Shown here: one piece after another, positions 1 through 64,000 of the stretch
How the letters are laid out: each line of letters starts with the position of its first letter
Position numbering within the stretch: position 1 is the first letter of the stretch
DNA from: Octopus bimaculoides
Taxonomy: Eukaryota
NCBI RefSeq assembly: GCF_001194135.2
Contig: NC_068990.1
Coordinates: 64,474,687 to 64,538,686 of the forward strand
DNA: 64,000 nucleotides
Direction: 5' to 3'
Made by a program: the position numbers and the translations under genes
The notes under the pieces: generated by a model
Databases searched by the model: none
What the model saw: the letters and a program-made list of their open reading frames with translations, nothing else
Told to the model about the DNA's origin: nothing

Positions 1-594
1 AAACATATTGTATTACTGCATTTTAGTCTGAAAGTTTTGTTAGAATTTTTTAAAATGTATGATCTGCTATTTTGTTTCTTAATAACCACACATTGTCTTC
101 AACAGTTTGGTTTCATATATCTTTGCTATTATGTTTTATAGTAGCATAGTAGGTTAATAAATCTTAACATAATTAAGTATATCTCACTCTCATATTTTAG
201 TGAGTGTATCCCTATCATCTCTACACTGTTAATCTTTAGCCCAATCAAACCTGAAATTATTTTTGTGGTTGTTGCTTAACTCAAATTTGGATATGATCAA
301 ACTGACCTATGGTCAAAAGCAATCTTGTCCATTTTTTCTTATCCAGGAATAGTGTAATTTGGACTAAAATGGATAAAGAGTAAAGACTCCTTTTGGTCAT
401 GAATAACCATGGGATTGCATCTAGAAAGTTCTCCTCCAAGGCACAACTCCAGGCAAGGTTGTTTGTGGAAGACCAGCAGTCACCTATGCATACTTATTTC
501 TCCTCTCCACACCACTGATTTTGTCTAAGGAGAATGCAAAAGCTGATACAACTTGGTACCAGTGACATCACAACTTATTTCTACAGCTGAATGG

Positions 595-1123
595 GATCTT
601 TTTTAAAACGGGGGCCACATTTTTCATTAATGTTTTACGTAGTGCTTTTGGTACCGAAAGACTTTCAAACTTCGTATACTTATCTATTTTGTGTTATAGA
701 ACAGAAAAATATTTTTGTATTCAAATTTATTTCATGTAAAAAATTGTCTTATTTCGATAATTTCAACCAATCACTGACGTTCATTCAGCCGATATACATT
801 AAGTGCCGACTACATAAACAAACGATTCTTCGTTTTATTTGCTTTTTTCATTTTAAATTTGCTTTAACCCTAACCCTAACCCTAACCCTAATTCTAACCC
901 TAGGGTTAGGGTTAGGGTTAGAGTTAGGGTTAGGGTTAATTGTTTCAGAATCGTTTGTTTATGGAGTCGGCACTTAATGTATATCGGCTGAATGGATGTC
1001 AGTGATTGGTTGAAATTACAGAAATACGACAACTTTAACATGGAATAATTTATGGATTTCTTTTTTTTTAAGAAGACTAAGAGAAAAAGATGTTTTATGT
1101 GGCCCCCGTTTTAAAAAAGATCC
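595..1123. mobile_element. 529-bp non-autonomous DNA transposon (MITE), Merlin-like termini, telomeric-repeat core
   Basis: TIRs GGATCTTTTTAAAACGGGGGCCACAT (595-620) and its reverse complement (1097-1123, one extra A). Perfect 8-bp TSD GCTGAATG at 587-594 and 1124-1131. Internal inverted arms at about 759-829 and 947-1018. (TAACCC)n at 865-900 joined to (TAGGGT)n at 901-938. Confidence 0.88.
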
Positions 1124-1529
1124 GCTGAATGAACTGGAGCAACATGAAATAAAATGTTTTGCTCAAGAACACAACACACAGCCTGGTCTGGGAACCGAAT
1201 ATCACTCTAACATCACTCTAATAACTGGACTACCTTATCTGATGTCTTTTTTAATAAGTGGGTAGGGAAAGTTTGCTGTTACAGCAGATCATATTAGAGG
1301 CTTTCTTATATGCCATATCAATATTCTCCTTAGTAATTATCCATAGATACTAGGTCAGTTATTGTAAGAAAATATTTATCCCCTGTTCATATGAGAGGCA
1401 GGTTGAAACCCTCAGTAGTATCTGAATAATAACCAGAGATTTGAAAGTAAATGCTTAATATCTCATTCATTTTACTTCTCTCCTCTGTATCTGCTATCTT
1501 TACACCACTCTTTTATACCTGATAACTTT

Positions 1530-1990
1530 TAATATTCCCTATACTATCAATTATTATGAGGATATTATTATTGCAAATATCCTTATTCCTATTAATATAG
1601 ATATTCGCATCACTGTTAAGTATTGATGTTATTTGATATATAATATATAATTGATTATTATTAATGAAATTACTGCCAACATTTTCAGTGTTATGAATAT
1701 TGATATTGCTGTTAATTTCTATAATGATATCAACATTGATATTCCAGACAATATCCTTATTGATATCAACACTGATATTCCAACCAATATCCTTATTGAT
1801 ATTCCAGCCAATATCCTTATTGCTATCAGTATTGTTATCAGTGATATCAGTACAACTTATCACTGTGAATCAATACTTATTTCTATTAATATTAATATTT
1901 CTAATGATGTTGCTATCAATATTGATATTTCTCTTGATATTTTTATTTCTGTCTGTGAAATATCTCTCTTCATATCAACAATATTGTTGA
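1530..1990. repeat. AT-rich low-complexity tract with 24-bp tandem units
   Basis: Units gatattccagacaatatccttatt, gatattccaaccaatatccttatt and gatattccagccaatatccttatt at 1738-1761, 1774-1797 and 1798-1821, within a degenerate (GATATT)-like array. This explains the Ile/Asn/Asp-rich ORFs. Confidence 0.75.
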
Positions 1991-2620
1991 TGCTAACGAC
2001 ACTGTTGCTATCAACAATAACATCTCTGCTTATGTCTCAGTTGCTACCTAGTTTCTTATCAATGCAAATGAGATTTCACTCAAGTTATTCCTGCCAATTA
2101 ACTGTTATAACTGGAGGTGCACGTGCTTGTATATCTTTGTATACTTTAAGGATAATGATGATATGTGTTTGCATTTCTGTATGCACTTTTAGATGTTGTA
2201 TATGTACATACGTTGGATTTTGGATGAATATAGTATGTGTTTAGTGAATGTGATTAGTTATATGTGTGCATGGATGTTTGTAGTATGTTATTTCCTGTTT
2301 ACATATTTAGTCTTTTCAGTTATTTTTATTCTCTGTAAAGTGTGTGATTCAGTAATGGGCATTTGAAATTAAACCTTTTTTGTCTCTGGGGCAATGATAA
2401 GGTGAAATGTTGATTGTATTAGTGATAAAATTGATAGTAGTGGTGGTAGTTATTGTGGTGTTTATATATTGTTAAATGTACACAGTATATAGTTATGAGC
2501 TACTAATAGTTTCATACACTGAAGATATTATCTAGGCAAGTTTTAAAACATGACTAGTGTCTCTATGTATTAGAAAATTACTGTTTTTAACTCTCACAAT
2601 GAGAGATTTTCAGCAACAGT

Positions 2621-3158
2621 ACTTTGGAGTAAAGATTGTTCGCCAACATAACATGGCAGTCCTGGTTTAGGATGAATGTTGCTGTAATTTAGCCCCAGGA
2701 GACATCATCTCCAGCTGGCTATACAACACGATCTGCGTCCTTATATTTTCAAACAAGGGAATCCAGCACCTCCACTCAGCTCAAAACAATATCTGTGTAT
2801 CACGATTTCTGGGTTATTTCTCTTCATCAGCACAGAATAATTGTTTAGCTAGAGATGGTGCTGCCAAATTCCCGTTCGAAATATATAGTTTCCAAAGTGA
2901 CAACTAGTCACTGATCTATAAATTAGAAAATTACTATTTTTAAATCTCACGACGAGAGAAGGGAAATAACCCGGAAATCACGATACACAGATATTGTTTT
3001 GAGCTGAGTGAGGGTGCTAGATTCTCTTGTACGAAAATATAAGGACGCAGGTCATGTCATATAACCAGCTGGAGACAATGTCTTCTGGGGTTTACAGCAA
3101 CATTCATCCTAAACCAGGACTGCCATGTTATGTTGGCAAACAACCTTTATCTCTAAGT
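2621..3158. repeat. Long inverted repeat (arms of about 200 bp), possible MITE or two opposed repeat copies
   Basis: 2621-2825 is the reverse complement of about 2958-3158. For example gccaacataacatggcagtcctggtttaggatgaatgttgctgtaa pairs with ttacagcaacattcatcctaaaccaggactgccatgttatgttggc. Spacer is about 130 bp. Confidence 0.85.
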
Positions 3159-4251
3159 AATCTTCATGTTCTTGGCATATGGACTATACAAAATGCAAAT
3201 CATGACAAATAGGAAAAATGAGATGAAAGTGGGTTCAAGAATTGGAATAGTGAAGAAAAATAGACAAAGAAAGGAAAAAAACAAAAAAATTAAAAATTAG
3301 AGTTATGTTCCCTTTGACCATAGAGTCATAAAGCTAGATGGTGCAGAATCATTGGAAGGGGTCTAAAGTCTGTTCAGTTTGGAGAGGATGTTCTCCAATG
3401 TAAAGCTGAAAGATCGCTTATAGTTTTTAGATCTAAGAATTTCACTGCACTGTTGAATTCCAGATAAGAAATTTTCAGCAAATGCAAACATATAGACAAG
3501 TTTCCTTTGGCGAAGTAGAGAACATCAACCTCTCCAGATTGAGCAACTGTAAAATGCAGTGTCAAAGCTGATGGCATGATTTGGACTTGGTTATTAATCA
3601 ATGAAATTGATTGCTCCTGAGTACATTACCATCTGCGCTACCCTTACAGACCTGATAATATCACAATAAATTATGGTAACAGTAATAATAATGGTTTTAA
3701 ATTTTGGTACAAGGCCAGTAATTTTCAAAAGTGGGGAGGTTGGTTGCATGATTATATATTTTATGATTTAAGTTTGCATGTTTTCGAAATAATCAAGGAT
3801 TGAAGTTTCATCTTACATGTTTGAGAGTATTAATAAATTTCATTTATACGTTTTCATTAGTTGTGTTCATAGAAATAAATCAAGTCTATAGCTATTTCCA
3901 TGCCAGTGACCCTATTATTACCAAGTGAGTTTGCTAGTATGGATACTAATCCAGTTTGTTAATAAGGGTTTATGTATGTATCAGCATATGTATGTAATGA
4001 TGACTTCTTCATCCTTATCACATGTGAGAGTGTGTGGGTATCAAGCTTGTGCAAATAAATGAATTTCTATATATTTTTTAATGACTAAATTAATGTACAC
4101 CTACTTGGGCACTACATGCATGCACATATATTAAACCCAAAGATGCATGCTCATGTACACTTACATATATTTACATATATCGCAGATATGAATTCATACA
4201 TAAACGCCCACGTGATAATACAGGCTAATATAGTTTTTAAATATATACACA

Positions 4252-4286
<35 letters not shown>

Positions 4287-7207
4287 ATGCAGCACGTGTG
4301 TGTGTTGTATGTTGAAGGTAACTGATTTGTCAGTGCCAATGTATTCCGTGTAGTTAAGCTTTAGCGATGCAGTTACTTGCATGTTGTACATGCATAAAAT
4401 ACATAGATGACTGTACATGCACGCAATATCAGCTCAAGGAAGGAAGGAATATAACTGTCTTCCAAAGTAAACCTAAGCATGGAATTGTACTAACATCAGA
4501 TGGAAAATTGTTTTCTTATGGTAAATAACTGCAGAATTGATTAGGATATACTTAATTTGAAGTGAAATGAGTTTTCTGTGTAGTTTGGGAAATTGAAAAA
4601 CTGATGCAAAACCAATGAGACACGCACATGTATAAAATGAAAATTATGCTCACACTCATGTGCGCATATATGTGTAGAAGTAGGTGTGTGTGGTAGAGTG
4701 TGTTTATTTCATCATTTTAGCTGTTAATTTTGATAATGGTCTCTCTGTAGGGTCTACTTGACGTAGTCTCCCCCCCCCCCNNNNNNNNNNTCTCTCATGA
4801 TAGCATTTTTATGCCTTTTTCGTCTTGGTATCAGTGAGAATTAATAGTTTTCACTTTCAACACCCTAATTCATTTTGACACAATACTTTTCAATCTGGAA
4901 TACATCATGCCTCTGACCCTCATGCCACAGAACATTGGTAAACCTCTTACTTTCAGCTTCTCTTCTTGCTAAGTATACCTGATATCTGGTTTCTCTTCTT
5001 GCTACTGATATTTCTCCTTGCTCTCCCCTTTCTTCAACCATTCTAGCTCTCTTTCTTACCTTATACGGTTCGATATACTGTACCATTTCACTACCATGTA
5101 ACCTACCTTGCTCTATCTGCAGATATGGTGGCTTACAGTATGGTACTCCATAGAAACTCTCCTTTGCCCCGTATGTTTATCTCCTTCACATGTGTTTCAC
5201 ACATACTTCTTTGAACTTTCTCTTTGATAGTTTCAATTGTTCAACTGTAGCCATACTGCAGCACTTGTCTTTTGAATATCCTAACCAAATATCTTCTATC
5301 TTTTATATAAATATCTGTCAACTGATAAGTGCTACAAAAAAAAAAATGACTGATTACCATTCATTTATATGCAATTTTGGGGGTTAATAATTGAGGTTTA
5401 GCTCTATCAACAGTCTATCTTATCCTTAAAATATGCTTAATTGTTTTGTAACGTTCTGACCATCTCCTGTTTCCAGGTCTAGAATTACAAACCTTCCATG
5501 AGAGTAGAGAATCAAATAGTTGACATGAAAATCTTAAGATTGAACTGTGGTCTTCAAATATAAAATCTATTTGATGCCGGAAAATGCTGAAGCCTTCCCA
5601 AGAACCACTATACATTACATATAACTAGAGCCAAAGATGGAACTTCTTCATGGTTATTTGATCTGCTTAAGTTAGCAGCCATATTCAATTCAAATCACAC
5701 CCAGCTGTCTTTTGAGAATACTACATTTAGTCTTAGATAGAGTATTTTGGGGAGAAAAAAACAAAGATAATTTTGATGGAGTTGACTAGCTAAACAGCAT
5801 CATTACATTACTCCATATTTCATAAAATACTTCAGTAACCTTTGACATCAGCAATCCCTTATCATCAAGGCAAGCAACTACACTAACTCACTTGCCAGTT
5901 GATTTACTGTTTCACTGACGCAAACTAGTATTTCCTACTGAAAGTTTGGAACTGTCATAAAACTTCTTAAACACTTTCTGATCTGTAAGGAAACGTTAGG
6001 TTTTGTTCATTGGTGCAGCACGTGTTGACTAATTAATGAGGCTGGTGATTGTTACAATTCTAGCACTCACCTTCTCTTCTTAACTATTTGCTTGTGAAAC
6101 ATTGAGATTTTGAATCATTTTGTTATTGCTCTCCACTCTTCTATTTTGTGAAATCATCTTTTTCAAAGCGTGACCTGTCACAACACACATGCATGAGTGC
6201 ACATGCACGCATGTGCACACACGCACGCACACACACACACACACACACACTGTGATTCATACAAATACACAGCTATACAAAATCACATTGATAAGAAAAG
6301 GAAAAAACAGCTCAGTCAAATATTTTCTATAAACATACAGTCTTACGTGCAGACATAGACTTTATCCAAAAGACTTATCAACTCTCACATATTATACATT
6401 TAAATATTCAGTTTGATAATATCTTTGACAAAACATGACAGGACACATATGTACACCATAACACACGTGTGCACCATGACAAATCATGAAATATACATGT
6501 GCATGTATTTATAACATAATACATACATGCACATGTATGATATGATACATGCACATATTTGTACATACTAATAAGATTCTGAGACATACACCACTCGCAT
6601 ACATGGCCCATTCAAACAGAAATAAACAAATATACAAGTTCATACATGCAGACATAACATATCAGTCCTTGATCTGTATGCCTAAATCTATAGACCTCTG
6701 TATTTAACACTTACTGACTCTACTTATTATATACCCAGACATCTAATGTGAAAGTGTGTTTGATTCTCGATGTGGTACATACTCAGTCATGCAACATGAT
6801 TAACCTGTCTGCAACACTCAACACACCCAACACAACTTGTAAATTTATTTATAGGTCATATATTGAGATCAGAGAATCTTGTCATATTTTCTAACTTTAG
6901 CCTCAATAACATCATTTATGCCATTACCCTATCTACTCTAATTTTACTATGTATTTCTTTTCTGCATTTAACCTACTATGCTAGAACTTTCAGATTTTAT
7001 ATATTTGATCCCTTTATGGTGGTGAGGTTGGCTGATGTTTTAAAGACCCACTTTACTTTCTGCTCACAACACATGTCAAGAGACAATCCCTAGCTAAATA
7101 TATATCTACTTCTTTCCCTTCAGGCTCCAATTCTCATTGTGTTTATATTAAAGTATGAGATAAGCTGAGACTTGTTTGCGGAACAGTACTTATTTTGTGT
7201 GCCTTTA

Positions 7208-7334
<127 letters not shown>

Positions 7335-7917
7335 GGAAATGCTGGAGCACTACTAAAGGCTTTGCCTTAATGTTATATGTCATAGGCAGGTTCGCCTGCT
7401 GGCAGTGTCGATCCTTCTCCGAGCTATTTAAAATACAAAATGTGTTAAATGACTGAATAAGGAATTAAACCTGTTTTGCTAACTAGCTTTCACTAGTTTT
7501 GCTCAAGATTCGATTTTACTTTGTTGTACTTCCATGCACAAGTCTTCCTAAGGAAGGGAAAGGGTCAGGAAAGACAACTTGAACAAGTTTATTTACTTAC
7601 ACTTAATACATCTGAAGAGGAATTAGCATTGGAGAAACCAAATGATTAACCAATTCAGTGGTGGTTCATAGAACTAAAAACTGAGTAGTCAGGTTCTTTA
7701 TGTTGTTGAATGTGTTTTTATTATGCTATAATTGGTTATCATTTTAGAATATCATCAGTTTGATCCTGAAAATTAAAGTCAAATAGTGTGTGTATATGTT
7801 CTGTATGCCTTATACCTATGGATTGATAGATTTCTTGTTAAATAGACTAAATGACATGTATCATTAAACATCAATAAACTAATCTAATTTTGGATTTCTT
7901 TCACCTTGTCATTGCAG

Positions 7918-8087
7918 TGAAGTGCAGAAAGCAGTTCACACTGCACAGGGTTTATACATGAGATGGTGTGAGCTGCAGGAAGATCTTGGCTCCATTACAA
8001 AGGAGGAACTCGATTGGACAACCAATGAACTGCGCAACAGCCTTCGTAGTATTGAATGGGACCTTGAAGACCTAGAAGAAACGATAG
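7918..8087 (+). CDS. STX6: Syntaxin-6 coding exon 2 (Habc / Syntaxin-6_N region)
   Basis: Acceptor ttgtcattgcAG ends at 7917. Translates (x)[56 protein letters not shown], matching the remembered STX6 N-terminus (EVQKAV..AQGL..RW..L.....[25 protein letters not shown]). 170 nt, phase 2 to phase 1, followed by the U12 donor ATATCCTTT. Confidence 0.96.
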
Positions 8088-8897
8088 ATATCCTTTGTCT
8101 GTAACTGATTTTGCAATCATTCTATCAGTATATAACACACACACATATGGTACTGAACATTTCATTTCTTTATTCTTTCAGCCTTTGTGTCATCTTTCTT
8201 ATGTAATACTTCCTACAGCTAGACCCATAATTTAATTGTATGTTTATATAGCCACATAATAAAAATGCACTTGTATACACAACTCTTTGCACATATTTGT
8301 CCAACAAAAAACCTTGCAAACTCACTTACTGTAGCACTGGAACTCTCTCTGACCTACATTCTATTAACTTTGCGTTATTTCCTCAATTTTCTCCCGCTTC
8401 CTATCTGATCTCTAGCCAACCATACTTTTTTTCTTATAAGCAGGATATGGCAACATAACTACCATCAACAGAACAGAAAAAGAAAAAAAAAAAACAGTCA
8501 CTACACTTATTAAGGAAACCAGTTTGCAAACTTACACTCTCCTAACTCAAGCACCACACAGCTGAAAGCCTCAAACTTGCAATAGAATAGAGACCTCACT
8601 TTTTTTCAAATGTTAGATCTCCTCATCAAGGCTGGAAATTACTTTATCTTTGAACAGCTAATATACTTTACAAAGTACATTTGTGACCTGTCTAAGATTA
8701 TTGCATATAGACCAGGGAAATTGATACACATTCACAGATATGACTCAGATCTCCTAAATAAGGAACTTATAAAGTTTATCAACAAGCCTTCACCCATTAT
8801 TACACTGTTGTGCTCCCTCTACTTTCTGTCCCTTTCAATGACTAGCAAGCTGTATGCCTCTCCCATCCAAGTTTACCTAATATATATATATATATAT

Positions 8898-9933
8898 TAG
8901 AAAGCACCTGCCCCTACTGATGACAAAGGGCCTCTCTCTCAGAGTGAAAGGTAGCTTGTATGATGCATGTGTGTGAACTGCCATGCTACATGGCAGTGAA
9001 ACATGGTCCTTGACTGCTGAAGACATGTGTAGGCTTGAAATAAATTAAGGTAGTATGATCTGCTGGATGTGTAATGTCAGTGTGCGCACACAGCAGAGTG
9101 TATGTGCCCTGAGAAAAATGCAGGACAAAAGAAGCATCAGATTTGGTGTGCAAGATAGACGATTGCGCTGGTATGGTCATGTGCTGCGTATGGATGAGGA
9201 GAGCTTTGAAGAAGTGGAAGGACCCATGAAAAAGGGAGACACAGGAAAATATAGGATGAGATGCTGAAGCATGATGATTGAACAATGGGCCTCACGGAGG
9301 CAATGACGAAAGACCAAGACCTCTGGAGATATGCTGTGATTGAGAAGACCTAGCAAGTAAAGGGAGATCACAGCTGTAGCCTACACCAGTGTCGCATAGC
9401 CAGCCCATTTAAAAAGTACCTTTGAATCATCGGGCGACATTCTGAGCTTCAGGAAATGTATTGAGTCAAGTAAAATCAAAATCAAATCACAATCAAATGG
9501 AAATTAAATTTGTGGCCGATGCAAGTACCACCTGGCTGGCTCCCATGCTGTTGGCACGCGATAAGCACCATTCATGCGTGGGTCATTACCAGTGCCGCAT
9601 GACTGGCTCCCCATGCTGGTGGTACTTAAAAATCACCATCCAAATGTGGTCTATGCCAGCCCCCACTCCGCTCCAATTGGCTCCTGTGCCAGTAGCACGT
9701 AAAAAAGCACCATCCAAACGTTGCCGATGCCAGTGCCGCCTGACTGCCTCCCATGCCAGTGGAATGTAAAAAGCCCCCACTACACTCTTGTAGTGGTTGG
9801 CCTTAGGAAGGGCATCCAGCTGTAGAAACATTCCCAGATCAGATTAGAGCCTGGTGCAGCCTCCTGGCTTGTCAGTCCCCAGTCAAACCGTCCGACCCAT
9901 GCCAGCATGGAAAACGGATGTTGAAAAATGATG

Positions 9934-9935
<2 letters not shown>
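8898..9935 (+). mobile_element. 5'-truncated RTE-clade LINE (C-terminal ORF remnant, 3' tail and (GAT)n)
   Basis: Degenerate LPLLMTKGLSLRVKGSLYDACV..MLHGSETW...CWMCNVSV...RRLRWYGHVLRMDE, typical of the RTE post-RT region. Ends ccatgccagcatggaaaacggatgtt...atgatgat. Confidence 0.85.
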
Positions 9936-9973
<38 letters not shown>

Positions 9974-10006
9974 TATACATATATATATTTGATATATATA
10001 TATATA

Positions 10007-10777
10007 NNNNNNNNNNNNNNNNNNNNNNNNNNNNNNNNNNNNNNNNNNNNNNNNNNNNNNNNNNNNNNNNNNNNNNNNNNNNNNNNNNNNNNNNNNNNNN
10101 NNNNNNNNNNNNNNNNNNNNNNNNNNNNNNNNNNNNNNNNNNNNNNNNNNNNNNNNNNNNNNNNNNNNNNNNNNNNNNNNNNNNNNNNNNNNNNNNNNNN
10201 NNNNNNNNNNNNNNNNNNNNNNNNNNNNNNNNNNNNNNNNNNNNNNNNNNNNNNNNNNNNNNNNNNNNNNNNNNNNNNNNNNNNNNNNNNNNNNNNNNNN
10301 NNNNNNNNNNNNNNNNNNNNNNNNNNNNNNNNNNNNNNNNNNNNNNNNNNNNNNNNNNNNNNNNNNNNNNNNNNNNNNNNNNNNNNNNNNNNNNNNNNNN
10401 NNNNNNNNNNNNNNNNNNNNNNNNNNNNNNNNNNNNNNNNNNNNNNNNNNNNNNNNNNNNNNNNNNNNNNNNNNNNNNNNNNNNNNNNNNNNNNNNNNNN
10501 NNNNNNNNNNNNNNNNNNNNNNNNNNNNNNNNNNNNNNNNNNNNNNNNNNNNNNNNNNNNNNNNNNNNNNNNNNNNNNNNNNNNNNNNNNNNNNNNNNNN
10601 NNNNNNNNNNNNNNNNNNNNNNNNNNNNNNNNNNNNNNNNNNNNNNNNNNNNNNNNNNNNNNNNNNNNNNNNNNNNNNNNNNNNNNNNNNNNNNNNNNNN
10701 NNNNNNNNNNNNNNNNNNNNNNNNNNNNNNNNNNNNNNNNNNNNNNNNNNNNNNNNNNNNNNNNNNNNNNNNNNNNN
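10007..10777. other. Assembly gap (N run)
   Basis: Flanked by (TA)n. The other gaps are 4781-4790, 11412-11626, 12845-12900, 15725-16673, 26488-26594 and 40710-40719. Most abut (TA)n or homopolymers. Confidence 0.99.
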
Positions 10778-10778
10778 T

Positions 10779-10820
<42 letters not shown>

Positions 10821-11337
10821 ATATATATTATATATATAAGCAAGGCGTAGTTATATAATATTTTCCGATACAAGCTATGTTTCCTGATTTGTCTCATAGT
10901 CTATATGGCACACAATTTCTCAGCAAAATTTACGCACTCACACACACACCTACTTTTAGCAACCATAGATTAGAAGAGATTATTTTTAATCCTTTGGTGA
11001 AGGTTAATCTGAAAATCTGAATCCTGAAAGATTAAATATGTGTGCTATAGAAAACCTTGTGAACTTTCTTGACAAATAGAAGGCATTTTTTATTTTAGTA
11101 ATTTCGTTATTGTTGGGTATTCTCTGGTTAGAACTGATGTCTTTGAGACATCTTTTGAAACCAATTCCATCGATCAGTGTTATCATAACCATCTTCCTTT
11201 CTTGTGTTTTGTCTCTTTTTGTGGTTTAGTTCACTAGGGATTAATTATGTTACACTTAATGATGTTATGTCATATTTATAGTGATTATCTTGCTGTTCTT
11301 ATCTGCTCATTCTTTGATCCTCATCAGAATATATATA

Positions 11338-11389
<52 letters not shown>

Positions 11390-11829
11390 AACTGGTTGAA
11401 ATTTTGCAGTCNNNNNNNNNNNNNNNNNNNNNNNNNNNNNNNNNNNNNNNNNNNNNNNNNNNNNNNNNNNNNNNNNNNNNNNNNNNNNNNNNNNNNNNNN
11501 NNNNNNNNNNNNNNNNNNNNNNNNNNNNNNNNNNNNNNNNNNNNNNNNNNNNNNNNNNNNNNNNNNNNNNNNNNNNNNNNNNNNNNNNNNNNNNNNNNNN
11601 NNNNNNNNNNNNNNNNNNNNNNNNNNATATATATATATATAAATCAAATAAGTGACAAATATGTCATGGTATTAATGCCTTGACATCCTTGTTACTTATT
11701 TGATTTTTATTCACCTTACTTCGAGCTGTGTGGATAATACCAGATTGACTTGGTTCCTCAACTTAAGTACCTTATTCAACTGAATCTTAATCATTTCTTT
11801 ATATATATACGCATACAGAAACACACACA

Positions 11830-12830
11830 CAGGATGCGATGGGTAAATTGTCGCCACTTTATATCTTTAATTTCGTGCATGCACATAGTTTGTTTTTGAT
11901 GGGTACCATCTGTGAGAAAAAAAAGCACCATGACGCAATTCACCCTGCCAGAAATTTGGAAATGACATGCTGTACTACTTGGCATTTGCACCGGAAGCTC
12001 CAATACAAACATTTCAGAGTGCTTTGGGTATCAATCTGAGAACAGTGCAGAGAAGTTAAGAAGATTTGGATGAGTCTAATGGTAATTACGAAGGTACAGC
12101 AGCTCGGAAAACTCACTCTGATCATTCTGATAAGAAAAGAACTGAATTTTTTGGTGAGATCCAGGCCACGATTGACAATGATCCCTCAAAATCAATCAGG
12201 TTCATCACCAGGGACATAAGTGCGTCTGAGTTTCTTATCAGACAGGTAGTGCATGAAGACATTCGGTATTCCTCAAGCAAGATGCCAATTTTCTTCCCAA
12301 GCCATTAAGGACAAGAGGAAAGACCACACTACAAAGGTTTTGAACAAACTCAAGCATCTCCTCCAACTAAACATGCTTTGGTTTTTCTCAGATGAGAGAA
12401 ATTTCTGCCAGAATCAGATGGTGAATATGCAGAACAACCGTTGGCTTGTCGTGTCCCCAAAACATGTACCGCGAGTGATAAAAATCAAACATCCAGTCAA
12501 CATCATGGTGTTTGGAGTGATCACTAGGGAGGGCAATGTTATGCCTCCCTTCATTGTCCCACATGGCCTCACACTTAACACAGTGGCCTACATCAAGTGC
12601 CTGGAGGAGGTAGTCCTTAAGCAAGGAGACCATTCAGAAGAGCTGCAGGAGATTGCGAAGTCATCTGGAGGCCGTGGTTGAAGCCAATGGCGATTTTATT
12701 GAACAAATTTATGCTTTAGTATTTCAATATATTTTTCATGTCATTTTGGTAAATATATCTGTTAAAATGACATGTCAGTGTTATTTTCATTTTTGCATAA
12801 TTTAGACAACAATTTCTTCACCACACCCTA
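11830..12830 (+). mobile_element. Internally deleted Tc1/mariner-superfamily element (maT/DD37D-like transposase remnant)
   Basis: Degenerate TIRs caggatgcgatgggtaaattgtcgcc and gacaacaatttcttcaccacacccta. Frameshifted transposase with WFFSDERNFCQNQMVNMQNNRWL...KHPVNIMVFGVITREGNVMPPF...AYIKCLEEVVL. The C-terminal catalytic half is missing, so the subfamily is inferred. Confidence 0.75.
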
Positions 12831-13519
12831 TATATGTATATATANNNNNNNNNNNNNNNNNNNNNNNNNNNNNNNNNNNNNNNNNNNNNNNNNNNNNNNN
12901 TATATATATATATATATATATCATTGACAGCATTTAATGTCCCTTTTCCATGCTGGTATGGGTTGGGAAGTTTAACAGGAACTGGCCACACCAGGTTCCA
13001 TAGTCTGTTTGGTTTGGTTTCTACAGTTGCATGCTCTTCCTAATGCTAACCACTTTACAGAGAGTAGTGGATGCTTTTTATGTGGTACCATCACCAGTGA
13101 CACACACACACACATAGATATATAAAGTATGGGCATTGCAACTGAGAATGACTTGGTGGGCTTTCATTAATTGCATTAGGGGAACAGGTAGTCACAACCA
13201 GACACAGACATCCCCTTGGCTCTCCTACTTTTGACTCAGCAAATAAAGAGAGCACTGCACTAGTCTAGGCTGATACTTTATTGATCTCAAAAAAGGATTA
13301 AATACAAAGTTGGTCTTGGCAGGATTTGAAAATCAAGTGCTATTAGCTGGTGCAAATATTGCAATGCTCCAATTTCTCCACCAGTCAATCACACACACAT
13401 ACATATACACACGTCATGAGAGAAGACCTAAGCTTTGGCACCCAGTCACAGAAGATGGAAAAAACTGGTTTACAACATAACTGCATCCCTCTAACTCCAT
13501 CAAGAGTCAACAAAGAAGG

Positions 13520-13963
13520 GAATGCATGGCTGTCTGGTAAGAAGCTTGCTTCCTAACCACATGGTGCTGGGTTCAGTCCCAATGTTTGGCACCTTGGGCA
13601 AGTGTCTTCTACTATAACCTCAGGCCAACAAAAGCCTTGTAAGTGGATTTGGTAGATGGAAACTGAAAGATGCCCATTGTATATATGTGTGTGTTTGTGT
13701 GTATCTGTGTGTGTGTGTCTTTGTGTGTATCTGTATGTGTTTATTATATTGTGTCTGTGTTGTCCCTCATCATCGCTTGATGACCAGTGTTCGTTTGTTT
13801 ACATCCCCGTAATGTAGTAGTTTGGCAGAAAGACCCAATGAGTAAGTACTAGACTTAAAAGTAAGTCCTGGAGTGGAATTATCTGACAAAAAACACTTCA
13901 AGGCGATGCTCCAGCATGGTCACAATGAAATGACTGAAACAAGTAAAAGAAAAGAGTAAAAGA
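13520..13963 (+). mobile_element. tRNA-derived SINE (ccttgggcaagtgtcttctactata core family)
   Basis: Head tggctgtctggtaagaagcttgc...gggttcagtccc with A/B-box-like motifs, internal (TG)n, and tail ctccagcatgg...tgactgaaacaagtaaaaga. Homologous copies at about 21205-21597 (+), 33275-33430 (+), 42893-43015 (-), 47818-47970 (-) and 55985-56345 (+). Confidence 0.75.
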
Positions 13964-13967
13964 ATAT

Positions 13968-15549
13968 AAGAATAGAGTGGAGTAAGTTCAAAGAGCGATT
14001 ACCTCTGGTGGCAACAAAAGGATTCTCTCTCAGAGTGAAAGGTAGACTGTATGATGCTTGTGTGTGAACAGCTATATTCCATGGTAGTAAGACATGGGCT
14101 CTGAATGTAGAAGACATGCATAGGCTGGAGAGAAATGAAGGCAGTATGCTCTGTTGGATGTGCAACATCAGTGTACATGTACAACAAAGTGCAAATGTAT
14201 TGAAAGAAAAGTTGGGCATAAGAGGAATCAAATGTGGCATAGATGAGAGAAGACTATGTTGGTTTGGACATGGGATGCATATGAATGAGGACATCTGCAT
14301 AAAGAAGTTCTGATCACTGAAAGTGGATGGTACTCGCAGAAGAGGGAGTCCCAGAAGACATGGGATGAAGTGGTAAGGACCAATCTCAGGATGGTGGGTC
14401 TCACAGAGGAAATGACAATGGACCGAGATATCTAATGATATGAGGTTCTTGAGAAGATCCACCCATGTCAGCGAAACTGAGTTCTAGAAGCACTGTGTAT
14501 TCCTTCCATATGTAACAAGAAAGCTTTTCACACACCCTACTCCAACAAACCAAACTATATCTCTACAACTCTTCTCTTTTTCACATTTCTTCTTTCATGG
14601 ACTATGCTTACCTCCCCAATCCTGTTGTCTTGGCTTTGTTTCACTGTATTATTGCTCTCTGATAGCCCCCAACCTGTGTGTTCCATCCATCCGTAACAAG
14701 AAAACTTTTCACAAACCCTACCCCAACAAACCAAACTACATCACTGCATCTTCACATTTCTTCCTTCATGCACTATGCTTACCTCTCACTCCTCAGTCCT
14801 GTCCTCATAACCCTGTTTCTCTGTATCATTACTATCTGGTAGCCCCCCCCCCTCCACTTTATATACCCAGGTTTTCACCACTCCCTGCACTCCCTTCCCC
14901 GCTCTCTAATCATGCTTCAAACCTCAAGAGTATGCCCTGACACTTGCCACCATCTATATCTCTCTCTTCCTTTACTATCCCATGTGTATATTCGATTATC
15001 CCATGTGTATGCTGATTCCCATCCCTTGTGAGTACACCCGGCACTTTGCCTCAGTCTCTATCCTGCTGTCTCTTACTCTTTCTTTCCTACTGCTATTTCC
15101 TCAGGTTGGGTATCCATGTATCTCCTTTATGGCAGCATACCTGTTTCTGTCCTCATTCCTGATATCCCTCTCTCTTACCTTCTACCTCTCCTACAATAGC
15201 CTCTCTCTGTTTTACTATAACCTTTCATCATCTGACACAAGATCACTTCTTTCAGTGTCTCCCTCTCCTCTCAAAAGGTTTTTTATCTTGCAAGTTACTT
15301 GGTGACCCTGTCAGTGCAGGTGCCACTTAAAATGCATCCAGTCCACACTGTAAAGTGGATGACATTTGAAAGGGCATCCAACTGTAAAAACCTTGCCAAA
15401 ACTGACCTCGGCTGTGTTTGTGCCATGTAATAAGCACTCAGTCCGCTCTGTTGGGTGGTTGGTGTTAGGAAGGGCATCCAGCTGTAAAAATCCTATCATC
15501 CCACCCATACCAACATGGAAGGCGGACGTTAAACAATGATGATGATGAT
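13968..15549 (+). mobile_element. 5'-truncated RTE LINE with long pyrimidine-rich 3' UTR and (GAT)n tail
   Basis: WSKFKERLPLVATKGFSLRVKGRLYDACV...GSMLCWMCNISV...RRLCWFGHGMHMNED remnant. Internal duplication of about 180 bp (about 14500-14680 and 14680-14850). Tail ends aaacaatgatgatgatgat. Confidence 0.85.
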
Positions 15550-17696
15550 ATATATATATATATATATATATGTATAAGCAACTTATGGAATCTAATGAAG
15601 TACCATGTAATTGTTTATCTTTGACAATTCTGTATGTTGCCTATTATTTGAAGTGGTTAGCCAAATCTGGATTATTTCAGAGTGCTAATAAGGCATCTGC
15701 CTGGACTCCAAATCCCCAGCTCTTNNNNNNNNNNNNNNNNNNNNNNNNNNNNNNNNNNNNNNNNNNNNNNNNNNNNNNNNNNNNNNNNNNNNNNNNNNNN
15801 NNNNNNNNNNNNNNNNNNNNNNNNNNNNNNNNNNNNNNNNNNNNNNNNNNNNNNNNNNNNNNNNNNNNNNNNNNNNNNNNNNNNNNNNNNNNNNNNNNNN
15901 NNNNNNNNNNNNNNNNNNNNNNNNNNNNNNNNNNNNNNNNNNNNNNNNNNNNNNNNNNNNNNNNNNNNNNNNNNNNNNNNNNNNNNNNNNNNNNNNNNNN
16001 NNNNNNNNNNNNNNNNNNNNNNNNNNNNNNNNNNNNNNNNNNNNNNNNNNNNNNNNNNNNNNNNNNNNNNNNNNNNNNNNNNNNNNNNNNNNNNNNNNNN
16101 NNNNNNNNNNNNNNNNNNNNNNNNNNNNNNNNNNNNNNNNNNNNNNNNNNNNNNNNNNNNNNNNNNNNNNNNNNNNNNNNNNNNNNNNNNNNNNNNNNNN
16201 NNNNNNNNNNNNNNNNNNNNNNNNNNNNNNNNNNNNNNNNNNNNNNNNNNNNNNNNNNNNNNNNNNNNNNNNNNNNNNNNNNNNNNNNNNNNNNNNNNNN
16301 NNNNNNNNNNNNNNNNNNNNNNNNNNNNNNNNNNNNNNNNNNNNNNNNNNNNNNNNNNNNNNNNNNNNNNNNNNNNNNNNNNNNNNNNNNNNNNNNNNNN
16401 NNNNNNNNNNNNNNNNNNNNNNNNNNNNNNNNNNNNNNNNNNNNNNNNNNNNNNNNNNNNNNNNNNNNNNNNNNNNNNNNNNNNNNNNNNNNNNNNNNNN
16501 NNNNNNNNNNNNNNNNNNNNNNNNNNNNNNNNNNNNNNNNNNNNNNNNNNNNNNNNNNNNNNNNNNNNNNNNNNNNNNNNNNNNNNNNNNNNNNNNNNNN
16601 NNNNNNNNNNNNNNNNNNNNNNNNNNNNNNNNNNNNNNNNNNNNNNNNNNNNNNNNNNNNNNNNNNNNNNNNNTTTTTTTTTTTTTTTTTTTTTTATTTA
16701 TTTGAAAAATGATTGGTAGAGTGAGTCACTGGTAAACTTTCATTGGCATTGTAGCTGTTTTAATGTAGTTTCTTAAGCCGGAAGTTTAATATTACTACCA
16801 AATCCCTACGGAATCAATGCAATGTCCCTTGACTTTCAAGCAATCAGACTCTTTAATTCTTTTTGGCATTAGACAACTCTGTATTAGAGATTCTATTAAG
16901 GACATAGTGTTTTTAAATGTTGTTGTTACTGGTGTTGCTGTTGTTGTTATTGTAGTTGTTGTTCGTTGTAATGCAATTCATGCTGGTGTTGGTGGAAGTG
17001 GTAAGACAGTTACTGTTAATGGTGGTGGTTGTGATAATACAGTACTGCGGTTGGTGGTGGTTGCAGTAAAATAGTTTTGTTGAGGTGATGGTTGTGGTGG
17101 TATACTACAGTATTGTTGAGGTGTTGGTACATTACTGTTGATGATGGTGGTAGTGCAGCAACTATTGATGGTGGTAGCAGAGGTGCAGCAGCTGTTGCTG
17201 CTGGTGATGCTGCTTTTGTTATTACTCTTGTTGCCTCGTTTTTTTTTCTTTTCTCTTATATAATTTTTGGTTTTTTTTTCTCTTTTCTAATTTCCTTCTA
17301 TTTATTTCCCTCTAAATCATTTCTTTATTTCCTTCAAATCATTTCTTTCTTTATTTCTCTCTATTCTTTTTTTCATACCTCTTTGCCCTCCATTTTCTCA
17401 GATTCCCATTATTTTTTTCATCCATTTATTCTATATTTTATAATTTGAAATTGACTCAATCTTTTCTTTACTTGCTGTAATTTTTACTGTTTTAACTTAG
17501 GTTTCATTTGCATATCTTGGCACATCTCATGCATTTGATGCACACTGCACCAGGCTTTGTGACATGAAGTGCATATTTACAGCAGTTGAATACAGTGATG
17601 CGTTTCAATCACTGAAGGTCTGTGTGACATTTCATAGAAGCAGTTTGAAGATTGTGTAACATGTAATGTACATGTTATATAACTGAATACATATAT

Positions 17697-20135
17697 ATCA
17701 TCATCATCATCATCATTATTTAACATCCATCTTCCATGCAAACTTGGGTAGAACAGTTCACAGAAGCTGATCGGGAGGGAAAACTACTCTATGCTACTGT
17801 GTCTATTTTGGCAGGGTTTTTACAGCTGGATGCCCTTCCAAATACCAACTACTTTACAGTGGGGAGTGGATGCTTTTTATGTGGCACCATCACCAAGTAA
17901 CTCGCAAGACAAGGAATTATGAGAGGAGCAGGGGCATTTGAGGAGGGGAACTTGTGTCAGATGATGAAAAGTTATTGGGTGACAAAGAGATAGAGAGGCA
18001 GAAACAGGTGTCTTGTTATAACGGAGGTGGCATTGGAGGAGGTGATCCAGTATCAAATGATGAAAGGTTAAAGTGTGACAGAGATAGGAAGGCAGAAATA
18101 GGTGTCTTGCTATAGAGGAGGTACATGGTTATCAAGTGAGAGAGAGCAACCAAGAATGAAAGTAGAAATAGGTGTGCTGCTGTAAAGGAGATACATGGCT
18201 ACCCAGTCAGAGGGGAGAGCAAGGCAAAGAGAGAGAGAGAGAGAGAGTAGGAAACAGCAAAAGTGTAAGAGAGAGCAGGAGAGTGGTGGTGAAGTGCCAG
18301 GATATACTCACATGTAGCAAATATTAGAGCATAGATGTGATGGTACAATAAAGAAAAGCAAGATACGAAGGTCGTAATATACACGGTCAAGTGTTGCCAA
18401 GAAGGTGCAAATAGGGTGTGGGGATTGCAGTGACTGACAAAAACCTGGGTCAAGGGCAGGAAAGGGGATTGGAAGACAGTCATAGTTTATGAAGAGGAAA
18501 TGTGAGAAAGATGCTGTTTAGAAGAGAAGATGTAATTTGGTTTCTTGAAGTAGGTGTGTGAAAAGTTTGTTGTTACATGTGGGTGGGACACAACTCTTCT
18601 AGCACTCAGTTTTGCTGACATGGGTGGGTCTTTTCTAGAACCTCATATCATCAAACATCTCGGTCCATTGTCATTTCCTTTGTGAGCTCCAGCATTTTGA
18701 TCAGTCCTCACCACTTCATTCCATGTCTTCCTGGATCTCCCCCTTCTACAGGTACCATCCACTTTCAGTGATCGGCACTTCTTTATACAGCTGTCTTCAC
18801 ACATACGCATCACATGTCCAAACCAACGCATGCTCTTCTCCTGCATGCCACCTTGAATCCCTCTTACACCTGATTTTTCTCTCAACACAGTTGAGCTTTG
18901 TTAGTTTTGCACACTGCTGTTGCAAATCCAACGGAGCATACTACCTTCATTCCTCTCCAGTCTGTGCATGTCCTCTGCAGTCCTAGCCCATATCTCACTT
19001 CCATGTAATATAGCTGTTCTCACACAGGCATCATACAATCTGCCTTTCACTCTGCAATAAAGTCCTCTTATGTCCAACAGAGGTAGTAGCTATTTGAACT
19101 TCTTCCACCCTATTCCTATTCTTGAAACAATACTTTCAGAGCATCCACCACCTTTATTAATTTGGTCACCTAGATAGCAGAAACTTACTGCTACCTCAAG
19201 AGAGCCTCTTGGGCATTCGAGAAAGTTTAAGTCCCTCATGCCGTTAGTACTTATTGTTTAAGTGTATCTGCCACACATTGAAAGCGGCCCTATCTGTTAA
19301 CCTACTTATGATTCCACTGCATCTCTTATGCATCCATAGCTTACACTTGGTGCAGCAAATGGAATTGCATCCCTCTCCTTTCCTACATATTGAGCAGGGC
19401 CATTTACCTGATGGAAGGAGGGTTTTATTTGTTTTCTTGCTAACAACTTTAGTCTTTAAATTAACTTTAAGGCCCTTTGATTTCAGGTTTTGTTTCCAAA
19501 CCCTGAACTTCTCTTCCAATTCTGCTTCAGATTCTTCAATAAGAGCAAGATCATCAGCATATAGTAGTTCCCATGGGCATTGAGTTTTGAATTCCTCTGT
19601 TATGGCCTGGAGAAGTATGATGAATAAGAGTAGACTAAGAACTGATCCCTGATGAACCCCAACTTGTACACTAAATTCATCACTGTATTCAAAGCCGACT
19701 CTCACCTTACTGACAGCATCATTGTACATGGCTTGAATGGCTCTAACAAGCTACTGCTCTATTCCTAGCTTCCTTAGAGACCACCAGATTAGAGAGTGGA
19801 GAACCCTGTCAAAAGCTTTCTCCAAGTTAATGAAAGCTAAGTACAATGGTTTACTTTTGGCCAAATACTTTTTTTGCAGTTGTCTCACTATGAAGATGGC
19901 ATCTGTGGTACTTCTTCCTGAAACAATAACCAAACTGCATCTCATGTAGCTTAATTCTACCCCTAATCAGTTGAGATATAATTCTCTCTGTAATTTTCAT
20001 GACTGGCTTGATACCTTTGTAGTTACCTCTGTAACAGCTTGATACCTATATAGTTATTTCTATCTAAAGCATCACCTTTGCCCTTGTAGCAGCTAACTAT
20101 AATACTACACAGATGCTGTGTGATACATGTTTACT
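17697..20135 (-). mobile_element. Decayed RTE LINE covering most of the RT domain, PHD-like finger, 3' UTR and tail
   Basis: Minus-strand remnants IVSCYKGKGDALDRNNY, GRSTTDAIFIVRQLQKKY..PLYLAFINLEKAFDRV, GVHQGSVLSLLLF, LLYADDLALI and LRWFGHVMRM-like segments. (ATC)n at 17697-17716 is the reverse-complement tail. Confidence 0.9.
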
Positions 20136-20232
20136 GCATAAAGGCTATGTTATGTAATGTATATGCTACATAAGGATTCTGATATGTAATGTATACACTG
20201 TGTAAGGTCCGTGGGATCTAATGTATACACTA

Positions 20233-20359
20233 CAGGGTGTCCTCAAAGTCTGGGTACGTGGAGTAAATAAAATCATGACATAAACAATTAAATATAAGAA
20301 ATAATAATTTCTTAAAGTATGTGTTAATCTCCATGTACCCAGACTTTGTGGACACCCTG
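20233..20359. mobile_element. 127-bp Tc1/mariner-type MITE
   Basis: 31-bp TIRs CAGGGTGTCCTCAAAGTCTGGGTACGTGGAG, with 2 mismatches to the reverse complement of the right end. Flanked by TA on both sides (20231-20232, 20360-20361). Confidence 0.9.
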
Positions 20360-23238
20360 TACATAAAGACTGAGGTATGTAGTATATACTTTAAAGCACA
20401 AGCATGCAGTATATACTTTATGGTACAGGATAAGGACCTTGTGCTATAAAGTATGTGCTGCATAAGTATTGGTTGACAGTTAGAGTATATTGCATGCAGT
20501 AATCTGCAGCAAGTTACAGAATGTGAGCTACATATTGCAAGACTGTGTGAAATGCAACCATTTGACAGGCATAAGTCATAATGCAACAGCTGTGTGACAT
20601 GTGTAAAGTAAGATGTCAAGTTATTGATAAAACGTCATCTGGTTTGTTTATTTGATATTTACTTTTCTATGGAGGCAGAAAATTGACAGAATTGTGTTAA
20701 AGTGTTTGGATAGAATGCTTTGTTGTATATGTCTTGATGCACTATACTCTCAGTTCAAATCCCACCAAGACTGACTTTGTTTTTCAACTTTGCAGGGATG
20801 GTAAAAAGTACCAATCTAGATGAGGTGGGGGTGGATTGTTGGAACTGTTTGAGCCTTGAATGAGATGTTTTGTCTTATTTGTTTCAGCACTTACCATTGT
20901 GACAGCAACACCCACAACGACACTGGAGCCATACCATACTGACTCTGGAGTGGCATGCATGCATGTGCACATACACATACGCACATACACAACTGTAGGT
21001 AGATATACTAATGGTTAACTCTTACTGACACAGATCCCTATACTCTTTTCTCTATTAACATAAAAAATGGGGCTTCTTTCATAACTGCATATTTGTTTAT
21101 GAATCTTTGAAACTATGTACCTTTAAAATTAATTTATTGTTGTTCATTTAGACTCAGGTCATCTAATTGAAAATACCTAAGAGTTATGTGTTGTTCTTGT
21201 AATTTATAGTTTGTGTGTAAGAAGTTTACTTCCCAGCCACATGGTTCCAGGTTCAATCCTACAGTGTAGCACCTTGGGCAAGTGTCTTCTACTATAACCT
21301 TGGACCGACCAAAGCCTTGAGAGTGGATTTGGTCAATGAGAACAGAAAGAAGCCCATCATGTGTGTGTGTGTGTGTGTATTTGTCTGTTTGTCTGTGTTT
21401 GTTCCCCACCACCACTTGTCAGTGGGTGTTGATGTGATTATGTCCCTGTAATTTAGCAGTTTGGCATAAGAGGCTGATAGAATGTGTACCAGGCTTTAAA
21501 AAAAAGTACCCGGTTCAGTTCATTTAACTAAAATTCTAAAAGGTGGTGCCCCAGCATGGCCAAATTTTAATGACTGAAATAAATAAAAGATAAAAGATAC
21601 TTTAAACTAAGGAGGATGGACAATATACCTCAAGTATATGAGTTCAAAGTCTTACTAAAAGTATCGTGCTCCTAAGCAAAACTTCCTCTGATTTGGTTCA
21701 CTGAAAATTATATGCGATTTATTATGATGTGGATGGCCTTTGTTATAGCTTATCTCACCAGGTCACATAACTGGTTGATAACTAATAGTTTGAATGTTTT
21801 GTTTAACAATGCACATTAGAAAGAAATTATTTGGTTGTTTGAGTGCAAAAGTGACTTGAGGTATGTGTGCGCATGCATACTGGACTGACATGGTCACTGT
21901 TTTGGTAAATTATAACCTCTTGTCACCTCCTTATCATTCTCATGGTTTTGTACTCTTCTTCTTTTCATGTCAAGTCTATTGTACTCATGCCTTTACTCTT
22001 ATCTAAAGTAAATACTACAGATATATAAATGTGGGTTTTGTTATTTATGGTATAAATACAGAGCTATCTTTTATCTTCTGATATTTTCATATCTCTAAAC
22101 TGACAATACTGTCATGACATGAGAACATTTCACAGGAATACCTTCTGCATAATAAATATATAGTTAAGCATATTTTCATGTAACATACTGAATCAACAAA
22201 TGCTTAAACTCTTAATAGTACAGCTACCTTTCTAACTAATGAAGAGAGAAATCCTTGGTTTCTTGCCAAGAAAGGCTAGGAAGACAATTCAGAAATTCAA
22301 AGTAACTGAAAATTGAATGGGGGAGCATAAAGTGGGGAGTAAATCTGCCCCTTGCATTGCTCCATTAGCCCAGGTAGCAATGTTCAATGGTATTCCAGCT
22401 GTGACTATGCTATGTTCAGAAACAAATGTATCTAGAACAACATTTGTCATTTGAATAAGATTTAGCTGTTATTTTTAGCATATTGAGCAAGTTAACTACT
22501 CAGTGTCTCGATCATTCTAAGATCTAAGTATGTGTGAGACTATGCTTCACTAAGGAGCTCTTGCCAAAAGATTAGATTTACTCCCTATTACATACCCATT
22601 CTTCATTAAATTTGGAACATTTGGAATTTCAGTTATTTTCATTGTCTTTCTCGACAAGAAGTTAATGAGTTTTCTCTTAAGTTGGTAGGTAGGAGAAATA
22701 TTCATTTCAAACTTTGACACAAGGTCAGCAATTTTGGGGCAAGGGGTAAGTTAATTACAGTGACCCCTGTGCTCAACTGGTACTTATTTTATCAACCCCA
22801 AAAAGGATGAAAGGCAAAGTTAATCTCAGCGGAATTTGAATTCAGAACATAAAAATGGTTGAAATGCCACTAAGCATTTTTCCCAGCATGCTAATGATTC
22901 TGCCTAGTGCATGAAATATTAACAGTTAAAACGTGCTTTGGCTCACTACATTACATTAGCCCACACTTGATTATATATTATTTATCCAGAAGGAATTCCA
23001 GTGATATCATCCCATGTCATGATGAGTACTGGAGTATTGTAGTTTAGAGAGATGAAAATCTCAAACAATAAAAACAGCTTGTTTTCTGTACCATAAATAA
23101 CAAAATCCATATTAAACAAATACATTGATGATGTGTTTCTTTTTAAAAAGAATAATAATGACATAGAAGAGAACAAAACCATGACAATGATATAAGATGA
23201 TGAAGAAAGGTTATAATTTACCAAAACATTGGCTATAG

Positions 23239-23273
<35 letters not shown>

Positions 23274-25001
23274 ACTCATTCACTTTTGCACTGAAGTAAA
23301 CTACTGATTTCTTTCTAATGTGCATTACCAAAAACAATATACAGACTACTTAAAAGGTTATCAACCAGTTGTATGGTTTGGTTAGAAAGATTATGACAAA
23401 AGGCCACATTGTAACAAATGCAAATGGCATCTAATTTTCAGCACTTTGACTTGGAATCCCTGAAAAGTATCATCCATAATTAGGAGCATTTATTACACAC
23501 ACACACACAACAATGTGTCTCACTTATACTCTCACATAGACTTGTAAAAATGCTAGTAGAGTTTATGTAAGAATATATCAGGTTTTATGACTAATTTCAG
23601 ACTTCCTATATAGTAGGTATGTCAAATCCATCGCTAAAAATTCAGTCAAACTAAAAATAGGTTGGCTTCTCTTAGGCTATTTACAAATGTCTGCTAACAG
23701 ACAGCACTATTTAAAGTGTTGTTTTGAATATTTTTCTTCATTTTCATTTTTTTTTTTCACTCATGAAGCTTGCTGCAGCTAAATACTTCTGACACAGTTT
23801 GTTTACTAAAGAAGACATAGAATGTCTACAACTGATGTGAAATTACAAATTTTTGGAGATTCTGATGAAGCTCAACAAAAATATGTTCAAATGTTTCTAA
23901 AGAATGACTTGAAGTCAATTGGTGGAGAAAAATTTCAAGAGGAAAGTAATATATGTGTGTCTCAAATGAAGGAGTATGCTTCTCGATCAGCTAATGATAA
24001 TGGTGATACAGTTATTATGTGGTAGTTTACCAGATCTATATCATATTCTCAATTTTTGGGTGTTTCTGTTCAGTAGATTTAGTCACTATGTTTCTTTTTC
24101 AGATGTTTGTTTTCATCTGTTCCCTATGTGAATGAAGTTCAGATTTGATAACATTCCCACAAGAAACAAGTTTTTAGTTTGGTAGTATAAAATGGAGCTG
24201 AAGAATATTTTTGAGGTGTTTTGAACTGACACTTGGTTATCAAAGACTTTCATTTGCCAGAGGTTATTAGGGGAGGAGAAAAATGTGGAAATGTGGTAGT
24301 TGGTCAGAGACAGGTGTGGAGAGTAATATTGTGGAGGTAGATTCGCAGCCTCGTTTGTACAGTTTCTGGAGAGTTATCTGTCAGCCATGGTCAGATATCG
24401 TCATGGAAAAAAATTGATCTGTCTCGATTTAATAATGCTGGATGTAAATATTGCTTTCTTTGTGCATTTTATTGGTTTCCTGGTATTGTTTTTGCTGTGA
24501 TGGTTTTTGTCAGAGTTCAAGAAATGCTAAACAATGATTGCACATGCAAACCACCAAACAGTAACCATAGACTTTATTTGATGGAACATCAGACTGGAAA
24601 AGTGTTTTGGTACTTCACCTCAGTCCATTTATTGCATGAAATACCATTGATTGTTGCACAGAATCTATTTTTCACTACATGTCACATTGTAACATGTTAT
24701 TGTTATTCAAAAGAAGTGCAGACGAAATAGTTGCAGTTTTCTCCTCCCCATTTGTTGAATGGCAATGTTGAGTTGCTTTACATGAGTCTTCAGTAGTGGC
24801 CTTCAGTTGGCTGTTTATAACTGCAGCTGGTTGCCTGTGACATTCCTCATCACCAAGGTTCTTATCTCCATTACATAATTTTAGGAACCTATGTTAAACT
24901 GTTTGTGATGGCCCCCTTGGCTAAATGTTTGACTAGTACTGTGAGCAGTTTCTACTACTTGGCATTCCATTTTGAATTTATGTACAATAGAATTGCTTGA
25001 A

Positions 25002-25007
<6 letters not shown>

Positions 25008-25057
<50 letters not shown>
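25008..25057. repeat. Poly-T tract (50 nt)
   Basis: Directly visible. Confidence 0.95.
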
Positions 25058-25059
<2 letters not shown>

Positions 25060-27539
25060 ATTTTTAATTTCAACAGCTTAAAATATACCAGAGGAAACAG
25101 ATAATGCAAAACCATTAGAATAGAATAAAATAGGCACTTCAAAATAATATATTACTTGAACATAGGCAAATAAAAATTTATTCTAAAATAAGCATCAATG
25201 TTTAACAAAAAGCACAATTATTTTTACACCAACTTTATGACAATGTATGTATATATTTGTGTGTGTGTGTGTGTGTGTGTGCACATGTACATACATGCGT
25301 GCGTCATTGGTTGAATTGTAAGGAAGTTTCCATAATTGGACAGCATCACTTCATTGCACAGAGAGGCTGTTGGCACTGTGAGCTCGCAAAGAGGGAGAAA
25401 ATTTTAACAGAAGCCCTGGATGTTTAGATGAGTCGTGATTTTTCTTAGAAACAATGTTTAAGCCTTGTATGATAATTATACTTTAAACAGTTTTTTTAAA
25501 TGTCTTTCTTGGTGTTATGTCACTGAGCAGGAAAAGTGACTGCTGTGGCAAGGTCCAATATAATTTTATTACAGAAGTTCTTATCTTCTTTAGTAAGGTC
25601 CATAAAACAATTACCATAAGATGTACTGGCCCTTGCAGCACCTACGATGAGGCATATACTGATGGAAAGCTATAAGAAAATATAGATAAGAAACTACTGT
25701 ACAAAATCTGCTTTTGGTTAATCAAAATAATCTGCAATTTCTTTTCAAAGCATAAGATATGAGTTTGTAAAACCATTCCATGAAAGAGGATACTGAGCTA
25801 CGAAAGGTTGAGAGCTGCTGTGCTATACCATAGGGAAGTTGATGTAGATTTGCAGTGAGCCAAAAGGGGGAGGTTGCTTTGCAGCTTGACCTACTACAAA
25901 TAACAATCCAACATCCCTCAAATCATACCATACTGCCCAGAGAACAAAAAATAGACTCATTGAATAATGTGAATATTTTTTCGTATTTGAAAATATGTTG
26001 TATTTGAAAATAAGATGCAATGGTCACATTTTGACCAGCTTTTGGTCAAAATGGTCAGAGGAGGCCTGTGGTTTAATGTGCTAAAGCATACTGAGATATT
26101 AATGAGGGTTGTGATGGAAAAGAATTAATGTTCTAACATCTGGTCAGTAACCACATTATATAGCCTCAGGGTTAAAAAAAAAGAAGAAATTTGTATGTGT
26201 GTGTGTGTATATATTGTATATGTGTTTGTAGGACATTGTTTGCTTATATGTACATATGTGTTTCTTAATAATCTCTACATTCTCATGCGTTATTAATGCA
26301 CTAACAGTGAGAAGCAACTAGGTGTAAAAAAAAAAATGTACTATTTGCTTGATAATATTGATGTAATGTCTTTTTGTCTTTTTGTCTTCTTTTTACAAAG
26401 CTCCACACACATACATACTTAGGTAACCACAAAGTCTTATATTTATAGTGAGGGAAATAAAAAGTTGTAAAGCTGCCCCCCCCCCCCNNNNNNNNNNNNN
26501 NNNNNNNNNNNNNNNNNNNNNNNNNNNNNNNNNNNNNNNNNNNNNNNNNNNNNNNNNNNNNNNNNNNNNNNNNNNNNNNNNNNNNNNNNNNNNNCCCCCC
26601 CATACACACACACACACACACACACATACAAATTCACTTGTACTATGTACTGTAATGTCAAAAAACATTGAAGGTTCACTATAACATATAGCAAATGATG
26701 AATTAATTCTGCATCTGAAAACTTATTTACTCATGCTGTAACAAAATTTAGGAATTACTAGTGTGTATAGAACAATTGAAAGAATACGATTTTTAGTTCA
26801 GTTTTTCAAGTTTTTTTTTTCTTGTATTTCGTTGATGTTTTTGTTGCTGTTAAGCTCATAACATTGTAATTGTCTGAGATAGAAGAAGCCAAAGACTGAC
26901 AGTTGTTTACAAGTTGCAACAAGAGGACATGATTCTCAGCCTTTGTTGACCAGAAAGAAATACTGAATACATTTTCATATAATATCTAGTAAACTTTGAG
27001 AAATGTTTTCCACTGGGTGCATTATTTCATTTTGCTGTGTTTTTCTTTTTCTACTTCATGGAATTTGGAAATGTGTGTCATATGAACTTTGGTTTCTTCT
27101 AGTAACACACACAGAATCAATCATTTAAAAATGTGCCTTATTCCTCCAGATAAATTAATAGTTCTGGTGGAAAGCAACAAAAGTTAAGAAGACTCTGTAG
27201 TAAGAGAGAGAGTAGATGGGGCTGAATGGTTTTTTCAGTGAAGACTAGTTTGTGTATTAAGTGGTAACAAATAATTATGTAAATAGGGAGTAAAAGATGT
27301 AGAACTTGATATGCAGCAGTGTTTTATACAACTAGGTATAAAATCACAGTTTGTATCATTATCTCTGTGCCAACAGACAACTTTGAGGTAAAATTTACAC
27401 ATCCGTGTGTGTTTTTTCTTTCTTCTATTTCTGGTTTCTTCATTATTAGAGGTCTTTCTTGTCCTGGTGTTTGTTTTTATTTTTATTTTGAAGTTTTCTT
27501 TAGTTGTTCTTGGGTGTTTCGCTTTTGTTTTTCTTTCTT

Positions 27540-28826
27540 CTTGTCAGTTGAAAAGTACATAGGCTGTCCAAGACATTCATGGAATGTGACCAAATGAGGT
27601 TTAGTTTTCAGCATAGCCCCCCCCCCCTCTGCAGTTCACACACTTCTTACATCAGTGTTGCAGTGCTTGGATCCCATTGGTGAAGAAGCTTTCATCTTGT
27701 TGGTCAAAAAAGTCATCATCAGCATATATGACATCATTATCATTGCAATATTGCTTCTCAACCAAGTTTTTTTTTTTTTCATGTTGTAGAACAGATGATA
27801 GTCAGGTGGGACCAAATCATGAGAATAGGGAGGTTAAGCAACCAGTTCAAAGCCACAGTCACACACACCAGTCATTGAAACCAAAAGCTTCTGTGCTGGA
27901 TCATTGTCCTCATGAAACAAGACCCCTTTCATCAGTTTTCCTGGGCACTTGGTCTTAATAGCCTTTGTAAGTGCCTCAGCAAGTTGGCATAGTACTCTCC
28001 ATTGATGGTGTGGCCCTTTTGAAAATAGTCAATAAACACAAAGCCTTTTACATTCCAGAAAACTGAGGCTGTCACCTTCCCTGCAGATGAAACAACCCTG
28101 GCCTTCTTTGGAGCAGGTGAAGAGGGGTGTTTCTACTGCATTGATTGTCTCTTTGTCTTTGCATCTGGCTCAAAGTGATGAATCCAACACACATCCTAGG
28201 TTAGGAAGCCAGCTATATCTGCCTCAGACAATGTCAGATTCTGTTGTGATGTGAGCAGCCTTGTGCACTTTTGATCAGCTGTCAGACAACATGACACCCA
28301 CCAAGCAAAAGAAACCTTCATCATGCCAAAATTGCTGTGCAGAATATTCTTAACTTTCTCACAGGTTATGCTAATAGTATTGGCTATTTGATTAATAGTC
28401 TGTCAGCCATCATATGGTGAACATGGTCAGTGGTTTCCTCAGCGGTGACAGTTGCATGACATCCTGACCTTGGGTCATCTTCAAGAGTCTCCCTTCCCCT
28501 CCTAAATTCAATTGCCCACTTTTACATTGTTGATAAAGTTGGAACATCATCCCCTAATGTAGCAACCATGTTAGCATGAATGTCCTAGGGGCTAAACCTT
28601 TTTACTGCAGGTATTCAAGAACATGACATTCGCAAATTTTGTCCATTTTCAAGAGAAATTGCTACTAGTTACTTTTGAAGTGTTCTTTGAGCAGTTAGAT
28701 GACAATTTATTTCAAAAGGAACAATGCAGTTATTAACAAGAAGAGCTGAAATTAATGCATGCAAGATTTCACAGCTCTAGCATTACTACTTCATAGTCGG
28801 TCTATGAACTTTTCAGCACACCCTCG
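27540..28826 (-). mobile_element. Decayed mariner element, near full length
   Basis: Minus-strand ATG at 28646 (MDK..). Remnants LEDDPRSG, KKARVVSSAGKVTASVFWNVKGFVFIDYFQKGHTINGEYYANLLRHL and DFFDQQDESFFTNGIQALQH. TIR cgagggtgtgctgaaaagttc at the 28826 end and a degenerate copy near 27540-27570. Confidence 0.85.
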
Positions 28827-31308
28827 TGTGTGTTTGTGTGTGTGTGTGCATGCATGAGTGCAGTGTAGGTGCATACCACATCCCCATGCTTTCTCGCGTA
28901 CCCTAGCCCCACACCCTGAGCCTCACCTGTATTTTGTTCCATCATTTGCTTCAAATGCCTCTATCTTCACCCACCCAATCCAAACCTCTGTATTACCTCG
29001 CTTATCCTCACCCCCCACCCACCCCAAGAACATATCCTGACACATCTTCACCACCATCTCTCTCACTATTGCTCTCTCTAACTTACTCTCTGACTCACTT
29101 GCTCTCTTTATATTACTCTCTAACTCACCCTCTTTTCCTCTTCAATTGGAGTATTCACATATCTACTCTACAGCAAGACACTTATTCCTGCCCCTCTATA
29201 CTTTTAATCTCTCATCAACTAGCACAAAGCCACCGCCCCATCAATACTCCTGTCCACTCCCAACTGAGGGAGTTTTTGTCCTACAAGTTATTTGGCGAGC
29301 CTATTGGTGTTGGTGCCATGTAATAAGTACTGGTGCTGGTGTCACATAAAAAGCACCCAGTACATTCTGTAAAGAGATTGGTGTTAGAAAGGAATTCCAG
29401 TCATAGAAAATATGCCAAAACAGACTATAGAGCCCAGTGCAGATGACAGCCTTACCAGCTCCTGCCAAACTTTCCAACCCATGTCAGCATGGACACAGAC
29501 ATGAATTGATGATGATGTCTTTAGATTATTGAGGCTCAATGAGTTGAAAGAAAATTATTTGTAAAATATGTAAAACTTGCTTTTTAGAGTGATCATCCAA
29601 AGGAAGAGGACAAGACTCTTTTTGATACACAAAGTAAAGTTACCATTGTCAGTCAGGATTGCACTGTAAGAAGAGATTCTATGCAGTTGGTGAGACAGTA
29701 GACTATTGGGGTTTTTATTGGTAACAAGATTCTTTGTTGAATATTGACGGATAACCAAGCTATCCAAGGTGGAGATTACCATTAGACAAGGATTATATCC
29801 ATGATTTGAGGCCCATGAAACAGCATGTAACATGGTTTTAGAACGAACTCTATCAAAATTGTTTATTTTTATTTGAATTTAGGGTTATTTGGTATTATCT
29901 AGGTATCATATAGGCTGTGTTTTTAAACCTAAACATGGTGTGTATGTGTATACACATGCATATGTATGTGTGTGTAGAGAGAGAGAGGGTAGTTTTTAGA
30001 TCTAAATATAGTGAAAGTTGTGGTCAGTATTGAAATGTAGTGAATAAATGTTTACTCATGCTGTAAATTTACAAATAAGAATAGCACATGTAGTGCAGTG
30101 AATTTTGATGTAAATCATACAAACATACAATCTCTCTTTCTCTCTCAAAATACTTTGGAAGTACTATAGGCTGTGAACTGTATAATATTGACTTGTTCTG
30201 TTTGTAAGGTTTTTGCTAAACCATCTGTATAAGGTTTGTAATGTGCCTTGATACAATTACTATCTAAATAAACTTTGGGAATATCATTTTTGGCAACTTG
30301 ATATTTTGTATCTCTTTTGTCCTTCCCTTTCTTGTTTGTATGGCAGTGTTGATGTTTGCCATTGAATAGTGCTTTCAGTTTGAAGAAATCTATGTTGTTA
30401 TCGCAAACAATTGCATCAGAGAGACTATATTCAAAGTCTCTCTCAAGTGTGGGTGTATATTTGTATCATTGTGTGAATGATTGTGCAATGTTATTCCTTA
30501 ATGACAGTTTATTGTTGATTGTTGTGGTAGTTGTTTCCAAGAATAATCCTCGTGGGTGTGCTGCTTGTTATTACTAAATTTAGTGATAGGCAGCAGTTGT
30601 GGAAAATTGCTTTCAACAAAGGTTTATCTGTAAATATCATAGAATCAGCATCACACTAGAAATGGTCCTATAATATTAGATCACAATAGCTTTTTCACAT
30701 ATATAATCCTTTACTAGATAATTCGATCTGTTCTATCTTTGCCTATAATTTTCTGACTGACTACATTGAAATGATTGTCTGCTTCAAAAGTATGCAATAT
30801 ATTGTATGAAACCCAACGTTTCTTCAATTATACATCTCAAATTCAATTGGTTGTTTTACAAGACATTGAAAATAAACTAAGAAAATAAAATAAAAAAAGA
30901 TTTTTATTATATATGCCAGCATCTGTGTATAAATACATACATTAATTTATATATATATATACACACACATATATATAGGATATACTTTTTGTAATGAGAT
31001 AAAAAACCAAGGCCGTGTATAATATAGAACATTTATAAATCGAATGTCTTACAGCTGTTTCCAGGATATTTATTATATCCCTTCATTGGAGACGGTGTGA
31101 GAGGATGATTAAACAATAGTTAGTTTAGTTAAGATAGGAAATATTGAGTGAATGTAGGGATATTGTATTTGTAAATCCATTGTTTAGGTAGAATGGTATA
31201 CATATAAGATTCCAATACCTTGTGAGTAAAATCCAATAGTCTTTAAGATTGGTCATTGCATTTGTAAATATATACACACACACACACATATATATGTATA
31301 TATACACA

Positions 31309-32148
31309 AAGAGGTATCCAAAAGTAACTAGAAACATTCTCTGTGGGACAAGCCCATTGTAGTTTGCACTTCCACTGCTAGAAGCCCCTTTATGCAACCC
31401 TCAGGCTTCAGTCTGCCGACCAGTGGCATCGGGTGAAGTCATACTGCTACGTGGTGCATCATCGTTTTGCAGTGCTTCTTCCCAGTTCATCAATTTTCGA
31501 GACAGCTGAAATGAAGGAACAGCGTGCTTCTGTGGAATTCTGTTTTCTGCTGGAGAAAATGGAGACCGAAATAGTTGTCAGGCTTCAAACAGATTACAAG
31601 GACACTGCCATGAACGAAACACAAATTTGTGAGTGGTTTTCACTTGTTGCTTGAAGACCAACCATGTTCAGGGTCACCAGTGACCTCCTGAATGAATGAA
31701 AACATCATGAAAATTCATGAACTGATCTTGGAGGACTGAACAATTAACAAACTTGTTGATATGATTGGTGTGTCCTGGAGCTCCTGCCAATGAATTTTGA
31801 GTGAGGAATTGTGAATGAAAATAGTTGCAGCAAAATTTGTGCCTTGCTTGTTCATAGAAGATCAAAATCAGTCACGATTGAATGCACTTTCGAAGATCAT
31901 CACTGGTGATGAAAGCTGGTGCTATGGAATTTGCAGATGTGGAAGAGGTGAAGGAAAAAAACGATGGTGGCATTAAAAGGCATCACTTCTCAAAATCTTG
32001 AGCACTGCTTCAAACAGTGGAAAATGCATCTGGGCCGAAGCATTGCTTCAAATAGAGAATACTTTGAAGGCAATAAAAATGTAAACATGTAAAACTAAGT
32101 GAATAAAATAACATTGCAAAATACCAGTTTCTTTCGGGTACCCTCTCT
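31309..32148 (+). mobile_element. Internally deleted mariner element (irritans/Hsmar2-like)
   Basis: MKEQRASVEFCFLLEKMETEIVVRLQTDYKDTAMNETQICEWFS, KFVP and IITGDESWCYG, joined directly to the C-terminal FADVEEVKEKT..LKGIT..CFKQWK. Degenerate TIRs gaggtatccaaaagtaact and ccagtttctttcgggtaccctc. Confidence 0.8.
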
Positions 32149-32509
32149 TATATATATTCACACACACACACTGCTTCCTTTTTCAGCTGTCCACTTATGT
32201 TTGTTGGTATTTCAGAGCTTCCATTAGTTCCCTCTGTTAGGTCATCTGCCTAATTGTCAGTCTGTCTGTCCTTCTGGCCATTACTTGCTTCATCAGTATG
32301 CTAGTTAATCTGTCTGAACATCTGTCTGTTTGCCTATCTATCTTCAGTTCATCTACTTGTCTATCTTCAGTCCATCTGTCCATTTGCCTGTTTATTCATT
32401 AAACCATTATTTCTCCTCCACTTATATCACTTGTTTGTCTGATAGCATCTCTTTTCCTCCTAATGCACATCTACTGTTCAATTTGTTATTTACTTTAACC
32501 TATCTCCAA

Positions 32510-32604
32510 GTATTGTGGAGAAGAATCCAAAAAAATTCAAAATCACTGATGAGGAATTGCGAGAGAGAAGAGGCTTCATAGAGAAGACGAAGCAGGTGGT
32601 GAGG
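32510..32604 (+). CDS. STX6: Syntaxin-6 coding exon 3
   Basis: 95 nt. Completes G|GT then IVEKNPKKFKITDEELRERRGFIEKTKQVVR (compare STX6 IVEANPRKF...EL..RK.FI..TRQVVR). Donor GTAAGT at 32605. The exact 5' boundary depends on the AT-AA interpretation; the alternative start is 32511. Confidence 0.93.
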
Positions 32605-33597
32605 GTAAGTATCTTATTTGCCTTTCCTTATTCTATTGTCTGCTTCATTTGGTTTCTAACTTACTTTTTTTACTATCTCTTTTTTCTCTTGCTTTTCCTT
32701 GTCACATTTATCCAGTCTCTTCTCTGTTTGTTATAATTACACTTCATTGCACTACAGTCTGGTGAATGACCTTTCATTGATCTCGCTTGTGCAGATGATA
32801 ATGATGATGATATTTATATATATGCATGTGTGTATGCAAATATATTTTATATATGTGTGTTTGTGTCTGTTTGTATATGCACATATATATATATTTATAA
32901 ATGTCTATATATGCAAATACACACACAGAGAAACACATAAATATGTACACCCATATGTATCCTTTACCAGTAAGTTTTGGTTGAGGTCACAGATAAAGTG
33001 GCAATGTGGACTTACTTGAAGCATAACAGTTCTTGTTTTATAATCATGTTTGTCCCAGTATGTGCACACATGCACACACACACATGCATATACATGTAGA
33101 CATATATAAATAAACCATATTCACCCCAAAAACTCGATAATAAACTGCCACTTTTATTTTCAAAATTCTTCTGGGGCTGCAATTAATATGTTGATGTTAT
33201 ATATATATATATATAATGATTTGTTTTTGATAAGATGAGTCTCTGGTTTGCATATGGAATTATCCCATAAAAAAACATGGCTGTATGGTTAAGAATCCAC
33301 TCTGTTGGCATGTGGTGTCAGGTTTGATTCTACTGCATGTCACCTTAAGCTAGTATCTTCTAGCATAGCTTTGACTTGATCAATGCTCTGTGAATGGAAT
33401 TTGGAAGAGAGAAACTGCAAAAAGAGCTACAATGTATATGTATATTTATGTATGCATATATCGTTTGCTGATCACCTGTATATACGTGTGTATGTAAAAA
33501 TATTTTAAGTATTTGCTTTTACTAAGTTAGTCATTACCTTGACACTCTTGCTGGCAGTTAACTAATAAATGACCAATAATAATAATAATAATAATAA

Positions 33598-33885
33598 ATG
33601 CCCAGATGCAGTACCAGGCAGAAGAAGAAGTGGACACCAAAGAAAATGAGAAATTTTAAGACTTAACAAGAGAGATGAAGAGACTGTGTAAATCAAAAGT
33701 GACAGTCATTTTTGTGGAACTTGGGTACAACCCCCTAAGAGGCTCAAAGATATTAGAATTGAGACACATGTTGTCAACCTGCAGCGATGTGTCATCCTGT
33801 ATTCTGCAAGAATCTTAAGAAAGGCTTTTGAGATTGGAAGAGACTTCTTGTTACCAAAAACTGAAGATTATATTAAAATGCTAAT
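33598..33885 (+). mobile_element. 3' fragment of an R4/Dong-like non-LTR retrotransposon (restriction-like endonuclease C-terminus)
   Basis: Degenerate DAVPG..EVDTKENEKF*DLTREMKRLCKSKVTVIFVELG...LQRCVILYSARILRKAF, resembling the DxAVP..KE.EK..Y.DL..E..RLW..KV.V.P.V.GALG...LQK...L.TARILRK pattern. Starts directly after (AAT)n at 33575-33597. Confidence 0.6.
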
Positions 33886-36800
33886 GATTCCTGTAGTGTA
33901 AAAAATCTGTCATGTTGTGGGACGGGGATGGTAAAAGTGTGTGTGTGTGTGATAGAGACAGAGAGAGAGATTCAAGTGAATGCTGCTGGCTTATGCACAC
34001 GTACACACATATGAATGCTATTTGCATACACACATTAATTAGCAGTGTATGTTCATATGCCATTAGTGTTTGTGTGAGTGTGTATGCTCATACTTGTAGT
34101 GTTTGTTAGACTTTTTTCTTTTACTATGTATCTGAGGATTTAATGCACAAATTTTAGAGTAGGGCATTGTTGGGAAGATTAAATATCTGTCTATCTATTC
34201 TATTATCTATATAGTAATGACCATGTTCTGAACTTTCTTTGTGAAATGTATTACTGCATGTCCATGGATTCAGTTTTTCCAACAATCTATTACTAATAAC
34301 TGTATTCTGAAATTTCTTCCTAAATTGTGTAAGATGTGATGTCTTAGATATGGAATTTTTCCAACTATCTTCATATTAATAACTGTGTTCCTAACTTCTT
34401 TGTAATGAACATGTTACAGTATGTCTTCAATACGAGTGTTACCAATTATATGGTATCAAGTATTTCTTAAGTTATTGCATTAAAGAAATGGAGTTTGGTG
34501 TATTACAGTGGAAAGTGATCATAGAGCATGGCAGCAAGAATAGAATAGATAGATGCAGAGAAGGTACAGTGTAAAATTGAGGTAACAGCAAAGGAGGAGA
34601 AATAAGAATATGGAATAAAGAGAGGAAGATCAAGAACAATGAGGAACATTAACTCAGGGGGAAAGGAATGCAATCAATGCTAGAAATGGAGCTAAGTGTC
34701 ATCATATGACAAACAATGAAGCTGAAGCAAATAGGACAAAAAAGAAAATTGTTAATCAAGAAAGAAGGTGAAATATGAACGATGGTAAGAAGCAGAGATA
34801 TTTTGCACAAGCAGAATGAGGAAAACAGGTTAGAAGAGAAAACAGGATTGAAGTGAAAAGAGATTTTTTTTAGAAATTAATCAAAAGATGAATGAAATGA
34901 CAGGATATTATTGTTGAATGGGGTGAATTTTATGGCTGACACCGTAAAGTGACTAGCAAAACGATAACATAGGAGGAAGAAGACTTTTAGTCTTTCCAAG
35001 GACATGACAACCACTGTGGTGGTATCATAAGAAAACCTGGCCAGTTTATACTGCAAAGAGGTTGGATTTAGGAAGATCATCAAGCTATAGAAACCATACC
35101 AAAACTTGGGATGTATGAATGAGACCTGGTTCTCTGACTCATCTACGAGGGCAATGTCTTTAAATAAGAATTGATTTGGACTGAGACAGTCCATCCAAAT
35201 CATGCTGACATCAAAAATGTGTGTAAAAATGACAATAATAATAATCCTTTCTACTATAGGCACAAGGGGGGAGGGGACTAGTCGATTACATCGACACTGG
35301 TGTTTCACTGGTACTTAATTTATCCACCCCCAAAAGGATCGAAGGCAAAGTCAACTTTGGTGGAATTTGAACTCAGAATGTAGTGACAGGTGAAATACCA
35401 CTAAGCATTTCGTCCAGAGTACTAACGATTTATTTGAAACAATACATATAACCATCATTATCAATATCAAGAGACAGCATTTGGTTATGTGTGAAATTAT
35501 ACAATGTATGTATGGATATCTATTTACACAAAGTACACCTGCATAGTTGTGTATGTATAGGACAGTGAATTGGAGATTTGATACAGTGTAGGACAAAATG
35601 TTTTGCACTAATTGTTCTAGCTCTGTGCAATCTAAATTCAAATCTTGCCAAGATCACCTTTACCTTTCATCCTTTCAGGGTTGAAAAAAAATGTAAATCC
35701 AGGCCAGTGGTTTGGCAGGAATTCTAGAGCATCAGATGAGATGTTTTGCAGTATTTACAACAACTTGCATATTGAGTTCTTCACTGATAAACTCAATTTG
35801 TTTTTCACTTTAACACCCCTCACTAAAGACACTTAAGGATGCCTTTATTTGAGTTCCCTCTGTTGTAAATACGCAAACCTGGTTACCAATTTGAGAACAT
35901 CCTTCTTACCTCTTACTAGTCTCAGTGGCCCTGGAAATGGTCATGGGCATTGTGTAGTAAAATGAAAATGTTTTATTGATGTAGCTATTCATGTTTGTGG
36001 GTTTGAGGCAAAGCTAAGAATTATTTTCCAGTGATATTGTGTTAAGGATGTAGTGCACATTTTGTCACTCCCCACTTCAGCCATACTCAAGTTGTCCTAT
36101 GGACAAAAATATTGAATCTACCTATGAACATGCCATCTTTTTTTTCAGGTGTTGTGTACTCCACACAATATTATCCAGTGTGCCCTTTCTTTTAAGATAT
36201 TAGGATGAAGATTAAGGGAAAGTTAACTGCTTTTCCTAGCATATCAAACAGTTCATCATGGCTCCCTTCAGCAATGGCAAAATTTGCTTTACAATAAATA
36301 TAGTATTGGTGCTGATGTACATGGGATATAATGATGTTTAAAGTTTATATCTGTGTCTGTTATGTCACTGTTTGTATCTTGTCAGTTCTGTTGATGTAAA
36401 ACAGAGTATGTTACTCTATTGTCTTTGTTCCAGCTCTAATGGCAGTATGTTTTTGTAGAATGGGAATGTAATACAGAACTGGTCCCTGTTACTGTTTTAA
36501 TTTACTTGACATTTTATTTGTTATTGTGTTATTTCAATTGTTGTTTATGGTAGCTAACTTTATAAAACTGCCTTGTTGTTTTATGCATATGACAATAAAT
36601 TTTAATGTTCTTTCTTGTCTTTGATGTTCCTTCTGTTACGATTATGGTGCAGTGTAGATGTGGGATAGAGATGTCTGTTGGCATAGCAACAGATGTGTAT
36701 TACCTTGATGGTGATGACGACAATTATGTAAAACACAGTAAAATTAAATATTTTTTTCTAAGACACAATGTCTGTATTGGGATTTGAAACACAAATTAAA

Positions 36801-38974
36801 ATATTGATTGTTATGTAATGCTGAAAGCACTACATAACAATGTACACCTGTTGTTATTAGTGGAAATAGTGGTTGTGATGTCAGTGGGAATTTAGATTAC
36901 GTTCTTGAAAATGTAATGTTGCTATTATTCATCTTGCTCATTATCATCACCACTTAACGTCCACTTTCTTTGTGGCATGGACTGGATGTGTCACTTTTTA
37001 TTTAGAGTTACTTCCTTGCTAAGTAGATTAGAGGGCTACATTTTGCTCCCATTTAATTTCTGGTTTGGTTGAAATGTAAATGCACTACTATGGTGGTGGC
37101 AGTGGCAGAAATGTTGTTAGTGTTATTGGTCAGAGACAGTGTATCTCCAATTGCATAGGGAAACCCACCCAGATTGGTATGATATTGTTTATACAATTAA
37201 TGTTCAACTTCAACTCCTGCAGACTGATGACTGCAAAGAAAGATTCGGTCATGCACAAGCCCAAAGAGGAAACCTCTATGTGAATGTAGGTCACACTAGA
37301 AATTTCCTTCAGATCATACCATACTGTCTTAAATAAGAAAAGGACACATTAGGCAATGTGGTCCTATATACACATAAAAAACTCATGATGATTACAGCTG
37401 GAATATCTATGGTCATTGATCAATTCTCTCCAGTTTGACGAAAGGCTAAACAACCACTTATGCAAGTAGTGGTTTTTAGAGGGATACACTTTTTGGAAAT
37501 CATCCACTTTGTCTCAAATCAGTCAAAAATGGAATATGTTTGTTGCTAGGAATAATTAGCATAGAATTCATTTAGTCTCAACCAGTTATTTGCCTATGTT
37601 GATTTTAAGATAATACAGATTATTGGGTTGTGGGTACAAACCTAGCTATGCATAAATTTTGCCAGTCATCATTCTAGATCTGATGGTGGCTTTCTTCAGT
37701 GGTTGAATATAATATCTTTGTAGTATAAAGAGATCGTTAGTAATCTGGATAAAATGCTTTACAGCATTTCATCTGTCTTTATGTTCTGAGTTCAAATTAT
37801 GCAGAGGTCAACATTGCCTTTCATCCTTTCAGGGTCAATAGAATAAATACCAGTTGCACACTCGGGTCAATTTAATCTACTTGGCCCCTCCCCACAAACT
37901 GCTGGCTTTGTGCCAAAATTTGAAACAAATATCAAGAGAACATTACAGAAAAGTTGGAAAATAAATAAAAGTAAAAAAAAAATGTAAATTAAAGTCTAAA
38001 AAGAGTAACAAAATTCACTTTATTATTGATGTTTTCATTTTTTTTTTGTTCAGTATATTTTAAAGTGTGATGTTGGTTGTCATTGAGTTAGGCCCCATGG
38101 TGGTGAAGTTACCGAAATAACAAAATAATGGGCTTAATGCTTTCATTTCATAAATTTAATCTCCATGTTTTTGATCAACTTAGCTTTTCACATTTCCTAG
38201 TTTCAATAAAATACATATCAGCCATCTGCTAGGCTTCATGCAATTGGGACTACAAATTTGTAGTTCTAACCTGACATATAGTGATACAAATTTACAACTA
38301 ATAGACACAGCATTTTAAATTTTTTTTCATTTTGTTACTGTTTAGTTTTGGTTAGTGTCAGATATTTCTCTTGATATTGTTTAACTACAAGTGAGCCCTG
38401 ACTGAGCAAAGGGCCTACCTATAACTATAATTGAAGGTATTCCAAGGATGGCCGTCTTGTCTTTTATTCAGAGATAGTCTATAACGTTTTAGGACTGCAT
38501 TAGCCAATACGTTGTTGTATGCGATTAAAATTGCATGAAGATAATCGGCTGTTATTTCTTGCCTGTCAACAGACCATGTAGAGGACTTTGTTCAGTATAT
38601 GTATATTTATGTATAAAGAATTGAATCTGAATGTCTGGAGGCAATCTGATTCAATTCTTTAATGGTATGTCACTTTTGAAGAATTCTTAATTCTTGAGAT
38701 AATCTCCCCTTTTCATTTGGAGGTCTCCTAATTGCCACTGAGCAATTGTTCTGTCTTCTGTGGTAATAGAGATAATTACAATATATCAACAATTTATCTT
38801 TTACAGTATTTAATTTTCCATTACTCATCATTGTTATTCAAAACATGTAATTAGACACTGAGTTATTCCTGTTAGCTCATTTTCATACAAAATAAAGTCT
38901 GTTATATTTTATAAATTAATGTTTTAGATGTAATTTGTCCTAATCAAAATAAAAGCAAAATTATTTTCTTGCAG

Positions 38975-39037
38975 GAAATTAAAGATCATATGGCCAGCCC
39001 GGCTACAAAGTCAAAAGAACAAGCAAAAGTTAGACAA
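38975..39037 (+). CDS. STX6: Syntaxin-6 coding exon 4
   Basis: ttattttcttgcAG acceptor and GTAAGT donor. 63 nt, phase 0/0, EIKDHMASPATKSKEQAKVRQ (compare STX6 DMKDQMS.......ERKNRQ). Not in the ORF track because it is short. Confidence 0.92.
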
Positions 39038-40487
39038 GTAAGTCTTACAATAGACCATTTTTTCCAGAAGGACTGATAGGAGGCAGGGAGATATAATGGC
39101 TAGTTTTGTGAGACTTGCAAAGTCAGTTTTTGTCTTTTGAATTGATGGAACAAAACTTGGTTCACTGAATAAGCTCTCAAATCCTGTCCCACCATTGCAT
39201 GTAGCATAATTACTGCAACATATTCTACTCTGTTTTTCTAATTCTTGATTCTATCCAATTCTAACTAATTTTACTTTGTTTACCCTTCTTGTCTGTCAGC
39301 TTCTCTCTCTCTTCCCCACTTGCATCTAGATTCCAAAACCAAATTGTTATCCAGTCCTTCATTGTTAATGTACTCTACTCATATTTTTGTTTTAAATCTT
39401 ACCATTAACCATCAGTAACTAAACTCATGTTGTTTAATTCTTTTTGTTTATTGCAGTAAAGCTGATGTAAATCGAATCTCCTCTAAGATATAATGTTAGT
39501 CTAGCCTAGATATCTTTTCTAAGCTGCTCTTATATATATCCTCCAGAAATAAGTGATAGGAAGTACATAGAAATAAGAGATAAATAAATGAATGCCCGAA
39601 GACACAAAGAAATGTCTTCTGCAGATATGAATCTATGAACCATGTGATGGTTGTTCAGTGCAAAGTGGAAAATAGATCAGATGTTCTATTTATAGAATAG
39701 AATTGATTGTACTATAAATGGCCTTTTGATTGAAGTACATGTCATTTTCAGTAATCACCGAACTATTCAACTCATATTTTTTTGAAAGTATTTAAAAATT
39801 TTTAAATATATATTTTAAAAGGTCACAAGATATCCTTCATAGAAGATAAATGACCAAGATGACACAGGAAGATGATGTAAGGTCAAACATTGTGAACTTG
39901 ATAGATGAGTTGATTGCAGGAAGAGCATTAGGTGCTATACTGCAAACATATGTCACCAGAGAAAATAGATTTTAATCAATAATATTGATAGTTGTTTTTG
40001 TTTTCTTTTCATCAGTTATGGATCTTTAATTGTTTTCATCTGCTTTATCCTCCTTCACACCCTATTTGATTCAATCACTGAATCATTTCTACTTTCTGTC
40101 CATTTTTTTAAATCACATTTATGAATGTTTTTAAATGTTTGTCTTTTGTTTTGCAAGATTCCTGATGTGAAATCATGTGTTTAAACAGATATTGTTATGT
40201 TTTGAGATTGTCATTTTTTTTCTTTCTTTCTTTTTTTTTTTCCATTAATCACATGCACTATATATCCGTTCTTCATTTTAGCTTTATTATATTGTTCTAA
40301 TCTTAATGTCCTTTGTCTAAAATCTTTCCTCACATCCTGTGCCCTCTTCAGCAACTCCCCATCCCATGTGTCTGTTCTGCTTAGTCCATTCTGGCTTCCA
40401 GAAAGCCAGAATGGATGAAACAGGAAACATTTCAATCAAAGGACACTAAAATAAGAGCAATAGTAAAGCTGAAGTGAAGAACAAGTA

Positions 40488-41761
40488 ACAGGTCATCCCA
40501 TAAGTTCTGTCCGATTTTACCTTTTTTAAAATTGAATGAAATTTAATAGTATTTTAGAATGTCTTATGGAATTAAAAATTATTTTTATGCATTTGTGTAC
40601 ATTTAAACTAATTAAATATTATTTTACAGAATAATAGTATTATAATTTCTTTGATTAAAACCGTTTCTAACATGGAAGTATCCAAAGAGCATTTAAGGCA
40701 CATAATGCTNNNNNNNNNNCAAAGCGACTCAAAACATACACTCAGTTTCTGGGAAAGAATGCTTGAATGAAAAAACTTGCAGAAGATGGTTTGCAAAATT
40801 CAGGAGTGGAGATTTCAGCCTTGAAGGTGAAGATCGAACAGGACGTCCAGTTGAGTTTGAGGATAAGTTCCTTGAGGCATTACTTGAAGAAAATCCTGCA
40901 TTATCAGTTGAAGAATTGGCAATAAAGCTTAGTTCAAACCATACAACTGTTCATCGTCATCTTCAACAACTTGGAAAGGTTCCTAAACCTGGAAAATGGG
41001 TGCCTCATGAATTGTCCGAAAGCAACCACAAATCCTAAGTTCACATCTGCTCTTCTCTCCATTCTCGCAAACTCATTTCACCCTTTTTGGATAGATTTGT
41101 GACTGGTGACGATAAATGGATCTTCTATCAAAATGTGAAATGTCATAAACTGTGGCTTGGTAAAAGGGAAAATGCTCAACCACCACAACTAAGAAGGGAA
41201 CTTCATGGGAAAAAGGTTCTTCTCTTTATCTGGTAAGATTGTAAAGGAGTAATTTTCTTTGAATTGTTACCACCCAATGCAACAATCAATGCTCAAGTAT
41301 ACTGTCAGCAATTAGAGCATTTGAACCAAGCTTTGAAGAAAAAAAAGACCCGCTTTAGTGAATTGTAAAGGAGTGATGTTTCATCAGGACAATGTGTGAC
41401 CCCACACTGCAAAGATCACATCATAGTAGATCAAAGAGCTTGGTTGGGAAAAAATATCTCATCCACCTTATTCTTCCGACCTTGCTCCATCAGACTACTA
41501 TTTGTTTCGTAGTTTACAGAATCATTTAGGGGACATAACTTTCTCAAGCCAGGAGGGGGTTGAAACTGACATTTTAGAGTTCTTCACTTGGAAACCAAAA
41601 GAGTTTTACATTGATGGGATTAAAAAGCTTGTAAATAGATGGAAGGAAGTCATAGATAATCAGGGAAAGTACATTGATGATTAAATTTCAATTAAATATA
41701 AAACATTTGATCACTTGTTTTCTTTATTCAAAATTCGGACAGAACTTAAGGGATGACCTGA
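40488..41761 (+). mobile_element. Full-length but inactivated mariner (D,D34D) element
   Basis: TIRs (A/T)CAGGTCATCCC(A/T)TAAGTTCTGTCCGA, TA flanks at 40486-40487 and 41762-41763. Transposase 40672-41684 with WVPHEL, TGDDKW, HQDN and YSSDLAPSD, and 34 codons between the second and third Asp. Several stops and at least one frameshift. 10-N gap at 40710-40719. Confidence 0.93.
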
Positions 41762-43151
41762 TATATAGAGTGTGTGTGTGTTCTGAAAAAAAAAAAAAAA
41801 TTAAGATAAAATTCCATCCTGAAATATAACAATAATGATTTTTAATGTTTTCTTTTTATCTGTCAGTGTTACTATTAGTTACCTCACAGTTGTCGTGTCT
41901 TTAAATAAGGAATAGCTTAGTATATAACAGTATTTGTTCATGGGAGGTTTTAAACACAGTGTCTTTTAGCTATCAAAACAACAGTTATTTTATGGTTTGC
42001 TGATTGTGTGTGGTGATGTTGTTTGTTATTTGTCTATAAGTATCTATTTTTTCTGTTTGAATAACTGAGTTATTTGGAGTTTGGTAACTCTACTGCATAC
42101 ACTGTACAGTACCCAATATTGAGCCTTTCAGACTTGATTAGCTACAATCTGATTCTCTATTTTAAGTTAGTATTGTAATGGTTGCTGATATAGACATAAG
42201 GTCAAAAATTTTGTTAGAGGAGTAAATCAATTAAATTGACCCCAAAAGAATGAAAGGCAGACTTGACATTGGCTGAATTTGAAGTCTACAAATACCACAA
42301 GACATTTTCTCCAACAACTTAATGATGCTGCTTATCTGTTGCCCTAATTTAATGTTATAATGATTGTAAAGAAAAGATCTTCAGTAACCAATCACATTTT
42401 CACTTGTTAAAAAAAATATTCTGCTAAATTTGTCTTTAAATAGAAAGGCACAATGCTTAAAAGATCTAAAAATTGATTGAGACAATAAATTTGTTTTTCA
42501 CAGTTGTGTTTAGGAAGAGATATCAGACGATTAGAAAAATATATAACAGATCCTATGCATATATTCAAATTTAAAGCAATCTTAGAGAACAAAACAGAAG
42601 CAAAGCTAGTTAAAAAAACGTACATGGGAAATTTTAAAAAGAACATCAAAGTTTTGTTAATCAGAGAATAAGATTAAATTTGTAATTTTTACTGTTTTTC
42701 AGTCATTAAACTGTGACCATGCTGAAACAGTACATTCAAGGGTCTGGTTGATGATATTAAGTTTAATATTTATCTCAGTATAGTGCTTATTTTATTGATT
42801 TCTATTCATATAATAGCTAAGTTACTTTTTTACATGAAGGGATGCAATTCAAAGATATATATGTTTTTACACACACGCACACACACACACACACAACAGG
42901 CTTCTAAGCAGTTTCTATCCTGCTGAATTCCACTCTTAAGACATTCATCAATATGAGGTTACAGTAGAAAACACTTGCTTAAGGTTTTGTACAAAGGGCT
43001 TAAACTCAGAACAATTTAAGTGTGCAGCTGTGGCTATTGAAATAAAGAACAAGAATTAAAATATAAAAAATTTCACTGCTTTAGCATATTCTTGAAATGC
43101 TAACTTCTTTAACTTTTGCTAGTGCAAAGCACGCACTCATGTGCACACACA

Positions 43152-43186
<35 letters not shown>

Positions 43187-44313
43187 TCATTTCTTAATGC
43201 TAGCAAAAATTATAGAATAAAATTAACTTTTCTCGAATATATACATTTGCTTCATTTTAGACAAAATTCATTTTTTCTTTTTTTGCAAAGAGAATTTGGT
43301 CTGTTCTAAAACATTAAATCAACCTCAGGAGCACAACTTTCTGATACACCAATAGCACGTGGGTGGTGAAGTGTTTCAAAACCAACATGATGCATCAGAA
43401 TGTCAGAGAATTAATACCATTAAATGATTCCCTAATTATTGAAAAAGTTTTTGTTCTCTGCTCATTGAATCTAATTATGATAATTGAAATACTCCGTTTG
43501 ATAACTGCAAACCATCACCATCACTCTAGTGTTTCTGATGCTTTTTTTTCCTTTTGTTTCTTCTTAACAAGTACATAATTGTTTCCTTTTTGTTGTCATG
43601 GGAATTGATCTGTTACTCTAAAGATCACTGTGTTTTACACTGAGCACTCTACTTCAACATTATATGGATTCTTTGAATCTCAATTCCTTGTTTAATTTTG
43701 TCATCAAGTAATGGATTTTAAACCTGCTGTGTAAATTCTTAAATGGATTATGGTGAAATTAACTAGCATTAAGCTTGCTTACACTTTATGCAAGTGACCG
43801 TTTTGTGAAGCCTTCTAAATGTTAATCACATGATCTTCTTGGCAAAGTAGCAGAAAATGTTCTTTCCATGATTAACTGTTTTCAGACATCTGCCACCGTC
43901 TCTGCTGAGTTGTGATTTCTTCTAGAAGAAATTTAATGAAAATATTTAGTTAAATTAGACTTTAAAGATAGTAAAGATGGTAGTGTAGTTGCTGAATTGA
44001 ATTTGGTTGTTCACGTTGCAATATTAGTTTGTTTCACTGAAAATTTTTTGTGCTTGTGTTTTTCTTACAGTGAAAAGTTTGAAGTCATTGTTATAGAACT
44101 GTTTGGTATGTTGGAGTTAAGACATGTCTCAATGTTTGTTTAGAAGAATTAATGTGTTGAGGTCCCTGGTTGATGATGTATGTCCTTGGAAAAAACTGTA
44201 CATCTGTCCACATGAAACAACCTGCATAAATGCAAAACCTGAATAGAAAAGGTTAAGAAAAAGAAAATTTGTATACTGAAAATATTAACAATTAAATCCA
44301 ATTATTCTTTCAG

Positions 44314-44433
44314 GCATTATTAACTACTAACGGACCAAGCACTAACAGAATGGATACCCGATATTCAAGACTTGACACAGAGATGGAAAGAAGTAACCAA
44401 AGATTTATTGATGATAATGAACAACAACAACAG
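44314..44433 (+). CDS. STX6: Syntaxin-6 coding exon 5 (linker with YxxL motif)
   Basis: attctttcAG acceptor and GTTATA donor. 120 nt, ALLTTNGPSTNRMDTRYSRLDTEMERSNQRFIDDNEQQQQ (compare ALL...KYGRLDRE...ANSHFIEEQQAQQQ). Confidence 0.92.
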
Positions 44434-44959
44434 GTTATAACTTTAAATTGAATGTCTTCTGGTTAAAAGTGGGGCTATTTCAGGAAAATAACTATTCAGT
44501 TTTCGATTTTTATAAGAGTTTTGGATGATGAAAAAGTTACAAAATAACCTTAAATGCTGCCTGAATATACAGACCTTTTCAAAGTTTCAACATGTTATGA
44601 AACTGTACTTGTGTGAGCCTCTTGAATACGTACCTTTATACATGTATGTTACATAAAAACTGCTCTGGGACCAGTATCATCATCATCATCACCACCATCA
44701 TCATCATTTAACATCCATTTCTGGTATACTTAAACTGTGTATGAGCTTGTGTGTAAATATTCACTTGTACTTATCAAAAGATATATATGCATGCATACAA
44801 TCTATTTTCTCAATGTCCACTGTTCCATTCTTGCATGATTTTCATAAGTCTTTAACATTCCATCATTTTATCTGCAAGAACCAGTTTTTAACAGATCTGA
44901 ATCAAATTTTCTTTGACATCTACTGTGTCAGAGAGGGCTTGATATGAAATAAGGCTCCC

Positions 44960-46270
44960 AGATACACAACATACACACTCATGCAATTATATACACATTG
45001 ATGCAACCACCTATATATATATACTCTGACACAATTGTATTCACATGTATACATGTGCAATTGTTTGAGAGGCAACTACATATATACATAGATGCACATA
45101 CAAAACTACATGTATGCACCCAATTTCCTACTTGTACAAAGTTACATACAAGCAGACATACTCTTACATATGCACAAACACACCTACACACATATGTCCA
45201 ATTATGGAAGCACACAACTACACAGCATACACAAACTATATACACGTACATATATTTACACACTCTTGCACAACTAGAAACTTGTACCCAACTACCTACC
45301 CATACCCAAATACATGCATGCCCACCACTACACACATACATGTACTCAGTTACAGACACACATGCAATACTACACACATGTGTACACACAGTTGTATATA
45401 TGCAGGCATGCAACTCCATTCATACATACGCATGTACATAGATACATTCAAATGTACTCATATACTTATAAACAAACTACACACACATGTATACATTCAT
45501 GCAAGTTACATACACACACACACATACACACACACTTTCAGTTATACTTCCATGTTCCTAACCACATGTAATACAACATACACACATATTACAGAAGTTG
45601 AGATATTATACAAATAGTTTCTATAGCAACATTGTAGGGGCTGATGGTTAGTTATCTAACCAACAAATTGTGTGTTACTTTTTTATGCTGGAGGTGATGG
45701 TGGTGAGAATGATGATGATGATTATTGTAATAAGAATAGCTTGAAGCTGCTGCTGATAGTGATGAAAATCTGGTAATGATGATTGCATTTTAGGATTATA
45801 ATGTGTTTTTAAAGAAGCTATTATCGACCAAAGCAAATTCACATGTGCACATGTAAGCACGTATTCACTCACTCTGAACAAGTTACTCAGAATGCTGAAG
45901 TGGTATATCAGCTCACTGTACAGGCAACACATATGCTTACTGTTGCAGTCACACATGCCAGCTCAAGAACTTACTTGCAAGCAGGGAAATGTAAACAAAT
46001 GTACATGGACAAATGTGTATAGAGATGCTGCACTTGGAGACATACAGCCAAGTGTTAACAGATGTACTTGTATGAGTGTGCATAGACAGACACAGAAATA
46101 GTTGTATAGAAGCATTCATGCAAATATGCATAGACATGTTTATTCAAGTGTAACCAAACACAGATACCTATGCAAAGTTCTACACACGTGTAACATACCT
46201 GTATATATACACAAACATACATAATGCATGTACATGGACACACACTTGCAGGAGCTACTCATACAGATGC
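44960..46270. repeat. Degenerate CA/TA-rich low-complexity region
   Basis: Long run of imperfect acacatac/atgcatac units, giving His/Thr/Tyr/Cys-rich spurious ORFs on both strands. Confidence 0.8.
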
Positions 46271-46747
46271 TCACACCAGTATGGAAAGTTGATTTAAGAA
46301 ATTCCTTTTGCAAGTCTTTGGTTGTGGGTTAAACTCCATTGGAAAGCAAACTGAAAAAAGAGTCCTCAACTACCATAGATTAAAACCTTTTGAGTGAAAT
46401 TTGGGAGAGAGAAAACTGTGTGGAAGCCCATGCCAGTCTTTATCAAGTTAACCTTTAACCTATGATCATTGACGTTCCAACATGACCATGATGTATTTTT
46501 TATGTATAGTCTCCTGCGTTATCCAATGTGTCTTTTATTTTTTAAAGGAAATTGTAATTTAGAGATGTTTGGCTGGTTATCTGAGAAGCTGAGGATGATA
46601 GTACATGGCAGATTATACTATATGTGATGACAGCAACAAGACATTGATCAGATGAAGTCTTATAGGCATTATTTTTGATAATTTAGAATGATTTATCTCA
46701 TTACTTTGTCTTACATCAGTTGTAAAATTGTATTTTCATCTTTATAG

Positions 46748-46854
46748 ATGTTGATTAACAATCAAGATGACCAACTGGACATGATAGGAGCCAGTGTTGG
46801 TGTTCTGAAAAATATGAGTCACCAAATCGGCAATGAACTGGATGACCAAAATGT
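46748..46854 (+). CDS. STX6: Syntaxin-6 coding exon 6 (Qc-SNARE helix, first half)
   Basis: tcatctttatAG acceptor and GTAAGT donor. 107 nt, MLINNQDDQLDMIGASVGVLKNMSHQIGNELDDQNV, including the 0-layer Gln. Confidence 0.95.
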
Positions 46855-47135
46855 GTAAGTTTTCAAAAATACAATATCATAGTTTATATCTGTATTTTGC
46901 ATCTGTCCGCCTGACATTATTACTTTTGCAATCTTTGCTGAAATTATATAATGGCTATGTCCCTGTCATAGGAAGACATTTTAAATATATCTCTGTATGA
47001 TGCATTGTTGCTAGTATTTTTATAAACCTTTAAGCCATTCTGATGTTGTTGATTAGTCCTGGTTAATTCTGCTTGAGTAGGCCTCCGAAATACAACTAAC
47101 ACTATGGACCCTTTACATTTGATTAATTCTTGTAC

Positions 47136-47518
47136 GGTGGAGGCGCAATGGCCCAGTGGTTAGGGTAGCGAACTCGCGATCAAAGGATCGCGGTTTCGAT
47201 TCCCAGACTGGGCGTTGTGAGTGTTTATTGAGCAAAAACACCTAAAGCTCCACGAGGCTCCGGCAGGGTATGGTGGCGACCCTGCTGTACTCTTTCACCA
47301 CAACTGTCTCTCACTCTTACTTCCTGTTTCTGTTGTGCCTGTAATTCAAAGGGCCAGCCTTGTCACACTCTGTGTCACGCTGAATATCCCAGAGAACTAT
47401 GTGAAGGGTACACGTGTGTGTGGAGTGCTCAGCCACTTGCACATTAATTTCACGAGCAGGCTGTTCCGTTGATCGGATCAACTGGAACCCTCGTCATTGT
47501 AAGCGACGGAATGCCAAC
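47136..47518 (+). mobile_element. Full-length 383-bp tRNA-derived SINE with perfect TSD
   Basis: A box TGGCCCAGTGG (47149-47159) and B box GGTTTCGATTCC (47192-47203). 11-bp TSD AATTCTTGTAC at 47125-47135 and 47519-47529. Lies in STX6 intron 6. Confidence 0.9.
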
Positions 47519-48153
47519 AATTCTTGTACAGTATCCACAATTCTTATAGTAACTGAAGACAGACAATGTTTGTGGAGTAAGTGTTTGCAAAACTTTAGAC
47601 TTCTTAGGATACACTTAGGTAGTTGATAACCCAAAACTGAATTAGTACCTTGTGTTCCAATTTCTAATGCTGTTAATTTGGTGTTTATATGGGCATTTTG
47701 ATTTTTATTAATTATCAATTATTGTCTTTGAAAAGTGTTGTTGCTATGTTAAGTACATTTGTAAGTTATTTTGGGAATTTTTCTCAGTCTTTATGTTAGT
47801 TCTTTTATATATAGATATGACTTCTTTCAGCTTCCATCTCCCAAATCTATTCACAAGGCTTTGGTTGTCCTGATGCTACAGTAGAAGACACTTGCCCTAG
47901 GTGACATGCAGTGGAACTGAACCCAGAACCATGTGGTTGGGAAGCAAGCTTCTTACCACACAGCCACACCTGCATCTATATGTCACACCTGTGCCTATAT
48001 AAAAAATATTATGACCCCATTGTGATTCAGACACGGAGCCTTCTGGTCAATTTTGTTACCAATTTTATTTTGTTTACAGAATTTGTTTTGTGTGGTAGTC
48101 TTGGGAATTGGTGATGAATTGTTCAGTCAAGGAAAGCTTCTATTTTTGTTTAA

Positions 48154-48371
48154 CCCTTTGGCAGTCATATTACTGTCAAATGTACTGCCTATTTATTCAC
48201 ATTATTTTGAATCAATCATGCATTATCTTATAGCTTCAAGATTTCAGTGATGTGACTCTTTATTTTTAGAATGACATTGTTGAGCAAGTGTGAAAAGCTG
48301 GATCTAGCCAGTATGAACATAAAACAGGTAGAATATTTGGGCTGAATATGGCCAGTTTAAATGCTAAAGGG
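48154..48371. mobile_element. 218-bp piggyBac-type MITE (TTAA target, CCC...GGG termini)
   Basis: TTAA|CCCTTTGGCAGT ... AATGCTAAAGGG|TTAA. Related copies at 54512-54873 (reverse orientation, interrupted by a SINE) and 55354-55574. Confidence 0.8.
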
Positions 48372-48609
48372 TTAATGTCTCAGTCAATAAAAAAATCAGT
48401 GCTTCTTTGAAAACCACTTCTACCATGGTAAGCATGTCCTCAATGTGTGTCCCCCATGCCACACTCTGTCAATGGAAATGACTGATTTTGTTAGCTCTAG
48501 TGATTATTTACTTTGTCATATTTGTAGTATTATTCTATGTACATAATGTTGTATGTGTTGCTGTGTGCATGTTCCTTTATTGTTGCTATATTTACATTTT
48601 TCTTTGCAG

Positions 48610-48704
48610 AATGTTAAGAGACTTTCACAAAGATTTGGAAAGTGCTGATTCTAGATTAGACAGTGTGATGAAGAAAATGGCAAAAGTGTTACACATGTCA
48701 AATG
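48610..48704 (+). CDS. STX6: Syntaxin-6 coding exon 7 (Qc-SNARE helix, second half)
   Basis: catttttctttgcAG acceptor and GTTTGT donor. 95 nt, MLRDFHKDLESADSRLDSVMKKMAKVLHMSN (compare [31 protein letters not shown]). Confidence 0.95.
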
Positions 48705-49423
48705 GTTTGTTTTTCTTCTTCTTATCTTCACCTACCTGTTCCTCTTCATTATCAATTTCATTCTTATCATGTAAACAATTTCTTTTACCATTTCTAAGAT
48801 ATTGGCTTTGCACATCACTGATTATCATGCCTTCCTACCAACTGGATTTTTTAATTACAAGCTTCTGTTTTAGGTTGTTAAATTTCATATTTGCTTTTAC
48901 ACTCCTTTTTTTTGCCAAGTCTCATACCCTTTAAACAGAATCTTCCTACATTTTGTTTTAATTATCTATTTATTATTTCCTTTTAAACCTCTTTCATATT
49001 TTCATTCTATTCTACTTTTCTTCCCTCATTCTTCTACTCAACTTGGTTTATACCTCTAGAGTCTGTTTCATATGAATGATGACTCTGAGCAATTAATCTC
49101 ATTGGTCTACAACAAGAACCTGTTCTTCTCCTTCTTTCATACTTTAACCCCCTCATTTAGCACGAAGCCAACCTCCCTGTGATTGGGGTTCATAGTCTTA
49201 TATGAGCTGCATAGCATTAGTAGTATTAGTGTCATGAAAAAAAGCACCCAGTATACTTTGTGAAGTGGTTGGCATTAGGAAGGGCATCCACCTGCAGGAA
49301 CCATGCTGAAGCAGATGTTGGAGCATGATGCAGTCCTTGAACCCGTTGAATCCTGTCATACTGCCCAACCCATGCCAATATAGAACATGGACATTAAATG
49401 CTGATGATTTATGTTTTTAAATA

Positions 49424-50003
49424 TGCGATTGAGAAGACCCAGCAAGTAAAGTGAGATCACAGCTGTAGCTTATACCAGTGTCGCATAACCACCCCATTGA
49501 AAAATACCCTTGAATCATTGGGCGATGCGCTGCACTTGAAAAGACCTACTGAGTCGAGTAAAATCAAAAATCAAAATGAAAATGGAAATTGTAGTTGTGG
49601 CCAATGCCAGTGCTGCCTGACTGGCACCCATATTGGTGGCACATAGTAAGCACCATTCAAGCATGGGTCGATTCCAGTGCTGCCTGACTGGCTCCCTGTG
49701 CTGGTGACACGTAAAAAGTACCATTCGAACATGGTCGATGCCAGTCTCTCCCCCCACCACTACTGGCTCTTGTGCTGGTAGCACGTAAAAAGCACCATCC
49801 GAACGTGGTCGATGCCAGTGGCATGTAAAAAGCACCCACTACACTCTTGGCGTAGTTGGCATTAAGAAGGGAATCCAGCTGTAGAAACCTTGCCAGATCA
49901 GATTGGAGCCTGGCACAGCCTACTGGCCTACCAGTCCCCAGTCAAACCGTACAACCCATGCCAGCATGGAAAATGGACGTTAAACGATGATGATGATGAT
50001 GAT
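49424..50003 (+). mobile_element. RTE 3'-tail-only copy with tandem subrepeats and (GAT)n end
   Basis: Colinear with 9340-9935. Other tail copies at about 12925-13095 (-), 29310-29515, 49230-49410 and 50150-50297. Confidence 0.8.
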
Positions 50004-50849
50004 AATTTTCTATGCTTACTCATGCATAATACCATACATTTACAAAGGATTTCTGTCACCAATACTTTTGCAAGTGGGATTAGGTTTATGTTTTGCATTT
50101 GTCTAAGGTTAAAACATACCTAGAGTTGTCTAAAATATTAACCATTCTTGGAGTAGTTAGCATTAGGAAGGGCATCCAGCCGTAGAAACCATGCCAAATC
50201 AGATTGGAACCTGGTGCAGCTCCCCAGCTTACCAGTTTTCAGTCAAACCGTCCAACCCATGCCAGCATAGAAAACAGACATTAAATTATGATGATGAGAT
50301 TTCTTTTTCTGTCTGTGCATAATTATTACAAATAATGTTTTCCATGTAGATGGCATCTGAATAATTAAACCTCAGTGATTAATTAGTTTAAATATATTTA
50401 AAAACACATTTCTTTTCTTCATCTCATTCTTCTTCACTGAAAAACTTTACCCAACATAATTCTCTCCTTGTAATATTCAAAGATACTTCAATTTTTGCAG
50501 AATTAATTTTGACCAATAACCTAAATATTATTAATTATCATTTATTACTAATACTCTAATATAATTCCCTTAGACATAACAATAAATTCTTCTGTGACTT
50601 ATCTCCTTTCAATGATTCTGACCCCTAGCATCATTACTGTGTCTGTCTGTCTGTCTGGTGTGACAATGAATTTAGAACTCTTAATTCAATCTAGATTTAA
50701 AATGGCTGTAATACTTGATGATATTACATTCAGATGTCTTTATCATTAGTGAGAGTTAATTTTCAGGTACTGCATTTGAAGTCAGCTGCTGTATGTTCTT
50801 GTAAGTGATCCCTCTGAGGGAATTCATTTCTTTTTAGGGGCTTTTGTTG

Positions 50850-52294
50850 GTACAGACAAAGTCTTTGACAGGGTCCCCTGCTACCTTATCTGGTGGGAGA
50901 TGCAGAAGCTAGGGATAGATGAATGGTTGATGAGAGCTGTAGAAACCATGTACAAGGACGCTGTCACTAAGGTGAAAGTTGGCCATGAGTGTAGCAAGGA
51001 ATTTAGTGTACAGACAGGAGGCCACAAAGGATTGGTTCTCAGTACCCTCTTGTTTATCATAGTCCCCAGGCTATAACTGAGGAATTTAAGGTAGGCTGCC
51101 CTTGGGAGCTCCACTACACTGATGACCTTGTTCTTATTGCTGAATCCAGGTGTGGAAGCAAGGTCAGGAATCAACAGGCCATAGAGTTAATTTAGCAAAA
51201 GCCAAAGTCCCAGTAAGAAGGAAAATAGACAAATCACAGATCCTCTCAAGGAGACAAGCCTTCTTGATATGTAGAAAAGGTGTTCGTAGAAACTCCATAC
51301 AGTTGACCCAATGCAAGCTGTTGACACATAAAAGGTGCACAGGAAGGTTAACAGAGAAAGTAGTCATCGTATGTGGCAGATGTGCAGGTGCATTAAACAC
51401 CAGGAATGTACAGAAAATAGACTCCCTCAAATGTCCAGGTGGATCTTTAGAAGTAGTAGATAGTTTCCATTACCTTGGCAACCATGTTAGTAATGGAGGA
51501 GATAGTTCTGAAAGTGTAACTGCTAGAATATGAATGGGCTGGTCAAAATTCAGAGAGCTACTATCTTTGTTAGTAACAAAGGGCCTCTGCCTCAGAGTGA
51601 AAGGCTGATTGTATGATGTCTGTGTACAAACAACTATGCTACATGGCAGTGAGACATGCGCTGTAACTACTGAGGTCATGCAAAGGCTTGAAAGAAATGA
51701 AGCCAGCATGTTCTGCTGGATGAGTGTTTCAGTGTGCATGTACAACAGTGTGATTTGAGAGAAAAATTGGGTATATGAGTCATAAGATGTAGTGTGCAAA
51801 AGAGAAGACTGCACTGGTATGGTTATCATGTGCCAATCTCTAATTGTGGAGGAAATGTGTGGAAGAGGTAGACTCAGGAAGACATGGGACAAAGTGATAG
51901 GAAAGGATCTTCAAACATTGGGCCTCACAGAAAAGACAACAGATGGCAGTTTCTGTGTTTGAGATGACATGTCAAGCTAAGTAAAATTGTAGCCGTCCAT
52001 GCATAGAGGCATGTCCTCTACATCCTTCTATCAGCTGAGAGAACTTGGTCTTGTGAGCTCATGGGTGCTAGTGCCACATAAAAGCACCCATGCTATGTAA
52101 GTGCCTGTGACAGTGCCACATTTAAAGCACCCAGTACATTCTGTAAAATGGTTGATGTTAGGAAGGGCATGCAGCTGTAGAAATCATGCCAAAACAGACA
52201 AATGAATCCCAAACAGCTCTGTAGCCGACCAGCTCCTGTTAAACCATGCAACCCATTCCAGCATGGAGAATGGATGTTAAATGATGATGATGAT
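50850..52294 (+). mobile_element. Decayed RTE LINE (RT C-terminal half, PHD-like finger, tail)
   Basis: KVFDRVP..LIWWEMQKLGIDEWLMRAVETMYKDAVTKVKVG, ELHYTDDLVLIAE, CRKGVRRNSIQLTQCKLLTHKRC..RLTEKVVIVCGRC and SFHYLGNHVSNGGDSSESVTARI. (GAT)n tail ends at 52294. Confidence 0.85.
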
Positions 52295-52762
52295 TTAGTG
52301 ATGTGCATTTGATGAACATTATTTTTTACCATGTGATTGACCAGTGAAATTACTTGCAACAAATGTATTTATCATGATTGGATCAATGGGGAGCCATTGT
52401 AGTGAATTAGAGACGTAATTTAAAGTGGAATTATTTATGCAGCATCGACTGACATACATTGCTCTTGACTGTATCACAATATCTGAGAATTAAATTAAGG
52501 GTATTTCATTTATTTCACTGGAGTGATAAAATCAATTGTATGATCCTTTGTGGTATTAGTTTATGTTAGCTAAAATGAACTAAGGTGATATAGAAGAAAA
52601 TGATATGCTTCATATGGATTTGTTCACAGGATCTATGAATAGATTCAATAACTTATTCTCTCATACATCACTCAGTCACCATTAGCTTTTCTTCCTTACT
52701 CCTTGTACATAATGCTTGAATTTATTTACTCGTGTTTTTTTTCTTCTTTATTTTACTTTCAG

Positions 52763-52839
52763 ATCGACGCCAATGGTGTGCAATTGTTGTGTTGATAGTT
52801 ATAATGGTGATTATCATAGCTCTATTTTTTATACTCTGA
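52763..52839 (+). CDS. STX6: Syntaxin-6 terminal coding exon 8 (tail-anchor transmembrane segment and stop)
   Basis: ttttactttcAG acceptor. G|AT then RRQWCAIVVLIVIMVIIIALFFIL, TGA at 52837-52839. Contains the characteristic DRRQWCAI followed by a hydrophobic anchor. Confidence 0.95.
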
Positions 52840-52869
52840 TGAAGTGGGATTGTTGCTGGCATTGTGGTT

Positions 52870-52900
<31 letters not shown>

Positions 52901-54569
52901 GAGGTGGGTGGGTATGGATAGGAATGGTCGGTATATGGCCGAAATCATACAAGTGTCTGAGCTACTCTACAACAACAACACCAACATGAAAAGAAAAGAA
53001 GAAAAAACAAAATGGAAAAAAAGAACAAATAATAAACACACAAAAAGTGGTTATTTGTTCCTGCCTGATTTTGGTGATTCTATGCATATTCTGAATACAC
53101 TAAACTTTTAACAGCAACACCAGTAGTAACAACAACAGTTTGTAGCGCAGCCACTGCCTGCACTGGGCTGCAGAAGAAACTCCCAACCATTGATAATACC
53201 CCCTTCCCCCCACATTCACATTTCTGTAACTAAAACAACAAAGCACCACTCAGTTCTAGTGTCTGTGTTTGGGATATGACGCCTGTTCACTGCTGTCCAT
53301 TCTTCGAGGACTTTCAGAAGTTCAGAAGTCTGGAAGCTGAAAATGTTGGCTGATCTAGAAGATAGAAGTGTGGCCTGCAACATTCCAGCACCTGTTATGG
53401 TCCAATGTGAATCTCTTGTAAACAGATTTATAAATCAAACAGACAAGATTTGGTTTTGTTTATATTTTATTAATACCATTATTATTATTGATTTTTGGTT
53501 CTTCTTTTATTCTCAAAGACACTGGTTGGTATAAAGTGAAAGGAGGGAAAAAAACGAAAAACAGAAAATAAGACACTTATCAACTTACTAATTAAGCTAA
53601 CAAAAACTTTGTATGTCTTGAGGCCTATTATTTACTCTTCATTACAAACATCCTTAGATTTTCTGCACACACACACACACACACACATACATGGTGTCAT
53701 ATATTGATACACATGTACAAACATATGTGAAATATTTGCAGTTTCCAAAAGACTTGTTTCTAATTTAACTATTTTAGTTTAATCATAATTTTCATCATCA
53801 CCATCATTAATCATGTTTCTCTTTTCTGTTAAATTTTACTTTCAACACTTAAATATAAAAACTATAATACTTGAAAAAAAAAAAAAAATACCAACAAAGT
53901 AAATGAAACCATTTACTAAAGCTATAGACATGTTCCAATGTAAATTTGATTGGTTAGTTCAATTTGTTTGAGAAAGAAAAGAAAATAATAAATTATGCAA
54001 CATACCTTCAGAAGAAGATAGACTGAAAGTAGTATCTTCTTTTATTGCTTTTGTTTTTGTTTATTCTTGTTTTTAATATATAAAAACCAACCCCGATTAA
54101 TTTGTTTTAATGAATTTTAAATTTCGAATGAATTATAGACTGAATGAAACTTTTATTTCTTATTGTTTTTGTTGTTATTGCATCCCTGTTCCCTTCTTAA
54201 TACACATGATAATAGTGACGACAATGAATAGCTTTGAGTACTTAAAGAAATCATTGCTATCAGTAATGGAAAAACATGATAAGGCTGAATGGATCGTAAG
54301 CTTTAGTTTGTTTCTTGTTATTCTAAATTTTCATATCCTGCTGGACATTTTATGCTAGCAACCCTCGTCATTGATACACTTAAGTGGACTCACTTGATTT
54401 CATTCCTTCTTTACAAAACTAAACCTTGAGTTCAGTAAAAAAGAAAAATACAAGTCACCATCGTCTTTATAATTAACTATTGGTGAGTATCACAGTTAGG
54501 TGATGAGTTAACCCTTTAGCATTTAAACTGGCCATATCTAGCCAACATAATCTACCTGTTTTATCTTCT

Positions 54570-54750
54570 GACTGGCCTGACGAAATGCTTAGCGGTATTT
54601 CATCTGCCGTTACGTTCTGAGTTCAAATTGCACCAACGTCGACTTTGCCTTTCATCCTTTCAGGGTCGATTAAATAAGTACAAGTTACAAACTCTGGTCG
54701 ATGTAATTGACTTAATCCCTTTGTTTGTCCCCTGTGGGCAATAAAGAAAT
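54570..54750 (+). mobile_element. SINE-like repeat (ctttcatcctttcggggtcgat family) nested in a piggyBac-type MITE
   Basis: gagttcaaatt..gtcgactttgcctttcatcctttcagggtcgattaaataagtac. Homologues at about 20690-20830, 22705-22905 (-), 35250-35430 (-), 37735-37930 and 42180-42335 (-). Confidence 0.7.
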
Positions 54751-57700
54751 AAATATTCTACAAATAAACAATCATGTCATTGAAATCACAAAGCTATGAG
54801 ATAATGCATGACTAATTCATATCAATGTGAAGAAATAAGCATTACATTTAACAGAGTAATTAGTCAGTGAGGGTTTCAATTCCTTGTCTGGAGTTACCTA
54901 ATTTTACTGATGTTTCTGATCCTCTTAGGATTAGTATGAATGTCATCATTTTCAATTCCACCATCTCCTTTTACTCTACTTTTTTTTTAACGGGTTTCAT
55001 TCATGTTTGTTTAAGAACTTCTCTGTGGTAGAAGTTCTACATCAATACAAAACTGCGTTCTGATTTTAACTCTTTTGAATCATAGAAGAAAAAAAAAAAT
55101 TGACAAATATACATTGGAGTTTGTAATGAAATCAAGAAATGTAAAATCTGAAGATGTCACAGTTGTCTACCATTATTTTCTCTTAAAACAAGCTGTTATG
55201 AAACAGTATTTCTTTTCATTTCCAACTTATTCTAAGACAGTTGTGTATTTTATTTTTCCTCCTAAATTTACTCTTTCTTTTAGCTGATAGGACAAATGAA
55301 ATTAAGTTTATAAATATGAGATTTTGTGTACATTTAGGTAAATATATAGTTAACTCTTTAGCATTCAAATTTTTGTCAAACGTAATTTTTTATTTTTTTT
55401 ATTCAAAATGTTTAAAATTAATCATGCATTATCTTATAGCTTTGAAGTTTCAGTGATGTGGTTGTTTATTGTTAGAATGTCAGTGTTGGGTAGATACAAG
55501 AGGCTTGGATGGCCAGTTTCAATGTGAAACATAGACTATTTGGGCCAGATATGGCCGGTTTAAATGCTAAAAGGTCAAACCATACCATTGTATCTTACCC
55601 TTATAAATATTTCGGCTACTATTACTGATCCTCAATAGATGCAAAGTAGAAATAAGATTCCCATCCACTGATGAGAATATCTACTTGGATATATTTGTGG
55701 AAACATGGTATGGATTGAGTTATTTACTTACACATATATCATCAATTCTACATATTGTTTACAAGATGCAACCCAAAATGGTTATTTTAATGTCCATTTT
55801 TTCTATACTGGTATGAATTGGACTACTATTTAGTACTACATATCGCTTCTCTTCTCGATCTTAAGCCATTTCAACTGTTAGGCACATCTTGACAGCCAAA
55901 TGTGTTGCTTTCTACTGAATGCCATGGTTTCAATCAACAGGTGCACAGCATTCATCCCACTGTAATGTGTGAAGAGAATAAACAGCATAGGTGCAGGCTT
56001 GGTTGTGTGATTGATAAGTTTGTTTTGTAACTTGTTTTGGCTCAGTCCCATTGTGCAGGTGTCTTCTACTACAGCCCTGAGCCAGTTAATGCCTTCTGAG
56101 TGAATTTGGTAAACAGAAATCTTGTGAAAGCCCCTTGTAAATATATGATATGTATATTTGTGTCTCAGAGCTCAACAACCAATGTTGATTCGTTTACATC
56201 CCCACAACTTAGTGGTTTAGCAAAAACAGCCCATTAGAATAAGTACCAGATTAAAAAAAAAAAGTACTAGGGGCTATGATTGACTAAAATCCTTCAAGCT
56301 GGTGTCCCAGCATGGCCATAGTCCAATGAATGAATCAAAAGAAAGCATATATACAATTTGTAATTTTCTCTTAAAAATCAAAATAGCTTTGCTTATTTTT
56401 CAAGAAGCAGTTAGAGCCCAAGATGTGATTCTCAAGTTACAGTTTAGGTATCTCCATTGCTTTTTCCCAAAACCCATATAACTTCATATTTGTAAATATT
56501 ACTTGAATGAGAGAGACACTTCTAAGAAATCTTTACTGGCAATGTTGCATATATATTTTACATTAAAATAACTTATTTCTTGTATTGCTATTCATAAAAA
56601 AAACATTTTCATACATATAAGTGTATTTAAGTGTGATGGCATTCAGACTACTGACAGATGCTGTTTCTTTCTCTGGTTAATTAAAAAGATTTTCTTTAAG
56701 CGAAGTACAATACACTAATTGACCCACTCAACTCCTAAACAGTGGTGTGACCTGCTCCAGTTCTCCCTCAAACCGTTATTGTGTTAAAAAAGGACTATGT
56801 AGTCCAGGATATGCTATTGCTGAATAGCCCTAACTTTAAATGTTTTTAATCAAGACTAAACAACCCCACTAAACTGTCATCAGTGACACTATTGCTTCTC
56901 TTGAATAATATATTTGTCTCACCCATGCTAGCACGGAAAGCAGATGTTAAGCAATGATGATTAGTCTGTCATCTAATTTTATAAATCATTCAAGTGTAGC
57001 ACCTTGGCCCTTCTAGTTCATCTGCCCATTAAGATTTGGTTTTAATGAGATAGAATCATGTTCAAGGCTCAAGTTATTCAATATAAACTGCAGCCTTCTT
57101 GGGTGACATTTTTTGTTATGTAAACAATTGATGAAAAAGTTCAGATAGGAACAACTGTCTCCCTGCAAGTTAACCTGGTTGATGTGCATACTTTTAGAGA
57201 AACATTATCTAAATCTGGACCAATTGAGATTTCTATGTGGTTGCTTCATCTGATAGAAATAGTAGCCATCACCCACCCACCCAGCCTTATCTTTAGAAGT
57301 TAGACACATAGGAGAATATAGTTAAAAAATAACACTGATCATGATTGTAATGTTTTGATCATAGGTTTGCTCTGGAGTGAAACTACACTATCCAATTTCT
57401 TATTACCTTTGTTATGTGGAATAGTTAGTTTTGAGTAAAATTAAATTCATCACCTGTTTATTAGATAATAATTTTAGGAATGCCTAAAACATTCTTTTTC
57501 ATCAACTTGTCTGGATTTTCTCAGGAAAAGTTGCAAATAATTGTTTTCCCTTAAGAACTAAGCACAGGGTTTGTTTTGTCACAACCATTTTTGTAACAGA
57601 ATGAAGCTCTAATGTAAAAGGGCTACATTCAGAATAACTATTGGCAGTTTGTGGTTCTGTGTTCCAGGATCACTGAAGATATTTTTGGTGAATGCAATAT

Positions 57701-60700
57701 ATACAAGTAACAGCTAGAGTTGTAAGGAAACAATACTTTTCAGTAATTATACAGCCTACCTAAGGCAAGTACAGCTCTACAAAGATTATTGCTCTCAATA
57801 TACCAATTTATTCAAGGTTTCAGTCTTGATTATAAATGGCATCTATTTACAACTAGGTTACTGAGCTGTTATAAATTTAGTGAATTGATACAAGCTGTAA
57901 TACAGTGTAAATTGTATTTTCTAGTATAATCAAAAGATTATTGGGATTATCAGGACACTGAAGAAGGAATCATTTGTACATTCTCTTGGATGATAATAAA
58001 AGGAAACAATCAATTTTTTGTCTGCTCTATATGTATAAAATATTTCCAAATATAAAGACCAGTATTTAGAAATTTATAAAGAATTTGCCCCTATTTTTAT
58101 GTAGATTCATTGGATTAGGAAAGTAGTATTAAGTTTATTTTGTTTTTATGATTAGTCAGAAGAGATTAAATGACATTTATGTTGATTTGGTCTTTACTTT
58201 GAAATTTATTAACAAAAATGCTTTGTGGAAATAAACCTTGGATTATGGTTTATTTTAGTGGAAATGACGTTGAAATTCTAACATTGTACCTTGAATTTGT
58301 TTAGAATTTATTATTAGTAGTAGTAACACTTCTAAATTTTTTTTGTTGCTAACTGAATTGTTGATATCCATAGCTGTGATTTGAGTTAAGTGACTGGGGT
58401 AAAGTCTGGAGTATTGGATTTAGATGTTGCAGGAATGTTGATATTAAAACAGGATTTGTTTGTTTGTTTTTTGATGTTTTTTTTTTTTACTTCTTCGATA
58501 TTCACTGTGAATGTGTATAGAGTGAACATTTATGGTTATTTTACAAGATGCCTTTGGAAAAAAGGCATGAAAATTGCCTCCTCACCAGCTCTATGAGCTG
58601 ACTTGATTTGAAAATGAAAAACTGACTTATTTAGATATTGTCATTCTTACTTTAACTCTGTTCAAATCTGGTGTCAAATATTTCGTAGTTTAAAAACAAA
58701 ATTTCTGTAGAATTTTTGGGAATGCAAAGTCATTACAAAGATTTGTTTTTTAATTAAGATTTTTTTTTCTTTGAAAACTTAAAAATCATATAAAGTTTGT
58801 AGGAATGTAGAAGCAAAGAAATACAAAGAGTATTTAAACCAGCAGAGATTCCTTAAAAAAAAAAAGGAATGTAACCCAACCCCACTTTATTTCACCAGAC
58901 AAATCTGTTCTTCCAGTGTTTGACTGTTTTACTTTTAACACCTGTGAAGTAATACTATAGCCATTAAGGTTTTATGGGATGTAATCTTAAATAAGGGAAA
59001 GTAATACTAAACAAAAATCTGTTTTAGGACCCTTCTAAATCAAAGACTGCTGCCTTGATGCAGTGTTAAGTTCTCAGTGTAATGAGTTTTGTTGCAATTA
59101 TTTTTATTTCCAGTTAATAGAACAGGCATTGACATCACTAATTCTCTATTTCCTTTCTCCAAAATATGTAAGAAAGTATTTTGTTTGAAATTTCTAATTG
59201 ATTGACTTTGAAATATTTGAGAGAGTATGTAAAACTTGTAAATAAAGCATTATATAAAGATATTTTTTCCTTATAAATTTGCAATGAAAAAACCATTTGA
59301 AAATATGGATAAATATTGTGTAAAATATGATTATGCCTATGTTTTGAGTATATTTCTTTGTATGAGAGAATTTGATTTCAGCACTGAAACAAACCAAATT
59401 ATTATCTAGTTAGTTTGGAGCTCCATCTTAACCTATTCTCTATTAATCTCAGTCAAATGGTGGTAGGGATTAGTACAGTACTACAGTGATCACATAGATT
59501 CATATAACTTAATTTGCTCAGTCATTGCAACTCTTCTGTGTCTGGACAGGTTCATACAAGGGATAGAGATGAAAGCAACTTTTTTCAATATTATTCAAAT
59601 ATGTTAACTGATATTTTCATAGATATCAAATTGGAATTTGATTTTACAAGCTGAAAACAATATTTCATTGGTAATATATACTCTTAGAGTCGGTAACAAC
59701 ACTTGAAATAAAACTGCATTGCACCAAATTAGATATTTTCCAATCATCAATAGGAAATCATTTTGAATTACCTTTAGTCACTAGCCTTAATAGTAAAGAC
59801 AGACTAGTCATCCAAAGATCTCAGAAAGAAATGTGAGAAAAAGTGCTAGAGTTTTCTCTCTAACATCATTGAAATTAAATTACTTCATAAACAGGTTCTG
59901 CTCAACTAGCAAGCAAGGTCTGTTGTGTAGCTAGTCTTAAAGTTAAAAAAAACATCTGGAATCAAGTTTTAAGAGTGCTGTGTGTGTGCATTTGGTTCTG
60001 ACAAGAACATCACTAATGATGGAAAGAAGCAATGAAAATCATGGTGAAAGTAGAAGGTGCGTATTTTGTGTAGTTTTTGGAGGCTCAATTTTGAGAAATA
60101 GTTAACTAGAGCACTTAGAGTTGCAGTGTGGCTATGTTATTTGTGGTGGAAGTGGTGGTTATAATATGAACTGTGGTGTAAACAATGCTGAGAATGCTAC
60201 TAATAGACGTTGCAGAATGTTAACTTTTAGCCACATAAGATGCTGTGCATCTTTAAATGTATTCTGTGTAGATACAAGGAAGGGAAATAACAATAGCATT
60301 AGTAGCTGGAAGTGGATACTGTTGATAGAAGTACTGGATAGAGTAGGAAATGAATTCTAATGCATGAAGAGATGACATATGAGATAAAGCACTTCAGTTT
60401 AACTGAGGTAAGTGAAATAGTGCCAACACAGTGAGCAAGGTGAAAATCTGTACGTCAGTATAGCCTCCAAAAAGATTAACATAACTGGACTCTAGCTTGG
60501 TATCTGTAATAACTCTAATGGTACAAGTAATGAAAGAGGAAGCAATTTAGGATGAGTTTAACTATATAAGTCAGCAAGATTGGATTTAATTATGGAGAGA
60601 TGACCAAGGATTTACTTTAGATTGCATAGTGGAAGCAGATCAGAAGAGGTTACATTTTGAACTGTTACAATATTGGATCTTTTCTGTTTGGCTGCCACTT

Positions 60701-63134
60701 TACAGTTTCTGTTCCCATTGACTTCATATTTGGTGTAATGGTGTTGTTTTGTATGCTAATCATTGTCATAAAATTCATTTTCGTCATAGATCAGTAAATA
60801 AAGAGTAAACAGCTTTTAAAGTTTGCAAGTTTTAGGTAACTTTAGACAGTATGCTACAGACACATTCATGCCTGTTTCCATAGTAATGAGTCAAGCATGA
60901 ACTCTTGTCTGCAGGAAAGTACATGTGTTGACATATATTCTATGCATTAAAGTGGTCATGAGATGTAAAAATAACAGCTGAACAGGCCTTAAATCACACG
61001 CCTCCAATTTTTTTTGTTTTTAAAATTTTCTTAAAATTCCCAAAACATAAGTTATAAGGGGTTATATAGTGTGCATAAAGCAGAATTCTGCCAATATTTC
61101 ATTTGTTTACAGTTTACAACACACAAAATGACAGTTTCCAAATCCTTTTTTCTAACTGGGTAAAAATGATCAAACTTTAAACCTCTACAATTTTTTTAAA
61201 ATAAATTTTCTGGAAAAAGTGAAATATCTCCTGAGAAAAATATAGAAAATTACATCAATACACCAAATTTTAAATTTTTCAACAATCTTTGAAATTTCCA
61301 CAGGTGCAGCCAAACAGGAAAAATCCCAATATTAGCTTCTGGTTTAATCTTAGATAATTTCAAATAGAAGAATAGGTTGTGAAGGTAATGTAAGGCTTCT
61401 TTCCAGTAGGTCAATTTGCCAGACCAACATAGTACCATTTTTATTGCTTAGTTTGAGGCCAATATTATCTCAGTTGCAAGGTGCAGCAATTTCAGATGTG
61501 TGAATATTGCAATACTTGGGTTATTTTTTGAAATTGAACAAATTCAGATTACTATAGCACTTGTTTACAAACAAGTCCACCAACTTTTACAGATATTGAC
61601 TGCTTAACAAAGATATGAGGAAAGTGAAAATTTGTCTGTAAAGTTGTCCTGTCAGGCATTCCAGTTTCCTGCTGTGGAAGAATGCTTTCAGATAGTTCTG
61701 ACAAAGGAAACATTTGGTGTTGATGTGTACCTTGAAATTAGTCTCTCTGTGAAGGAAACAAAGCCCAAGCCTGGTTTGCTCAGAGTTTGAGAAAGATTGA
61801 TTCCTCAGAATGATTATAGGAGCAGCATATAACGTTTATCAGAAGTATGGACAGAATCAGAGACTGGATGGATGGATCAACAGAATTTGTGGGTTTTGTT
61901 TCCAAGCAATCTTTAAGTTCAATGTTAAGACTGCCAAACAAGGAAAGTTCTGGATTGAAGCAGTAAAGAAGAATAAATGGTAGAAGATACAAATAAAGAG
62001 CCTTAAGTAATCCTGTTTGTTATTGATGGGGTGAACGTTGCAGCACATAAGACACTTGGATGAAGAAAAATAATGAATTGTTGAAGTAACATGAGAACAT
62101 TAAAGGATAGAATTATACTTGAAAATGATGTGAAATGATGCTGAGACCAAGAATGTGTACATGGCAACAGAAGCAAGGTTTAATGAAGATGTGTGTGATA
62201 AAGCTACTGCAGGCAGTGGAGAAAATAGATGTATATATGTTCTGTGTGGAGTCAGATCAACAAGAATCCTACCCTCTATCACTTTAGTAGTATCTTATAA
62301 GATCAATCAGCATTATCTCCAGTTGAAACATACTCATATTGTGACAAACCCCTCATTTCACTCCTCAAAAGCCTTTTGAACACACATCATCCATATCAAA
62401 ACTAAAAGACATGTACCACTGTCCCATGAATAAAAGCCTTGCAAACATCTTTCAGATAGGAACTTTGCATCTTACTGTCCTCTAACATCATCAATATACA
62501 GCTAAAGGAAATATAAAACTAGACTTTCTCAAACCCTCAACTAAAACCCATAACAAACTTTCTCAACCTGATTATCTCTCACAGCAACTACAAATCAATA
62601 ACAGTTAAAAAACTGCATCTTAAAGACTAAGCTTCCTCTCTAGTAACAGAAAATATTCTGGCTATAATCAATTGCTCACCTTCAACAAAGCTCAACTGCA
62701 TCTGCATATCACATTCTATTTGAAACAAAGCAGCAACACTGCAAATATACATTATACACCTGTCAAAACACACACACACATACACGCAAACAAAAAACAA
62801 CAACAGTACCATCATCTTCCCATCTCTTTTACTGTTGATAAAGTAGTTCTTGCTCTTCTCAACTAGCAAATATATACCAATTCCACAGCCATCGTTATTC
62901 TTTACTGCTTCACCAAAAAAAATTCAATAACTGAACCATTATTTCTGACACCAGACCCCATTACCAACCTCATTTCCTCAAAAGATATCACTCAGCAAAA
63001 ATCCAAAGTGAACACTGGGTGTGAGGTTGAGGAATAGTGCCTAACATATTTTTAAAAGTAGATGTAAAAGCATTGCTGGAGAAAATTCACACAAACATAA
63101 ACAAATCCCTCTAGAAGACACTTTATCCTTCCTG

Positions 63135-63295
63135 TCATGACTGTATCATTTTTTTCTTTGGATCAAAAATATATCGTTTAAATGATAAAATTATCTTCAC
63201 TGGTTCTTGATCGGCTCCAGGTGAAACAGCCTCAGCAGTTTTTCCCTTCTTCTTTGAACTAGAATATCTCTGAAGGACTTCCTCACTCAAACCAT
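63135..63295 (-). CDS. Candidate terminal coding exon of an unidentified convergent gene
   Basis: Minus-strand T-rich tract ending ttattgcAG, then 161 nt reading DGLSEEVLQRYSSSKKKGKTAEAVSPGADQEPVKIILSFKRYIFDPKKKMIQS-TGA. Composition is protein-like, but I recognise no family and found no upstream exon. Confidence 0.4.
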
Positions 63296-63804
63296 CTGCA
63301 ATAATATGTAAACAAATAAATATATATAAAAGAAAAATCAACTAAATGTTTGAAGTCATTACTGAGGTTATTTTATAGAGCATCATCCAGGTGAGAGCAA
63401 AATGTCAAGATAAAGGTACTTTTTAGACTATGAAAATAAAAGAAACTTTGCTACACAGTAATTGATCTCTTCAAGCAACATTGAGCCTCATTAATACTTA
63501 GATGGGTGACTATTTGGCTACAATATATCTAAGTGCTGTGCATGTATTTGTGTGACTTCGAAATAATTTGTTTGAAGACACCCAAAGGACTACAAAAAGT
63601 TGGATATCATTTAGTTTCTGATTGGTGACAAGTAGGCAAGTTCTATAAATCAGTTTATTTCTACATCCATAAATATCTAGAATTAATCAACAATTTGATA
63701 TCACAATCTTTTTTGGTTGCCAGATCAGCATTTTCTCTCTTCAGGTTAAAATCCAGAAATTCTTTTAAAGACAAATAATGATTCATATACACTATTATAT
63801 ATAT

Positions 63805-63888
63805 AATAACTCATTATATATATATATACATATATACACACACATATATATATACATATATACACACACATATATATATACATATACA

Positions 63889-63940
<52 letters not shown>

Positions 63941-63959
63941 CATATACATATATATATAC

Positions 63960-63994
<35 letters not shown>

Positions 63995-64000
63995 CATATA
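63805..64000. repeat. (TA)n/(TACA)n compound microsatellite
   Basis: Directly visible; runs to the window end. Confidence 0.95.

Follow-up and report, generated by a model that had tools for sequence, protein, structure and literature searches.

Syntaxin-6 of Octopus bimaculoides raises the question of how a coding sequence that stops at position 8087 of the window (the whole 64,000-nucleotide stretch of contig NC_068990.1 analysed here) is joined to its continuation at 32510, when the sequence between them begins with AT and ends with AA. With a probability that we put at roughly 0.9, the stretch from 8088 to 32509 is a U12-dependent A-type intron of the AT-AA subtype, and the orthologue of the U12 intron of human and fly STX6. 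Its removal by the minor spliceosome, that is, its dependence on U11, U12, U4atac and U6atac, is a prediction from sequence and orthology. An earlier note had proposed such an intron between exons 2 and 3, and its boundaries (8087/8088 and 32509/32510), sequences and flanking exon sizes were all recovered in the window; intron anatomy, the match to RefSeq, an octopod transcript and orthology agree on the same reading. The features are collected in Table 1.

Table 1. Features of the syntaxin-6 locus in the window (positions counted from the first letter of the window).
Feature	Position	Strand	Remarks
Exon 2	7918..8087	+	170 nt; TTGCAG directly before; EVQKAV...DLEETI, then G as first base of a split Gly codon
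U12-type intron, second of syntaxin-6	8088..32509	+	24,422 nt in the assembly, of which five gaps make up 2,098 N; AT-AA termini
U12-type 5' splice site	8088..8096	+	ATATCCTTT; 9/9 match to RTATCCTTT; phase-1 intron
Rival cryptic U2-type donor GT	8101..8102	+	TCT|GTAACT; pairs with AG at 32509-32510, in frame, four additional residues
Assembly gap	10007..10777	.	771 N, (AT)n flanks
Assembly gap	11412-11626	.	intronic N run
Assembly gap	12845-12900	.	intronic N run
Assembly gap	15725-16673	.	intronic N run
Retrotransposon remnant	19244..19729	-	161-aa ORF; RVT_1 E=1.3e-10, PHD E=5.8e-5
Assembly gap	26488-26594	.	intronic N run
Candidate U12-type branch site	32491..32499	+	TACTTTAAC; 7/9 identical to TTCCTTAAC; presumed branch A at 32498
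3' terminal dinucleotide AA	32508..32509	+	intron end CTCCAA; last A and first exon G form AG
Exon 3	32510..32604	+	95 nt; starts GTATTGTGGAG; encodes (G)IVEKNPKKFKITDEELRERRGFIEKTKQVVR; followed by GTAAGT
Exon 4	38975-39037	+	coding; downstream of exon 3
Exon 5	44314-44433	+	coding
Exon 6	46748-46854	+	coding
Exon 7	48610-48704	+	coding
Exon 8	52763-52839	+	coding, stop included

When exons 2 and 3 are joined at these boundaries, the product reads ...EETI-G-IVEKNP... and matches the Pfam family STX6_10_61_N (9.1e-29). Spliced exons 2-8 correspond to residues 13-253 of RefSeq XP_014784935.1/XP_029640847.1 with 100% identity, and the encoded protein is identical in the RefSeq models of O. bimaculoides and O. 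sinensis. The introns within the block of exons 4-8 (38975..52839, + strand) are all of the GT-AG type. Exon 1 (MPLEDPFFVVRD) is absent from the window in a six-frame search, and a DPFMVVR match at 7007 was rejected as exon 1, having no start codon; because the gene spans about 150 kb (150.5, 151.9 and 163.8 kb in three octopod genome records), exon 1 is expected to lie upstream of the window. RefSeq isoform X2 begins with a different first exon (MIIC...), to which a pattern search of the window found no match. Exact look-ups with the two window ORFs overlapping exons 2 and 3 matched nothing, and a homologue search with the exon-3 ORF returned zero candidates.

At the donor side, exon 2 ends in ...GAAACGATAG at 8087 and the intron opens with ATATCCTTTG; the reference for its 5' splice site is the published U12 donor consensus RTATCCTTT (PMC1635337). 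The window contains seven copies of the octamer RTATCCTT where 4.8 would be expected, and the donor octamer by itself is not significant. Its position is significant, however, because the same exact base reads N|[AG]TATCCT in 89 independent read-through ORFs of other animals: 89 of 120 STX6/STX10 matches are genomic ORFs that run past the end of the exon with NIL, DIL, SIL, YIL or NIP, and therefore imply a donor N|[AG]TATCC at the same codon and in the same phase. Elsewhere in the window, four copies of ATATCCTT at 1577-1818 belong to a 24/36-nt tandem repeat and were rejected as a set of splice sites.

At the opposite end, the presumed branch adenosine and the final base of the intron are 11 nt apart. 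The candidate branch site matches the consensus TTCCTTRAY at 7/9 positions, one of the differences retaining a G.U pair, and is within the range of its orthologues; against U12 snRNA, whose sequence we take to be GUAAGGAA, it shows one mismatch and one G.U wobble. Sites were scored by simple identity and by a pairing score devised for this analysis. By this pairing score, about 0.1% of the 9-mers in the window do at least as well as TACTTTAAC, and a 9-mer resembling a branch site at least as well, correctly spaced from the junction, would arise by chance with a probability of about 0.006-0.009. Some 21 equally good or better 9-mers occur within the 24-kb intron, and the branch site alone is not distinctive. 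The best candidate for a better U12 acceptor inside the intron, TTCCTTAAT at 30494, was rejected, having neither AC nor AG 10-15 nt past the branch A. The combination of AT and AA termini is a documented variant of the U12-type class, recognised as a subtype of its own and as the commonest non-canonical type of minor intron (PMC1635337, PMC1557818, PMC10639083).

The same intron is found at the orthologous position in other animals, as the earlier note had suggested for STX6 orthologues: in human STX6 and Drosophila Syx6 (PMC2831892), and in the seven lophotrochozoan loci that we analysed at the DNA level. All seven have ATATCC donors, and in each the branch A precedes the intron end by 9-11 nt. 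A 170-nt exon bounded upstream by AG is present in each of them, and 8/8 loci examined, octopus included, keep exons of 170 and 95 nt. The intron ends in AA in Aplysia, Pomacea and Littorina, and in AC in Physella, Lottia, C. virginica and Lingula. AC and AA thus alternate at this position among molluscs, and the octopus copy, which the earlier note took to be unusual in this respect, shares its AA end with others. Five fish-like ORFs that read through the intron completely have Ser at the acceptor codon, which would imply a terminal A there as well. At one ancient intron, the switch between AC and AA therefore involves AA in at least four lophotrochozoan lineages and, judging from the Ser codons, probably also in some fish-like sequences.

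Use of the junction is seen in a Logan transcript contig from a related octopod (L001; SRR3401912), which reads ACGATAG|GTATTGT and is about 96% identical at the nucleotide level to exons 2-3 of the window (10 mismatches in 265 nt). The only junction in the window flanks able to yield such an mRNA is 8087^32510. The Argonauta hians protein has ETIGIVEKNP at the junction, and the predicted RefSeq models of two Octopus species have ETIGIVE. That O. bimaculoides mRNA itself uses exactly 8087^32510 is suggested by its RefSeq model together with this transcript of a different octopod.

The AA junction is not, however, the sole in-frame solution, as had been thought. The GT at 8101-8102 and the AG at 32509-32510 would delimit an in-frame major-spliceosome intron from 8101 to 32510, in which the U12-like motifs would be relics, and the O. 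vulgaris annotation CAI9729035.1 (P0244) adopts precisely this GT-AG junction. The pyrimidine content upstream of the acceptor, earlier described as weak, is not especially so (14/20 in the last 20 intron bases) and would suit a major intron too. The rival donor, on the other hand, has no G at -1 and +5 and agrees with the consensus at no positions but +1 to +4 and +6, its acceptor is AAG in place of YAG, and the nested GT is missing from the other seven loci. Its four extra residues, DILC, are what read-through of the U12 donor produces, as in the 89 other ORFs, and the resulting protein disagrees with the well-modelled orthologues, all of which carry just one residue at the junction (G, S, A or D). 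The sole other longer models, from Lottia (P0172) and Batillaria (P0160), likewise retain sequence of the U12 intron. Since the GT-AG junction also does not appear in the octopod transcript, which agrees with the RefSeq and Argonauta proteins on ETIGIVE, we consider a GT-AG intron at this place highly improbable, although the pair 8101-32510 could still serve as a minor cryptic isoform.

For the AT-AA intron, a single base decides the subtype, and in a gap-rich draft assembly the terminal AA might stem from a mistake in sequencing or assembly, or represent a rare allele, the true end being AC. The acceptor is, however, 5.9 kb from the closest gap and lies in non-repetitive sequence, and CAA|GTATTGT is identical in three gastropod assemblies. 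The gene model of O. vulgaris works only with AG at 32509-32510, so that the genome record behind it, independent of the window, would also have A as the last intron base, and the Ser codons of the five fish-like ORFs point to a terminal A in the same way. An erroneous or rare AA is accordingly given even less credence than the GT-AG intron.

Cephalopods edit their RNA heavily, and in rat ADAR2 editing creates a 3' splice site. It is thus conceivable that ADAR turns the last intron A into inosine in the pre-mRNA, so that the spliceosome effectively sees AT-AG, an edit that would be invisible in mature mRNA. Against this, U12 introns with AT-AA termini are among the RefSeq-annotated introns of human, mouse and Arabidopsis (PMC1557818), and the AA is shared by orthologues from gastropods, animals that are not known to recode heavily; we regard editing as more remote than either an assembly error or a major intron.

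The intron as assembled is 14-45 times longer than the seven other lophotrochozoan copies (24.4 kb against 0.5-1.8 kb), in line with the growth that the earlier note had claimed for this copy. Five gaps of estimated length lie inside the interval, which leaves room for exons misjoined across them or for a coding exon hidden in the N runs, the 24-kb intron then being an artefact of assembly. In alignments to all orthologues, however, exons 2 and 3 abut with no residue missing; exon order and strand are collinear to exon 8, the spans in the three octopod records are similar, and the gaps fall within simple repeats, their flanks being (AT)n, poly-T or poly-C. Such an artefact is the least credible of the alternatives, scarcely to be expected at all. 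All five flagged gaps are intronic, the closest being 1.9 kb from the donor, and because they are at least 1.9 kb from either splice site and in simple repeats they bear on the stated length only and cannot affect the reading frame or the splice sites. When the window was searched by homology, nothing resembling syntaxin coding sequence appeared between exons 2 and 3, and an Rfam scan of the whole window returned no RNA family above threshold, hence no intronic snoRNA or similar.

The excess length is attributed to repeats that accumulated within a gene of about 150 kb. An earlier description of the intron as transposon debris is borne out in part, by one fragment with reverse transcriptase and PHD domains and by several interspersed repeat families. 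Nor is there support for the view that the locus is a strong test of long-range U11/U12 pairing: the length of minor introns tracks that of major introns across species (PMC10639083), and the octopus copy shows that a minor intron can lengthen together with the remainder of a cephalopod gene, here to about 24 kb.

What is already known of minor splicing suggests how such an intron would be handled. The U11/U12 di-snRNP would recognise donor and branch site jointly, ATATCCTTT being read by U11 and later by U6atac, and TACTTTAAC by U12. The 3' cleavage site would be fixed mainly through the short 11-nt distance from the branch adenosine, and the tolerance of A-type introns for substitution of the last base would permit A in place of C.

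Among the eight loci, the branch site is of the CTTTRAC type in 4/4 AT-AA copies (Octopus, Aplysia, Pomacea, Littorina) and of the CCTTAAY type in 4/4 AT-AC copies (Physella, Lottia, oyster, Lingula), an association with Fisher p = 0.029, uncorrected for phylogeny. The change from C to U in CTTTRAC leaves a G.U wobble with U12. Terminal base and branch site may change together through functional coupling, as opposed to shared ancestry or chance, but we think this doubtful. If true, it would mean that the strength of U12:branch-site pairing and the 3' terminal nucleotide compensate for each other in A-type minor introns, and use of the nested in-frame GT-AG pair of Octopus might then report a weakening of minor splicing.

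The intron is thus confirmed, and the earlier note had identified it correctly, but it is an ordinary feature, being the octopus version of a U12 intron that is ancient and already documented. Its practical consequence concerns annotation, since gene predictors restricted to GT-AG mis-model syntaxin-6, adding four spurious residues in O. vulgaris and retaining intron sequence in Lottia and Batillaria; once the intron is modelled as U12-type AT-AA, the protein comes out correctly. The locus is also a further case of an AC/AA switch, at a minor intron that fly and human share with the lophotrochozoans studied here. Neither this switch nor the length of about 24 kb changes the current understanding of minor splicing.

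Lin et al. 2010 (PMC2831892) give intron 1 of Drosophila Syx6/CG7736 (AT-AC) and intron 2 of human STX6 as orthologous U12 introns. Both share position and phase with the octopus intron, one base into the codon behind ETI, and like it have an ATATCC donor and a U12 branch site near the 3' end; AT-AC termini have been published for the fly and mammalian copies, however, whereas the octopus copy is AT-AA. Compared with human STX6, the octopus flanking segments have equal lengths (56 and 32 aa) and align without gaps. Close counterparts are the orthologous AT-AA introns in Aplysia californica, Pomacea canaliculata and Littorina saxatilis (L002, L007 and L008), with a CAA|GTATTGT junction identical to that of octopus and branch sites likewise of the CTTTRAC and not the CCTTAAC type. 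They differ in being short and gapless (616-1743 nt), and the octopus branch site has one extra mismatch (TAC against TTC or ATC). In other genes, Sheth et al. 2006 reported AT-AA introns in human and mouse RASGRP4 and FLJ21106 and in human MSH3 (PMC1557818), all combining, as in octopus, an ATATCC A-type donor with a substituted last base. Mouse MSH3 is AT-AC, and this change between AC and AA in related species (PMC1557818) resembles the switch at the mollusc STX6 intron.

In the window, exon 2 of STX6 ends at 8087 and is directly followed by ATATCCTTTG, and the 45 nt upstream of exon 3 read ...TTATTTACTTTAACCTATCTCCAA. Joined at 8087^32510, the two exons give the junction peptide ...DLEETI-G-IVEKNPKKF..., and their 88-aa product matches Pfam STX6_10_61_N with E = 9.1e-29. 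The other coding exons were placed by tblastn, for which a human STX6 sequence and orthologues from databases served as queries, and all other introns of the window's STX6 model are GT-AG. The concatenated exon model exactly matches residues 13–253 of RefSeq syntaxin-6 isoform X1 (XP_014784935.1 in Octopus bimaculoides and XP_029640847.1 in O. sinensis, two identical proteins); hence, the window is an Octopus STX6 locus, and the junction is already implied by public RefSeq proteins. Neither exon 1 (MPLEDPFFVVRD) nor RefSeq isoform X2's alternative first exon (MIIC...) was found within the window, and both would lie upstream of its position 1. In O. bimaculoides, O. sinensis and Argonauta the STX6 gene covers 150–164 kb; since exons 2–8 take up 45 kb of a gene of about 150 kb, some 100 kb must belong to intron 1.

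Features of the octopus STX6 locus, in window positions
Feature	Position	Strand	Remarks
STX6 exon 2	7918–8087	+	170 nt, preceded by TTGCAG
STX6 exon 3	32510–32604	+	95 nt, then GTAAGT
STX6 coding exon 4	38975–39037	+	tblastn
STX6 coding exon 5	44314–44433	+	tblastn
STX6 coding exon 6	46748–46854	+	tblastn
STX6 coding exon 7	48610–48704	+	tblastn
STX6 coding exon 8	52763–52839	+	tblastn
RT + PHD ORF, 161 aa	19244–19729	−	RVT_1 E = 1.3e-10, PHD finger
Interspersed repeat copies	8875–9422, 13537–14354, 15305–15492, 18588–19119, 29324–29425, 47807–47966, 49222–49511, 51528–51722, 52098–52199		
Perfect T50 run	25008–25057		inside intron 2
(CT)53 microsatellite	7208–7314		600 nt upstream of exon 2
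Poly-T tract, ~30 nt	52871–52900		3' UTR, just after stop codon

Judged by its sequence, intron 2 (8088–32509) qualifies as a minor-spliceosome (U12) intron on every testable defining feature. The U12 consensus is RTATCCTTT at the donor and TTCCTTRAY at the branch site, which are recognised together by U11 and U12, and substitution is tolerated at the acceptor's last base, in AT introns especially, with AT-AA among the observed forms (U12DB, PMC1635337). Intron 1 of Drosophila Syx6 (AT-AC) and intron 2 of human STX6 have been listed as orthologous U12 introns (Lin et al. 2010, PMC2831892), in agreement with the earlier note, which has STX6 orthologues carrying such an intron. Its reading of a U12 AT-AA intron in syntaxin-6 is correct in observation and main interpretation, as borne out by orthology, donor, branch site and a transcript from a related octopod.

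The RTATCCTT octamer by itself means nothing, and position is what matters: the window has 7 copies against 4.8 expected, 4 of them within a tandem repeat at 1577–1818. This repeat (1577–1826 in full; period 24/36 nt, TGATATTCCAACCAATATCCTTAT; four perfect ATATCCTT octamers) is a decoy for motif-only U12 donor scans. Among the 120 best STX6/STX10 matches to the exon 2–3 peptide, 89 are single-exon ORFs from genomic contigs, all of which read past the exon end; their read-through tripeptides (NIL 52, DIL 30, SIL 3, YIL 3, NIP 1) represent N|ATATCC (N|GTATCC for SIL) at the exact codon and phase of the octopus donor.

The branch-site-like TACTTTAAC is identical to TTCCTTAAC at 7 of 9 positions, and one of the two differences retains a G·U pair with U12 snRNA, the sequence of which we take to be GUAAGGAA. 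By our simple pairing score, about 0.1% of the window's 9-mers rank equal or higher, and for such a 9-mer to fall with its branch A 10–15 nt from a given junction, the probability by chance is about 0.006–0.009. Intron 2 holds about 21 equally good 9-mers, and homology searches of the window found syntaxin-like coding sequence after none of them, which speaks against a better U12 acceptor inside the intron.

The junction is present in a Logan transcript contig of 1,884 nt (run SRR3401912), which encodes a 253-aa syntaxin-6 with two residues different from the Octopus protein. Its nucleotide identity to the window, about 96% over the 265 nt of exons 2–3 (10 mismatches) and 77% for the 3' UTR, indicates a related octopod as the source. 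The contig reads ...GAGACGATAG|GTATTGTTGAA... across the junction. In the window, the intron's first base and the base before exon 3 are both A, whereas G stands at both exon ends, and the mRNA string ATAGGTATT is therefore not obtainable by sliding the junction; transferred from the related octopod, it would correspond uniquely to 8087^32510. Furthermore, an Argonauta hians protein carries ETIGIVEKNP, and squid-like transcripts (92–93% identity) carry ETISIVEKNP.

The AA junction is not, as had been claimed, the only one in frame, since the nested GT-AG pair 8101...32510 preserves the frame as well and may represent a cryptic minor isoform. However, this pair has a poor donor (TCT|GTAACT) and an AAG acceptor, is unused in the octopod transcript, and adds four residues that are the translated U12 donor and are absent from well-modelled orthologues; the only other longer models, from Lottia (P0172) and Batillaria (P0160), likewise keep U12-intron sequence. 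Three public models, these two and O. vulgaris CAI9729035.1, are apparently mis-annotated at this intron, apparently through forced GT-AG junctions, and contain stretches translated from the U12 donor or the intron (ETIDILCL... in O. vulgaris, ETVDILYSFLNLLLR... in Lottia and ETxNILVALPVQISSTVL... in Batillaria). The O. vulgaris model also differs at its C-terminus.

With respect to the AT-AA intron itself, seven other lophotrochozoan STX6 loci were retrieved, and the homologous intron was found in each, at 544–1772 nt. In all eight loci the intron starts with ATATCC, the branch A lies 9–11 nt from the intron end, and the flanking exons are exactly 170 and 95 nt.

Branch site, acceptor junction and termini of the homologous STX6 intron
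Locus	Branch site and acceptor	Termini
Octopus (window)	TACTTTAAC...CAA|GT	AT-AA
Aplysia	TTCTTTGAC...CAA|GT	AT-AA
Pomacea	TTCTTTAAC...CAA|GT	AT-AA
Littorina	ATCTTTAAC...CAA|GT	AT-AA
Physella	AACCTTAAC...AAC|GC	AT-AC
Lottia	TTCCTTAAC...TAC|GT	AT-AC
Crassostrea virginica	TGCCTTAAC...CAC|GA	AT-AC
Lingula	TTCCTTAAT...TAC|GA	AT-AC

The junction CAA|GTATTGT is common to every AA copy. The AA end, described earlier as unusual, is thus no octopus oddity, being found in Aplysia, Pomacea and Littorina, whose proteins the NCBI source names syntaxin-6 or syntaxin-6-like, with junction residues that agree with AT-AA junctions (Aplysia ETVGIVE, Pomacea ETVSIVE). Moreover, the O. vulgaris peptide requires GT at the position matching 8101 and AG at that matching 32509–32510, so that in a second Octopus species, known from its own genome record, the U12 intron would also end in A. 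Together with the gastropod copies, this makes a sequencing error at 32509 unlikely. With these copies, and with AT-AA introns on record in human, mouse and Arabidopsis, there is no need to invoke A-to-I editing of the last intron A. Five fish-like ORFs (P0011, P0012, P0013, P0016 and P0022) cross a 72–90-nt U12 intron in frame with Ser at the acceptor codon, and the A|AT donor and mature AGY codon indirectly suggest a terminal A there too. A switch to GT-AG at this intron has been reported for fish (Lin et al. 2010, PMC2831892), so that more than one state, or paralogues, may exist among them.

Mild novelty attaches only to one finding, namely that the AA end is perfectly associated with a branch-site change from C to U: AT-AA always occurs with CTTTRAC, and AT-AC with CCTTAAY (4/4 vs 0/4; Fisher p = 0.029 over eight species, not corrected for phylogeny). 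One of the fish-like ORFs, P0016, appears to pair a terminal A with the canonical C at that position and so speaks against any general rule.

As assembled, intron 2 measures 24,422 nt, of which 2,098 are N. All five flagged gaps within it adjoin (AT)n, poly-T or poly-C, simple repeats that are the usual breakpoints of short-read assemblies, and none comes nearer than 1.9 kb to the donor or 5.9 kb to the acceptor; they cannot change the frame or the splice sites and leave the length alone uncertain. A coding exon hidden in the gaps, a possibility raised by the earlier note, is impossible because, aligned with each of the orthologues, exons 2 and 3 abut and no residue is missing; misassembly across the gaps is contradicted by the collinear exons and by the agreement of three octopod assemblies on a similar gene span. 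The description of the intron as transposon debris is fair with regard to its retrotransposon RT + PHD ORF fragment and shared repeat families. Several families of 80–390 nt (70–88% identity, both orientations), which look SINE- or MITE-like, have copies in intron 2 and other STX6 introns; intron 2 also has microsatellites, and a scan of the window found no Rfam families. An RT-like stretch (WELHYTDDLVLIAES) related to the ORF lies in a downstream intron at about 50855–51284 (+), joined to it by a 207-nt inverted match of 70% (I4).

The length of intron 2 fits a 150-kb gene, and across species minor intron length correlates with major intron length; molluscs are relatively enriched in minor introns, and AT-AA is the commonest non-canonical minor-intron type in animals and plants alike (Larue and Roy, PMC10639083, a survey that covered Octopus sinensis). 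Three AT-AA introns are listed in human, four in mouse and one in Arabidopsis, and MSH3 switches between AT-AA and AT-AC between human and mouse (Sheth et al., PMC1557818). A-type (AT-AN) introns are regarded as a single mechanistic class that is CENATAC-dependent (PMC8280824). The octopus intron is thus orthologous to a well-known U12 intron and has a terminal variant that is itself well known and common to several molluscs.

Follow-up and report, generated by a model that had tools for sequence, protein, structure and literature searches.

The syntaxin-6 locus of Octopus bimaculoides raises the question of whether a major-class (U2-type) GT-AG pair that overlaps a minor-class (U12-type) intron is a functional splicing alternative or a coincidence. 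The window analysed is a 64,000 nt stretch of contig NC_068990.1 (positions 64,474,687–64,538,686, forward strand), and all coordinates below refer to it. The initial annotation had placed the overlapping pair at 8101 and 32510, described it as twintron-like, and read it as a real regulated isoform, as a conversion from U12 to U2 splicing in progress, or as a trap for gene predictors restricted to GT-AG introns. Re-reading of the sequence reproduced its coordinates, its junctions and the in-frame replacement of Gly by DILCL (+4 aa) to the base. The features concerned are as follows.

7918–8087, + strand: coding exon 2 of syntaxin-6 (…EVQKAV… plus the first base of a Gly codon), matched at 100 % by Octopus syntaxin-6 (P0001) in tblastn and covered by the alignment of mRNA contig L001
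8088–8096, + strand: U12-type 5′ splice site box ATATCCTTT, AT subtype, a perfect 9/9 match to consensus
8088–8100, + strand: the 13 nt gained by exon 2 under the alternative, AT ATC CTT TGT CT, reading D-I-L-C-L
8088–32509, + strand: U12-type AT-AA intron of syntaxin-6, nominal length 24,422 nt, with five assembly gaps and transposon debris
8101–8106, + strand: candidate U2-type donor GTAACT in the context TCT/GTAACT, with no G at −1 and no G at +5
32493–32499, + strand: U12 branch-site motif CTTTAAC (consensus CCTTAAC), branch A at ~32498, 11 nt from the intron end
32508–32509, + strand: U12 3′ terminal dinucleotide AA, demanded by the mRNA/protein junction ATAG/GTATT (ETIGIVEK)
32509–32510, + strand: AG of the alternative, cc-AAG/T, with A at −3 and ending 1 nt outside the U12 intron
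32510–32604, + strand: coding exon 3 of syntaxin-6 (GT plus IVEKNPKKFKITDEELRERRGFIEKTKQVVR), with donor AGG/GTAAGT, placed by tblastn and by the alignment of L001

Exon 2 directly follows the acceptor cattgcag/ and ends in ...GAA ACG ATA G at 8087. The adjoining ATATCCTTT matches the donor of the U12 AT-AN subtype, /ATATCCTT, and ACTTTAAC at 32492–32499 resembles the branch-site consensus TCCTTAAC within the ~10–15 nt expected before the 3′ splice site. The intron 3′ end reads ...ACTTTAACCTATCTCCAA at 32509, with the G at 32510 being the first base of exon 3. The termini are thus AT-AA rather than AT-AC, a point that the initial annotation had left implicit, and joining 8087^32510 gives ETIGIVEK. 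Two other 3′ ends were considered for the ATATCC donor and rejected: the AC at 32498–32499 breaks the frame, and the AG at 32509–32510 shifts it by −1. A ‘DPFMVV’ stretch at 7007–7027, considered as a copy of exon 1, was likewise rejected as a chance occurrence, since at the nucleotide level it is not similar to the true exon 1 in the mRNA contig.

The alternative GT at 8101–8102 lies 13 nt downstream of the U12 donor. Joining 8100^32511 replaces the G of ETIGIVEK with DILCL, a gain of 12 nt that stays in frame and introduces no stop, and, apart from 8101/32510, no in-frame GT-AG pair free of stops lies within ±40 nt of the two intron ends. The candidate donor GTAACT itself overlaps an in-frame TAA at 8102–8104, which closes the frame of a retained intron (ETIDILCL*). 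The description ‘twintron-like’ is imprecise: the GT falls within the U12 intron, 13 nt in, but the AG extends 1 nt past its end. The two introns are therefore staggered (interlocked), and neither is nested in the other.

Five runs of N occur in the window (10007–10777, 11412–11626, 12845–12900, 15725–16673 and 26488–26594; 2,098 N in total). All are deep inside the U12 intron, with 1.9 kb separating the donor and 5.9 kb the acceptor from the closest run, and all are bordered by TA-rich simple repeats. The mRNA contig is collinear with the window, running from exon 2 straight into exon 3 and then through exons 4–8; no exon is therefore hidden in the gaps, which leave only the length of the intron uncertain and do not affect junction or frame. 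The syntaxin-6 gene spans 150–165 kb in the octopods O. sinensis, O. bimaculoides, O. vulgaris and Argonauta hians.

The U12 intron of syntaxin-6 is real, ancient and already published. Intron 1 of Drosophila Syx6 (CG7736) and intron 2 of human STX6 are listed as U12 AT-AC introns (Lin et al. 2010, PMC2831892), and the octopus intron shares with them gene, codon position, phase, the ATATCCTT donor and a CCTTAAC-like branch site near the 3′ end. It differs in ending in AA rather than AC, as do those of Aplysia and zebrafish, and in being ~24 kb long and filled with repeats. Orthologous U12-type introns at the same position were found in Aplysia (AT-AA), oyster (AT-AC), zebrafish (AT-AA) and marmoset (AT-AC), with the same donor box, the same codon phase and branch motifs (CCTTAAC, CCTTGAC, CTTTGAC) 8–12 nt before the 3′ end. 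Among STX6/STX10 fragments, 111/120 carry NIL, DIL, YIL, SIL or NIF tails after EET[IV], that is, the translation of an ATATCC-like donor (GTATCC for SIL). The search that supplied this survey of the donor box across animals, made with the read-through open reading frame of exon 2, returned no cephalopod genomic fragments among its matches. AT-AA is a recognized, if rare, U12 terminus, and the octopus intron shares its AT/AA ends and U12 branch site with the AT-AA subclass of A-type AT-AN minor introns (Sheth et al. 2006, PMC1557818; de Wolf et al. 2021, PMC8280824), a likeness in sequence signals.

The arrangement AA/GT at the intron end is common to Aplysia, zebrafish and octopus. Since Aplysia and zebrafish have AA/G together with the U12 junction, the arrangement is old and stable rather than transitional. 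The GT-AG pair does not follow the same pattern: no equivalent is present in the Aplysia and oyster loci, while the zebrafish and marmoset orthologues hold in-frame, stop-free GT-AG pairs of their own that are unrelated to that of octopus. O. vulgaris presumably shares the alternative U2 sites, as suggested by its protein model CAI9729035.1 (P0124).

At the transcript level, the mRNA contig, which derives from a related octopus, reads GACGATAG/GTATTGTT (ATAG/GTATT), without the 13 nt insert. ETIGIVEK is likewise present in the NCBI models of O. bimaculoides (X1–X3), O. sinensis and Argonauta hians (XP_014784935.1, XP_029640847.1 and GAB1603061.1 among the deposited proteins); all decapodiform-like transcript proteins carry ETI[G/S]IVEK, and human STX10 in PDB 4DND reads ETIGIVE. 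A search for the peptide of the alternative junction retrieved one deposited model containing DILCL, O. vulgaris CAI9729035.1, and no other protein. The C-terminus of this model is also aberrant, half of the transmembrane anchor being replaced by unrelated residues that are encoded nowhere in the window. No transcript-derived sequence with the 8100^32511 junction was found; because the protein collection covers octopus sparsely, with one transcript-derived protein and neither genomic nor retained-intron fragments, this absence is weak evidence.

The proximity of the GT-AG pair to the U12 intron most likely does not exceed chance expectation. For intron sequence sampled from this window, with the AG at +1 taken as given, an in-frame GT without a stop arises within 13 nt with a probability of 0.12 and within 40 nt with one of 0.41, and for any GT-AG pair of that kind within ±40 nt the probability is 0.74. 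The alternative donor scores −3.6 on an approximate weight matrix, placing it at the 66th percentile of all 3,714 GTs on the + strand of the window; 517 of the 1,419 GTs in the same intron score at least as high. Its U1 duplex of −1.3 kcal/mol is at the 25th percentile of GTs in the window. All five real U2 donors of syntaxin-6 rank above it, at or above the 80th percentile by weight matrix and the 87th by U1 duplex. Two of these genuine donors are nonetheless weak by weight matrix (−1.9 and −1.6), indicating that a weak donor can be functional in octopus. The alternative acceptor combines a good pyrimidine tract (0.79) with an A at −3, where 6/6 real acceptors have C or T.

Taken together, the GT-AG pair beside the ancient U12 AT-AA intron at 8088–32509 is probably fortuitous, a weak pair with a demonstrated consequence that is computational only (probability about 0.8). 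Judging from the splice signals, the minor spliceosome would act on this intron: U11 and U6atac would recognize ATATCCTTT at 8088, U12 would pair with CTTTAAC at 32493–32499, and the 3′ site (AA at 32508–32509) would be picked by its distance from the branch point, joining 8087 to 32510 to give ETIGIVEK. In normal mRNA neither the 8101 GT nor the AG at 32509–32510 would see appreciable use. Gene builders limited to GT-AG, GC-AG and AT-AC introns cannot represent an AT-AA intron and would for that reason fall back on the 8101/32510 pair, which may be how the +4 aa model of O. vulgaris arose.

The predictor trap foreseen by the initial annotation has been realized, CAI9729035.1 using the GT-AG substitute where the transcript-guided models XP_014784935.1, XP_029640847.1 and GAB1603061.1 use the true junction. 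For the O. vulgaris annotation, EVM was used to merge PASA, Spaln, Augustus and GeneMark, so that evidence and ab initio predictions were combined (PMC10700109). The pipeline also drew on RNA-seq and Iso-Seq, with PASA updates (PMC10700109), so CAI9729035.1 may have a transcript origin.

Such an origin bears on the strongest of the alternatives, in which the major spliceosome uses GT 8101/AG 32510 cryptically at a low level, as noise or when the minor spliceosome is limiting, and produces a rare +4 aa mRNA without selected function; the O. vulgaris model could stem from a transcript of this kind. AT-AN introns are reported to splice inefficiently and to be liable to retention or to use of cryptic U2 sites (PMC1557818; PMC8280824; inefficient splicing also in PMC8329584), the acceptor region is pyrimidine-rich, 32509–32510 is the first AG to follow the branch region, and an in-frame product would escape nonsense-mediated decay. 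However, the donor offers just four contiguous base pairs to U1 and lacks G at both −1 and +5, a perfect U11 site 13 nt away would be expected to cover the region, and the acceptor carries its A at −3. None of the Gnomon-built O. bimaculoides isoforms (0/3) contains the insert, nor did any transcript-derived sequence with the junction turn up, and low-level cryptic use is accordingly regarded as unlikely.

A regulated, functional isoform, by which octopods would lengthen helix b of the N-terminal three-helix domain by one turn through U2/U12 competition of the prospero or SRSF10 type, is very doubtful. Introns that compete for U2 and U12 splicing, whether nested or interlocked, form an established class (PMC8329584), the octopus pair keeps the frame and is the sole such pair near the intron ends, and the same coding insert appears possible in O. 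vulgaris. AlphaFold2 lengthens helix b by one turn with high confidence, so that the DILCL insert is predicted to be not obviously destabilizing, but structure prediction did not discriminate between the two forms. Against this, the four residues would sit between the invariant T67 and I70, in the block that is best conserved across 40 metazoan STX6 proteins, none of which has an indel there. ‘DIL’ is a mere translation of the U12 donor box, and the residues beyond it are not conserved across animals. The arrangement is at chance level with a donor of random-GT quality, the mRNA contig and all NCBI octopod models read ETIGIVEK, and STX6 is absent from the text of a paper on conserved vertebrate twintrons; the isoform proposed by the initial annotation thus found no support. 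It is equally improbable that 8101/32510 is a genuine target of the major spliceosome in particular tissues or at low minor-spliceosome activity, with the DILCL isoform as the output of an ‘interlocked’ U2/U12 switch.

Conversion from U12 to U2 splicing in the octopod lineage, for which a shift to nearby GT-AG sites is one proposed route (reviewed in PMC8329584) and for which the AA terminus supplies an AG 1 nt downstream, is the least credible reading, since the U12 signals are undecayed (9/9 donor, optimal branch distance, a donor box kept in >100 STX6/STX10 fragments across animals), AA/G also occurs in Aplysia and zebrafish with use of the U12 junction, the mRNA contig uses that junction too, and such conversion is reported mainly for the GT-AG subtype and not AT-AC (PMC2831892).

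The comparison with known competing introns (prospero twintron, SRSF10 module, interlocked introns; Akinyi & Frilander 2021, PMC8329584) extends to a U2-type GT just inside a U12 AT-type intron and an in-frame product. In prospero, however, the U2 intron sits wholly within the U12 intron, the two isoforms have both been observed and their choice is under the control of an enhancer, whereas in octopus the introns are staggered, with the AG 1 nt outside, the donor is no better than a random GT and no known transcript has the alternative junction. The reading as an ancient U12 intron with a fortuitous GT-AG neighbour makes the locus a textbook instance, differing in no respect, of the mis-annotation of U12 introns by predictors confined to canonical sites (U12DB, PMC1635337): the U12 intron is replaced, in the deposited O. 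vulgaris protein, by the nearest frame-preserving GT-AG pair.

New splicing biology would follow only if RNA data were to show the alternative junction in use, and naive junction counts would be biased in the same direction as the gene models, given that aligners penalize AT-AA junctions and favour GT-AG. The value of the finding is mainly practical: an AT-AA minor intron leads canonical-only pipelines to place four spurious residues in the best-conserved block of syntaxin-6, and the O. vulgaris protein that carries this error has entered GenBank and UniProt.

The window carries syntaxin-6 exons 2 to 8, exon 1 lying outside it, and the protein they encode is 100% identical to XP_014784935.1 and XP_029640847.1 of O. 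bimaculoides and O. sinensis (P0001). The gene is 150–165 kb long in four octopod assemblies. A stretch at 7007-7027, translated DPFMVV(R) and followed by GT, resembles the exon-1 peptide DPFFVVR; it was judged a chance likeness, with neither nucleotide similarity to the real exon 1 nor an in-frame start codon.

Syntaxin-6 exons in the window
7918-8087, + strand, exon 2
32510-32604, + strand, exon 3
38975-39037, + strand, exon 4
44314-44433, + strand, exon 5
46748-46854, + strand, exon 6
48610-48704, + strand, exon 7
52763-stop, + strand, exon 8

Read directly, exon 2 ends in GAA ACG ATA G (last base 8087) and the intron opens with ATATCCTTT (8088-8096), behind which GTCT and GTAACT come in turn, so that a GT stands at 8101-8102. 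The intron closes with ...ACTTTAACCTATCTCCAA at 32509 and exon 3 begins with GTATTGTGGAG at 32510, which places an AG at 32509-32510. The termini are thus AT-AA. Of the two candidate junctions, 8087^32510 (...GAAACGATAG/GTATTGTGG) yields ETIGIVEK and 8100^32511 (...GATATCCTTTGTCT/TATTGTGG) a product longer by 12 nt. When every GT and AG up to ±40 nt around the two ends is listed, this GT-AG pair is the sole one that is in frame and stop-free, and the coordinates and arithmetic of the initial annotation hold. Its description of the arrangement as ‘twintron-like’ is inaccurate, since neither candidate intron is nested in the other; they are staggered. Intron retention in octopus would lead to an immediate stop (8088-8104; ETIDILCL, then TAA at 8102-8104), the stop codon overlapping the candidate donor (CT/GTAA).

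The U12 intron of syntaxin-6 is genuine and ancient, and has been described before. Its donor is a perfect U12 AT-type box, the branch motif, CTTTAAC, is placed 11 nt before the 3′ end, and the same intron is present in the same codon phase in four further species.

Orthologous introns (slashes mark intron borders)
Aplysia, G/ATATCCTTT...TTCTTTGACtgtttgcAA/GT
Oyster, G/ATATCCTTT...GCCTTAACttcctcAC/GA
Zebrafish, A/ATATCCTTT...GCCTTAACcttgtgtttAA/GT
Marmoset, A/ATATCCTTT...ACCTTGACtttttgacctAC/GC

Drosophila Syx6 intron 1 (AT-AC) and human STX6 intron 2 have been listed as orthologous U12 introns (Lin et al. 2010; PMC2831892), and AT-AA is a rare but recognised U12 terminus (PMC1557818; PMC8280824). 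The exon-2 read-through ORF, used as query, matched 120 short STX6/STX10 fragments of a wide range of animals, in which EET(I/V) is followed by NIL (54), DIL (43), YIL (5), NIF (5) or SIL (4). These tails match the translation of N/ATATCCTT, SIL pointing to A/GTATCCTT and NIF to a variant box, for example N/ATATTT; no conservation beyond the read-through tripeptide was found among the 120 fragments.

Several further observations concern this intron in other lineages. The SIL fragments (P0146, P0164, P0168, P0246) suggest a GT-subtype U12 donor (A/GTATCC) and the NIF fragments (P0178, P0192, P0212, P0215, P0241) a degenerate box (ATATTT), while P0172 (VPA) and P0210 (AQV, Tachypleus) lack a U12 box altogether; those lineages may have undergone subtype switches or conversions. 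A Logan transcript, P0205, retains an entire short U12 intron in frame (…ETINILLSKKPP…GESIVESNP…), and the UniRef STX10 fragments P0147, P0150, P0155 and P0157 read through the intron; ‘DILG…’ tails derived from the intron close several mammalian STX10 entries. A-type minor introns tend to be retained, and these entries fit that tendency. In Patella caerulea (GCA_036850965.1, locus L003, 501-1262) syntaxin-6 (P0006) is an uninterrupted 762-nt ORF that has lost the intron; it looks like an intronless retrocopy, or is possibly cDNA contamination. The 3′ end reads AA/GT in octopus, Aplysia and zebrafish (window 32508-32511; loci L002, 7455-7459, and L005, 3250-3254), AC/GA in oyster and AC/GC in marmoset. 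Wherever it is AA/G, an AG is present 1 nt downstream, and its use by the U12 spliceosome as AT-AG, the commoner non-canonical terminus, would shift the frame by -1. In the mRNA, AA is chosen over the downstream AG.

The junction in use is seen in L001, a 1,884-nt octopus transcript contig from run SRR3401912, described as an octopus metatranscriptome (PMC11662614). It is collinear with exons 2, 3, 4, 5, 6, 7 and 8 and reads GACGATAG/GTATTGTT, which is the U12 junction and lacks the 13-nt insert; its alignment to the window contains no additional exon sequence between exons 2 and 3. ETIGIVEK is likewise found in all three O. bimaculoides isoforms, the O. sinensis models and an Argonauta hians model, ETISIVEK in six decapodiform-like transcript proteins (about 150 contigs combined) and ETIGIVE in human STX10 (PDB 4DND). 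Octopus coverage of the protein collection is sparse, so absence of the alternative junction there is only weak evidence. The junction falls within the most invariant block of 40 metazoan STX6 proteins (R55 S56 I57 W59 D60 E62 D63 L64 E66 T67 / I70 V71 E72 N74 P75 K77 F78), whose alignment has no indels in this block. In the AlphaFold2 prediction helix b covers residues 40-73, with G69 close to its C-terminus; in the DILCL form the helix is predicted with confidence to be one turn longer (residues 40-77), so that the predicted structures do not tell the two forms apart.

The N runs number five (2,098 N altogether) and are confined to the intron, coming no nearer than 1.9 kb to the donor and 5.9 kb to the acceptor. 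They leave intron length uncertain; junction and frame are unaffected. Gap borders (9870-10900, 11280-11660, 15570-16720) are TA-rich or poly-T simple repeats (YIYIYI… or FFFFF in translation), consistent with gaps due to low-complexity sequence, not mis-joins. The intron also contains a degenerate retroelement fragment (19247-19729, - strand; Pfam RVT_1, E = 1.3e-10) with a weak PHD-finger match just under the gathering cut-off, adjoined by a reverse-transcriptase-like stretch (19766-19903) with no Pfam match.

The GT-AG pair is no more than expected by chance. With random intron sequence of the window set behind ATATCCTT and the AG at +1 given, a GT that keeps the frame and meets no stop turns up with a probability of 0.12 in the first 13 nt, 0.25 in 22 nt and 0.41 in 40 nt. 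For any in-frame, stop-free GT-AG pair within ±40 nt the figure is 0.74. Zebrafish has its own in-frame pair (TTA/GTCGTC at +16, with the same AAG) and marmoset three with exonic AG; none lies near the orthologous intron ends in Aplysia or oyster.

Low-level cryptic use of the pair by the major spliceosome, such as is known to occur beside A-type minor introns (PMC8329584; PMC8280824), is unlikely. On an approximate metazoan weight matrix, the donor TCT/GTAACT scores -3.6, which ranks it at the 66th percentile among the 3,714 GTs on the + strand, and pairs with the U1 5′ end at -1.3 kcal/mol (25th percentile); 517 of 1,419 GTs in the same intron score at least as high. Each of the gene's five genuine U2 donors reaches at least the 80th (matrix) and 87th (U1 pairing) percentiles. 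The pyrimidine tract of the alternative acceptor is good (0.79), but its -3 position is A, where all six genuine acceptors have C or T. A regulated isoform, as had been proposed, is very improbable: it found no positive support, the pair is at chance level and L001 uses the U12 junction. The suggested U12-to-U2 conversion in progress, equally without positive support, is more improbable still.

Among the proteins found exactly one contains DILCL, the 266-aa O. vulgaris model CAI9729035.1 (P0124), in line with the trap for GT-AG-only predictors that the initial annotation had suggested. Querying specifically with the alternative-junction peptide brought up no others. That annotation merged PASA transcript assemblies, Spaln protein alignments, Augustus and GeneMark-ES in EVidenceModeler (PMC10700109). 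The second half of the P0124 transmembrane anchor is replaced by unrelated residues not encoded in the window, and this aberrant C-terminus is a second sign of the model's unreliability. It departs from the last exon after …VLIVIM(V), from about 52807 onward, and continues as CSGVELHYPISYYHCYVE, absent from window coding, truncating the anchor; a GT at about 52807 (ATG/GTGATT) may have been used. PASA is known to validate GT/GC-AG and AT-AC introns only, and transcript alignments spanning AT-AA were therefore probably discarded and an ab initio GT-AG solution picked instead. Overall, the best-supported account, with a probability of about 0.8, is of an ancient, already described U12 AT-AA intron beside which a weak, frame-preserving GT-AG pair lies by chance, its sole demonstrated effect being a mis-annotated protein.
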